Source of the DNA: Chiloscyllium plagiosum
Taxonomy: Eukaryota
Assembly (NCBI RefSeq): GCF_004010195.1
Contig: NC_057753.1
Span: 4,624,887 to 4,688,886 of the forward strand
Reading direction: 5' to 3'
Length of the DNA stretch: 64,000 bases
Part shown: positions 1 to 64,000 of the stretch, one piece after another
Layout of the letters: each line of letters opens with the position of its first letter
Numbering within the stretch: position 1 is the first letter of the stretch
Position numbers and translations under genes: made by a program
The notes under the pieces: model-generated
The model's database searches: none
Told to the model about the DNA's origin: nothing
What the model saw: only the letters and a program-made list of their open reading frames with translations

Positions 1-3000
1 TTGCTCACAGGTAGCCCCATTGCTCATAGGTAGCCCATTACTCAAAGGTAGCCCGTTGCTCACAGGTAGTCCTCGTGCTCACAGGTAGCCCATTACTCAC
101 AGGTAGTCCCCTTGCTCACAGGTAGACCCATTGCTGAAAGGTAGCCCTGTTGCTCACAGGTAGCCACATCGCTCACATGTAGCCCTGTTGCTCACAGGTA
201 GCCCCATTGTTCACAGGTAGCCCCATTTCTCACAGGTAGCTCAATCCTCACAGGTAGCCCCTTGCTCACAGGTATCCCCACTGCTCACAGGTAGACACAT
301 TGCGCACATGTAGCCCCATTGCCCACAGGTAGTCCCATTGCTCACAGGTATCCCCCTTGTTCAAAGGTAGCCCCATTGTACACAGGTAGCCCCATGGCTC
401 GCAGGTAGCCCCCTTGCTCACATGTAGCCCCATTGCACACAGGTAGCCCATTGCTCACAAGTAGTCCCATTTCCCACAGGTAGCCCCATTGCTCACAGTT
501 TGCCCCCTCACTCACAGGTAGCCCCATTGCTCACAGGTAGATTATTGCGCATAGGTAGCCAAATTGCTCACAGGGAGACCCCTTGCTCGTTGGTAGCTCC
601 GTTGCTCACAGGAAGCCCCCTTGCCCCCAAGTAGCCCCATGCTCACTGCTAGCCGCATTGCACAAAGGTAGTCCCCTTGCTCACAGGTAGCCCCATTGCT
701 CATTGGTAGAGCCCTTGCTCACAGGTAGTCCCATTGCTCACATGTAGCCCCATTGCTCACAGGTAGCCTATTGCTCACAGGTAGCCCCATTGAACTCAGG
801 CAGCCCCATTGCTCACAGGTAGCCCCATTGATCACTGGTAGCCCCATTGATCACTGGTAGCCCCATTGCTCACACGTTGCCCCCTTGCTCACAGGTAGCC
901 CCATTGCTCACAGGCAGCCCCATTGCTCACAGGTCACCCTTTGCTTACAGGTAGCCCCATTGATCACTGGTAGCCCCATTGCTCACACATTGCCCCCTTG
1001 CTCACAGGTAGCCCCATTGCTCACAGGTAGCCCCATTGCTCAAAGGTAGCCCCATTACTCACAGGTAGCCCATTGCTCACAGGTAGCCCCATTGCTCACT
1101 GGTAGCCCCATTACTCACAGGTAGCCCATTGCTCACAGGTAGCCCCATTGCTCACTGGTAGCCACATTGCTCACAGGTAGCCCCATTGCTCACAGGTCGC
1201 CCCATTGCTCACTAGTAGCCCCTTTGCTCACAGGTAGCCCCATTGGTCAAACGTAGCCCCATTGCTCACAAGTAGCCCATAGCTCACAGGTAGTCACATT
1301 GCTCGCAGGTAGTCCCGTGCTAAAAAGGTCACCCCATTGCCCACAGGTAGCCCCAGTGCTTACATGTAGCCCCTTGCTCACAGGTAGCCACATTGCTCAG
1401 ACGAAGTCCCATTGCTCCCAGGTAGCCCCTTGCTCACAGGTAGCCGCATTGCTCAAAGGTAGCCTATTGCTCATAGGTAGCCAAATTGCTCACAGGGAGA
1501 ACCCTTGCACAGGTAGCCCCATTGCTCAGAGGTAGTGCCATTGCTGAATAGTAGCCTGTTGCTCACAGGTAAACCTATTGCTCACAGGTAGTCCATTGCA
1601 CACAGATAGCCCCATTGCTCAAAAGTAGCCTATTGCTCACAGGTAGCCCCATTGCTCACAGGTAGTCCCATTGCTCACAGGTAGCCCCATTGCTCATAGG
1701 TAGCCCATTGCTCACAGGCAGCCCATTGCTCACAGGTAGCCCCATTGCTCATAGGTAGCCCATTACTCAAAGGTAGCCCGTTGCTCACAGGTAGTCCTCG
1801 TGCTCACAGGTAGCCCATTACTCACAGGTAGTCCCCTTGCTCACAGGTAGACCCATTGCTGAAAGGTAGCCCTGTTGCTCACAGGTAGCCACATCGCTCA
1901 CATGTAGCCCTGTTGCTCACAGGTAGCCCCATTGCTCATAGGTAGCCCATTGCTCACAGGTAGCCTATTGCTCACAGGTAGCCCCATTGAACTCAGGCAG
2001 CCCCATTGCTCAGAGGTAACCCATTGCTCACAGGTTGCCCCATTGCTCACAGGTAGCCCATTACTCACAGGTAGCTCCATTGCTCACAGGTAGCCCCATT
2101 GCTCGTGGGTAGCCCCCTTCTTCAAAGGTACGCCTAATGCTCGCAGGTAGCCCCATTGCTCACAGGTCACCCCTTGCTCACAGGTAGCCCCATTGCTCAC
2201 AGGTAGCCCCATTGCCCACAGGTAGCCCCATTGCTCACAGGTAGCCCCATTGCTCCTAGGCAGCCCAATGCTCACAGGTAGCCCCATTGCTCACAGGTAA
2301 CCAATTAGTCAAAGGTAGACCATTACTCACAGGTAACCCATTGCTCACAGGTAGACACATTGCGCCCAGTTTCCACCTTGCTCACAGGTAGTCCCATTGC
2401 TCACAGGTAGCCCCATTGCTCACAGGTCGTCCCTTGCTCACACGTTGCCCCCTTGATCACAGTTAGCCCCATTGTTCACAGGCAGCCCCATTGCTCAAAG
2501 GTAGCCCCCCTGCTCACAGGTACCCCTCTTATTCACACGTTGCCCCCTTGCTCACAGGTAGACCCATTGCTCAAATGTAGACCCATTGCTCAATTGTAGC
2601 CTATTGCTCACAGGTAGCCCTATTGCTCACAGGTAGCCCCATTGGTCCCAGGTAGCCCCCTTGTTCAAAGGTAGCCCCATTTCTCACAGGTAGCCCCCTT
2701 GCTCGCAGGTAGCCCCCTTGCTCACAGGTAGTCCCATTGCTCACAGGTACCACCCTTGCTCACAGGTAGCCCATTGCTCACAGGTAGCCCAATTACTCAC
2801 AGGTTGACCCCTTGCTCTCAGGTAGTCCCATTGCTCAGAGGCAGCCCCATTGCTCACAGGTAGCCTATTGCTCACAGGCAGCCCATTGCTCACAGGCAGA
2901 CCCATTGCTCAATGGTTCTCTATTTCTCACAGGTAGCCCCATTGCTCCAAGGTAGCCCATTGCTCACAGGTAGCCTCTTTGCTCAAAAATAGCCTATTGC

Positions 3001-6000
3001 TCATGGGTAGCCCCATTGCTCACAGGTAGCCCAATTGCTCACAGATAGCCCAATTGCTCACAGATAGCCCCTTGCTCACAGGTAGCCACCTTGCTCACAG
3101 GTAGGCCCATTGCTCACGGGTAGCCCAATTGCTCACAGGTAGCTCCTTGCTCACAGGTAGCCCCTTTGCTCATAGGTAGTGCCACTGCTCACAGGTAGCC
3201 CCATTGCTCAAAGGTAGGCCTATTGCTCACAGGTAGCCCCTTGCTCACAGGTAGCCCCATTGCTCACAGGTAGCCCCATTGCTCACAGGTAGCCCTTTGC
3301 TCTCAGGTAGCCCCATTGCCTACAGGTAGCCCCATTGCTCACAGATTGCCCCCTTCGCTGACAGGTAGCCCCATTTCTCACTGGTAGGCCCCTTGCTCAC
3401 AGGTAGCCCCATTGCTCACAGGTAGCCCTAGTGCTCACAGGTAGCGTATAGCTCACAGGTAGACCCATTGCTCACAGGTAGCCCCATTGCTCAATTGTAG
3501 CCTATTGCTCACAGGCAGCCCATTGCTCACAGGTAGCCTCATTGCTCAAAAGTAGCGTATTGCTCATGGGTAGCCCCATTGCTCACAGGTAGCCCAATTG
3601 CTCACAGATAGCCCAATTGCTCACAGATAGCCCCTTGCTCACTGGTAGCCCCTTGATCACAGTCAACCCCATTGCTCACAGGTAGCCCATTGCTCTCATG
3701 TAGCCCCATTGCCTACAGGTAGCCCCATTGCTCACAGTTTGCCGCCTTCGCTGACAGGTAGCCCCATTGCTCACAGGTAGGCCCCTTGCTCTCAGGTAGC
3801 CCCATTGCTCACAGGTAGCCCTATTGCTCACAGGTAGCCCTATTGCTCACAGGTAGCGTATTGCTCACAGGTAGACCCATTGCTCACAGGTAGCCCCATT
3901 GCTCAATTGTAGCCTATTGCTCACAGGTAGCCCTATTGCTCACAGGTAGCCTCATTGCTTCCAGGTAGCCCCTTTGTTCAAAGCTAGCCCCATTGCTCAC
4001 AGGTAGCCCCATTGCTTGCAGGTAGCCCGTTGCTCACAGGTAGTCCCATTGCTCACAGGTAGTCCCATTGCTCACAGGTAGTCCCATTGCTCACAGGTAC
4101 CACCCTTGCTCACAGGTAGCCCCTTGCTCACAGGTTGCCCAATTACACACAGGTAGCCCATTGCTCACAGGTTGACCCCTTGCTCTCAGGTAGCCGCATT
4201 GCTCAAAGGTAGCCCCTTGCTCACTGTCAACCCCATTGCTCACAGGTAGCCCCATTGCTCACAGGTAGCCCCTGGATCACAGGTGGCCACTTTGTTCACA
4301 GGTACCGCCACTTCTCACAGGTAGCCCCCTTGCACACAGGTAGCCCCATTGCTCACAGGCAGCCCATTGCTCACTGGTAGCCCCATTGCCTGCAGGTAGC
4401 CCCATTGCTCACAGGCAGCCCATTGCTCACTGGTAGCTCCATTGCTCACAGGTAGCCCCATTGCTCACAGTTCGCCACCTCGCTCACAGGTCTCTACCTT
4501 GCTCCCGGGTAGCCCCTTGCTCACAGGGAGCCCCATTGCTCAAAGTTAGCCCCCTTGTTCAAAGGTAGCCCCATTTTTCACAGGTAGCTCCATTGCTCGC
4601 AGGTAGCCCCTTGATCACAGGTAGCCCCATTGCTCACAGGTTGACCTCTTGCTCTCAGGTAGCCCCATTGCTCAGAGGTAGCCCCATTGCTCACAGGTAG
4701 CCTATTGCTCACAGGCAGCCCCATTGCTCACAGGCAGACCTATTGCTCACAGGTAGCCTATTGCTCACAGGTAGCCCCATTGCCCACAGGTAGCTCCATT
4801 GCTCACAGGTAGCCCCATTGCTCACAGCAGACCCATTGCTCACAGGCAGACCCATTGCTCAATGGTTCTCTATTTCTCACAGGTAGCCCCATTGCTCCAA
4901 GGTAGCCCATTGCTCACAGGTCGCCTCATTGCTCAAAAGTAGCCTATTGCTCATGGGTAGCCCCATTGTTCACAGGTAGCCCATGGCTCACAGGTAGCCG
5001 CATTGCTCTCAGGTAGCCCCTTGCTCACAGTCAACCCCATTGCTCACAGGTAGCCCCATTGCTCACAAGTAGCCCCTGGCTCACAGTGGCCACTTTGCTC
5101 ACAGGTACCACCGCTTCTCACATGTAGCACCATTGCTCACAGGTATCCCCCTTTCTCACAGGTAGCCCCCTTGCTCACAGGTAGCCCCATTGCTCACAGG
5201 CAGCCCATTGCTCACTGGTAGCCCCATTGCCTGCAGGTAGCCCCATTGCTTACAGGTAGCCCATTGCTCAGAGGTAGTTCCATTGCTCACAGGTAGCCCA
5301 ATACTCAAAGGTAGCCCGTTGCTACAAGTAGCCCTCGTGCTCACAGGTAGACCCATTGCTCAGACGTACCCCATTGCTCTCAGGTAACCCCCTTGCTCAC
5401 AGGTAGCCTATTGCTCACAGGTAGCCCATTGCTCACAGGTAGCCCCCTTGTTCAAAGGTAGCCCCATTGCTCACAGTTCGCCACCTTGCTCACAGGTCGC
5501 TACCTTGCTCCCGGGTAGCCCCTTGCTCACAGGGAGCCCCATTGCTCACAGCTAGACCACTTGCTCACAGGTAGACCCATTGCTCAGAGGTAGCCCCATT
5601 GGTCACAGGCAGCCTATGGCTCACAGGTAGCCCCATTGCTCACAGGCAGCCTATGGCTCAAAGGTAGCCCCATTGCTCACAGGTAGCCCCATTGCTCACA
5701 GGTAGCCTATTGCTCACAGGTAGCCCTATTGCTCCCAGCTAGCCCCATTGCTCCCAGGTAGCCCCTTGCTCAAACATAGCCTCATTGCACAAAGGTAGCC
5801 CATTGCTCCCAGGTAGCCCCATTGCTCACATGTCGCCTATTGCTCACATGTAGCCCCTTCCTCATAGGTAGCCCCTTGCTCACAGGTAGCCCCATTGCTC
5901 ACAGGTAGCCCCTTGCTCGCAGGCAGCCCATTTGCTCACAGGTAGTGCCACTGCTCACAGGTAGCCCCATTGCTCAAAGGTAGGCCCATTGCTCACAGGT

Positions 6001-9000
6001 AGCCCCATTGCTCACATTTAGAGCCACTGCTCTACAGGTAGACCCTTTGCCCACAGGTAGCCCCTTGCTCACAGCTAGCCCCCTTGTTCAAAGGTAGCCC
6101 CATTTCTCACAGGTAGCCCATTGCTCACAGTTTGCCCCCTTCACTGACATTTGGCCCCATTGCTCACAGGTAACATATTGCTCACAGGTAGCCCCATTGC
6201 TCAAATGTAGCCCCATTGCTCAATTGTAGCCTATTGCTCAGAGGTAGCCCCATTGCTCACAGTTAGCCCATTGCTCCCATGTAGCCCCTTTGTTCAAAGA
6301 TAGCCCCATTGTTCACAGGTTGCCCCATTGCTCGCAGGTAGCTCCCTTGCTCACAGTTTGCCCCCTCACTCACAGGTAGCCCCCTCACTCACAGGTAGCC
6401 CGATTGCTCACAGGTAGCCCAATTGCTCACAGGTAGCCCCATTGCTCACAGGTAGCCCCATTGCACACAGGTACTCCCAATGCTCACAGGCAGACCCATT
6501 GCTCAAATGTACCCCTTGCTCAACGATAGTCCCCTTGCTCATGGGAAGCCCCATTGCTCAAAGGTAGCCCTTGCTTTCAGGTAGCCCCCTTGCTCACAGG
6601 TAGCCCCATTGCTCTCAGGTAGCCCCCTTGCTCACATGTAGACCCATTGCTCACAGGTAGCCCCCTTGCTCAGCAGATCGTCTCATTGCTCACAGGTAGC
6701 CCCCTCACTCACAGGCAGTCCCATTGCGTACAGGTCGCCCCATTGCACACAGGTAGTCCCATTGCTCACAGGTCGCCCCATTGCTCAAAGGTAGCCCCAT
6801 TGCTCACAGGTAGCCCCCTTGTTCAAAGGTACCCCCCTTGCTCACAGGTAGCCCCATTGCTCACAGGTAGCCCCTTGCTCACAGGGAGCCCCATTGCTCA
6901 CAGGTAGCCCCTTGCTCACAGGGAGCCCCATTGCTCACAGGTAGCCCATTGCTCACAGGTAGCCCCTTGCTCACAGGTCGCCCCTTGCTCACACGTTGCC
7001 CCCTTGATCACAGTTAGCCCCATTGCTCACAGGTAGCCCCATTGCTCAAATGTAGTCCGTTGCTCAATGGTAGCCCCATTGCTCACAGGTAGCCCCCTTG
7101 TTCACAGGAAGCCCCATTGCTCACAGGTAGCCCATAGCTCACGGGTAGACACATTGCTCATAGGTAGCCCCATTGCTCACTGGTATCTCATAGCTCACGG
7201 GTAGACACATTGCTCATAGGTAGCCCTATTGCTCACAGGTAGCCCATAGCTCACAGGTAGCCCCATTGCTCACTGGAAGCCCCATTGTTCAAAGGTAGCC
7301 CCATTGTTCACTTGTAGCCCCATTGCTCACAGTTCGCCCCATTGCTCACAGTTAGCCCCCTTGTTCAAAGGTAGCCCCATTTCTGACAGGTAGCACCATT
7401 GCTCACAGGTAGCCCATTGCTCTCAGGTAGCCCCATTACCTACAGGTAGCCCCATTGCTCACAGTTTGCCGCCTTCGCTGACAGGTGGCCCCATTTCTCA
7501 CAGGTAGCCCCATTGCTCAAAGGTATCCCCCTTGTTCAAAGGTACTCCCATTGCTCACTGGTATCCCCATTGCTCACAGGAAGCCCCGTTGTTCAAAGGT
7601 AGCCCCATTGTTCACATTTAGCCCCATTGCTCGCAGGTAGCCCATTGCTAAAAAGGTTGCCCCATTGCCCACAAGTAGCCCCATTGCTCACAGTTAGCTC
7701 CGTTGTTCAAAGTTAGCGTATTGCCCACAGGTAGCCCCATTGCTCCCAGGTAGCCCATTGCTCAGACATAGCCTCATTGCTCAAAGGTAGCCAATTGCTC
7801 ACAGGTAGCCCAATTGCTCATAGATAGGCCCTTGCTCACAGGTAGCCCCTTGCTCACAGGTAGCCCCATTGCTCACAGGTAGCCCCATTGCTCTCAGTTA
7901 GCCCCATTGGTCACTGGTAGCCCCTTGCTCACAGATAGCCCCATTTCTCACAGGTAGCCCCATTGCTCATAGGTAGCCCCTTGCTCACAGGTAGCCCCTT
8001 GCTCACAGAGTCCCATTGCTCACCGATAGCCACCTTGCTCACAGGTAGGCCCATTGCTCACAGGTAGCCCCATTGCTCAAAGGTAGGCCCATTGCTCACA
8101 GGTAACCCCTTGCTCACAGGTAGCCCCATGGCTCCCATGTAGCCCCCTTGTTCAAAGGTAGCCCTATTTCTCACAGGTAGCCCCATTGCTCGCAGGTAGC
8201 CCCTTGCTCACTGGTAGTCCCATTGCTCAAAGGTACCACCCTTGCTCACAGGTAGCCCATTGCTCATAGGTAGCCCAATTACTCACAGGTAGCCTATTGC
8301 TCACAGGTAGCCCCATTGCTCACAGGTTGACCCCTTGCTCTCAGGTAGTCCCATTGCTCAGAGGTAGCCCCATTGCTCACAGGTAGCCTATTGCTCATAG
8401 GTAGCCCAATTACTCACAGGTAGCCTATTGCTCACAGGTAGCCCATTGCTCACAGGCAGACCCATTGCTCAATGGTTCTCTATTTCTCACAGGTAGCCCC
8501 ATTGCTCCAAGGTAGCCCCATTGCTCCCAGTCGCCCATTGCTTACAGGTAGCCACATTGCTCATGGGTAGCCTATTGCTCAAAGGTAGCCCCATTGCTCA
8601 CAGGTAGCCCAATTGCTCACAGGTAGCCGCATTGCTCAAAGGTAGCCCCTTGCTCACAGTCAACCCCATTGCTCACAGGTAGCCCCTTGCTCACAGGTAG
8701 CCCATTTGCTCACAGGTAGTGCCACTTCTCACAGGTAGCCCCCTTGCTCACAGGCAGCCCCATTGCTCACTGGTAGCCCCATTGCTCACAGGCAGCCCCA
8801 TTGCTCACAGGTAGCCCCATTGCTCACAGGTAGCCCCATTGCTCACAGGCAGCCCATAGCTCAGAGGTAGCCCCATTGCTCACAGGTAGCCCAATACTCA
8901 AAGGTAGCCCGTTGCTCACAAGTAGCCCTCGGGCTCACAGGTAGACCCATTGCTCAGACGTAACCTATTGCTCTCAGGTAACCCCCTTGCTCACAGGTAG

Positions 9001-10599
9001 TCCATTACTCACAGGTAGCCACCTTGCTCACAGTTTGCCCCCTTCACTGACATTTGGCCCCATTGCTCACAGGTAGATCCCTTATTCACAGGTTGCCCCA
9101 TTGCTCACAGGTAGCCCCATTGCTCACAGTTTGCCCCCTTCACTGACATTTGGCCACATTGCTCACAGGTAACGTATTGCTCACAGGTAACCCCATTGCT
9201 CAAATGTAGCCCCATTGCTCAATTGTAGCCTATTGCTCAGAGGTAGCCCTATTGCTCACAGGTAGCCCCATTGCTCCCAGGTAGCCCCATTGTTCAAAGG
9301 TAGCCCCATTGTTCACAGGTTGACCCATTGCTCGCAGGTAGCCCCCTTGCTCACAGTTCGCCCCCTCACTCACAGGTAGCCCCCTCACTCACAGGTAGCC
9401 CCCTCACTCACAGGTAGCCCCATTGCTCAAGGTAGCCTATTGCTCATAGGTTGCCCTATTGCTCACAGGGAGACCCCTTGCTCACAGGTAGCCCAATTGC
9501 TCAGAGGTAGCCCCATTGCTCTCAGGCAGCCTCATTGCTCACAGGCAGTCCCATTGCATACAGGTAGCCCCCTTGCTCACACGTAGCCCCATTGCTCACA
9601 GGTAGCCCCCTTGCTCACAGGGAGACCTCTTGCTCATATGTAGCCCATTGCTCACAGGTAGCCCCATTGCTCACAGGTAGCCCCATTGCTCTCAGTTAGC
9701 CCCATTGCTCAGAGGTAGACCCATTGCTCAGAGGTAGACCCATTGCTCAAAGGTAGCCTATTGCTCACAGGTAGCCCCATTGCTCAGAGGTAGACCCATT
9801 GCTCACAGGTAGCCCCATTGCCCACAGGTAGCCCCATTGCCCACAGGTAGCCCCATTGCCCACAGGTAGCCCCATTGCTCACAGTTTGCCCCCTTCGTTG
9901 ACAGGTGGCCCCATTGCTCACAGCTAGCCCCATTGCTCACAGGTAACGTATTGCTCACAGGTAAGGTATTGCTCACAGGTAGGCCCATTGCTCACAGGTA
10001 ACGTATTGCTCACAGGTAGGCCCATTGCTCACAGGTAACGTATTGCTCACAGGTAGACCCCTTGCTCACAGGTAGCCACATTGCTCACAGGTAGTCCCAT
10101 TGCTCACAGGTAACGTATTTCTCACAGGTAGCCCCATTGCTCAAGTGTAGCGCTATTGCCCACAGGTAGCCCCATTGCTCCCAGGTAGCCCTTTTGTTCA
10201 AATGTAGCCCCATTGCTCGCAGGTAGCCCCCTTGCTCACAGTTCACCCCCTCACTCACAGGTAGCCCCCTCACTCACAGGTAGCCCCATTGTTCACAGGT
10301 AGCCTGTTGCTCATAGGTTGCCCTATTGCTCAGAGGAAGCCCCATTGCTCACAGGTAGCCCAATTGCTCACAGATAGTCCCATTGCTCACAGGTAACCTC
10401 ATTGCTCACAGGCAGTCCCATTGTGTACAGGTAGCCCCATTGCACACAGGTAGTCCCGTTGCTCACAGATAACCTCATTGCTCACAGGCAGTCCCATTGC
10501 TCAAATGTACCCCTTTGCTCAAAGATAGCCCCCTTGCTCATGGGCAGCCCCATTGCCCCAAGGTAGCCCCTTGCTCACATATAGCCCCATTGCTCACAG
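1..10599. repeat. Satellite array, 18/19-bp unit TTGCTCACAGGTAGCCC(C)A, roughly 550-570 diverged copies
   Basis: Unit is directly visible throughout. The array runs from the window start into the N gap. Copy number is estimated as length divided by unit size. Confidence 0.97.
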
Positions 10600-11099
10600 N
10601 NNNNNNNNNNNNNNNNNNNNNNNNNNNNNNNNNNNNNNNNNNNNNNNNNNNNNNNNNNNNNNNNNNNNNNNNNNNNNNNNNNNNNNNNNNNNNNNNNNNN
10701 NNNNNNNNNNNNNNNNNNNNNNNNNNNNNNNNNNNNNNNNNNNNNNNNNNNNNNNNNNNNNNNNNNNNNNNNNNNNNNNNNNNNNNNNNNNNNNNNNNNN
10801 NNNNNNNNNNNNNNNNNNNNNNNNNNNNNNNNNNNNNNNNNNNNNNNNNNNNNNNNNNNNNNNNNNNNNNNNNNNNNNNNNNNNNNNNNNNNNNNNNNNN
10901 NNNNNNNNNNNNNNNNNNNNNNNNNNNNNNNNNNNNNNNNNNNNNNNNNNNNNNNNNNNNNNNNNNNNNNNNNNNNNNNNNNNNNNNNNNNNNNNNNNNN
11001 NNNNNNNNNNNNNNNNNNNNNNNNNNNNNNNNNNNNNNNNNNNNNNNNNNNNNNNNNNNNNNNNNNNNNNNNNNNNNNNNNNNNNNNNNNNNNNNNNNN
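10600..11099. other. Assembly gap (500 N, probably a fixed-size scaffold join)
   Basis: Run of N. Gaps of exactly 500 N recur at 32479-32978 and 56799-57298. Confidence 0.99.
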
Positions 11100-11100
11100 G

Positions 11101-11907
11101 CGGCCCTTCAGCTGCTCGGTGTGCGGCAAGCGGTTCACCCAGACGTCCAACCTGCTCACCCACCAGCGCATCCACTCGGGCGAGCGGCCCTTCACCTGCT
11201 CCGTGTGCGGCAAGGGCTTCACCGGCTCGTCCAACCTGCAGATCCACCAGCGCACACACACCGGCGAGCGGCCCTTCAACTGCACACTGTGCGGCAAGGA
11301 GTTCACCCAGGCGTCCAGCCTGCTCACCCACCAGCGCATCCACACCGGCGAGCGGCCCTTCACCTGCTCCATGTGCGGTAAGGGCTTCACCCGCAGCTCC
11401 CACCTGCTCACCCACCAGCGCATCCACACCGGCGAGCGGCCCTTCACCTGCGGCGTCTGCGGCAAGGGCTTCACCCGCAGCTCCCACCTGGTCACTCACC
11501 GGCGGGTGCACACCGACGCCCGGCCCTTCAAGTGCCCCGACTGCGGCAAGACCTTCAAGGGCTCGGAGGAGCTGGTCAAGCACCAGCGGGTGCACACCGA
11601 TGAGCGGCCGTGCGGCTGCCCGCTCTGCGGCAAGCGCTTCCGGCAGCTCTCGCACCTGCTGACCCACCAGCGGGTGCACACCGGCGAGCGGCCCTTCGTC
11701 TGCCCCGTCTGCAACAAGGAGTTCACCCAGTCCTCCCACCTGCTGCGGCACCAGCGGCTGCACGCCAGCGGCCAGAGGCCCTTCATCTGCTCTGCCTGCG
11801 GCAAGGGCTTCGCCCAGTGGCCAGAGCTGCTGGCCCACCAGTGCGCGGTGCCCGGCCAGCCACAGCAAGCTGCCGACCCCGTGGTCTACGTGCAGTTCCA
11901 GGTGTAG
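11101..11907 (+). CDS. C2H2 (Kruppel-type) zinc-finger protein, 5'-truncated by gap; 8 canonical fingers plus a terminal C2HC-like finger
   Basis: Frame is open from the contig start ([12 protein letters not shown]...) to TAG at 11905-11907. It has CxxC-x12-HxxxH repeats with TGERP/TDERP linkers. The last unit is [19 protein letters not shown]. Third codon positions are very GC-rich. Confidence 0.93.
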
Positions 11908-13089
11908 AGAGAGAGAGAGGCTGCACCCCCTCCTCCCCTCCCTACCTCCGGATCCCCTCCCCACTTGGTCACCGCGCGCCAGGGAGACGGGGGACATCGG
12001 GCACTCACTTGCTATCCCGGCACGCTGCCCTTCCTGCAGCAACGCCGCCAGCTCCCCACACCCGCCCCACACGGCTTGCTAGGGGGGGCACAGACAACGC
12101 CAGGGGTGGGAGGGCTGGGCCCGAGAGTGCCCGCTGCAGGAGGCGTGTGAGGTAGAGCGCTGCGGCGGGCACTGCTGAGTGCCAGGGAGCCCCACAGCAA
12201 TGGAGGCTCCGCCTGGGCATCTTTCTCTCCCTTCCCCGTGTCCCCTTCCCCCAGCGCTATCCACCGAAGGGAGGGCGTAAAGGGGGCAGGGGAGATGGGC
12301 GCGTCTTCAGAGAAGGGCGGGTCAACGCTGGAGGGAGGCGAGGAAGGGGCTACAGGGGCTCAAAACCAGACGATTGCGAAGGTCAGTCGCAGTGAGCCAT
12401 CGCTGTACAAGACATGGGATCTTTCCCCGACTCTCCGTCATCGCTGGTGAGGCTTGGTGCGGTGCCGCAAGGGAGGGCTGGCTCCTGGTCGGGTGGCTGC
12501 AGAGATGGAAAGGCAGCGCTGGAGGGAGAGCGAGCCGGTTCCTGCTGCAAGAGGGACAATTGCCACAGCTCCAGCTCTGTCTTCCTGGGCCGTGCACAGC
12601 GTTTACTGTCCCCCGTTCAATGGCAACCAGAGCAGGTGAACAAATGGCTGGCTGTGACTGACCGAAGGAACTGATGTTTGAGTGCTCACGGGAGGAGCAG
12701 GTGATGTGTCGTTTCCAACGAATCCCCATGGGAGCAAGGCCCCCTCATCGTACGGAAGGGCCCAAACCACCAACGAGGGGTGCGCGCGCGAGCGCACATG
12801 CACACACAGACACGCACACACCGAAGGTGACCCGTGGGCCCCCCCCCCGGGTTACCAATGTTGATTGTGGCGGGGTCTGAAGGGGCGAACTCCCCAGCTG
12901 ATGTCGACAAACTCACCACCCAGCCAACTACACCTCCTGGGGTACCAGGCTGTGTCTGCCGGTAAGTGTGGGTGGCCCCAGAGGACGCTGGGTGGTGCCA
13001 TTCCCAACACTCAAGTCATGCGAGGAAGAGAGGGACAGAAACGAGGGCGCTGAGGCTGACAGACTGGAGAGATGAAGAGGAGGAGGAGG

Positions 13090-13495
13090 GCGCCAAGGGA
13101 GACAGACTGAAGTGTGCACAGAGAGGGGGAGAGACTGAAGTGTGGACAGAGAGGGCACCGAGGGAGAGAAACTGGAGAGGGCGCCGAGGGAGAGAGACTG
13201 AAGTGTACACAGAGAGGGCAATAAAGGGAGAGAGACTGAAGTGTACAGAGAGGGAGAGGGGGCCAAGACTGAAGTGTGCACAGAGAGGGCGCCGAGGGGG
13301 AGAGACTGACGTGTACACAGAAAGGGGGAGGGGCGCTGAGAGAGAGAGACTGAAGTGTGCACAGAGGGAGAGAGACTGAAGGGAGAGAGACGAAAGTGTA
13401 CACGGGGGGGGGCAGAGGGCACCAAGGGAGAGAGACTGAAGTGTGCACGGAGAGGGCGCCGAGGGAGAGAGAGAGACTGAAGTGTACACAGAGAG
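13090..13495. repeat. Purine-rich minisatellite, ~37-40-bp unit (GAGAGAGACTGAAGTGTRCACAGAGAGGGCGCCGAGG), ~10 copies
   Basis: Repeated gactgaagtgt(g/a)cacagagag core is visible. Confidence 0.85.
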
Positions 13496-14913
13496 AAGAG
13501 GAGAGGCGGTTGCTAAAGGTGAGAGAAATGTGAACCCAGTGGAATGTAGAGGAGCCACTGAGAGTTTTGGATCATGAGACGTGACTGTTGGACCCACCTG
13601 CAAGCGTCCAACTCCAGAAAGCCGAGCGGCGGTCAGAGATTTGGAGAAGCACCAGGAGCAAGCATTTGTGCTGCCAGGGTGAAGAAGGGGGAGGTGAAAG
13701 CTTGATGGTGTCTGTAACCCCCAACCGACCAGAGAGATCAGCGCGGGGGAGGCTGCAATCTCCGAAGCACTCCTTGCGAAAAGCGTCTGTTGACCAGTCA
13801 GGAGGATGGATGGAGAGAGAGGCCTTCGGGCCAGTATATCTTATTGTAGGTGAATAGTCCGATGGAGCTGAGAAAGGTGGATAGTTAGCTGCAGTCAGCG
13901 AAAGCAGTGTAGGTTATATAGTGAACACACTGTGGGCCCATGTTAGACATCGGCTGATGAACATCGAACAGGGAAGGAGAGGAGAACAAACAAAACGTCA
14001 CCCGTGGCAGTGGTAACATCAGTATGTTCAGAATACACTTGGGGATAAGCTAATACACGGACCAAAGGACACATGCAAAGTGGGGTGGCCTCATCTGTGG
14101 AAATCTCTGATTTTTGTTCTTAAAAGCCTGGGGCTATTGGGAGGGGCTGGGAGGAGAGAACCAAACAGAAAACACGCCGGGCAGGGGAACAATGTTTGGG
14201 TGAGATTGCCATGATCTTCTGATGAAAAAAGGCACACTCTACCAGGTGCCAGCAAGGGATCTCCAACTGGCATCATCCCATCAGCTCACCTAACATCTCC
14301 TGTCCAGGCTCGGATCTCTCTCTCTGTGGAAATCTGACTAGTCTTTGGTTGTTTGGTATTCAGTGCTGAGAGTTCACTCGATTTGAACATTTCATGTCCT
14401 CTCGATCACTATCCTATTTGTAAGTATCTAGACATATAGATGGCTTGTACTTTCTGTCTGTCCAATAAAAGCCAACACATTGATTTATCTTGGAGTTTGG
14501 AACTTGGACAATGTGGGTCAATTTTGCCGAATGGGGAGTCACACTGTGGGTCTTCTGAGGAAGGCCAGAACGGTTAGACACCAGACAGGAGTGGCTGGGG
14601 GATAGTGACTGTATCACAGAGCCATGGAGTTTCTGTTACAGTACTGAACAAGGCCCTACAGCCGATTCTGTCCATGCCATAGATCCATACAGCACAGAAT
14701 AGCACTTTGGCCCACATAATTACCACTGAAAGTGTGCTAATCCCAACTCTCTGCACTTGTCCCATTTCCCTGAATGTAATGATTTTTGAAGTACTCGTCC
14801 AGATATTTTTTCTAAAGATTGTAAGGTCGCCAGCCACCATCATGTGCATTCCAGATTCCCACCATGGTTTTTTTTTTCCTCTCTGAATCTCCTGCCCCTT
14901 ATCCTCAAACATT

Positions 14914-15211
14914 ACGATGGCTCAGTGGTTAGCACTGCTGCCTGACGGTGCCAGGGACCCGGGTTCGAATCCAGCCACAGGCAACTGTCTGTGTGGAGTT
15001 TGCACATTCTCCCCGTGTCTGTGTGGGTTTCCTCCCACAATCCAAAGATAGGGTGAATTGGCCGTGCTAAGTTGCCCATAGTGTTCAGGGATGTGTAGGT
15101 TAGGTGCATTAGTCAGGGGGAAATATGTAGAGTAATATAGGTCTGGGTGGGTTACTCTTCAGAGGGTTGGTGTGGACATGTTGGGCCGAAGGGCCTGTTT
15201 CCACGCTGTAG
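14914..15211 (+). mobile_element. tRNA-derived SINE (HE1/V-SINE-like)
   Basis: A-box TGGCTCAGTGG, B-box GGTTCGAATCC, central TGTGTGGAGTTTGCACATTCTCCCCGTG domain, and a CR1-like 3' tail (GGGCCGAAGGGCCTGTTTCC). Confidence 0.85.
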
Positions 15212-15845
15212 TTTTCAAAGAATCCCTATGTCCTTTCGTGATTGACCCTTCAACCAATGGGTACAGCTGCTCTCTATTCACCCTGTCAATGCCCCTCAAT
15301 CTTCCCGACCTCAAGCATGTCTGCTGTTAGTCTTCTGTCCTCTAAAGAAGGCAATCCAATGTCGGGTGTCAAACATCCATATATTCTGATCCCCATTTTC
15401 CAGCACTTAGCCCCCATGACCTGGCACGTTGTATTGCTTTGTGTTTGTATCTTAGGGATTCCCATTTCTAGCACCCTTTACGGCAGAGAATTGCACATGC
15501 CCCACCACTCAGTGTGGGTGAGAAGCGGTTTCCACAGAACCCCTTTAATCCTCTGGTTTGTTGCTTTGAAACTGCACCTCGTTGGTTATTGGTGTGTCTC
15601 CTGAGGGGAGAGGGTCCTGCCTACGTACCCTGTCAGTGGCCCCTCACAGCTTTGTACACCTCAATCATACCTCTCCTCAGCATTTCTGCTCAAGGGAAAA
15701 CAACCCCAGCGTTATCCATTCTGTCTCCATAGCTGAACCGCTCCATCCCAGGCAACATCCTGATCAGTCATCCTGTGCCATAACCTCTTTCCTCCAGTGT
15801 GGTGACAGGAACTCCGCCTTTGGCCTGACTGATATTCTATACAGT

Positions 15846-15990
15846 CGAGCGTGTGGTGCTGGAAAAGCACAGCAGATCAGGAAACATCCGAGGAGCAGAA
15901 GAATCGACATTTCGAGCAAAACTGCTTCTCAGATGCTGCCTGACCTGCTGTGCTTTTCCAGCACCACATCTGCAGTCCTCACTTTCACCT
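15846..15990. mobile_element. Penelope-derived short hairpin element, family A (degenerate, ribozyme core lost)
   Basis: Inverted arms tgtggtgctggaaaagcacagcag / ctgctgtgcttttccagcaccaca, followed by the family tail ctgcagtcctcactttc. Confidence 0.65.
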
Positions 15991-16199
15991 CACATTATAT
16001 GCAGCCCCGTTGAAACCACCTTGCTCTTGTGTTCAATGTTTTGACCAACATAAGGAAGTATACGAGAAGACTGCTTAACTACCCATTATCTTCACGAATG
16101 TATAGGCCAGGTAAAACATTCTGCATCTGGTCTGTCTACCCTTTCCCAATTTTATATGTTTCAAACAGATCCCCTCTTATATTTCTAAGGCCCAGTATT

Positions 16200-16640
16200 A
16201 GAGGCATAAAGCTGTACAGCAAGGAAGCAGATTCTTCAGTCCAACTCAATCCATGCTGACCAGATATCCTACCTTCATCACTGCCAGCACTTGGCTCATA
16301 TCGCTCAGCCCTTCCTATTCATATACCTATCCTCTCACAGCTCACTCCATACACGCACCATCCTCTGTGTGCCCCTGAGGTCCCTTTTAAACATTTCCCC
16401 TCTCACCTTAAATCTGTGCCCTCTAGTTTTGGACGCCTTTACCCTGGGGAGAAGACTTTGGCTGTTGACCCTATCCATGTCCCTCGCGACTTTATAGACC
16501 TCTATAAGGTCACCCCTCTGCCTCCGACGCTCTGGGGAAAACAGCTCCAGCCTGTTCAGCCTCTCCCTATAGCTCAAACCCTCCAACCCTGGCAGCATGT
16601 TTGTACATCTTCTCTGAATTCTTTCAAGGTTCACAACACC
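16200..16640 (-). mobile_element. CR1 (HER1-like) LINE 3' fragment
   Basis: Minus-strand ORF LERIQRR...GLSYRERLNRLELFS...GDLIEVYK...TRGHRFKVRGE is the typical CR1 ORF2 C-terminus. Confidence 0.8.
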
Positions 16641-17006
16641 TTTTTTTTCCCAGTGGTTGAACCAATCTTGTGCTGTCAACCCCAAAATCAGCAGAGTTAG
16701 CTTCCACGAGCAGTGCCTCCCGAGCAATGTGTATACCCTTCAAAGGTAAGGAAGCCAAAACTGCATGTTCTACTCCAGATGTTGTCTTCCCAGGCCCTGT
16801 ACTGCTGCAATGATTTCCTCCTCCTGTACTCAACTTTTTTTTTCCAATGAAAACCAGGAGCCCAAATCGGAGGGAGTTGAATGCACAACTTGCATGAATG
16901 TTGGCCAGCTCATTGACAGTCAGATTGTTTTGAGGGAGATATCTCGGAGCAACAGCAGGCATGCCTGGAACCCTTAGTGATGAAACAGGGAAGAGACTTT
17001 TTTTAC

Positions 17007-17258
17007 ATTAGATTCCCCTACAGTGTGGAAACAGACCCTTCAGCCCAACAAGTCCACACCGACCCTCTGAAGAGTAACCCACCCAGTCCCATTCCCCAAC
17101 CCAATATTTACCCCTGAGGTGGCAATTTAGCATGGCCAATTCACCTGACATGCACATCTAAACAGCCAGAGGGATCCCACGCAGACACGGGGAGAATGTG
17201 CAAACTCCACACACAGAGGGTTGCCCAGGGTAGGAATCGAACCCGAGTCCCTGGCACT
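17007..17258 (-). mobile_element. HE1/V-SINE-like SINE
   Basis: Reverse complement of the SINE body and tail. Confidence 0.75.
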
Positions 17259-17452
17259 GTGTGACCTTGCTGAAGGCAGTTGGATGAAATTGTGGTAACA
17301 GCAGAACTTGCTTGGTAGAGAGCAGACACTGGGAGGATTAATCAATGTAGACAGGACAGTTGTGGGAGGTGTGGGTTAGAAAGCACAGGACTGGCAGGTT
17401 TGACTGGGGAAGGGAAGGGGTGAGAGCAATGCTGAGCTTACAAAAAGAGTGC

Positions 17453-17780
17453 GGGCATGGTGGCTCAGTGGTTAGCACTGCTTCCTCAATGCCAGGGACC
17501 AGCCCTGGGTGACTGTCTGTGTGGAGTTTGCACATTCTCCTCGTGTCTGTGTGGGGTTCCTCCGGGTGCTCCAGTTTCCTCCCACAGTCCAAAGATGTGC
17601 AGGTCAAGGTGAATTGGCCATGCTAAAATGCCCATAGTCTTCATGTTAAGTGGGTTAGCCTTGGGAAATGCCAGGTTGCTAAGATAGGGTAGGGAGGTGG
17701 GTCTGGGTGGGATGCTCTTCAGATGGTCCCTGTGCACTTGAGCGGGCGAATGGCCTATTTCAACACCAGGGATTCTATAA
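17453..17780 (+). mobile_element. HE1/V-SINE-like SINE
   Basis: gggcatggtggctcagtggttagcactg head and central conserved domain. Confidence 0.8.
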
Positions 17781-17919
17781 GGTCAAAATAATCCAAGTTC
17801 CTTTGACGTTATGCATTTCATAGAACTTGCACATTTATATTTCTGTTGTATTTGTAGAATGATGAGTAATGTGTGAAACACTTGTCAGGGTACAGCAGAT
17901 ATACCCAAGTTTGAGCTTT

Positions 17920-18520
17920 CAATAGACATGCATGTATGCGTATACAGTTACATGGACTTGTCTATATATACACACCCACACATACATATGCATGTATATT
18001 TATAAGATACATGCATATTTAAGTGTATATATAATTACATCTATATAAGCATACACATTTGTTTATATATAGACACATTTATATAAAGTATACACATTTA
18101 TTTAAATATTCACATACATTTTACATCCACGTGTCTTCCTGTATAGTGTATATACAAACATACATGTAATGTGTACATTTGCATACACATGTTGACATAT
18201 GCACACCTGTCTGTACATATTTTTGTGTGAAGAAGGGCTTATGCCCGAAACGTCGATTCTCCTGTTCCCTGGATGCTGCCTGACCTGCTGCGCTTTTCCA
18301 GCAACACATTTCCAGCTCTGATCTCCAGCATCTGCAGACCTCACTTTCTCCTCATATTTTTGTATGTGCCCATTAAAACACATTGTGTGCATGAATATAA
18401 ACACAACACATTTATATTCATTTATACATGCTGATACATATGTGTGTGTGTAAATATTTATTCACATTTATACATTTTGACACAGGTAAGTTACATTTGT
18501 ATAAATGCTTGTAAATTAGT
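17920..18520. repeat. AT-rich low-complexity (TACA/ATGT) tract
   Basis: Degenerate TATACA/CATGT repeats. Confidence 0.6.
18228..18352 (+). mobile_element. Penelope-derived family A 3'-end insertion starting at the hammerhead core
   Basis: TGAAGAAGGGCTTATGCCCGAAACGTC...ctcactttctcct, flanked by TSD catatttttgt (18216-18226 / 18353-18363). Confidence 0.8.
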
Positions 18521-18527
18521 ATGCATG

Positions 18528-18745
18528 CCTGAGAAAAAGAACCGGAAATGACATCACCACAGGAAATGACATCACCCAAAGAAACCCAAACAGATGAATA
18601 GAAAGGACAAACCATTAGTAGTGCTTCGCCCTGAGGCCCACTGAAGAAGTAGGGTGACGAAACGTCTGAAAACAAACCTCCCAGCTCAGCAAGCAAACTT
18701 ACATCCAGAACCTCAACCTGAGCTACAAATCTTCTCAAACCTTGC
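18528..18745 (+). mobile_element. Penelope-derived family B 3' end (hammerhead stem II partly deleted)
   Basis: Matches 33840-34022 and 44744-44828. Ends cctcaacctgagctacaaatcttctcaaa. Confidence 0.7.
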
Positions 18746-19039
18746 TAATAAATGCATGTTTATACATATGTACACATGTATACCTAAGCGTTTATTTATA
18801 AACAGACACCCAGATCCCAACTTAAACAATATATTGGATGCATCAATTGAGCAGAGAGAAGTTCTACCATATCCCATAGCAGAGAGCAGGCTCCAAGTTG
18901 GCTGGGGGGGTGGGGGGAATGAATATTCCAGTCTCTCTAACCAGTGCTAAGCAGTTTAGGACTGGCATGTTCCAATAAGGAGGAAGGTCAAAGATGGCAA
19001 GGTGAGGGACCCTTGGATAATGGGAAAAGGTTGGGAATT

Positions 19040-21345
19040 TGGTCAAAACAGAAGCAATCTAAAATTGAATAGGACCTATGAGGAAAATGAAGAAAGCAGG
19101 GAATTAGGGGAGCAGGAAGGGGGCCGTGAAATGACCTTGGCAGTAAACTGAAAGAGAATCCCAAGGGTATTTTGTACCGACATTAAAAACGAGAGGAAAA
19201 CTAGGGAGAGGGTCGGACTCGCTCAAGGGTAACAGACGGCACTTGTGCTTGGAGGCAGAGAACGTGGGTGAAATCCTAAATGAGTACTTTGCATTGGTAT
19301 TCACCAAGCAGAATAACATGGAGGCTTGTGAGATTACTGTGGAGTATACTAACGTGCTACGGCATTTTGAGATTAACAAATAAATGGTGTGGAGTATAAA
19401 GGTGGATATATCCCCAGGACCTGATTCAATCTACCCCAGGTTATTGGTTGAGGCAAGAGAGGAGATTACTGGGGTGTTAACCGAGATCTTTGTATCCTCA
19501 TTAGCCACTAGAGAGGTCTGGGAGGACTGTTAGGAGCTAATATCATTCCTCTATTTAAGAAGGGAAATAGGGATAATCCAGGAAACCGTAGGCCAGGGAG
19601 TCTCACATCTGTGGGTGGGAAGCTATTGGAGAGAATTTCAGGGTTAGGAATTATGCGCATTTGGAAAAGCATGGCCCAATAAGGGACAGTCAGCATGGCT
19701 TTGTGCAGGGTAGGTCATGTCTTACTAACTTGAACTTTTTTGAGGTGGTGACAAAACTGATTAGATTAGATTTGATTGGATTCCCTACAGTGCGGAAACA
19801 GGCCCTTCAGCCCAACAAGTCCACACTAATCCTTCGAAGAGCAATCCACCCAGCCCCATTTCCCTCTGACTAATGTACCTAACTCTACGGGCAATTTAGC
19901 GTGGCCAATTCACCCTGACCCGCACATCTTTGGACTGTGGAAGGAAACCGGAGCACCCCACACAGACACAGAGAGAATGTGCAAACTCCACACAGACAGT
20001 TGCCCGAGGCTGGCATCGAACCCGGGTCCCTGGTGCTGTGAGGCAGCAGTGCTAACCACTGAGCCAGCGTGCCGCCCACAGAATCCCTACAGCATGGAAA
20101 CAGGTCCTTTAGCTCAACAAGTCCACACCGACCCTCCAAAGGGTAACCCACACACACAAACACACACACATATTACTCTACATTTTGATGAAGGGCAGAG
20201 TAGTAGATGTTGTCTACATGGACTGTAGTAAGGCTTTCGACATGGTCCCTCATGCTAGGCTCATGCAGAAGATTAAGATGCATGGGATCCACAGTGACTT
20301 GGCTATTTGGATTCAGAATTGCTCATTGAAGACAGAGGGTAGTGATGGGAGGGGTGTTTTCTGACTGGGGGAAGTCTGTGAATAGGAAAGATCTGCAGGG
20401 ATCTGTACTGGAACCTCTGTGATATACATATAAATGACTTGGATGAAAACGTAAATGGGTGAATGAATAAGTTTGCAGACAACACAAAGATCGATGGAGT
20501 CGTGGATGGTGGAGAAGGTTGTCAAATGGCACAGTGAGATGTAGATCAGTTGCAGATATGGGCAGAGAAATGGCAGATGGAGTTTAATCTGGGTAAGTGT
20601 GAGGTGCTGCACTTTGGGAGATCGAGTGTTCAGGGCAAGTATCGAGTTAATGGCAAGGTCTTAAACAGCACTGATGTAAGGGAGACATTGGGATTCAAGC
20701 CCATAGCTGAAATTGGCTACACAGGTCGATATGGGGGTAAAGAAGATGTATGGCATTATTGCCTTTATTAATCGGGGCATTGAGTACAAGAGTCAGGATG
20801 CCATGTTGCAGCTCTATAAGACTTTGGTTAGGCCGCACTTAGCATTTTGTGTTCAATTCTGGTCACCACATTACAGGAAGGATGGGGATTCTTTGGAGAG
20901 GGTGCAGACGAAGTTTACCCAGGTGCTGCTGGATAAGAGGGTATGAGCTATAAGGAGAGGCTGGAAAAACCCGGATTGTTTTCTCTGGAGTGACAGAGGC
21001 TGAGGGGAAGCTTGATAGACATCTATAAAATGATGAGATGCACAGATAGGGTTGACAGTCAGAATCCTTTTCGTATTGCTGACATGTCTAATACTATGGG
21101 GCATATTTATATTGAAGGTAGAGAGGGAAAGTTGAAAGGAGATGTGAGGGGCAAGTCTTTTTACACAGAGAGTGGTAGGAGTGTGGAATGCGCTGCCAGG
21201 GTGGTGATGGAGGGATATATGATAGGGGCGTTTAATGGACTTTTAGATAACCACATGAATATCTAAGGAATGGAGGGATGTGGATTAAAGGCAGACAGAA
21301 GGGATTAGTTATGTTTGGCATCACGTTCGACACAATATTATTCTC
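19040..21345 (+). mobile_element. Degraded CR1 LINE ORF2 (RT and C-terminus), interrupted by a SINE at ~19760-20180
   Basis: Fragments QHGFVQGRSCLTNL, KFADNTK, KWQMEFNLGKCEVLHFG and [19 protein letters not shown], with frameshifts. Confidence 0.85.
19760..20078 (-). mobile_element. HE1/V-SINE-like SINE inside CR1
   Basis: Full-length reverse complement with (TTAGA)n tail. Confidence 0.8.
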
Positions 21346-22930
21346 TTCATCTGCCACTCCTCAGCACATTGGCCCAGCTGATCCCATTGTACTCTTTAGG
21401 TAACATTCACTGTCCTCCATACTGTCAATGTTTGTCATCAGCAAACTGATGAAACCTGCTTCCTATATTCTCATTCACAACAACACTGATCTCTGTGGCA
21501 CACAACTGGTCACAGACGTCCAGTCCATAAAACAACCTCAAACCCCACCTTCAGGCTCCGACTATCAAGCTAATCTTGGTATCCAGTTGGCTAGCTCTCT
21601 CAGCTCTCCCATGTGATCTAACCTTACTAACTAATCTACTGTGCAGAATCTCAACACGATTCCCCACGCACAAAGCCATGTTGACTATCCCTAATCAGTC
21701 CTTGATTCTCCAAATGGGTTTAAATCAGGTCAGTCGGAATCCCCTCTAACAACTTACCTGCCGCTGAGGTAAGGCTCACCAGTCTATAGTACCCTGGCTT
21801 GTCCTTACAGCATTTCTTAAATAATGGCACAGTATTAGACAACCTCTGAACTTCCAGCACCTCACCCATGGCTGTAGGTGATACAAATATCGCTGCTCGG
21901 TGCCCCGCAATTTCTTCCTTAGCTTCCCACAAAGTCCCGGGCCCACACTTGATCGGGTCCCAGAGATCTACCTACCTTTGTGCATTTTAAGAGCTCCAGG
22001 AGCAGCTCTTCCCTAATGTGGACTGTTTTTAAGAGATCACTATTGATTTCCCCAAGTTCCCTCGCTTCCATGTCTTTCTCCACAGTAAATGCTGAGGCAC
22101 AATATTCAGTTAGGATCTCACCCATCTCTTGTAGTTCCACACAAGGACAGTGTTGTTTATCCTCAGGGGCTGTTGCTTTTATGCCCTTTATGCATTTGTA
22201 GAATGTCTTTGCGTTCTCCTTAACCTTAGCTGTCATGGCTATCTCATGTCCCCTTTAGGCTCTCCTGATTTCCCTTTTAAGAATGCTCCCTCTATACTCC
22301 TCAAGGGAATCACTTGATTCCAGCTGTCTATACCTCCTTTTTCTTGACCATGGCCTCGATATCTCTAGTCATCTAGTATTCCCTATTTTTACCAGCCTCA
22401 CCTTCACTTTTCTAGGAACATAGTGTCTCTGAACTCTAGTGATGACACTTCTGAAGCCCCCCCTCCCCCACCATCCACTTGCCAGTCAAGCCTTGACCTG
22501 TGAACTGAAGAAGGGCTTATGCCCGAAACGTCGATTCTCCGGCTCCTTGGATGCTGCCTGACCTGCTGCGCTTTTCCAGCAACACATTTTCAGCTCTGAT
22601 CTCCAGCATCTGCAGCCCTCACTTTCTCCTTGACCTGTGAACTGCCTACCCAAATCAACTTTTGGGCATTCCTGTCTGTTCCCATCAAAATTGACCTTGC
22701 TCCCATTTGGAACTTTTCAGTTAGGCCTCTCTTTTTCCATAACTGTTTTAAAACTAGTAGAAATAGGATCACTGGTCCCAATGTGCTCCTCCATTAACAC
22801 CTCAGTCGCTTTCCCTGCCTTATTTCCCAAGGGAAAGTATGGTTTTGCTCCCTCTGTGGTCGCTACATCTAAATCTCGAAAAAAAAACCTTTTCCTGAAC
22901 ACATCTAACCAATTCCTCCCCACCTGGGCC
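21346..22930 (-). mobile_element. Degraded CR1 LINE ORF2 fragment
   Basis: Minus-strand ORFs NTVPLFKK..KDKPGYYRLVSLTS..GKLLE and ELQEMGEILTEY.ASAFT.E. Confidence 0.8.
22505..22630 (+). mobile_element. Penelope-derived family A insertion with hammerhead core
   Basis: CTGAAGA-A-GGGC-TTAT-GCCC-GAAAC-GTC at 22505-22532, with a 17-bp TSD ccttgacctgtgaactg (22491-22507 / 22628-22644). Confidence 0.85.
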
Positions 22931-23029
22931 GTTTCCCTACACCAAACTTGCCTTCCCAGCCCATGTTTCGACCCTACATCCTGCGTGTCCTTTGAAATGT
23001 TTCCTCTATAACCCTTCCTTCTGCCCTTT

Positions 23030-23650
23030 CTCAGAATCGGGTGTCACCCAGTACGTGTGTGAAGAGAGGATGTGCTTCAGGACGCCAGTCGCTTGGATGG
23101 TTGGTGGATTCCTGAGCCTCAGTCTATTCAGCCTCTCCCTATAGTTGAAACCCTCCTACATGCTTGCTAATCTTTTCTGAACCCTTTCACGTTTCACACT
23201 GTGGCTACAAGACCGTTTCCAAAGCTGACTGTCCTTCAACAGCAAATGTAAGGGGTGCCATGATGGAGGCCAGGTTATGGACAAATATTCTGCAATCATT
23301 CACCGAACCAAGGAGAGAGGTGAGAGCTGGGCACCTTTGATCACCCTCACTTCAACTTCCAATGGGTATAATCACATCTTACCTATACTCCAACTCCAGT
23401 AAATCACTGGGGGGGGGGGGGGGAGTGCCTGGAACACACAATATTCCCTCCAAAGGCATACCCTCTCCCCCACCCCCGCCTCGGGGAAACATTATGTGTC
23501 CATCTTCCTGAAATGATCTAACGTGGGCTTTCTGGCTACTAGCACGTCATCCAGAAAGATTTGGTGAACTGGGGTAGGCCCTTGTAAAAGGTTCTGTCTC
23601 TGGTCTGCTGGGAAATGACACAGGCTGATGATACCCCAGCAGGCAATCGA
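23030..23650 (-). mobile_element. Degraded Gypsy-type LTR retrotransposon pol (RT) fragment
   Basis: Minus-strand frames give RLPAGVSSAC, QNLLQG...IFLDDVLV (YLDD-like) and LASIMAP-like motifs, in RT order. Confidence 0.55.
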
Positions 23651-23656
23651 GGGATG

Positions 23657-23903
23657 CAGTGGAACCTCGATTATCCAAACGAGACGGCCGGGGAGTATTT
23701 GGTTCAGACAATCCATCGTTCGGAAACAAGCGGTACTTTATGAGTGCTGGGTATCCGGACACCTCTCCGTTATCCAGCAATGCCCGCCATAATGCCGTTG
23801 AAGTGATAACTGAATGCTGAGAGCTGTTTTACGTGACCTTAAGATCTTGTTCGGACAATCCGAAATTCGGATAACTGATGTTCGGATAATCGAGGTTCTA
23901 CTG
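23657..23903. mobile_element. MITE with Tigger/pogo-like terminal inverted repeats
   Basis: TIRs CAGTGGAACCTCGATTATCC / GGATAATCGAGGTTCTACTG. Confidence 0.75.
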
Positions 23904-23920
23904 CATTGGTCCAAACCCTC

Positions 23921-24057
23921 ACGGGGCGAGAGAGTGGGTGCTGGAAAAGCACAGCCGGTCAGGCAGCATCTGACAAGCAGGAGAATTGACGTTTTGACCA
24001 TAAACCCTTCACTCGGCTATGTCCAGCATCAGCAGTCCTCGCCTCCTCCGAGTTGAT
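23921..24057. mobile_element. Penelope-derived family A remnant
   Basis: Inverted family A arm plus tail, with TSD tccaaaccctc (23910-23920 / 24058-24068). Confidence 0.65.
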
Positions 24058-24407
24058 TCCAAACCCTCGTGGATATTAATTGCAGCAATACCTTGAGGAA
24101 TCCTTATCTAACTGCAATCACATGTAGCTCCATGACAGACTGCTGCACCACCACCTCCATGCACCCTCCCTGCTTTCCCTGTATAAAAAGAATTCAGTAA
24201 ATGTAAGGCATATGGCACTGGACGGGTGGTGCAGAATCGAGCGATGTGGCTCTTTCACTAGGACCTCACTCAGGCAGCCAGTTTTTGATCGAGAGATGTC
24301 GAGCCAATAAAAGGTGCGTCTTTCTCAACCAATTTCACCCCATTGAGCTTGGGCTTTTAGATTAGATTAGAATCCCCACAGTGTGGAAACAGGCCCTTCG
24401 GCCCAAC

Positions 24408-26520
24408 ACAGAACATAGAAAAGTACAGCACAGAACAGGCCCTTTGGCCCACGATGTTGTGCCGGGATTTAATCCTAATGTAAAATATAATAACAACCTA
24501 CACACCTCTCAGCTCACTGCTATCCATGTGCATGGCCAGCAGACGCTTAAATGTCCCCAATGACTCTGCTTCCACCATCGCCGCTGGCAACACATCCCAT
24601 GCATTCACAAATCTCTGCGTAAAGAACCTACCTCTGACATCTCCTCTATACCATTTCCCTCATATCTTAAAACTATGACCCCTCGTACCAGTCAGTCCTG
24701 CCCTGGGGAAAAGTCTCTGGTTATTGACACTATCCATGCCTCTCATTATTTTGTACACCTCTATCAGGTCTCCTCTCTTCCTCCTTCTCTCCAGAGAGAA
24801 ACATCTGAGCTTCTTCAACCTTTCTTCATAAGGCAAGCCCTCCAGTCCAGGCAGCATCCTGGTAAACCTTCTTTGCACCCTCTCCAAAGCCCCTGTATCT
24901 TTCCTATAGCAGGGCAACCAGAACCAGACACAATATTCCAAGTGTGGTCTCACCAGGGTTTTGTAGAGCTGCAGCAAAACCTCGCAGCTCTTAAACCCGA
25001 TCTCCCTGTTAATGAAAGCCAAAACACCATATGCTTTCTGAACAACCCTATCCACTTGGGTGGCAACTTCGAGGGATCTATGAACTTGCACACCCAGATC
25101 CCTCTGTTCCTCCACACTGCCAAGAATCCTGTCTTTAATCCTATACTCAGCATTCGAGTTCAGCCTTTCAAAATGCATCACTTTACATTTATCCAGATGA
25201 ACTCCATCTGCCATTTCTCAGCCCAGCTCTGCATCCTGTCCATCCTGCTGCAGCCTGCAGTAGCCCTCTATACTATTGACAACACCTCCAACCTTTGTGT
25301 CATCTGCAAATTTACTAACCCATCCCTCAACCTCCTCATCCAAGTTATTTATAAAAACTACAAAGAGCAGAGGCCCATGAACAGAGCCCTGCGGGACCCC
25401 ACTCAACACTGACTTCCAGGCAGAATACTTTCCATCTACAACCATTCTCTGCCTTCTGTCAGCCAGCCAATTCTGAATCCAGATAGCCAGATCTCCCTGT
25501 ATCCCATACTTCCTGACTTTATGAATGAGCCTACCATGGGGAACCTTATCAAATGCATTGCTCAAGGAACTTAAGCCATGCTGGCTGCCTTTAATCACAC
25601 TATGTTTTGCCAAATAGTCATAATTCTTATCCCTCAGAATACTTTCCAAAACTTTACTGACCACAGAGGTAAGACTGACTGATCTGTAAATGCCAGGGAT
25701 TTCCCTATTACCCTTCTTGAAAAGAGGAACAACATTTTACTCCTTCCAGTCCTCTGGTACGACTCCCGTGGAGATTGAGGAGGAAAATATCCTCACCAGC
25801 GGCTTAGTAACCTCCTACCTCACTTCCCGGAGCAGTAGGATAAATCTGGTCTGGCCCTGTGGACTAACCAGTCTTACTGTTTTCCAAAGTTTCCAGCACA
25901 TCAACTTCATCAATTTTGATCTGGTGAAGCCTGTATCCCAGCTCCTCAAAGTTTTCATTCACAACAAGGCCCCTTTCCTTGGTGAAAACCAAAACACAAA
26001 ACTCAATTAGGACTACCCCTATCTGCTCAGACTCCACGCACAAGTTCCCTCCGCTATCTCTGATTGGCCCTACCTTCTCCCTGATCACTCTCTTATTCCT
26101 CACGTGTGAGTAAAATGCCTTTGGGTTCTCCCTAATCCTTCCTGCCAAGCCTTTTTCGTGCCCCCTCCTGGCACCCTCCCTGTTCTTTTTGAACATTCTA
26201 AACCCTGGAATGTCAAGCAACCATTCCTGCCCCAGTGAAACCCACGTCTCTGTTATGGCCATAATATCATAGCCCCCAAGTACTGATGATGCTCTAAGTT
26301 CATCACTCTTATTTCTGATACTCCTTGCATTAAAGCAGACACACCTCAACTGATCCCTTTGTTTCAACGCGTTAAGAAACCTTCCTGATAGATTCACTAC
26401 ATCCTGTCACTGCCCCGTCTGCAACTGACCCCCTCTCAGACATATGGCTCTGATTCCCACCCCCCTGCCAAACCAGTTTAATCCCTCCTGAATCACACCA
26501 GCAAATCTCCCACCCAGACA
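24408..26520 (-). mobile_element. CR1 (HER1-like) LINE, ORF2 with internal deletions
   Basis: CFNARSIRNK/ITETW (endonuclease), GVPQGSV.GPLLF, SKFADDTK, LYKTLVRPHLEYC, and the 3' tail. Confidence 0.9.
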
Positions 26521-26864
26521 ATCTCCGTCCCACAACAAGTCCACACTGACCCTCTGAAGAGTAACCCACCCAGACCCATTCCCCACATTTACCCCTAACT
26601 AGGATAAATAGACAAAGTCTTTTCCCTGGGGTCGGGGAGCCCGGTCGGCATGGACGGGTTGGACCGAAGGGTCTGTTTCCTTGCTGTACATCTCTATGAC
26701 TCTAATGCACCTAACACTATGGGGTAATTTAGCACGGCAGCAATCTCCACCCCAGATCCCTGAGAGAAAGAGGGAGGACTCCCATGTAGAGAGCCCTCCA
26801 CTGGGGTCACCACTGCCTAGTAAATTCCTTTTTCTGTCAGCCAGGGCTCCCTGATTGGAGAAAA

Positions 26865-27171
26865 TTAGATGAGATTAGATTACTTACAGTGTGGAAACAG
26901 GCCCTTCGGCCCAACAAGTCCACACCGACCCGCCGAAGCGCAACCCACCCATACCCCTATATGTACCCCTTACCTAACATTTTGGGCAATTTAGCATGGC
27001 CAATTCACCTGACCCGCACATCTTTGGACTGTGGGAGGAAACCGGAGCACCCGGAGGAAACCCACGCAGACACTGGAAGAACGTGCAAACTCCACACCTG
27101 AGGCGGGAATTGAACCCGGGTCTCTGGCGCTGTGAGGCAGCAATGCTAATCACTGTGCCACCGTGCTGCCG
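26865..27171 (-). mobile_element. HE1/V-SINE-like SINE
   Basis: Near full-length reverse complement. Confidence 0.85.
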
Positions 27172-27486
27172 CTCCTGTGTTCAGGAGTGTTTGCTGCAGC
27201 AGTTACATGCGTCCTGCCTAACAAGGTCAGACCACGTCCTTCGAGGTGAGGTGGGTCAAGTGGATCAGTGGTGGTGAGGGATAGAGAGAGAGAGAGGGGG
27301 GGGGAAGCAGATATTTGTGGCCATTGTCTCACTGAGGGTTAGGTTGGCAGCAAAGAACGAGATGCGACAATCCCGAGTGACAAAGATGTGGGATAGAGCC
27401 GGCTTCAGTGGGGCAGGGATGACTGGATCAAGAGGTTGGCTGGAGAAATAGGAATGAGTCACCTTCAGAAAGCAGACAGACTTCAA

Positions 27487-28960
27487 ACTAAATGGCACAG
27501 AAACAGACCCTTCGGTCCAACCCGTCCATGCCGACCAGTATCCCAACCCAATCTAGTCCCACCTGCCAGTACCCGGCCCATATCCCTCCAAACCCTTCCT
27601 GTTCATATACCCATCCAAATGCCTCTTAAATGTTGCAATTGTACCAGCCTCCACCACTTCCTCTGGCAGCTCATTCCATACACACACCACCCTCTGTATG
27701 AAAAGGCTGCCCCTTTAATATCTTTCCCCTCTCATCTCTCCCCTTAAACCTGTACTCTCTGGTTTTGGTCTCCCCTATCCTTAGCTTTTCACCCTATCCA
27801 TGCCCCTCATGATTTTACAAACCTGGATAGGGTCACCCCTCAGCCTCCGACGCTCCAGGGAAAACAGCCCCAGCCTGTTCAGCCTCTCCCTGTAGCTCAA
27901 ATCCTCCAACCCTGGCCACATCTTGTAAATCTTTTCTGAACCCTTCCAAGTTTCACAACATCTTTCCGATAGGAAGGAGACCAGAATTGCAGGCAATATT
28001 CCAACAGCGGCCTAACCAATGTCCTGTACAGCCGCAACATGACCTCCCAACTCCTGTACTCAATACTCTGACCAATAATGGAAAGCATACCAAACGCTGC
28101 CTTCACTATCCTATCTACCTGTGACTCCACTTTCAAGGAGCTATGAACCTGCACTCCAAGGTCTCTTTGTTCAGCAACACTCCCCAGGACCCAATGATTT
28201 AAGTCTATAACTCCTGCCCTGACTTATTGACCAAAATGCAACACCTCACAGTGATCTAAATGAAACTCCATCTGCCACTGCTTGGTCGATCAAGATCCCT
28301 AGTAGAAAGCGAGAGCTGCAGACGCTGGAGTTCAGAGTCGAGAGTGGGGTCCTGGAAAGCACTGCAAGTCGGGCAGCATCCCAGGAGCAGGAGAATTCCT
28401 GATGAAGAGCTTATCCCCGAAACGTCGATTCTCCTGCTCCTTGGATGCTGCCTGACTGGCTGTGCTTTCCCAGCACCACACTCTCGACCCATTAAGGTCC
28501 CATTGTAATCTGAGCTAGCCCTCTTCGCTGTCCACCACACCACCCAATTTTGGTGTCATCTGCAAACTTACTAACTGTACCTCCTATGTTCACATCCAAA
28601 TCATTTATATAAATGACAAAAAGCAGTGGACCCAGCGCTCTGTGGTCACAGGCCTCCAGTCTGAAAAGCAACCCTCCACCACCACCCTCTGTTTTCTACC
28701 TTTGAGCCAGTTCTGTAACCGAATGGCTAGTTCTCCCTGTATTCCATGAGCTCTAACCCTGCCAACCCATGGGGAACCTTGTCGAACGCCTCACTGAAGT
28801 CCATATAGATCACATCTACCGCTCTGCCCTCATCAATCCTCTTGGTTACTTCTTCAAAAAAACTCAATCGAGTTTGTGAGACATGATTTCCCACGCACAA
28901 AGCCATGCTGTCAGTCCTTGCCTTTCTGAATACACGTAAATCCTATCCCTCAGCATCCCG
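27487..28960 (-). mobile_element. CR1 LINE 3' part, interrupted by a family A hairpin at ~28305-28487
   Basis: LYRTLVRPLLEYCLQFWSP, KFADDTKIGG, and the 3' tail. Confidence 0.85.
28305..28487. mobile_element. Penelope-derived family A hairpin with hammerhead-like core (stem II damaged)
   Basis: caggagaattc-CTGATGA(28399)-agagcttatcccc-GAAAC-GTC-gattctcctg, between inverted arms. Confidence 0.75.
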
Positions 28961-28996
28961 TCCAGCAATACAGCCAAGGATTATTCCCTTTGTACT

Positions 28997-29341
28997 GAAT
29001 CCCCAAAGTATGAAAACAGGCCATTCGGCCCAGCAAGTCCACATTGTCCCTCCAACGAGCATCTTGTCCTGTTCCCAACTCCCTACCCTACCTCGGAAAC
29101 CCTGCATTTCCCATGGCTGACCCACCTAACCTTTCCCATCTCTGAATGCTTTGGGTACATTAACGGAAGCAATTCGCCCTGACCTGCACATCTTTGGACT
29201 GTGAGAGGAAACTGGAGCACCCGGAGGAAACCCATGCAGACACGGGGAGGATGTGCAAACTCCACACAGACCGCCGCCCTGAGGCTGGAATTGAACCCGG
29301 GTCTCTGGCGCTGTGAAGCAGCAGTGCTAACCACTGTGCCA
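28997..29341 (-). mobile_element. HE1/V-SINE-like SINE
   Basis: Reverse-complement SINE. Confidence 0.8.
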
Positions 29342-29422
29342 TTGAAATTCCCGAGAGAATAATCACGTGACAGAATCGTATAGTACAGAAGAGGGCCTCT
29401 TCCATCGAGTCTATGAACCCAA

Positions 29423-29707
29423 AGTGGCACAGTGGTTAGCACTACTGCCTCACAGCACCAGGGTCCCAGGTTCGATTCCAGCCTCGGGCGTCTGTCTGTG
29501 TGGAGTTTCTCCCCGTGTCTGCGTGGGTTTCCTCCCACAGTCCAAAGATGTGCAGGTTAGGGTGAATTGGCCATGCTAAATTGCCCGTAGTGTTAGGTGT
29601 AGGGGTAAATGTAGCAGAATGGGTCTGGGTGGGTGCGCTTCGGTGGGTCGGTGTGGACTTGTTGGGCTGAAGGGCCTGTTTCCACACTGTAATGTAATCT
29701 AATCTAA
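29423..29707 (+). mobile_element. HE1/V-SINE-like SINE
   Basis: gtggcacagtggttagcact head, ggttcgattcc B-box, (TCTAA)n tail. Confidence 0.85.
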
Positions 29708-29825
29708 ATTTACACCAGTCCCACTTTCCAGCACTAGCCCCATTATCCTCAACTTCACGACATTTTAAGTGTGCGTACAAATACTTATTTAAGGTTGTGA
29801 GGTTACCCACCTCAATTTCCTCTAT

Positions 29826-29865
29826 TCCTGATGAAAGGCTTTTGCCTGAAACGTCGATTTTCCTG
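29826..29865 (+). ncRNA. Putative minimal type-I hammerhead ribozyme (family A variant)
   Basis: CTGATGA(29828)-A-AGGC-TTTT-GCCT-GAAAC-GTC. Stem II has an A-U pair where other family A copies have G-C. The family tail continues to ~29912. Confidence 0.6.
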
Positions 29866-30172
29866 CTCCTCAGATGCTGCCTGACCTGCTGTGCTTTTCC
29901 AGCACCACTCTAATCCAATACCCACCTCAATCCCCTTTCAAGCAGTGCTTTCCAGACCTCCAACACTCTCTCCATGAAAAACAAATCCCTGAAAACTTTC
30001 GCTTTCACATTATGCCCAGTTGTTATTACTGACCCTGCAACCAATGGGAACAGTTGCTTAATATTCACCCTGAACATTGATGTCATCATCTTATACACAC
30101 TTATCAGGGCCCCCCTTTAACCATCAGGTTCCAGATAAAACATCCCACATTTCTTCACAGCTAGCCTGCCTC

Positions 30173-31690
30173 ACAGAGATGTACAACACAGAAACAGACC
30201 CTTCGGTCCAACCCGTCCATGCCTACCCAGATATCCCAACCCAATCTAGTCCCACCTGCCAGCACCCGGCCCATGCCCCATAAACTTCCTGCATTTTTTT
30301 TAACCAAACCTTCATCATCCAGCATTCCCTATACCTACCAGCCTTTCCTATCACCCTAACAGGAATGTACTTTCTCTGGATTCTCGATATCTCATTTCTG
30401 AAGGCTTCCCATTTTCCAGCCGTCCCTTTACCTGCGAACATCTGCCCCCCAATCAGCCTTCGAAGGTTCTTGCCTAATACCGTCAAAATTGGCCTTTCTC
30501 CAATATAGAACTTCAACTTTTAGATCTGGTCTATCCTTTTCCATCACTATTTTAAAACTAATAGAATTATGGTCACTGGCCCCAAAGAGCTCTCCCACTG
30601 ACACCTCAGTCACCTGCCCTGCCTTATTTCCCAAGAGTAGGTCAGGTTTTACACCTTCTCCAGTAGGTACATCCACATACTGTATCAGAAAATTGTCTTG
30701 TACACACTTAACAAATTCCTCTCCACCTAAACCCTTAACACTATGGCAGTCCCAGTCTGTGTTTGGAAAGTTAAAATCCCCTAACATAACCACACACTAT
30801 CATTTTCACAGGTATCTGAAATCTCCTTACAAATTTGTTTCTCAATTTCCCTCTGACTATTGTGGGGTTTATAATACAATCCCAACAAGGTGATCATCCC
30901 TTTCTTATTTCCCAGTTCCAACCAAATAACTTCCCTGGATGTATTTCCAGGAATATCCTCCCTCAGCACAGCTGTAATGCTATCCCTTATCAAAAATGCC
31001 ACTCCCCCTCCTCTCTTGCCTCCCTTTCTATCCTTCCTGTAGCATTTGTATCCTGGAACATTAAGCTGCCAGTCCTGCCCATCCCTGAGCCATGTTTCTG
31101 TAATTGCTATGATAACCCAGTCCCATGCTCCTAACCAAGCCCTGGGTTCATCTGTCTTCCCTGTTAGGCCCCTTGCAGTGAAATAACTGCAGTTTAATTT
31201 ATCAGTCTCATCTTGTTCTCTGCTTAGTCATTGCCTGCCCTGTCTATTTAACTCGCTTCTGTTCTCAGCTGTACCTGTCTCAGATCGATCTCTTTCCTCA
31301 CGATTTCCCTGGGTCCCCACCCCCACCTTACTAGTTTAAATCCTCCTGAGCAGTTCTAGCAAATTTTCCTGCCAGTATATTAGTCCCCTTCCAATTCAGG
31401 TGCAATCCGTCCTTCTTGTACAGGTCACTTCTACCCCAGAAGAGATTCCAATGATCCAAAAATGTGAATCCTTCTCCCATACACCAGCTCCTCAGCCATG
31501 CATTCATCTGCTCCATCCTCCTATTCCTACCCTCACTAGCTCGTAGCACTGGGAGTAATCCAGATATTACTACCCTCGAGACCTTTTTTGAATTCCTGCC
31601 TAACTCTCTATAATCTCCCTTCAGAATCTCAACGCTTTCCCTTCCCGTGTCATTGGTACCAACGTGGACAATGACCTCCGACTGGGCCCC
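30173..31690 (-). mobile_element. CR1 LINE: ORF1 SGNH-esterase end, ORF2 endonuclease, and a directly fused 3' tail
   Basis: VIVHVGTND...VVISGLLPV...DGLHLNWKG (CR1 ORF1 esterase) and MLGDFNFPNTDW, SDHNSISF (APE endonuclease). The tail lies at 30173-30280. Confidence 0.85.
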
Positions 31691-32478
31691 CTCCCCTTTC
31701 CCAACATGTCCAGTGGGTTCCAAGCGATTGATTGTGTTGGGGGGTCTCTCTAGTGTGAGGCACAGACAGACGTTTCCAAATGGTGACGAATCCAAATGGT
31801 GTGTTGCCTCCCTGGTGCCAGGATCCAGGATATCTCATCTCAGGCCTCACCCTGGTAAATCCTCGTGGCACCCCTTCCAGTCCAATCGCACCTTGCCACT
31901 GTACCCTTCTCCCGCACCTTCCCTGAGAGTGGAAATTGCAGGCCAAACAAATCCCGAGTCCCCTCAGGACATCGCGTAACGTTAGGGAGAAAACAAAGGG
32001 TGTTTCTAATGGGAGAGAACACAGTTGAGAGTCAAGAGGGCTAGCAAAGGTTCAGAGGGGAGAATAGGCAGGTCGGAGAGAAACTGAGGAGAGACGGGCG
32101 GCCAAAATAAAGCAGACACAAATTCTTCCCCAGGCGTAGAAAAGCAGAAGAATAGTTCAAGGAGGGAGTCGGACAGGTCACAGGGTCGACAGCTGGAAGC
32201 AAAAGGTATGGCTGAGGTTTTTAAATGAATCCTTTGCCTCTAGCATTACAAAACAGAAGTCCTGACCAAGGCTTTCAACCGGAAAGGTTGTCTCTCCTGG
32301 TCCTACCCTACACTCTGTTGATCCGGCAGTCCCGACAGCAGCGAGCCGCCCTGGCCCGGGGGAAGGGGGGATATGGGACTGCTCGGGAATGGAAGGACAT
32401 TCACAAGCTAAAACACAAGCAGCACAGGACAAACCACCTGGTTCAGCAGGAGGTGGTGGTCTGCTGAGCTGCCTCACT

Positions 32479-32978
32479 NNNNNNNNNNNNNNNNNNNNNN
32501 NNNNNNNNNNNNNNNNNNNNNNNNNNNNNNNNNNNNNNNNNNNNNNNNNNNNNNNNNNNNNNNNNNNNNNNNNNNNNNNNNNNNNNNNNNNNNNNNNNNN
32601 NNNNNNNNNNNNNNNNNNNNNNNNNNNNNNNNNNNNNNNNNNNNNNNNNNNNNNNNNNNNNNNNNNNNNNNNNNNNNNNNNNNNNNNNNNNNNNNNNNNN
32701 NNNNNNNNNNNNNNNNNNNNNNNNNNNNNNNNNNNNNNNNNNNNNNNNNNNNNNNNNNNNNNNNNNNNNNNNNNNNNNNNNNNNNNNNNNNNNNNNNNNN
32801 NNNNNNNNNNNNNNNNNNNNNNNNNNNNNNNNNNNNNNNNNNNNNNNNNNNNNNNNNNNNNNNNNNNNNNNNNNNNNNNNNNNNNNNNNNNNNNNNNNNN
32901 NNNNNNNNNNNNNNNNNNNNNNNNNNNNNNNNNNNNNNNNNNNNNNNNNNNNNNNNNNNNNNNNNNNNNNNNNNNNNN
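32479..32978. other. Assembly gap (500 N)
   Basis: Run of N. Confidence 0.99.
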
Positions 32979-32979
32979 C

Positions 32980-33216
<237 letters not shown>

Positions 33217-33280
33217 CTGCAATATTTGGACTTGCCTGTTAAATCTCATCAAATGTTCATTGTTATGTGTTTCTGTTGAT

Positions 33281-33286
33281 AATAAA
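33281..33286 (+). terminator. Candidate polyadenylation signal of the zinc-finger gene
   Basis: AATAAA 65 nt after the stop codon. Confidence 0.45.
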
Positions 33287-33611
33287 CTAAACCCTAGTTC
33301 AAGTGTTTAGTTCTGGATGTAGGTTTGCTCGCTGAGCTGCAAGGTTCAGTTCCAGACATTTCAATACCCAACTGGGTTAATATCTTAAATATCCCACTCC
33401 ACCGAGGATATGCAGGTCATTGGACTCATCCACCGCCAAACCACAACAACGCGATGTCATTTCATATGGTGACATCATTTCCTGTTCTTTTTCTCAGGGG
33501 GTGGTAGTTGGGGTCTAACTTGATGTGTTTGTTGATAGAGTTCTGGTTGGAATGCCATTGCTTCTAGGAATTCTCATGCGTGTCTCTGTTTGGCTTGTCC
33601 TAAATAACACC

Positions 33612-33832
33612 GAGGAGGAGAAAGTGAGGACTGCAGATGCTGGAGATCAGAGCTGAAAATGTGTTGCTGGAAAAGCGCAGCAGGTCAGGCCGCATCCAGG
33701 GAACAGGAGAATCGACGTTTTGGGCATAAGCTGGGGATTCCTGAAGAAGGGCTTATGCCCGAAACGTCGATTCTCCTGTTCCCTGGATGCGGCCTGACCT
33801 GCTGCGCTTTTCCAGCAACACATTTTCAGCTC
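33612..33832. mobile_element. Family A hairpin element (82-bp arms, 1 mismatch) with 12-bp TSD
   Basis: Arms at 33650-33731 and 33751-33832. TSD ctaaataacacc at 33600-33611 / 33832-33843. Confidence 0.9.
33733..33776 (+). ncRNA. Putative minimal type-I hammerhead ribozyme (family A)
   Basis: ggggattc-CTGAAGA-A-GGGC-TTAT-GCCC-GAAAC-GTC-gattctcc. Confidence 0.7.
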
Positions 33833-34130
33833 TAAATAACACCAAACCAAAGAAACCCAAACATATAAATAGAAAGCAGGAATCATGTACACTGCTCCAC
33901 CTGAGGCCCACTGAAGGTGATACCTAGTAGGGTAATGAAACATCTGGAAATGAACCTCCCAGCTCAACGAGCAAACCTACATCCAGAAGCTCAACCTGAG
34001 CTACAAATCTTCTCAAAACTCGTCAAGTGTTTAGTATTTTGGATAAAATAGTGTTTTAAAAAAAAACTGGCATAGCAAGCGAGATGAGCTTAGTTCTGGA
34101 AATCAAAATGTAGAATCAGTTTGGGTTAGG

Positions 34131-34975
34131 GTTATGACACAGGAACCAGCAATAAAGAAACAATTCAACCCGTGCTGTAAATTCAAGAGGCAAAGGACTA
34201 TCCCAAAAGGCACTATTTAAAGTAAAAATTAACAACTTTTTATATATTTTTTAAGTCGAACGGAGAATAATTAACAACTCTGTTGTTGTGGTTCTGTTCG
34301 CCGAGCTGGGAATTTGTGTTGCAGACGTTTCGTCCCCTGTCTAAGTGACATTGTCAGTGCTTGGGAGCCTCCTGTGAAGCGCTTCTGTGATCTTTCCTCC
34401 GGCATTTATAGTGGTAAACAATGAGCACCCGAGCTACAAATCTCACAAAAATTAACAACTCTTTTCTCTAAACACTAACTTTTACCTTCCCGTCTGGTCT
34501 GATGAAAAAAAAATTATGATTTACAAAAAAAAAATCAAGTTTCAAAACCAGTCAGCTTGCTGAGTGTGCTCTATAGATTTTCCTCTGTCTTCTTAGGGAC
34601 TTCTGTTCCACAGGTTATTGATAGATCAGGGTACCTGTCAGAGTAGTGGGCAGCCTGTATTTATTGTGGCTTAGCAGTTCTCTTTGCCATTCTGGCTAGC
34701 TGGTCAAACTGTCTGATACTCGGACCCCAAAACATCAGATCGTTTCATATTGTCAAAATACTAAATTCAAACATGATTTGAGTTTGGTATCTTGGGGCAT
34801 AATTTAAACCGATTGGCCGAATTTGCATTTGTTTCTGTCTCCTAGCAACCCAGCCACTGCTAGCAATTCGACCAACTGTTACATTTTAAATTTTCCAGTA
34901 ATTTGTGTGCTTCTCTAAGTCCTTGCTAGCTTTTCAACTCTCTTAAAGATGCAGTACCCCAAATGCCTTCATAAC
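34131..34975. mobile_element. Putative solo LTR inserted in a CR1 endonuclease remnant
   Basis: Inverted termini GTTATGA / TCATAAC, with flanks ttagg / tttgg as a near-TSD. It contains a family C insertion. Confidence 0.4.
34282..34449 (-). mobile_element. Penelope-derived family C insertion with degenerate hammerhead core (CTGACAA)
   Basis: Matches 50146-50276. TSD aattaacaactct at 34269-34281 / 34450-34462. Confidence 0.8.
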
Positions 34976-35246
34976 TTTGGGATTAAAAACAACGAAAAGT
35001 CACTTGTGGTAGATTTTTACAGGTTAACGAACAGCCACATGACTGTACAATGTGGTAATCAGCAAGAGATAATGGTAGTTTTAATTACGTATAGGTTAGC
35101 AGGATCAGCTGGGCAAAGGTAATGTGGACGATGAGTTCATGGAGTGGTTTAGGGTCAGCATGTTCTGGAAAACAAATGCTGAGAGCAGGCTATGCCAGAG
35201 CTGCTATTGTGCAGCGAAACACTATTATTCAATGACCTCACAGCAG

Positions 35247-35955
35247 CCCAGTAGCTCAGTGGATAACTTTGCTGCCTCATAGCGCCAGGGACCCCGGTTT
35301 GATTCCAGCCTCAGGGGACGCTCTGTGTGGAGCTTGCACGTTCTCCCAGTGTCTGTGTGGGTTTCCTCGGGGTGCTCTAATTTCCTCCCACAGTCCAAAG
35401 ATGTGCAGGTTAGGGTGGATTGGCTCTGCTAAGTTGCCCATGTTATTCAGGGATGTGGAGGCGAGGTGCATTAGTCAGGGGAAATATAGGAGTAGGAGAA
35501 TAGGTCTGGGTGGGTTACCCTTCCTCACTGTAGGGTTTCTATTTCTATTTCAGTGAGTGTGCCTCTGGACAGCCACGATCATGATATGATTGAGTTTCAC
35601 ATTGATTCAAGGGAGAGGAGTGCGGGTATAAGTCTAGCATATTAAGCCACAGTATGGGTGGCATGGTGCCTCAGTATGGGTGCCATTGTGGCTTGGTTAT
35701 GGATGGCATGACGGCTCAGTGGTTATCACTGCTTGGGTGACTGTATGTGTGGAGCTTGCATATTCTCCCCATGTCTGCATGGGATTCCTCCGGGTGCTCC
35801 GGTTTCCATACACGGATTGAAAGATTTGCCAGTTAGATGGATTGGCCATGGTAAATTGCACAGTAGTGTCTAGCAATGTGCAGATTAGGTGGATTAGCCA
35901 TTGGAAATGTGAGATTACAGACTTAGGGTAGCGGTCTGGGTGGGATGCTGTTTAG
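35247..35955 (+). mobile_element. Two diverged HE1/V-SINE-like SINEs (35247-35520, ~35655-35955)
   Basis: Central conserved domain present twice. Confidence 0.7.
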
Positions 35956-35957
35956 AG

Positions 35958-36806
35958 TAAGGGCATGGAATGCCCTGCCTGCCAATGTAGTTAACTCAGC
36001 CACATTAGGGGCATTTAATCAGTCTTTGGATAAGCATATGGATGATGATGGGATACTGTAGGGGGATGGGCTTAGATTAGTTCACAGGTCGGCACAACAT
36101 CGAGAGCAAAAGGGCCTCATCAGCGCTGTTGAAAGTGGAATCGCTGGTAGATAGGATAGTGAAGGCGGCGTTTGGTATGCCTTCTTTTATTAGTCAGAGT
36201 ACTGAGTTCAGGAGTTGGGAGGTCATGTTGCAGCTGTACAGGAAATTGGTTAGGCCACTGTTGGAAAATTGCGTGCAATTCTGGTCTCCATCCTATCGGA
36301 AGGATGTTGTGAAACTTGAAAGGGTTCAGAAAGGATTTACAAGGATGTTGCCAGGGTTGGAGGATCTGAGCTATAGGGAGAGACTGAACAGGCTGGGGCT
36401 GTTTTCTCTGGAGCGTCGGAGGCTGAGGGGTGACGTTATAGAGGTTTACAAAATGATGAGGGGCATGGATAGGGTAAATAGACAAAGTCTTTTTCCTGGT
36501 GTTGGGGAGTTCAGAACTAGAGGGCATAAGTTTAGGGTGAGAGGGGAAAGATATAAAAGAGACCTAAGGGGCAACTTTTTCACACAGAGGGTGGTATGTG
36601 TATGGAATGAGCTGCCAGAAGAAGTGGTGGAGGCTGGTACAATTGCAGCATTTAGGAGGTATTTGGATGGGTATATGAATAGGAAGGGTTTGGAGGGATA
36701 TGGGCCGGGTCTGGCAGGTGGGACTAGATTGGGTTGGGATATCTGGTCGGCATGGACGGGTTGGACCAAAGGGTTTGTTTCCGTGCTGTACATCTCTATG
36801 ACTCTA
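35958..36806 (+). mobile_element. CR1 LINE 3' fragments; 36129-36830 ORF is ORF2 C-terminus
   Basis: LYRKLVRPLLENCVQFWSP...FFTQRVVCVWNELPEEVV, followed by the tail. Confidence 0.9.
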
Positions 36807-37000
36807 ATGTTCTATATTAAACCGAAATGAGGGAAATTGGGCATGATGTCACAGCCGGCTAAAATGAATTGGCAAATGAGGATAAACCATAGGTCAGTAG
36901 AGATGCAATGGCAGTCACTCAAGAAAATATTTCAGAATCCAATCACATGGGGTTAGGGATAATATATTAAATAGAAGATTGGCCATCTGGAAAGCAGGTA

Positions 37001-37445
37001 CAGTCAGCTCTGCTGTAACGCCTGTTCCTTCAACGCAAATAGGCTTCAATGCGATTGAAGAATTTAGACCGTTATTTGTAAAACGTGAACTTTCCTCACT
37101 TCTATCAGCTATAACGCCATGCTGGCCCCGTTCATTTCAATAGGGCGACCATTGCACAATTTTCTTACACGCAAGATTGGGCGAGAACTTAACTGTCGCG
37201 GTATATCAGTGATGATTTGGAGATGCCAGTGTTGGACTGGGGTGGGCAAAGTTAAAAATCACACAACATCAGGTTATAGTCCGAAAGGTTTAATTGGAAG
37301 CACTAGCTTTCGGAGCATTGCTGCTTCACCAGCTGGTTGTCTGCTGAAGGAGCAGCGCTCTGAAAGCTAGTGTGCTTCCAATTAAACCTGTTGGACTATA
37401 ACCTGGTGTTGTGTGACTTTTAATGCAGTATATCAGAACTGACTG
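37001..37445. mobile_element. Tc1/mariner-superfamily (Tigger-like) MITE with TA TSD, containing a family D hairpin
   Basis: TA-CAGTCAGCTCTGCTGTA ... TATATCAGAACTGACTG-TA. Confidence 0.7.
37211..37423. mobile_element. Penelope-derived family D hairpin element (degenerate hammerheads on both strands)
   Basis: Inverted arms matching 42825-42925, with gtatatcag duplicated on both sides. Confidence 0.75.
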
Positions 37446-37499
37446 TAGTCAGCAGAAATAGGTTTTTTTCTGGTTGGTCAACAATAACTTGTAATGGTT

Positions 37500-40400
37500 C
37501 TATTTAAAATCTTTATTAATGACTTAGAGGCAAGGATAGAATGCACTGTAGTCAAATTTGCAGATGACACTGAATCAGGTGGGAACATAAGTTGAAAGGG
37601 AGAAATAGAAAATTTCCAAGTGGATATAGGTAGATTAGATTACTTACAGTGTGGAAACAGGCCCTTCGGCCCAACAAGTCCACACCTACCTGGCGAAGCG
37701 CGACCCACCCAGACCCATTTACCCCGAGGCGGGAATTGAACCCGGGTCTCTGGCGCTGTGAGGCAGCAGTGCTAACCACTGTGAGTGAGTGGGCCAACAT
37801 TTGGCAGATGGGGTTAAATTTGGATGAATGGGAGGCTATCCCTTTTGGTCAGAAGAATTAAAACCCAACTTCGGGGCAGCATGGTGTTTAGCACTGCTGC
37901 CTCACAGTGCCAAGGACCGAGTTCGATTCCAGCTTTGGGTGACCATCTGTCACGTGGAGTTTGCACATTTTCTGCGTGGATTTCCTCCGGGTGCTGCAGT
38001 TTCAACCCGCAGTCCAAAAATATACAGGTTCGGTGGATTGGCCAGGCTAAATTGCCTTGTTGTGTACAGGCGAGGTGGGTTAGCTGCAGTAAGTACAGGA
38101 TTACAGGGATGGTCTGCCTCTGGGTGGGATGCTGTTTGGAGAGTCGATTGGGCCGGATGGCCTCTTTCCACTCTTGTAGGGATTTCATGATGATCTAAAT
38201 GGAGAGAACTTCAAAGTCCTTCAGTGTAGAAAATTCTGGGTGTCTTTGTCCACGAATTGCAGAACTCTAGTGTGCAGGTACAGCAGGATAGCCGTCCGCC
38301 CCCACCCCCTCTCCGGCACGTCGATTTTCCTGCTCCTCGGATGCTGACTGACCTGCTGCACTTTTTCAGCACCACACTTTTCAACTCTGGTCTCCAGCAT
38401 CTGCAGTCCTCACTTTCTCCCAGCAGGATATAAGACAGGTGAATGGAATTTTGACCTTTATTGCTAAAAGAATGGGAGTATAAAAGTAGGAAAGTGTTGT
38501 TGCAATTGTACGAGGCATTTGTGAGGCTGCATGTGGAGCAGTGCATACAGTTTTTTTTTCCCTTGACTTGAGGAAGGATATAATCGCATTGGATGCAATT
38601 CAGGGAAGGTTCACTACATTATCTTCAGAGATAAGGCTTGTCTTATGATCAGGTTGTGCACTGTGAGCCCATACTCAAATTCAGAAGACTGAGAGGAAGT
38701 CTAATTGTGGAATATCAGGTAGTAAAAGGGGTCGACAAAGTAGACGGAGTAAAGACATTTCCCCACCCTTTGTTGGGACATAAGAGGTGGCAGAGTTAAA
38801 ATAAATGAGGAGGCATTATTTCTATCAATGGCTTGTGAATCTGTGGAATTCGTTATACCAGTGTCTGGACATGGAATAAATTTAAGGAGGAGATTGACAG
38901 ATCTTTAAATAGTTATGATTTGGATGGGTTATGGGGAGTGGTCAGGAAAGTGGAGTTGAGGCCAAGATGAGATCAGTCATCGTGGTATTAAATGGGAGAG
39001 CGGTGTTGAGGGGGTGAATACCCTCCTCCTGTTCCTGGTTCCAGTGTTCTGCTACTCAGATAAGGTACATCACAGTGATAAGTAACTGAAGCAAAGGACG
39101 TAGTAATCCGTGGCTAACAACGGGGAATTGAAACTAGCTGCAGATTGAAAAAACAAGGTATCATTGTACAAACATGAGTGGCAGGGCAAAGGAGTGACAG
39201 ATGGCTATTCAGCTAACGGGAAAATGAGAGCAGGCAGAAGTGAGGCATCCTCCTGTGGCATGGAGTGCTGGGATATCACCGTTTATTTCACTGACTTGGA
39301 ATGAAGAGTCCATGTACATAGATCCCTGAAAGTTGCCACCCAGGTGGATAGTGCTGTTAAGAAGGCATACCGTGTGCTAGGTTTCACTCGTAGAGGGATT
39401 GAGTTCCGGAGCTGCAATATCGTGCTGCAACTGTACAAAATGCTAGTGCGCCCACACTTGGAATACTGTGTACAGTTCTGGTCCCCATATTTCAGGAAGG
39501 ATGTGGAAGCATTGGAAAAGATGCCGAGGAGATTTACCAGGATGTTGTGTGGTCTGGAGGGAAGGTCATATGAGGAAAGGCTGAGAGACTTGAACCTGTT
39601 CTCATTGGCAAGAAGAGGGCTAAGAGGGGATTTGATAGAGACATACGAGATTATCAGAGGATTAGAGAGGATGGACAGTGAAGGTCTTTTTCCAAGGATG
39701 ATGTCAGCTTGTATGAGAGGGGATAACTACAAATTGAGGGGTGATAGATTTAAGACAGATGTCAGAGGCAGGTTCTTTACGCAGAGAGTGGTAAGGGCGT
39801 GGAATGCCCTACCTGCCAATGTAGTCAATTCAGCCACATTAGGGAGATTTAAATAATCCTTAGATAAGCACATGGATGATGATGGGATAGTGTAGGGGGA
39901 CGAGCTGAGAATAGTTCACAGGTCGGCGCAACATCGAGGGCCAAAGGGCCTGTTTCTGCGCTGTATTCTAAAATATGGCTACTGCGTTTGCTGCTGCCAC
40001 AAAAGATGGAAGTTGTGACGAGAGCATAAGGAATCTGTGCAATGGGATATCAACGGGTTGAGCAGGAGAAAAAACATGGAAATGGTGGATAAAATGTGAA
40101 CCCTCCTACTTTGGCAGCAAGAACTGAAAAAAAAAGCATGTGACTGGTGAGAGATTGCAGAATGTACAGAGGAATCTGGGGTGTCCTGTCACATGAATCC
40201 CAACACGTTTGCAGGCAGGTACAGCAAGTAATTGGGAGGGCAGCAAGACTGGGTTTTTTTTTTGCAAGGCAATGGAATGTAAAACTAGGGACTTAAAGCA
40301 CAGTACGCTGGAGAAACTCAACAGGTCTGTGGAGAGAGAAACACAGTTAACGTTGAGTCCTGTGCGATGCTCGTTCTGCAGCGTCCACAGTAGGAGGTTT

Positions 40401-40940
40401 CCCTCCAGTCGTACCACGTATCCATCAGAGGATATTCAGTGCACTGTACGGAATTTTGACACGTTGCATGAGGATATAAATCTACTAGAAGCTGTTCAGA
40501 GAAGGTTCCCCCAAATGACTCCTGTTGTGGCGGTTACATGATAATAACAAGTTGGGCCTATATTGACTGAAGTTTAGAAAAACAAGAAGTGCTTTTATTG
40601 AAACATAAGATCCTGAGGGGCCTGACGGGTGGATACTGAAAGGAGGTTTCCTTTTATTGGAGGGACTGGGACTATAGGATCCACTTAAAAAAAAAATCGC
40701 CCACTGAATATAGAGTTGAGAAGAATTCTTTCTCAGAGTGACATGAATCTTTGAAATTCTCAGCTCCAGTGACTGGTGGACAGAGGATCATTGAATATTC
40801 TTAAGGCAGTGTTAAATAGATTCTTTACTAACAAGCGGGTCAAGAGGTACAGGGCGGGGGCTCAGTAATGCAGAATGGAGGCCAGATCAGGCCAGTAATG
40901 AACTTATTAAATGGGGGAGCTGGTTGAATGGGCAAAGTGA
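37500..40940 (+). mobile_element. Stack of degraded CR1 fragments with nested SINEs (37633-37781 -, 37873-38196 +) and a family A tail (38316-38420)
   Basis: KFADDT-like at ~37555, and ORF 39344-39856 [19 protein letters not shown]...FFTQRVVRAWNALP. Confidence 0.75.
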
Positions 40941-41089
40941 CTGACAACGACAGTTGTGTGCTGTTGTCTATATTCACACAAAAGTTTCACAAATCAGGTT
41001 TGTGTTAAGCACATACATTCATTAAAAGCATCTTGTATGGTTCATTTTGAAAGATTCTCTTTCCCCTGTCTCCTCCATCCCTCACCTCC

Positions 41090-41500
41090 GTAGACCCATA
41101 CAGCACAGCAACAGACCGTTCGGTCCAACCAGTCCATGCTGATCCGTAATCCCAAACTAAACTAGTCCCACCTGCCTTATCCCTTCGAACATATTCATGT
41201 ATTTACCTAAATGTCTTTTAAACGCTGCAACTGTACCTGCATCCACCACTTCCTCTGGAAGTTCATTCCACACACAAACTACTGTGTAAAGTAAAAAACT
41301 GCCCCTGGTGTCTTGTTAAATCTCCCTCACCTCAGCTTAAAAATATGCCCCCACCCGAGGGAAATGACACCTTCCAATCACCTTATCTACACTCCTCGTG
41401 ATTACATAAGGTCACCCTCTATAAAGTCACTCCTGTACCTACTACACTCCAGTGAAAAAAGTCCCAGCCTCTCCTTATAACTCAAACCCTCTATTCCCAA
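41090..41500 (-). mobile_element. CR1 LINE 3' fragment
   Basis: Reverse complement of the CR1 tail. Confidence 0.7.
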
Positions 41501-41539
41501 TAAGAGGAGGAGAGTGGACAACCCCACCGCCCTGTGGCC

Positions 41540-41844
41540 GATCAGTTGAAGCTGACCACTTCAACTCCCCCTCCCACTCTGCCTGGGACATGTAAGTCCA
41601 GGTCCTCCTCCATCGCCAAATCCTAGCCACCCCATGCCAGGAGCAAGAACGCCTCATCATCCGCTGAGGGACCCTCCAACCACATGGGATCAATGTGGAT
41701 TTCACCAGTTTCCTTATCTCCCCTCCCCCCACCCCCACGTTATCCCAGATCCAACTCTCCACTCTCCTACCTGTCCATCTTCTTTCCCACCTAACCGTTC
41801 CACCCTCCTCTCTGACCTATCATCCCCCACCTTCACTTCCTACC
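41540..41844 (+). mobile_element. Penelope-like element GIY-YIG C-terminal fragment
   Basis: Translates (with a frameshift and stops) to ADHFNSPSHS..DM...EQERLIIR*GTLQPHGINVDFTSF, homologous to 56400-56570. Confidence 0.7.
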
Positions 41845-42589
41845 NNNNNNNNNNNNNNNNNNNNNNNNNNNNNNNNNNNNNNNNNNNNNNNNNNNNNNNN
41901 NNNNNNNNNNNNNNNNNNNNNNNNNNNNNNNNNNNNNNNNNNNNNNNNNNNNNNNNNNNNNNNNNNNNNNNNNNNNNNNNNNNNNNNNNNNNNNNNNNNN
42001 NNNNNNNNNNNNNNNNNNNNNNNNNNNNNNNNNNNNNNNNNNNNNNNNNNNNNNNNNNNNNNNNNNNNNNNNNNNNNNNNNNNNNNNNNNNNNNNNNNNN
42101 NNNNNNNNNNNNNNNNNNNNNNNNNNNNNNNNNNNNNNNNNNNNNNNNNNNNNNNNNNNNNNNNNNNNNNNNNNNNNNNNNNNNNNNNNNNNNNNNNNNN
42201 NNNNNNNNNNNNNNNNNNNNNNNNNNNNNNNNNNNNNNNNNNNNNNNNNNNNNNNNNNNNNNNNNNNNNNNNNNNNNNNNNNNNNNNNNNNNNNNNNNNN
42301 NNNNNNNNNNNNNNNNNNNNNNNNNNNNNNNNNNNNNNNNNNNNNNNNNNNNNNNNNNNNNNNNNNNNNNNNNNNNNNNNNNNNNNNNNNNNNNNNNNNN
42401 NNNNNNNNNNNNNNNNNNNNNNNNNNNNNNNNNNNNNNNNNNNNNNNNNNNNNNNNNNNNNNNNNNNNNNNNNNNNNNNNNNNNNNNNNNNNNNNNNNNN
42501 NNNNNNNNNNNNNNNNNNNNNNNNNNNNNNNNNNNNNNNNNNNNNNNNNNNNNNNNNNNNNNNNNNNNNNNNNNNNNNNNNNNNNNNNN
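41845..42589. other. Assembly gap (745 N)
   Basis: Run of N. Confidence 0.99.
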
Positions 42590-42804
42590 ATTGTCTAGCT
42601 ATCACCATTGTTAACAGCTAAGCCGAGAATGCAACTTTTTTTAAAAAGGGTTTTGTGATTTACACATGAAAGAAGTGAAACTATCACGGTATTCTAACAG
42701 ATGGAAGGCTTAACAGACAATCAATTTTTCATTGTATAATTTCAGTTACATCACACTGCAAATTTTTGCTACAAATTCTGTGTTAGGATCGAGCCCTCCA
42801 CTAT

Positions 42805-42839
42805 CACCTGATGAAGGAGCGTCGCTCCGAAAGCTAGTG
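42805..42839 (+). ncRNA. Putative minimal type-I hammerhead ribozyme (family D, CUA cleavage triplet)
   Basis: CAC-CTGATGA-A-GGAGC-GTC-GCTCC-GAAA-G-CTA-GTG, in a family D 3' end spanning ~42590-42925. Confidence 0.7.
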
Positions 42840-43055
42840 CTTCCAATTAAACCTGTTGGACTATAACCTGGCACTGTGTGATTTTTAACTTTGTACACCC
42901 CAGTCCAACAGCGGCATCTCCAAATCCTGAGTCCTAGAGTTATGCAACACAGAAACAAACCATTCAGTCCAAATTGTTCATGCCGACCAGATATCCTAAA
43001 TTAATCTAGTCCCATTGGCCAGCAATTGGCCCATGTCCCTCTAAACCTTTCTATT

Positions 43056-43352
43056 TTGATTTAGTCCCTACCCTCCCCTTCACTGTTTTGATCACACAGC
43101 GCTGTCCCTTGATGTGAAGGGCAGTGCTTGTCACCCGGGTGTTTTCCTATCTTCCTGGTGGTGGAAATTGAATAAAGATTCGTGCACTTTGTGTCTTTAA
43201 CTGTGTCTCCCACGTATACACACACACACCATGGGTGCTGGGGAAAAAAATAAGCACTACTGCACTTAGGTGGTAGTGTGGGAAAAAAAGAGAAGTAAAG
43301 AAAAAAAAAGAAAAATAGGACTGTTCCACCGCTGCTGCTGTGAAAAAAAAAA
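43056..43352 (+). mobile_element. Poly(A)-tailed retroposed insertion (L1/Tx1-like 3' end) in a CR1 tail
   Basis: 14-bp TSD taaacctttctatt (43042-43055 / 43353-43366), internal AATAAA, A-rich tracts and a terminal A run. Confidence 0.7.
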
Positions 43353-43825
43353 TAAACCTTTCTATTCATAGACAAGATCGAAAAGGCAGCTGGATGGGTA
43401 TATGTACCAGCTATGTTCATTGCACAGGACATGGGCGTGGATGATAGTGGTGGGCAGTGTTCATTCTAAAGGAGTCCCACCTGAAACAGTGATGGTTAAT
43501 TACCATGTTCACATGATGAGTGACCTGCTAAGTATTACCCCATCTTTATTTTTTGCTCAAACTGCAGGGCTTTGCCCAGTGTTCAAATCGCGATGAATTT
43601 TAAAAGATATGGCCTCATGTGAAGTATTATCGCCAGTTCTGAGGCGTGCATTGTAGCAAGGAATTGAAGCATTAGAGACAGTGCCAAATTTTGAAAAATG
43701 TATTCATTGAAGCATTAGAGACAGTGCAGAGATTTTAGAACATATTCATTGATTATCCTGGAGAAGGTGACGGTAAGATGCCTTCTGAAATTGCTTTAGG
43801 CAAACTTACATTGCTGCGAGTCATG

Positions 43826-44025
43826 ATCAGAGTGGTGCTGGAAAAGCACAGCAGGTCAGGCAGCATCCGAAGAGCAGGAAAATCAACGTTTTGGGCAAAA
43901 GCCCTTCATCAGGAATGAAGGCTCCTGCCCGAAACGTCGATTTTCCTGCTCCTCGGATGCTGCCTGACCTGCTGTGCTTTTCCAGCACCACTCTGATCTT
44001 CAGCATCTGCAGTCCTCACTTTCGC
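43826..44025. mobile_element. Family A hairpin element with degenerate hammerheads on both strands
   Basis: Inverted arms; the minus strand reads CTGATGA-A-GGGC-TTTT-GCCC-AAAACGTT. Confidence 0.8.
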
Positions 44026-44636
44026 CTACACCGCTGTGAGCCAGATACAGGAGCCAGTGATACTGAAGGAATGCTGATGTAGTTCCAGTCATGATGCTGC
44101 ATGACTTGGTGGGGAACTAACAGAGGGAGGTATTCCCATGTATCTGCTGGTTATTTCCTTCACAACAGCATTAGAACTGGGAATAGGAGCAGGGCAGTTT
44201 AGCCACTCAAGCCTGTTTCAACATTTGATATGAAAATAGCTGATTTATGGTTTCCCAGGATCATTGTTTCGGAAGGTGCCTGGGTAGGTTGTTGCACTGC
44301 ACCTTGTCGTTGGTACATGTTTGGAAACAAATTGCTCCTGATACGTTTCCCCACCTGTTTGTATGCAGAACGTGGTTTAACATTTACTGTTGACTGTTGA
44401 TTACCACTGGCTTAACAGTGGTCTGCTACACCCTCTGCTTGTGAACTCTTCCATTGCAAGAACTGCAGTAACGCCACTCTAACAGTAGAGGTAGGGTTTA
44501 ATTCACACTATCTTAGACCTAGCTGTTGTGGGAAGGGTCTCTACACAGGCAAACGTACAGAGAGATTTAAAGACGATTTGTTGCTCAGGTTGGGGTTCTG
44601 GATGTAGGTTTGCTCGCTGAGCGGGAAGGTTCATTT

Positions 44637-44676
44637 CCAGACGTTTCGTCACCCTACTAGGTAACATCTTCAGTGG
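44637..44676 (-). ncRNA. Putative minimal hammerhead ribozyme (family B)
   Basis: Minus strand reads CCA-CTGAAGA-T-GTTACC-TAGTAG-GGTGAC-GAAAC-GTC-TGG. Confidence 0.7.
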
Positions 44677-44749
44677 GCCTCCAGGTGGAGCACTGTTGAT
44701 AATTCCTACTTAAAACATATAAATAGAAAACAGGAATTCGCCCGGAGGC

Positions 44750-44789
44750 CCACTGAAGAGGTTACCTAGTAGGGTGATGAAACGTCTGG
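44750..44789 (+). ncRNA. Putative minimal hammerhead ribozyme (family B)
   Basis: CCA-CTGAAGA-G-GTTACC-TAGTAG-GGTGAT-GAAAC-GTC-TGG. Confidence 0.62.
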
Positions 44790-45404
44790 AAATGAACCTT
44801 CCAGCTCAACGAGCAAACCTACATCCAGTAAAGAGAGACACCTGAATTAAAAAAAAAGGTAGAGATCATCAGATTATCAACACTTCGGTACAAAACAACC
44901 AAGATCTACCCCTTTATCAATGTCTTTGCTATTAACAGCGAGTTTAAAAAGTCCAGAATTGGAGTCAGAAATCTTCAGTTCCTTTCTGGGGGGTTGGCTA
45001 GTCAAGGGTTCAGGAGCTGCAAACAGTTTCTTCTCTTTAAAAAAAAAATTCCTACGTCAGGCACCTGAGGGAATATCCCGGAAATTTAGTCTAATTCAAT
45101 GCTTTCACAAAAGAAAGCCAATCCTTGAAGACAGCACACATACAGAATTCTGCCTAATATTGTGCAGGCCAGAGATTAGACCTGGGGGGAAGGTTGAGAT
45201 AATCAGTGGATGTATTAGGAAAGATCATTCATCCCTGAACTGACTGCCTATTTCAATATGGTGTCATTAAAAAGCAGTCGGTTTCAGCACTGGAAGCATA
45301 TTGCGATCAAGCCTCCTTGGCAAGAAAACCAGAGACAAAGGGGATTGAGAGAAAGGCTTGCGCAGCAGCTAAAACAACTTCTGATGGAAAGAAAAACAAA
45401 GAAA

Positions 45405-45993
45405 ATTTACAGCCCAGGAACCGGCCCTTCAGCCCTGAGCTGATCCAAATGTACTGTCTAAACCTGTCACCCAATTCCGAAGCATCTGTATCCCTCTGCT
45501 CCCCACCTACTCATACATCTGTCCAGATGCATCTTAAATAAATCTACTGTACCTGCCTCTACCATCACTGCTGGCAACGCGTTCAAAGCGCCCACCATCC
45601 TCTGTGTGAAGTACTTGCCACGTGTATCCCCCTTAAACTTTTCACCTCTCACCTTGAAAGCGTGACCTCTCATTATAGAATCTTTCACCCTGGGAAAAAG
45701 CTCGTCTCTATCCACCCGGTCTATACCCTTCATGATTTTGTAAACCACTATCAGGTCCCCCCTCAGTCTCCTTTTTTCTAATGAAAATAAACCTAACCTA
45801 CTCAACCTCTTTTTCACAGCTCGCACCTTCCATACCAGGCAACATCCTCGTAAACCTTCTCTGCACCCTCTCCAAAGCATCCACATCCTTTTGGTAATGT
45901 GGCGACCAGAACTGTACGCAGTATTCTAAATGCAGCCGAACCAATGTCTTGTACAATTGGCAGCTCTTATACTCAATACCCCATCCAATGAAA
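45405..45993 (-). mobile_element. CR1 LINE 3' fragment
   Basis: [21 protein letters not shown] and LGLFSLEKRRLRGDLI..YKIMKG. Confidence 0.85.
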
Positions 45994-46927
45994 GTGGGGC
46001 AATAAACAGATCTTCTTGAAGGGCAGATATAACTGCAATTCTTCTGTGTTGGGGTTTTCTGTTGGACACAGTAACACAACTTTTTAACAGTTTCTAACAC
46101 AATAGTTTATCATTGCAGTCCCATCAGGAGGGATACAAGCTGGTGATGTCTCACGGACTCTGAACAGGCTTTCACAAGCTTGCTGCTCATTCCAGTCACA
46201 TGATTAAATCAGGGCATTTAATAGGTTTTAAAAAACAGTCACTAAATGGATACAGGTAAATGTTAAAGTTGGTTGAAAATGTTGTGTGTCAATACATGAG
46301 GAAAAGCAGACATCTCAACACCGACCATAACAAACCCATTACTAAAATTCCTCCAGCTGAAATACATCCATTCTCTCTCAGTTTTCTGTCCCTCAGCCAA
46401 TTCTATATCCATGTCCCTTTCATTCCATGAGCTCTAACTTTGCTCACTGGTCTGTTGTGTGGCATTGTATCAGTTACCTTTTAGAGGTACACACACACAC
46501 CACATTAACTGATGAACTTTAAAACAATCTCCAGCAATGACAATTTTGCCTTAAAATTAATGCTAACTCTGATTAACTAACCAGTAATTACTGATATGAA
46601 CTTTAATTTGTCTCGAATGAATACTTCCAGAAGAATACTCATTGCTGCTGTTCCATTGACTGAACTGGTCTTTATGGCCATTTTACAACAAGGGGCCTGA
46701 CATTTGCAATTCTTCTATCCTCTGGCACCATCCCTGTGTAAGGCAGATTAGAATATTATGGCAGTATCGCTGCAGTTTCTATTTTCATTTCCCTCAGTGC
46801 CATTGTCAGCACCTCCTCCAGTCCCGGAGCCTATTACGTTTAAGGACAGAAAACAGTACCTCTTAATTATCAATAATAAACCACTCGAGAGAGAGTCTGA
46901 ATCCACAACAACGTTCAATCCCTCCAG

Positions 46928-47965
46928 TTATTTGTGAACTCGCTGGTGTCTCAGTAGGTGGGATGACTGAGTGAATCCTTTGCCACAGTCGGAGCAAGTG
47001 AACGGTCTCTCCCCCGTGTGAAGACGGTGGTGGACAGTGAGTTGAGAGGAGTGCTTGAACCCTGTCCCACAGTAGGAGCACCTGAATGGTCGCTCATCAG
47101 TGTGAACCCGCTGGTGTGCCTGCAGAATGGACGAGGCCGTGAATGCCTTGCCACACGCAGAGCAGGTGAACGGCTTTTCCCCAGTGTGAGATCTCTGGTG
47201 GACCAGCAGGTGGGTGAGCTGGGCGAAGCCCTTTCCACACTCCGCGCAGGTGAAGGGTCTCTCCCCGGTGTGCGTTCGATGGTGTGTCAGCAGATGGGTT
47301 AACTGAGTGAACCCCTTCCCGCACGTGGAGCAAGTGAACGGCCTGTCTCCAGTGTGAACCCGCTGGTGTAGAGTCAGTTGAGACGAGCGCTTGAAACCAG
47401 CCTCACAGTGAGAGCACCTGAACGGCCTCTCGTCCGTGTGAACACGCTGATGGGACGTTTGCTCCTCGGAGCTTTTGTAGCACTTCCCGCACTCTGGGCA
47501 TTTGAAAGGCCTCTTATCGGTGTGAACCCGCTGGTGTCGCAGCACGTTGGATAACTGAGCGAAGCCTTTCCCACAGTCGGAGCAGGCGAACGGCTTCTCT
47601 CCCGTGTGCACGCGCTGGTGCGTCAGCAAGTGGGTGAACTGGGTGAAACCCTTCCCACAGTCAGGGCAGGTGAACGGCCTCTCCCCCGTGTGAACTCTCT
47701 GGTGTGTCAGCAGGTCAGATAGCTGAGTGAAGCCCTTCCCACACTTGGTGCAGGTGAACGGCTTCTCCCCGGTGTGAATGCGCCGGTGAATTTCCACCTT
47801 TGATGGGGAAATAAACCCCTTGCCGCAGTCTCCGCATTTCCACGGCTTCCCCCCACCGTCACCGCATTTGGGTTTTGACGGATCAGATGCTAGAGTGAAT
47901 CCTTGTCCGCACACAGAACCTGTATACGGTTTCTCTCCACTGAGAACGGTGCTGTCTTCTTCCAT
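46928..47965 (-). CDS. C2H2 zinc-finger protein, 345 aa, 11 fingers plus one degenerate N-terminal finger, no KRAB/SCAN/BTB domain
   Basis: ATG at 47965 ([13 protein letters not shown]...) with an in-frame TGA 4 codons upstream and TAA at 46928-46930. The finger array is intact. Confidence 0.93.
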
Positions 47966-48060
47966 GTTCAAAATTCAGGTTAAAACAAACTGGGCGACTG
48001 TCAGATTCTGATTCAACATTCGGTTTCGTTGCCCAACTGCAAACACTATTCTTGTGGTAT

Positions 48061-48115
48061 CCTGTGAAATAGGTTTAAGACAGAGGGGGGAGAAAAAAAT
48101 GAGTGAGAGAGAACC
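48061..48115 (-). promoter_or_regulatory. 3' splice acceptor of the zinc-finger coding exon (exon starts at 48061)
   Basis: Minus strand shows a long pyrimidine tract ending ...ctgtcttaaacctatttcacAG|GAT, 96 nt before the ATG. Confidence 0.75.
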
Positions 48116-49344
48116 CAGAAAAGAGAAGTTGGGAAAATCGAGTTGAATAAATCTTGTAATTTGTAAGGCTGGCCCTGGGAGAAAGTTAGCATGAAAGCTA
48201 ATGGATTGTCATAAATACCCAGTTGTTCACAAATGTCTTTCAGGGAAGGGAACATTCCACCTGGTTTGGTCTTACATAAAACTCTAATCTGTAATAGGAT
48301 GAGGCAGGGGATGTAGGCGTTTGGGGTTGTAGGCAGAGAGAAAATGACTTTGGACAGGCAGAGATACATAATAGAGATAAATTATCGTTGATTTCAATAA
48401 TGCTTGCATTTTATGTTGATAAAATTCTTTGTTCCTTGCAAGGTCACATCAGTCAAAATATTAGCTCTAAATTTCTCTCAGAAATCAATTTTTTTTCTGC
48501 GCAGCTGGATTTGAAACCTAAAAGTAATTTCGGGTTACAAGAAATTTCTTCCACAGTCTACCACTTAAGCACAACACCCACACCTAGTTCCGACACACGG
48601 AAGACTCTGGCCTTGCAAGGAATGTAAGACAAAGGGACAGGCAGGTGGTAAAGGAGAAGGATATGAAACAGCTTCCAACTTGATCAGAAATTTCTCAATC
48701 CTTGAATTTTCACCATCCGGAAGGACCAGTCCAGCCGATGAATGTGAACACCGTCACTTCCCAGTCACACACCATCCTCACTTGTCTGACAGCCAGCACA
48801 GGATTAGCAGACAAATTCCGCCATTTCAATATTGGGAAGATTGAAGCCATTACCTTCATTCCCTTTGTCGAATTGTGCACTCTCAGCACCGACTCCATCC
48901 GTCTCCCCCCACCGACTCCATCCATCTCCCTGGCAAATGTCTGAGGCTGAACTAGACTGTTCACAATCACAGTGAAATATTTCACCCCACCCACACATCC
49001 CAAGACCACCTATTGCCACCTCAGTAACATCCCCTAACTCTACCCGAGTCTAACCTCACCTGCTGCAGAAACGTCATCCATTCCTTTGCTTCCTGGAGAC
49101 TTAACAATCCAAATACACTCCCAAATAAATATTAAATCACTCCACTGATACTGGCTATTCCATCAGTTACCAAGGCCATAAAGTCTGGAGTTTCCTCTCT
49201 CAAACTCCCTGTCTCTTTACCTTCCTTTCCTCCTTTAAGACGTCCCTTCATACCTTGTTATTAGGCAAAATGTTTGGTCACCTGCCCCAACATCTCTGTA
49301 TGCACCCCAGTGTCAAATATCACACTCAGACATTTTTTGTGAAG

Positions 49345-50075
49345 TAGAGTCATACACCTGTACAGCCTGGAAACAGACCGTCTGCTCCAACTCTTCCATG
49401 ACAACCAGATATCCTAAATTAATCCAGTCCCATTTGCCAGCGTTTGGCCCATATCCCTCTAAACCCTTCCTATTCATATTTGGCGAGTCTATTACTATTG
49501 CAACAGTAGTTGACTCACCAATTTTAAGGGCATTTAAATGGTCACTGGACGAGAATGGAATAGTGTCGGTTAGATGGGCTTCAGATCGGTTCCACAGGTC
49601 GGTGCAACATCGAGGACCGAAGGGCCTGGACTGCGCTGGAATGTTCTATGTACCCATTCAGATGCCTTTTAAACTAATTCTAATTGCACCACCTCCTCTG
49701 GCAGCTCATTCCACACACACGCCACTCTCTGCGTGAAAAAGTTGCCCATTAGGTTCCTTTTAAATCTTTCCTCTCTCACCTTAAACATATGCTGTCTAGT
49801 TCTGGACTCACCCACTCCAGGGAAAATACCTTGTCTATTTACCCTATCCGTGCCCCTCATGATTTTATAAACCTCTATAAAACTCAGCCTCCCACGCTCC
49901 AGGGAAAACAGCCCCAGCCTGTTCAGCCTCTCCCTGCAGCTCAAACACTCGAACCCTGGCAACATCCTTGTAAATCTTTGCTGAACCCTTTCAAGTTTCA
50001 CAACATCCATCCCATAGCAGGAAGACCAGAAGTGAATGCAGTATTCCAAAAGTGGCTGAACCAATGTCCTGTACA
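49345..50075 (-). mobile_element. CR1 LINE 3' fragment(s)
   Basis: YRTLVQPLLEYCIHFWS...FFTQRVACVWNELPEEVV. Confidence 0.85.
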
Positions 50076-50118
50076 AATGCCTTGCAACATTGAATGATTA
50101 TTAAGTAATGCAAAGTCT

Positions 50119-50490
50119 GAGAGAAGATTTGTAGCTCGGGTGCTCGTTGTTGTGGTTCTGCTCGCCGAGCTGGGAATTTGTGTTGCAGACTTTTTGTCCC
50201 CTGTCTAGGTGACATCCTCAGTGCTTGGGAGCCTCCTGTGAAGCGCTTCTGTGATCTTTTCTCCGGCATTTGTAGTCCAAACACATCGATCTGGACCCAA
50301 TATACCGGCCACTGCAACGGACAGCTGAAGCTGACAACCGGAAGCGGCAGAGACAAATCACTACAAATGCCGGAGGAAAGGTCACAGAAGCGCTTCACAG
50401 GAGGCTCCCAAGCACTGAGGATGTCACCTAGACAGGGGACGAAACGTCTGCAACACAAATTCCCAGCTCGGCGAACAGAACCACAACAAC
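50119..50490. mobile_element. Penelope-derived family C hairpin (131-bp arms)
   Basis: Arms at 50146-50276 and 50360-50490. The loop encodes KHIDLDPIYRPLQ, homologous to the GIY-YIG C-terminal KHIELDPNYHPLR at ~61300. Confidence 0.85.
50412..50451 (+). ncRNA. Putative minimal hammerhead ribozyme (family C)
   Basis: GCA-CTGAGGA-T-GTCACCT-AGAC-AGGGGAC-GAAAC-GTC-TGC. Confidence 0.7.
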
Positions 50491-50691
50491 TTTATAATCA
50501 TGGTAAAAATACAGGTGTTTATTGCTGATTTGTACATGTGATACAATTACTTCAACATCAATGGGTGGATAACCTCTCATCTACCAGCATTGTCGGGAAC
50601 CAAAGCACTCCCGATAAAAGTAAAATTTCAAAAACCATGAGTGGTCTGGATGCAGTCATTAGGGAGAAATGGTTCCCGTTTATAAAATGAG

Positions 50692-50975
50692 TGGGCACGG
50701 TGGCTCAGTGGTTAGCATTGCTGCCTCACAGCGCCAGGGTCCCAGGTTCGATTCCAGCCTTCGACTGTGTGTGGAGTTTGTACATTCTCCCCGTGTCTGC
50801 GTGGGTTTCCTCCCGCACTCCAAAGATGTGCAGGTCAGGATGAATTGCTAAATTGCCCATAGTGTTAGGTACATTAGTCAGAGGGAATTGGGTCTGCGTG
50901 GGTTACTCTTCAGGGAGGGTCAGCGTGGATATGTTGGGCTGAAGAGCCCGTTTCCACACTGTAGGGGTATCTAAT
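50692..50975 (+). mobile_element. HE1/V-SINE-like SINE
   Basis: Full head, central domain and tail. Confidence 0.85.
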
Positions 50976-51221
50976 CTCATAAACAACAGGGCTGAAATTT
51001 AAAGTGATTGGCTAGTGAACTAATCTGATGCAAGATGACACTGTACCACACAATGAGTGATTTGTGACTGGAATACACTGCCTGGAGGTGCAGGGAAGGC
51101 AGGTTCAATAATGCATTGGAGGGTATTCAAAGATACAGGGGAAAGTCAGGGAGATGGTACTGTGCCATAACGCTCATTGGCTGGGAAGCCTCCTTGGGTA
51201 TTCTAAGAGAGAGAGCGAGCG

Positions 51222-51260
51222 AGCTAAAGTTTCAAGTCCAGATGACTCTTCATCAGAGCT
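51222..51260 (-). ncRNA. Hammerhead-like motif at Penelope 3' end (triplet UUU, probably mutated from GUU)
   Basis: Minus strand reads AGCT-CTGATGA-A-GAGTC-ATCTG-GACTT-GAAAC-TTT-AGCT. Confidence 0.55.
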
Positions 51261-53095
51261 GAAGTGTGGAGGGGGCAATATTTACAGGACAGTTTAGGGG
51301 TGCGGGTAGGTAGTGAGTGTTGGGGAGAAAAGATGTTGATAGTTCAGATTAAGAGATTGGAATGTGAGAATGGCAGAACAATGGTGTGTCTCCTGTTAGA
51401 CATGAAAGGGACAGACAGTCCCCACTGGGATTGGGGGGGGGGGGGGGAGGTGTTGGTAAGACACNNNNNNNNNNNNNNNNNNNNNNNNNNNNNNNNNNNN
51501 NNNNNNNNNNNNNNNNNNNNNNNNNNNNNNNNNNNNNNNNNNNNNNNNNNNNNNNNNNNNNNNNNNNNNNNNNNNNNNNNNNNNNNNNNNNNNNNNNNNN
51601 NNNNNNNNNNNNNNNNNNNNNNNNNNNNNNNNNNNNNNNNNNNNNNNNNNNNNNNNNNNNNNNNNNNNNNNNNNNNNNNNNNNNNNNNNNNNNNNNNNNN
51701 NNNNGGGAAGAAATGGGAATGGTTTACAATTTGAAGGTGTTGGGGGGGGGGGGGGGTAGAGGAGGAGGAGTGAGGTAAAGATGTGTTTGGTGGTGGCGTT
51801 CTGCTGGAGTTGTCTGAAGCAGCAGAGAATGATCCTTTGAATGGGGAGGCTGGTGGACTGAAAATTGAGGCCAAGGGGAACCCGATCAGGCTGTTGTGAC
51901 TAATGCGAAGGGGCGAGGGATGCAAGCACGGCTGATAGGTCAGATGCGGTTGAGGGCCCTGTCAACCACAGCGGGTGGGAAACTACAGGTACAGAAGGAG
52001 CAGCACTGTTTTGGAAGGTGGCATCATCCAAACAGATACGACGTAGGTGAATGAATTGGGATGGAATCCCTGCAGGACGTAGGGTGTGAAGAGCTGGAAT
52101 GAAAGAAGCTATGGGAGTCAGGGGCTCTGTGGTGGATGGCAGCAGACAGTTTATTCCCCAAAATGGAGACGGAAAGGTCAAGGAAAGGAAGGGAAGTGTC
52201 GGGAATGGACTATGTGGAAGTTATGGCGGGGTGGAAATTGGAGGCAAAATGAATGAGGTTTTCAAAATCCTCACGGGACGGCATGAAACAGTCGTCGATG
52301 TAGCGAGGAAAGAGTTGTTGGACGGAGCCCGTCTGGGAATGGAACAAGGATTGTTCCAAATACCCCATAACGAACTGGGACCCATGTGGGTTAGCGTGGA
52401 TGGACATTTTGGTCAGCATGGACCAGTTTGAGCCAAAGGGCCTCTCTCCATGCTGTAGACTTGATGACTCTATGCCATACCCATAAAGAGGCAGGCATAA
52501 CTGGGACCCATGTGGGTGCCCACAGCCGCTCCTTTGACTTGGCAGAAGTGAGATGAACTAAAGGAGAAACCGTTCAGCGGGAGACAAGCTCAGCCAGGCG
52601 GAGGAGAGTCCCCGGCGGACGGGAAACGTTCAGGCCTCTGGTCAAGGAAGAAGTCGAGAGCTCTTAGAGCATCCTGATGGGGGGTGGGGTTTTGGAGGGA
52701 TTGCACATCCAAGGTGAACAGGAGGCAGTTAGGGCCAGGGAACTGGAAATTGCCCATATGGTGGAGGGCATCATAACTGGGCAGAGTCTGGACAAGTGGA
52801 GAGAGGATGGAGTCAAGGTAGGAGGAAATGAACTCAGAGGGGCAGGCTGATACGATGGGTCTCCCAGGGCAGTCTGGATTGTGGATTTTGGGAAGGAAGT
52901 AGAAGTGGGCTGTCTGGGGTCGGGAGACTGTGAGGTCAGAGGCAGTGGGGGGGGAGGAATCGCCAGAGGTAATGAGGTTGGTGACAGCCCTGGCACCAGT
53001 GGATTGATTTTCAGAGGTGGGGTCATGGTCAGGGGGAGTTAGGAAGAAGTGTCTGAGAGCTGGCAAGGTAACAGTCCGCATGCCAGACTACAACA
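51222..53095 (-). mobile_element. Degraded Penelope-like element (RT to 3' end), spanning a 240-N gap (51465-51704)
   Basis: FYFLPKIHNPDCPGRPIVSAC, LLFTLDVQSL and PRYIDDCF. The 3' end carries a hammerhead-like motif at 51222-51260. Confidence 0.85.
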
Positions 53096-53697
53096 GCAGC
53101 ACATTCGCCAGCCGGTTTGTTACGAACCAGGCCAGACCCCCTCAAACATGTCAAGAAAGTAGCTCAGACCCTAACTGTGTTAGTTTTTTTAAGCCAGTGT
53201 AACACAGATATTCCAGGAAGGATGCAGCTGGTCAAATCACTTCGTTTCAAACAAAACAGAAATTATTTTCAAGATTACCAAATGAAACACAAACAGAACA
53301 GAATAAAATAATGTATCTAAAAACCCAACAGATTATCCCAACTTAACGATGGTGTTCCCAATAGTGCCCTCTAAACACCCCAATGGTAGTAAAGATAAAA
53401 TCAAACACAGGGACTTAGGGGGGGGGAAGAGGTGGAAAAGGGGGTGGGAAGAGAGAAAGAGAGAGAGAGACACACACACACACACACACAGACAGACAGA
53501 CAGAGAGAGAGACACACAGAGTGAGAGAGACAGACAGACAGAGAGAGATGGCAGCATGGAACACCCTCCTCCATGCCTGACTGCTTTCAGTGAATAGCCA
53601 GACCAAGCCAAAGAAAAGCTGGCTGGGAAAACTGGCTACTCCCCTTTCATTGTACAAGTTTGTTTTAACCTTGAAAGCCTTTTGTCTGAGGCAGTAT

Positions 53698-54030
53698 CAT
53701 AGAAATCATAGACTCCCTACAGTGTAGAAACAGGCCATTTGGCCCAAAAAGTCCACACAGACCCTCCGAAGAATAACCCACCCAGACCCATTCACCTATT
53801 ACTCTACATTTCCCCCTGATTAACCTACACACCCCTGAACACTATGGGGCAATTTAGCATGGCCTCATTTTTTAGACTCTGGGAGGAAACTTGGAGCACC
53901 CAGAGGAGATCCACGCAGATACGGGGAAAATGTGCAAACTCCACACAGACAATGACCCGAGGCTGGAATTGAACCCGGGTCCCTGGCGCTGTGAAGCAGC
54001 AGTGCTAACCACGGAGCCATCGTGCCACCC
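53698..54030 (-). mobile_element. HE1/V-SINE-like SINE
   Basis: Reverse-complement SINE. Confidence 0.8.
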
Positions 54031-54099
54031 CAGTTAGCTACAATTAAACTGGCCCTTCAAACCCAAACTTTTTGGAAGGAGTGAGTGCGGAGAAGGAGG

Positions 54100-56798
54100 T
54101 TCAACATTACGACAATGCCAACTCTCACCAGGACTGTCACTGACCTCATTACGTCTGGAGATCCTCCCCCCTCACTGCCTCAAACCTAGTCATCACCCAA
54201 CCCTGGACAGCCCACTCCTACCTCCTTCCCAAAATCCACAAATCAGACTGCCCCAGGAGACCCATTGTACCAGCCTCTTCCTGCCCCACTGAGCTCATTT
54301 CCTCCAACCTTGACTCCAACCTCTCTCCACTTGTCCAGACTCTGCTCGCGATTCCGCTGATGCCCTCCGTCATATTGATAATTCCCTGTTCCCTGGTCCT
54401 AACTGCCTCCTGTTCACCCTGGATGTGCAATCCCGCCAAACCTCTATCCTCCCCACCAGAATGCTCCGAGCGCTCTCGGCTTCTTCCTTGACCAGAGGTC
54501 TGAACGATTCCCATCTGCCGGGGAGTCTCCTCCGCCTGGCTGAGCTTGTCTCCCACTGAACGATTTCTCCTTTAATTCATCTCACTTCTGCCAAGTCAAA
54601 GGAGCGGCTGTGGGCACCCAGATGGGCCCCAGTTATCCCTGCCTCTTTATGGGTATGGCATAGAGTCCTACAGCATAGAGTGCCGCCATTTGGCCCAAAC
54701 TGGTCCATGCTGACCAAAATATCCATCCATGCTAACCCCATTTCCCCTCCACGTGGCCCATATCCTTCTAAACCTTTCCTATCCATATATTTGTCTAAAT
54801 GCCTTTTAAATATTGTTAATGTACCCGCCTCAACCACTTCCGCTGGCAGCTCATTCCATATCTGACCCACCCTCTGTTTAAAAAACAAAGTTGCCCCTCA
54901 GGTTCCCTTTTATTCTTTCCCCTCTAACCTTAAACTAATGCCCTCTCGTCCTCGATTCCCCAACACTGGGAAAAAGACTGAGTGCATTCACCCTATCCAC
55001 ACCCTCTCATGATCTTGTACACTTCTATAACATCCCCTCTCAGTCTCCTATGCTGTAAAGAAAAAACTTCCTAGCTCATCCAACCCCTCCCTATAACTCA
55101 GACCATCGATGTCCAGGCAACATCCTTGTAAATTCCTTCTGCATTCTTTCAGTTTAATAACATCCTTCCTATAGCAAGGTGACCAAAACTGAGCACAATA
55201 CTCCCGAGTGCGGCCTCACCAATGTCCTATATAACTGCAACATAACTTTCCAACTTCTATACTCAGTGCCCTGACTGATGAAAGCCAGTGTACCAAATGC
55301 CTTCTTCACCGTCCTGTCTACCTGGGACTCCACTTTCAGAGAGCCATGCACCTGAACTCCAAGATCCCTCTGTTCCACTACACTCCTTGAGGCCCTACCA
55401 TTCACCCTGAAACCCCTACCTCGATTTGACTTTCCAACGTGCAAGACCTCACACTTCGCTATATTAAACGCCATTTCTCGGCCCACTTCCCCAGCTGATC
55501 AATTATGCGGAAGGATCCTTGTTTCAGTTTTACACTGGCCCCCTCCCACAAATCTTCTCCGTACATCAGCGACTGTTTGGGTGCTGTTCATTACCCCATT
55601 AGGACCGTGAAAACCTCATTCATTTTGCCTCCAATTTCCACCCCTCCATAGCTTCCACATCGTCCATTCCTGACATTTCCCTTCCTTTCCTTGACCTCTC
55701 CATTACAGGGAATGAACTGTCCCGTTACCATCCGCAGTCAAGCCACTTGCTCCCATAGCTACTTCCAATACAGCTGGGCACACCCCGCATCCTGCAAGGA
55801 CTCCTTCCCATTCTCCCAGTTCCTTCGCCTACATCGCATCTGTTAGGATGACGTCATCTTCCAAAGCAGCGCTGTTAACATGGCTTCCATCCTCCGTGAC
55901 TGGGGTTTCCCGCCCACTGTGGCTGACAGGGCACTGAACCGCACCTGACCTATCACCCATCCTTCTGTCCTTGCCCTTTCCCATCACTCACAACAGTGTG
56001 ATTGGGTTCTTTTTTTCCTCATTTCTCAGTCCACCAGCCTCCGCATTCAAAGGATCATTCTCTGCCATTTCAGACAACAAGACACCACCACCACCACCAA
56101 GCACATCTTCCCCTCACTCCCCCCCCCCGCCTCCATTTGGCAGGGATCGTTCCCTGCAGGACACCCTAGTCCATTCCATAACCATCAATACCACACCCCC
56201 TCTCCACGGCACCTTCCCATGTCACCGCAGAAGGTGCCACCACCTGCCCCTTTCACCTCCTCCCTGCTCACCATCCAGCATTTCACTTCCTCCAATCTTG
56301 CGTACTGTATCCGCTGCACCCAATGTGGCCTACTCGACATCGGAGAAACCAAACGCACACTGGGTGCCTGCTTTGTCACCTGTGCGCAACCGACCTTCCT
56401 GTAGCTGGTCACTTTAACACCGTGTCCCACTCGCATGCCCACGCATCTGTCCTCGGCGTGCTGCAGCGTTCCAGCGAATCACTGCGCAAACTGGAGGATC
56501 AACATCTCATCTTCAGGCTAGGCACTTTACAGCTTTCGAGAGTTAATATTGAGTTCAACACCTTTAAATTGTTAACCAGTTCCCATTTCTCCCCTTTCTT
56601 TTGGCTTGTTATCATGTCCTCCCCCTCCCCGCCATCCCAGTAGGGACTGTCTGTCCCTTTCAAGTCTGACAGGAGACACACCGTTGTTCTGCCGTTCTCA
56701 TATTCCGATCTCTTAACCTGAATGATCAACATCTTTTCTTCATCAGCACCCAACACTCACTACCCGCCCCCACCCCTAAACTGTAGTACAAATGCTGT
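54100..56798 (+). mobile_element. Degraded Penelope-like element (RT + GIY-YIG), interrupted by CR1 at ~54658-55505
   Basis: LLPKIHKSDCPRRPIV, QVKGAAVGTQMGPSY.CLFMGY, SNLAYCIRCTQCGLLDIGETKRTL and RKLEDQHLIFRLGTLQ. Confidence 0.85.
54658..55505 (-). mobile_element. CR1 LINE 3' fragment inside Penelope
   Basis: KCEVLHVG...LYRTLVRPH and QRVGQIWNELPAEVVEAG. Confidence 0.85.
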
Positions 56799-57298
56799 NN
56801 NNNNNNNNNNNNNNNNNNNNNNNNNNNNNNNNNNNNNNNNNNNNNNNNNNNNNNNNNNNNNNNNNNNNNNNNNNNNNNNNNNNNNNNNNNNNNNNNNNNN
56901 NNNNNNNNNNNNNNNNNNNNNNNNNNNNNNNNNNNNNNNNNNNNNNNNNNNNNNNNNNNNNNNNNNNNNNNNNNNNNNNNNNNNNNNNNNNNNNNNNNNN
57001 NNNNNNNNNNNNNNNNNNNNNNNNNNNNNNNNNNNNNNNNNNNNNNNNNNNNNNNNNNNNNNNNNNNNNNNNNNNNNNNNNNNNNNNNNNNNNNNNNNNN
57101 NNNNNNNNNNNNNNNNNNNNNNNNNNNNNNNNNNNNNNNNNNNNNNNNNNNNNNNNNNNNNNNNNNNNNNNNNNNNNNNNNNNNNNNNNNNNNNNNNNNN
57201 NNNNNNNNNNNNNNNNNNNNNNNNNNNNNNNNNNNNNNNNNNNNNNNNNNNNNNNNNNNNNNNNNNNNNNNNNNNNNNNNNNNNNNNNNNNNNNNNNN
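56799..57298. other. Assembly gap (500 N)
   Basis: Run of N. Confidence 0.99.
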
Positions 57299-57591
57299 TG
57301 TGGAAACAGGCCCTTCGGCCCATCAAGTCCACACCGACCCGCCGAAGCGCAACCCACCCATACCCCTACATTTACCCCTTACCTAACACTACGGGCAATT
57401 TAGCATGGCCAATTCACCTGACCTGCACATCTTTGGACTGTGGGAGGAAACCGGAGCACCCGGAGGAAACCCACGCAGACACGGGGAGAACGTGCAAACT
57501 CCACACAGTCAGTCGCCTGAGGCGGGAATTGAACCCGGGTCTCCGGCGCTATGAGGCAGCAGTGCTAACCACTGTGCCACCGTGCCGCCCA
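57299..57591 (-). mobile_element. HE1/V-SINE-like SINE (young copy)
   Basis: Nearly identical to 26865-27171. Confidence 0.85.
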
Positions 57592-57764
57592 CAATAGATG
57601 GTGCACATCGGAAATATCTGGCTACAAGAGATGGACTCTCCTTCCCAATCTCTCCCCCTCACCTGAGGCATGGTGAGCTTCAGTTTAAACCACCACCAGT
57701 CACCTCTCTTTGACGAGAAAGCAGCTGTCTGGTCTAGCAGTACAATGGTGACTTTACTTCTGAC

Positions 57765-57990
57765 ACAGTGATGCTGCTGTGCCTTGGGGGTGGAGAGACT
57801 GAATGTTATAGGCGGTGGATGGGATACCATTTCGGCACACTGCTTTGTCCTGGGTGATGTTCACTTTCTTTAATACTGTTTGGAGCTGCACTGAAGGAAG
57901 GACGTGGAGGGTGTTCCAACGCAATCGGACTTGTACCTTATAAATAGGAAGCAGACACTGGGGAGTCAGGTCTTTGGAGAACCAGATCAT
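57765..57990 (-). mobile_element. LINE (CR1/L2 group) RT C-terminal fragment
   Basis: LPIYKVQVR...LKKVNITQDKA...NIQSLH. Confidence 0.5.
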
Positions 57991-58015
57991 TCTCTTTGTA
58001 GCAAAGGAAACTGAC

Positions 58016-58212
58016 AGGAGAAACAGAAACAGAAAGTTGCTGGAAAAGCACAGCAGGTCTGTGGAGAGAAATCAAAGTTAACGTTTCGGGTCCTGTGAGG
58101 AAGTGACACTGGATCCGAAACATTAACTTTGATTTCTCTGCACAGTCCTGCTGAGCTTTTCCGGAAACTTTCTGTATTAGTTTCTGATTTACAGCATCCG
58201 CAGTTCTGTTGG
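58016..58212. mobile_element. Hairpin element related to the Penelope-derived families (degenerate GAAAC-GUU core)
   Basis: Inverted arms agaaatcaaagttaacgtttcgg / ccgaaacattaactttgatttct. Confidence 0.6.
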
Positions 58213-58621
58213 TTTTTAAATTGAGAGGAGATTTGATGGAGCCGTTGATCGTAAACCTACATTAGGAGGACAAAACCTACTTTCGTCAGCTGATAGTAAA
58301 AGGATAACATTTAAGATTTGGGGAAAATCTACAGAGAGAGTGCAGAGATTGAAGGCAGAAACTTTATGCAACAAATGGGAATGAGCTGGCATTCAATACT
58401 CACACACAAAGGTCGCTATTATCCAGGTCCTAATGAATTAAATAATTCTGTCAGAATTTGATGCTGCGCGCGCATTTATTTTGAGGTTCCCATCTATAAA
58501 TTCACTTGTAATGTCTGTAAAACAAGTTCACAAAATGCATCCTGTCAGTCTGGGATAGAAAATTACACCATCTCCTTCCCCTGGTTGAGGATGACCATGC
58601 ACTCGTCCCGCTGCACAGTGC

Positions 58622-58878
58622 ATGTACAGTTTGGAAACTGATCCTTCGGTCTAACTCGTCCATGCCAACCAGATATCCTAAATTAATCTTGTCCCATCTG
58701 CCAGCACTTGACCCATATCCCTCTGAACCCTTCCTATTCATACACCCATCCAGATGCCTTCTAAATATTGTCATTGTACCAGCCTCCACCACTTCCTCTG
58801 GGCAGCTCATTCCATACACGTACCACCCTCTGTGTGAAAAAGTTGCCTTTTAGGTCCTTTTTAAATCTTTCCCCTCTC
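58622..58878 (-). mobile_element. CR1 LINE 3' tail
   Basis: Reverse complement of the CR1 tail. Confidence 0.8.
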
Positions 58879-59094
58879 TGATTTTTATGTGGATCATGAA
58901 TTTCTGCCCTGGGGCTTCATGTGACTGAACAGAGCCTCAGATCCTCTGACACATGAGGCAGGATGTCCCATGAGTTAGTGGGTAGGTTTCTTTTTTTTTA
59001 AACCTGTGCCTCTGCTCTGCCTCATCAACAAGGCATTGGGTGTGAAGGGCTGTTGCAGCCTGATGGACAAGTTGTCTCCACCCGGAACAATGGG

Positions 59095-59450
59095 CAGCAA
59101 GCTCCGCCCACTCATTTCAAACATTGCCCCCGACAAAGATGGCGGTCGCACGGACGCCCAGTGCCCCCAATAAAGATGGCGTCCGCCACCCCCCCCCGGG
59201 GGCCTACCTTCGGCGAATGCCTCCAGTCAACGACTCGCCCTCACTCCCCCGTCAGTAGGCCACCGCTAACTTCTTTTTCGGGTTTGCGGTTGACGCAAGA
59301 CATTCACGAAGCCTCCCCCACCACGGCCCCATCGCTGGCTCCGCCCCGCCTCATTCTCACCGTTTACGGACTGAAGACAAACAAGGCGTCCGCTGTTAAC
59401 GGGTCCGCGCATGCTCCGTACGCCGACCGGGCCCGCGCCTGCGCACTGAT
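59095..59450 (-). promoter_or_regulatory. CpG-rich promoter / non-coding first exon candidate
   Basis: CpG-dense and non-repetitive. NRF1-like GCGCCTGCGCA (59435-59445) and GCGCATGCTC (59407), GC box ccgccccgcc (59341), and two YY1-like AAGATGGCG (59136, 59173). Minus-strand donors ACG|GTGAGA (59361/59360) and AAG|GTAGGC (59208/59207). Confidence 0.7.
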
Positions 59451-60242
59451 CTCCTGTTTGTGGACTGGGTACAGTCACTGTTGGGAATGCTGAGCCTCAG
59501 TTCAGACTGAGAGAGGGAGCAATGCACACTGACAACAACAGCAATAATAATATTGTCAAATTCCCTGCGACAATTGATATGAGCTTTAACAGTCTGGGCA
59601 TATGCATTCAGTAATGGCTTGAACACACTTCTCTAACTTCCCATGCAGTGAAAAGTGGGAAAGTACCAACATAACTCGAAGTCTGTTCAATGGTTCATTC
59701 GTTGTGGACGGAAGAGAAACCAATGTAGTATTTGGATACCTTTACCGTAGATTTTCCTCTTTCTGAGGAAACACTTGCACGTTTGTGGTGTTCTGAAACA
59801 ACAGATGGACACAATGTGAACCTGAGGATGGTGATTCCACAGGGTTTATTAAGCAGCTGCCTCAAGCTTTGATTTTCCCATTTCAGTGTTCTGAAGGGGT
59901 CAGCTCCTTCCAAAGTACATTCCTAACACTCATCTTCTTCTGCCAGCATGTCCCCATGTAATTGCAGGTGTAAGACTCACCCTGTTATCATCTTTTCTCA
60001 AGGTCCCACATACTCCATCCAAATGAAGCAGTGATTCACTGCTCAAAATGTATTCTGATTCATATTGTGGAGACCAAACACAGACTGGGTGACTGCACGC
60101 AGACCAATTCCACTTAGCAAACAAGACCCCAACCTCCCTATCTCACTTCATAGATGCTGCCCGATCTCGCTGACCTTTTACAGCACTTCCTTCTTTAATT
60201 TCAGGTATCCATAATCTGCAATGCTTTGCATTCATTCAGCAG

Positions 60243-61075
60243 ATAGAGTCGTACAGCATGGAAACAGACCCTTCCATCCAACTCATCTATGCCGACCTGA
60301 TTCCCTAAACTGAACTAGTGCCACTTGCCAGCACTTGACCCATATCCCTGCAAGTGTTTCCGATTCATGTACCCATCCAAATGTTGTAACTGGACCCACC
60401 TCTACCACTTTCTCTAGCAGCTCATTCCATACACGCACCACCCTCTGTGAAAAGTCCCACAGGTCCCTTTTAAATCTTTCCCCTCTCACCTTAAACCTAT
60501 GCCCTCTAGTTTTGGACTCCCCTACCCTGGGAAAAAGACCTTGACTATTCACCTTATCTGTGTCCCTCATGATTTTGAATTTAATTCAGTTAGCTTTGTT
60601 GTCATTAAATGAGTAGTGAAAAGTTTACAGGTCGCCACATTATGGTGCCATCTTAGGTATAAAAGTACCTACATACAGATTCTTAAGAACAAACTCTTCA
60701 GCAAAAACAATCAAACAAAGTAAAATAAAAAGTCAAACATTACAGATCATAAGAACAAGTCAGAAAAATAAAGAACTACAAAAATTCAGAATAACAATCA
60801 TTCTAATCCAGTCTATGCAGGAATCTAGCCTCCAGTAAATGAAAGGGAGACCTCCACTGTTTCACCGCCTCTATAAGGTTATCCCTTTGCCTCCAACATT
60901 CCAGGGAAAATAGCCCCTGCCTATCCAGCCTCTTGTTATAATTCAAACCCTCCAGTCCCAGCAAATCCTTGTCCATGTTTCCTGCACCATTTCCAGTTTA
61001 GCAACATCCTTGCCAGAACAAGGCAATTAGAATTGTACTCAGTATTCAAAATGTGTTCTCACTAACATATTGCAT
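60243..61075 (-). mobile_element. CR1 LINE 3' fragments
   Basis: ORF 60283-60570 TRGHRFKVRGERFK...QRVVRVWNELLE, with a continuation at ~60860-61075. Confidence 0.75.
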
Positions 61076-61077
61076 AT

Positions 61078-61440
61078 GAATGTAGGTTTGCTCACTGAGC
61101 TGCAAGGTTCATTTCCAGACATTTCTTTAACCTACTAGGTAACATCTTCAGTGGGCCTCAGGCAAAGCAATGCTAAGACTTCCTGCTTTCTATTTATATG
61201 TTTGGGTTTCTGTGGGTCAGTGATGTCATTTCCTGTGGTGATGTTATTTCCTGTGGTGAAGTCACTTCCTGTTCCTTTTCTCAGGGGATGGTAGTTGGGG
61301 TCTAACTCGATGTGTTTGTTGATAGAGTTCCGGTTGGAATGCCATGCTTCTAGGAATTCTTGTGCATGTCTCTGTTTGGCTTGTCCAAGGATGGATGTGT
61401 TGTCCCAGTCGAAATGATGTCCTTCCTCATCCGTATGTGA
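61078..61440 (-). mobile_element. Penelope-like element 3' end (family B) with GIY-YIG C-terminus and degenerate hammerhead
   Basis: Minus strand translates HTDEEGHHFDWDNTSILGQAKQRHAQEFLEAWHSNRNSINKHIELDPNYHPLR. Downstream, ccactgaagatgttacctagtagg follows at ~61130-61155. Confidence 0.8.
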
Positions 61441-61610
61441 TAAGACTTAGATATTGGGAAAGAAAGTCATGTTTCTAAATTTGCTGATGGCACGATATAG
61501 CTGGCATTTTAAGAAAGTATGTTCAGAAGTATGAAAGTACTAAATGAGAGAGAGAGAGATAGACAGACAGACACTGCTAAGGGTAAGAGAAAGCTGTGGT
61601 TATGGTGACT

Positions 61611-61629
61611 GCACCACTAGGTGGCAGCA
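61611..61629 (+). promoter_or_regulatory. CTCF-binding motif candidate
   Basis: GCACCACTAGGTGGCAGCA matches the CTCF core CCASYAGRKGGCRS. Confidence 0.6.
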
Positions 61630-61683
61630 ATGGTGCACAGGCACAAACATGGCATGGTCGCAAAAAGGTTGATGTTGTTGTGT

Positions 61684-61890
61684 TGCCATAGTCTTACCAG
61701 ACCATAGGGGTTGCTCTCTCATTAGAGAGAAGCAACTGGTGGTGATTTAACCTGAGGGCCACCAGACCTTAGGCGAGGGAAGAGGTTGAGAAGGAGACTC
61801 CTTCATGGTAACCTCGAACCAGCGATGGGAATTGAACTCACGCAGCTGACATCACACGGCTTTGTAAACCAACAGTCCAGCCAACTGAAG
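61684..61890 (-). mobile_element. Second tRNA-derived SINE family (3' part also at 57640-57760 +)
   Basis: Minus strand has A-box-like TCAGTTGG, B-box GAGTTCAATTCCC and tail ctatggtctggtaagactatggc. Confidence 0.6.
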
Positions 61891-62931
61891 CGAAAAAAAA
61901 GTCACACCCGAACAAAGATGGTGCTGTCCAGATCATTACAGCACAGAGTAGAGTCAGCTTCTCAGCATCCGCTCACTAATATACACAGACGTTTCACTTC
62001 TTCTTGCAGTAACCGTTAGAAAAATGTCAAGACAAAATCTCAAACATTGACAGTAGAGCTTAGAAATCGCAGTTCGAGCAGTTCCCCAGTTGCAAGTGGA
62101 TGTGCACACAAGTCAGAATACAGCGCAAGACAACATAAAGCAGCAGTTTGTAAGTACAAGAAACTTTTGAATTTTGGATCTTTAAAGATGCTCCTCTATA
62201 CGAGATCTCTCCTTTAAGCACAAGTGATTGTAAGTCAAACGTTCATAAATCGGGGCCCCCCTGTAAATCTGTTGGAAAAATTTGGAAAGCAGGAATATAA
62301 TGGGATGTATGTGACACTGCGTGCAAGATGCTCCCTTTTGATGGACAGTCACAGCAAACAGTCTAATGGGCTGATACCACAAATGTACGAACAGATCTTG
62401 ATGAAAAGGGCTGTGGTGCGGCAAGGCACATCAATGGCTGGTAGCTGTTTTGCTATTTGAAGTAATCACTCCATTAGATGCATGGACCCAACTGTAACAA
62501 AGGGATTTTAATACGATGCTATATACTTTGGACATAGAAATGATGACAATAACGCAAAGTGGCCGAGCAGAGGCTCATAGTCTAGTTCGGTGCCCACGCG
62601 CATGGCTTCAACTGGGACCTTGGGTTCATGTCATGTTACTGGTGACCCTACTGCACTACATACTCTCTCTCACACACGTACACTCCTACAGACTCATACA
62701 CTCACGTACACCCTCTCTCACTCACAAGCTCTCTCTCATATGCTCACACATACACTCACATGCGCACATACACCCTCTCACAGACTTATACCCCTTTAGA
62801 TTCACACACATACACATACACACTCTCTCTCACAGACACTCCCCAGGTCTTTTTCAATATATAATTTCAATTACATTACACTGTAAGCTATTTCTATAAA
62901 TTCTGTATCTTACAAACTTATACTCCACAAC

Positions 62932-62966
62932 CACCTGATGAAGGAGTGGCGCTCCGAAAGCTAGTG
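62932..62966 (+). ncRNA. Putative minimal hammerhead ribozyme (family D)
   Basis: CAC-CTGATGA-A-GGAGT-GGC-GCTCC-GAAA-G-CTA-GTG, followed by the same tail as at 42840 (to ~63018). Confidence 0.68.
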
Positions 62967-63114
62967 CTTCCAATTAAACCTGTTGGACTATAACCTGGTG
63001 TTGTGTGATTTTTAACTGGGTATTTCCTAGACAGTGAAGAGGCGGAAGTGTGAAGAGATTTGGGTATTAAGGCACAGGCATCCTTCAAATATCATGTACA
63101 GGAGTAGGAAACAA

Positions 63115-63990
63115 TGAGACCATTAGACATAGGAGCAGAAATTAGGCCATTCAGCCCATCAAGTGCTCCGCCATTCAATCATGGCTGATAAGTTTCTCAA
63201 CCCCATTCTCCCACTTTCTCCCTGGAACCCTTGATCCCCTTGATACTCAAGAACCCATCTATCTCAGTCTTAAATATACTCAATGACCTGGCAACTCTCA
63301 GCCTCCTGTGGCAAAGAATTCCATAGATTTGCCACTCTCTGGCTAAAGTTTCTCTTTATCACCATTCTAAAAGGTCTTCCCTTTATTCTAAGGCCCTCTT
63401 GGGTCCTTGGCTCTCCTACCAATGGAAACATCTTCCTAACATCTACTCTGTCCTGCTCATTCAGTATTCTGTCAGAATAACAGAACAGAAACTCTGGTCA
63501 CTATATCACGAGGAGTAGAATACGAGGGAGTAGAAATCCTGCTGCAGTGACACCAAACCCTGGTTAGACCACACCTGGAGTCACTGTGAGCAACTCTAGG
63601 CTCCACTCTCAGGAAGGAAATGCTGACCTTGAAGGGAGAGCTGCGTAGATTTACCAGAACGATATCTGTTAAATTACAAGGAGAGATTCCACAAACTACA
63701 GTTGGATTCCTTGGAAGGTGGAAGGTTAGGGGAAGATTGGATCGGAGTTTTCAAGGGATCGAGAGGAACTGATGGTGGGGAGAGAAACTACATCCACTGG
63801 TTGGCAAATCTAGGATTGGGGGGCACAGACTGGAAATGAGAGCCAGACATTTCATGAGGGAAATCAAGAAACACTGGTTCACACAGAGTGTGAAAGGACT
63901 GCTGTTTATATTGTCTTGCGCAGTGTTCTGACTTGCGTACAAATCGACTTGCAAATGGCCTCTCTTCAGCAAAAGTCAATCAGTATTAAA
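63115..63990. mobile_element. Two degraded CR1/L2-type 3' fragments (63115-63470 -, 63490-63990 +)
   Basis: Tail ataggagcagaaattaggccattcagccc and aaaccctggttagaccacacctggag (TLVRPHLE). Confidence 0.6.
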
Positions 63991-64000
63991 TCAACTGAAA

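Follow-up and report, generated by a model that had tools for sequence, protein, structure and literature searches.

The window, that is the whole stretch of 64,000 nucleotides analysed here, holds 31 fragments of five repeat families (A, B, C, D and F), more than an earlier note on this DNA had listed, and in 12 of them the core bases of a hammerhead ribozyme motif are unchanged (11/11). Three solo copies of family A lie on the plus strand. The copy at 29816..29908 belongs to an older CUGAUGA subfamily with a short 3' end; its hammerhead is intact and it carries a 13-nt target duplication. The other two have a tail. That at 18228..18357, directly preceded by an 11-nt target duplication, does have the motif noticed there earlier, but its core is incomplete, C3 having been lost to 5' truncation inside the CUGA box. 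The copy at 22505..22630, with a target duplication of 14–17 nt and a predicted cut at 22532/22533, begins exactly at C3; core and helix II are intact, and the helix I 5' strand is missing. Further family A copies are decayed, with two core changes (23939..24010, minus strand), or truncated inside the hammerhead and provided with a tail (38313..38420, plus strand).

Other family A sequences form head-to-head pairs. Hammerheads are decayed in the pair at 15852..15975 (15852–15929 minus, 15932–15975 plus) and in both arms of that at 43832..44027 (43832–43917 minus, 43913–44027 plus). In the pair at 28301..28480, the minus arm (28301–28396) begins one base past the predicted cut site, and the plus arm (28395–28480), cited earlier at 28399, keeps its core but has a broken helix II and a long helix I supplied by the inverted arm. 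The pair at 33615..33833 was inserted as a single unit with a 12-nt target duplication; its plus arm (33737–33833) has an intact hammerhead and its minus arm (33615–33731) stops inside loop II. The palindrome of this pair scored as miRNA-like hairpins. The string ggggattc, previously taken for helix I of the family, belongs to one inverted-arm junction; the family's own helix I 5' strand is (C)AUUC, which offers only C-G, U-A, U.U and A-U pairs.

Family B is present on the plus strand at 18528..18712 (core intact, 5' half of helix II deleted) and 33840..33985 (one core change, CpG decay in helix III), and on the minus strand at 33314..33602 (222 nt of upstream element sequence, hammerhead decayed) and 61077..61473 (300 nt of upstream sequence, core intact, helices II and III CpG-decayed). 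Its head-to-head pair at 44593..44827 (44593–44711 minus, 44713–44827 plus) has two intact hammerheads, each with a helix II of 7 bp and a helix I of 3 bp. Family C is found at 34282..34415 (minus strand, one core change) and as a head-to-head pair at 50111..50490, of which the minus arm (50111–50276) has a tail and one core change and the plus arm (50279–50490) has an intact core and the A.G mismatch within helix II that is typical of the family. Family D forms a head-to-head pair at 37248..37421 (37248–37340 minus, 37341–37421 plus) with one core change per arm and a 9-nt shared flank word. Two plus-strand D copies have intact hammerheads and upstream sequence: 42590..42892, with 223 nt of it, a helix III of AGCU and a CUA triplet, is cut by the N run 41845–42589, and the second lies at 62745..63016. 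The single F copy (51211..51414, minus strand), cut by the N run 51465–51704, has the intact core reported for it, but mutation has turned its helix III into ACUU, and G.U stands at 10.1-11.1; its genomic relatives have an ACGU helix III with a GUU triplet.

The CUGANGA...GAAA...UH arrangement was read at 11/11 of the sites cited by the earlier note, on the stated strand each time. A strict descriptor gave 7 matches in the window extended by 100 kb per side (264 kb in all), whereas the reversed sequence and 20 second-order Markov shuffles gave 0 each. A relaxed descriptor, run over the same 264 kb, gave 22 vs 0 reversed and 0 complemented. Rfam hammerhead models, a search that the earlier note had likewise proposed, found no match on the whole window, at gathering score or with E up to 10, and none on 42700–44900 (2.2 kb), where one D and two B motifs are present; Rfam likely misses these motifs because its models expect a helix III. 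This lack of Rfam support, together with the shortness of the descriptor, could suggest that the motifs are chance matches of a loose descriptor within abundant repeats. That explanation has practically nothing left to it, as it is refuted by the empty controls, and the core and pairings are common to five families whose sequences are otherwise unrelated. Genome-wide, exact matches number 28,555 for a family A 36-mer, 3,738 for family C, 958 for family D and 376 for four variants of family B, and 122 matches with at most 2 mismatches were found for family F. Backwards-pattern controls gave 0 in every case.

Judged by their sequence, the motifs are minimal, helix-III-less type I hammerheads (min-HHRs). 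Bases C3 U4 G5 A6 N7 G8 A9, G12 A13 A14 and the A15.1-U16.1 pair are identical in the masters of families A, B, C, D and F, and H17 (not G) is C, C, C, A and U, respectively. Three cleavage triplets occur in this one genome: GUC, CUA (family D) and GUU (relatives of the F copy). As described earlier for families A to D, helix III is a loopless palindrome, ACGU in A, B, C and also F, and AGCU in D, so that D has G-C at 15.2-16.2 where the other four families have C-G. All five masters have an extra base after A9 (A, U/G, U, A and A, in the same order). The 10.1-11.1 pair is G-C in A, B, C and D and G.U in the sampled F copies, with G-C variants of family F listed in the genome. Helix I positions 1–3 and helix II positions 2–4 each show 3–4 standard pair types across masters. 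Between-family covariation of helices I and II is real, and the statement that the stems differ in sequence yet pair around a fixed core is borne out. The predicted min-HHR dimer is pseudoknot-like.

Min-HHRs were described by Cervera and de la Peña in 2014 (PMC4209133) from Penelope-like elements (PLEs) of metazoans, where they lie in the terminal repeats. The minimal type proposed by the earlier note is confirmed by four published marks: a loopless helix III, a palindromic 15.2-16.2 pair, one additional base separating A9 from G10.1, and a G10.1-C11.1 pair. Type I topology, a helix I of 3–4 bp and a helix II of 4–7 bp are shared as well, as are the presence of numerous compensatorily changed consensus families in a single genome and the small number of copies within full elements. 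Its main text names no shark or chimaera, "shark" and "Callorhinchus" having 0 occurrences. Copy numbers here are far above the approximately 4,000 in coelacanth and 9,000 in Xenopus given there, and a further difference is the joint presence of GUC, CUA and GUU triplets in one genome.

An unbiased sample of 864 kb (154 A and 53 D copies) contained 283 copies of the five families, or 5.6% of non-N bases, in agreement with the dense seeding proposed from the window. The core of 11 plus H17 was kept in 69 of the 144 motif-spanning copies, and extrapolation from this sample puts intact-core motifs on the order of 10^5 genome-wide. Within-family alignments did not reveal the excess of core conservation that the earlier note had named as a test, as the core is not better conserved than the flank (0.91 vs 0.92 in D). 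Most genomic copies are inert relics, truncated and CpG-decayed, and activity is impossible for most single copies.

Reading frames upstream of the motif are consistent with a Penelope origin. GIY-YIG frames lie 330–450 nt upstream in families A, B and C, scoring 23.2 bits in A and 19.9 bits in B against a Pfam cut-off of 22.6. The B and C frames share 64% identity, by which B and C are sister families, and that of C aligns with the GIY-YIG stretch of a homologous bamboo-shark protein, P0002 (E 2e-8). Among named proteins, two uncharacterized ones of Chiloscyllium punctatum come closest, at 84% and 65% identity, and one of these has weak matches to RVT_1 and GIY-YIG. Reverse transcriptase (RT) showed itself only in P0002, where RVT_1 scored 16.4 bits against a cut-off of 29.6. 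What we take, from its motifs, to be the RT core is internally deleted in the longest family A copy that was read. No Pfam match was found in the sequence upstream of family F, that upstream of D is low-complexity, and neither family yielded a confirmed reading frame. In family A, an untranslated C-rich stretch of about 330 nt follows the GIY-YIG frame; after it come the hammerhead, 80–130 nt, and either of two 3' ends.

The Penelope link made by the earlier note is further strengthened by the anatomy of the insertions, since tails and inverted pairs occur in all five families. Truncation at the 5' end is graded, from 2 to 489 nt upstream in A (30 loci), and likewise in B, C, D and F (20 loci each). 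Two classes of 3' end lie about 35–40 nt apart (the PLE tail) in every family; among the 154 family A copies, 73 end at +120 or later, the long class centring around +126, and 22 at +81/82. Head-to-head pairs, which hold about half of all copies, number 69 among the 283; only 4 pairs are tail-to-tail, and neighbours in the same orientation were found 9 times. Target duplications of 9–17 nt flank the copies (a shared flank word of at least 10 nt has a chance probability of 0.02). The commonest 5' end lies 4–5 nt ahead of the CUGA box, and few ordinary copies begin at the cut site: 3/53 in D and 4/154 in A (+28/+29), of which 3 are ambiguous inverted-pair junctions.

It is very probable, in our judgement, that the five families represent 3' ends of Penelope-like retrotransposons, truncated on their 5' side and each with a known minimal type I hammerhead. 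Units of 85–130 nt would also be short enough for non-LTR retrozymes, non-autonomous tandem repeats whose hammerhead-released circular RNAs are copied back into DNA, and retrozymes linked to PLE terminal repeats were reported in one chondrichthyan (preprint 10.64898/2026.07.22.740005). Kinship with PLE terminal repeats, and type I hammerheads that in vertebrates work as dimers, as is predicted for the motifs here, are points of resemblance in the retrozyme literature (PMC7229834; preprint 10.64898/2026.07.22.740005). Retrozymes, however, are units of 170–400 nt repeated in tandem, and they have canonical hammerheads as well as circular RNAs. Unlike these, the copies here are solo or inverted, contain a minimal motif and grade upstream into coding sequence. 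The family A tandem-junction 31-mer has just 2 exact matches in the genome, same-orientation neighbours are greatly outnumbered by head-to-head pairs, and cut site and copy ends do not coincide. A retrozyme origin is thus very unlikely.

Truncated PLE ends find a close parallel in PAc, a Poseidon-type PLE of Anolis carolinensis (PMC11167929). That study describes two adjacent internal reverse-transcription start sites that give an optional tail of 30–40 nt, cutting and extension of both target strands, and a hammerhead near the start sites, all of which resembles the picture inferred here. By analogy with PAc, the two 3' ends would correspond to two internal start sites, and inverted pairs would arise through nicking and extension, by the enzyme of the element, on either strand of the target. 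The end positions suggest that many mini-copies may be full cDNAs, made from a short stretch at the 5' side of the element RNA. The PAc hammerhead overlaps the ORF start, whereas no ORF start was traced through the motif here.

Whether PLE min-HHRs cut in living cells, and for what purpose, is a question standing since 2014. Their cleavage in vitro is poor (PMC4209133), and the ribozyme is dispensable in the one PLE examined by biochemistry: Anolis ribozyme mutants still inserted in vitro, and RNA data showed no sign of cleavage and no reads ending at the cut site (PMC11167929). Cutting is predicted here only for two copies paired through their loopless helix III palindromes. The family A copy 22505..22630 is covered on both strands by poly(A) single-cell RNA reads, of which 96% continue into unlike sequence, and read ends do not pile up at 22532/22533. 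These observations, and reverse-transcription start sites just 80–130 nt downstream of the motif, would fit a conserved RNA structure recognised by the element protein as a binding or priming signal, with a core kept for binding and no ribozyme function in vivo. A binding hairpin, however, need not keep 11 catalytic core bases identical across five families that differ in their helices, and the protein-binding region of the Anolis element was located to the first 172 nt of the ORF (PMC11167929). We regard this explanation as improbable, also in view of the U6 junctions described below.

In five insertion events, out of 48 U6 matches scored, the 3' end of U6 is joined directly to the predicted cleavage product, four times of family A and once of family C. 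Three loci (L210, L227 and L244) run from U6 into family A from G1.1 (+28) through to the tail end, an inverted pair (L237a/b) has the same family A start after U6, and at L239 U6 is followed by family C from U1.1. By comparison, 1/154 ordinary A copies in the 864 kb begins at +28, and none of the 48 U6 matches is joined at the commonest 5' end (-4). Such exact joins are indirect evidence that the ribozymes, weak as they are, likely cut in vivo, whereas the PAc RNA data gave no sign of cleavage. The same junctions could in principle result from template switching, if a different nuclease had produced the RNA 5' end.

A fraction of the element RNA may be ribozyme-cut in vivo, and the 5'-hydroxyl product would probably be ligated to U6 RNA in an RtcB-type reaction before being reverse-transcribed from the usual start site of the element. 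U6/LINE-1 chimeric pseudogenes (Moldovan et al., 2019, PMC6789731), attributed to RtcB ligation, likewise join the U6 3' end to a retroelement RNA 5' end and are inserted by the element's own machinery. The partner here is a PLE instead of L1, and the junction is fixed at the predicted ribozyme cut (4 A, 1 C) rather than variable; a cut at this position would supply the 5'-hydroxyl needed by RtcB. We give about even chances to the full reading, in which U6-Penelope chimeras are DNA fossils of a working ribozyme whose RNA was cut in the germ line, ligated through its 5'-hydroxyl to the U6 cyclic phosphate, and copied by the element's own reverse transcriptase from the normal start. A literature search for the combination of U6 snRNA, Penelope and hammerhead did not find it. 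If the fossil reading is true, the chimeras would be the first in vivo evidence of PLE min-HHR cleavage. Combined with the sharp 5' end 4–5 nt ahead of the CUGA box, this reading would put the ribozyme right at the start of the element RNA, where cutting would strip off the first 32 nt, plus any cap.

With at least five families and three cleavage triplets, this genome is an unusually large natural data set, and U6 junctions provide a DNA-level read-out of cleavage that can be counted genome-wide and across species. There is also a lesson for annotation: about 5% of the sampled sequence consists of these elements, with ribozymes that Rfam leaves unflagged and inverted pairs that score as false microRNA-like hairpins.

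The minimal hammerhead motifs carried by the five repeat families of the window are real. All 11 sites cited in the earlier note bear the motif on the strand assigned there when the sequence is read directly, in the order CUGANGA, one extra base, a helix II hairpin, GAAA and a four-base palindrome ending in U, followed by H. A strict descriptor, which called for 4 bp or more in helix II, a loopless palindromic helix III, any base but G at H17 and 3 bp or more in helix I, picked out 7 sites in the 264 kb made up of the window and 100 kb of flank to either side; the reversed sequence and 20 second-order Markov shuffles gave none. When one helix II mismatch and CpG decay in helix III were permitted and helix I was not required, there were 22 sites in the 264 kb and none in the reversed or complemented sequence. 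Given these controls, chance does not explain the motifs. Genome-wide, exact searches returned 28,555 matches to a family A 36-mer, 3,738 to a family C 37-mer, 958 to a family D 37-mer and 376 to four variants of a family B 35-mer, and a family F 35-mer gave 122 matches with up to 2 mismatches; the backwards-pattern control was 0 for each family. An Rfam scan, suggested earlier as a check, gave no hammerhead match at any threshold tried; it returned weak miRNA-like matches only, on the palindromes of inverted pairs.

The motifs have the features given by Cervera and de la Pena for minimal hammerheads (PMC4209133): helix III lacks a loop, A9 is followed by one additional base, 10.1-11.1 is a G-C pair and 15.2-16.2 is palindromic. 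Across the five masters, the representative sequences of the families, the core is invariant. Helix I varies at position 1 (CG/AU/UA), position 2 (UA/CG/AU) and position 3 (CG/GC and one U.U), and helix II at position 2 (GC/UA/AU), position 3 (GC/UG/CG/AU) and position 4 (CG/AU/GC/UA and one A.G); the 15.2-16.2 pair is C-G, except for G-C in D. This helix variation is covariation between lineages, with five masters providing a table and not a significance test. The stem covariation proposed earlier stands between families; helix II of family C contains an A.G mismatch. MAFFT misplaced the cores of B and C when eight family representatives were aligned, and the pairs were therefore tallied position by position. 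Cofolding of two copies yielded minimum-energy dimers with other pairings; the dimeric hammerhead cannot be scored in this way because its structure is not nested.

In the window the five families are represented by 31 fragments, and seven copies are intact by all criteria (29816, 33737, 42590, 44593, 44713, 50279 and 62745). Several of the copies cited earlier are incomplete or altered. Those at 18228 and 22505 lack helix I because each begins directly after its target duplication, the former inside the CUGA box and the latter exactly at C3. Helix II is broken in copy 28399, and what was given as helix I of family A comes from a single copy, at its junction with an inverted arm. In the F copy of the window helix III reads ACUU; F relatives elsewhere in the genome have the ancestral ACGU with a GUU triplet, many of them decayed to ACAU at the CpG. 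In an unbiased 864-kb sample, young A copies carry CUGAAGA (N7 = A) and older, more diverged ones CUGAUGA. An older A subfamily (copy L026:5208) has another helix II with one compensatory pair change.

The assignment to Penelope-like elements (PLEs) in the earlier note was borne out by upstream GIY-YIG frames in A, B and C and by PLE insertion anatomy in all five families. A GIY-YIG domain (Pfam 23.2 bits; cut-off 22.6) is encoded in the longest A copies, about 330-450 nt upstream of the hammerhead. A homologous frame in B scores 19.9 bits, the B and C frames are 64% identical, and the C frame aligns to the GIY-YIG stretch of P0002, a homologous bamboo-shark protein (E 2e-8). Among named proteins the nearest are from Chiloscyllium punctatum and are uncharacterized; one has weak RVT_1 and GIY-YIG matches. 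Pfam gave no match for the C, F and RT-flank frames, and a search upstream of D and F gave no confirmed frame. The sequence upstream of the longest A copy (locus L143) consists of an A arm in inverted orientation and a run of N, and shows no direct 5' repeat. The motifs are the known minimal hammerheads of PLEs, in a shark-type genome.

An unbiased sample of 864 kb, drawn as seven blocks from seven contigs and including 19,402 N, contains 283 copies (159 of A, 64 of D, 22 of C, 21 of F and 17 of B) covering 5.6% of non-N bases, in agreement with the dense seeding proposed earlier. All five families show graded 5' truncation and two 3'-end classes about 35-40 nt apart; in family A, 30 loci anchored on a word upstream of the motif reach 2 to 489 nt further upstream. 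Counted from C3 of the core, the 154 sampled A copies with a 3' part end at +120 or later in 73 cases and at +81/82 in 22. Their 5' starts fall between -6 and -3 in 40 and between -6 and +7 in 75, and 34 reach at least 8 nt upstream. Neighbouring copies in the sample are head-to-head in 69 cases, tail-to-tail in 4 and in the same orientation in 9. These 9 same-orientation neighbours versus 69 head-to-head, and a tandem-junction 31-mer of family A with only two exact matches in the genome, speak against an A template that is circular or tandem. Three solo A copies have target duplications of 11-17 nt, one of 12 nt flanks a whole A pair and a 9-nt word flanks one D pair, the probability of a chance shared flank word of at least 10 nt being 0.02. 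PLEs are described as having an optional 30-40 nt tail, derived from two internal reverse-transcription start sites, and as cutting and extending both target strands (PMC11167929). The copies here agree with that account in their two 3'-end classes, inverted pairs and target duplications.

Within families, the inserted copies bear no trace of selection. In D the core shows no excess conservation (0.91 versus 0.92 identity in the flank), and in A the comparison is confounded because subfamilies differ from the reference copy. The most decayed sites are CpG positions, helix III and the cut site of A among them (0.67-0.72). The full core survives in 69 of 144 motif-spanning copies, of which 35 have retained helix II and the 15.2-16.2 pair as well. 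A rough extrapolation from the 864 kb puts intact-core motifs on the order of 10^5 in 3.56 Gb; 126,247 canonical type I motifs are given for axolotl, a much larger genome (PMC7229834).

Evidence for cleavage among ordinary copies is weak. In poly(A) single-cell reads a family A copy is covered on both strands, with 96% of reads continuing into unrelated sequence. Read ends do not pile up at 22532/22533, the predicted cut bond of the A copy at 22505..22630 (+), in this library type, which is poorly suited to such ends; one of two raw RNA runs had 0 reads on the stretch. Starts at the cut site were found at +28 in 1 and at +29 in 3 of 154 A copies, and at the site or one base beside it in 3 of 53 D copies. 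These seven compare with about 2 expected from a rough estimate based on neighbouring positions, and three of them are ambiguous junctions. An extra 5' G as a cap mark was unsupported, as by-eye counting placed a G before only 5 of 17 copies starting at -4. Two A copies in the window flanks (L016:7564 and L025:355) start exactly at G1.1 after the same 5-base filler, a pattern that points to a subfamily with an internal deletion and not to separate events.

A genome search with U6 (RF00026) scored 48 of the candidate matches, and the sequence after each was read. At three loci (L210, L227, L244) the U6 3' end is joined directly to family A at G1.1 (+28), running to the tail end (+125). L237 is an inverted pair with an A start at G1.1 (+28) after U6, and L239 is an inverted pair with U6 fused in one arm to family C at U1.1, a junction uncertain by one base because of a U run. 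Two more U6 copies are followed by 6 and 10 other bases and then by A coding-region sequence (-404, -440). None of the 48 scored matches has a junction at -4, the commonest A 5' end. The 3' product of a hammerhead bears a 5'-hydroxyl, and the U6 3' end a 2',3'-cyclic phosphate. RtcB joins exactly these two kinds of end, and U6/L1 chimeras have been traced to this reaction (PMC6789731). For this reason we read the U6 junction loci as probable records of in vivo events: the ribozyme would cleave element RNA, the product would be ligated to U6 RNA, and reverse transcription of the chimera would begin at the start site that the element normally uses. As an alternative, the reverse transcriptase may have switched template onto U6 at an RNA end that a different nuclease had produced. 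The literature searched contained no paper treating U6 snRNA, Penelope and hammerheads together. The U6 junctions as a read-out merit following, along with the sharp 5' end just before the ribozyme. About 14 of the 48 scored matches are U6-SINE chimeras, in which the 3' end of U6 is followed after a few bases at most by the 5' end of one and the same tRNA-like SINE (loci L208, L215, L216, L220, L225, L228-L235, L238, L241 and L247).

The word 'shark' does not occur in the main text of PMC4209133 or in PMC7229834, and a 2026 preprint (10.64898/2026.07.22.740005) covers one chondrichthyan species, for tandem retrozymes only. The families described here are not retrozymes, since they are solo or inverted and not tandem.

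The head-to-head Penelope pairs at 33682-33800, 43832-43991 and 44630-44796 form long perfect hairpins with weak microRNA-precursor Rfam matches (64 bits at most, well short of the gathering score in every case), and inverted Penelope pairs are a likely source of false miRNA calls. Several spurious miRNA-like matches also fall on a TG/TA-rich simple-repeat tract (17929-18216) just upstream of the A copy at 18228. Five N runs (10600-11099, 32479-32978, 41845-42589, 51465-51704 and 56799-57298) total 2,485 bases; two of them interrupt Penelope copies, one of family D at 42590 and one of family F at 51414. An RVT_1 reverse-transcriptase fragment (25218-25736, minus strand, E 1e-14) and a GDSL-lipase-like frame (31331-31834, minus strand, E 1e-9) probably derive from LINE-type elements that have no relation to the Penelope families. 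The 348-aa open frame at 46928-47974 (minus strand), with about 11 C2H2 zinc fingers (zf-C2H2, E 1e-64), is a zinc-finger gene exon between Penelope fragments.
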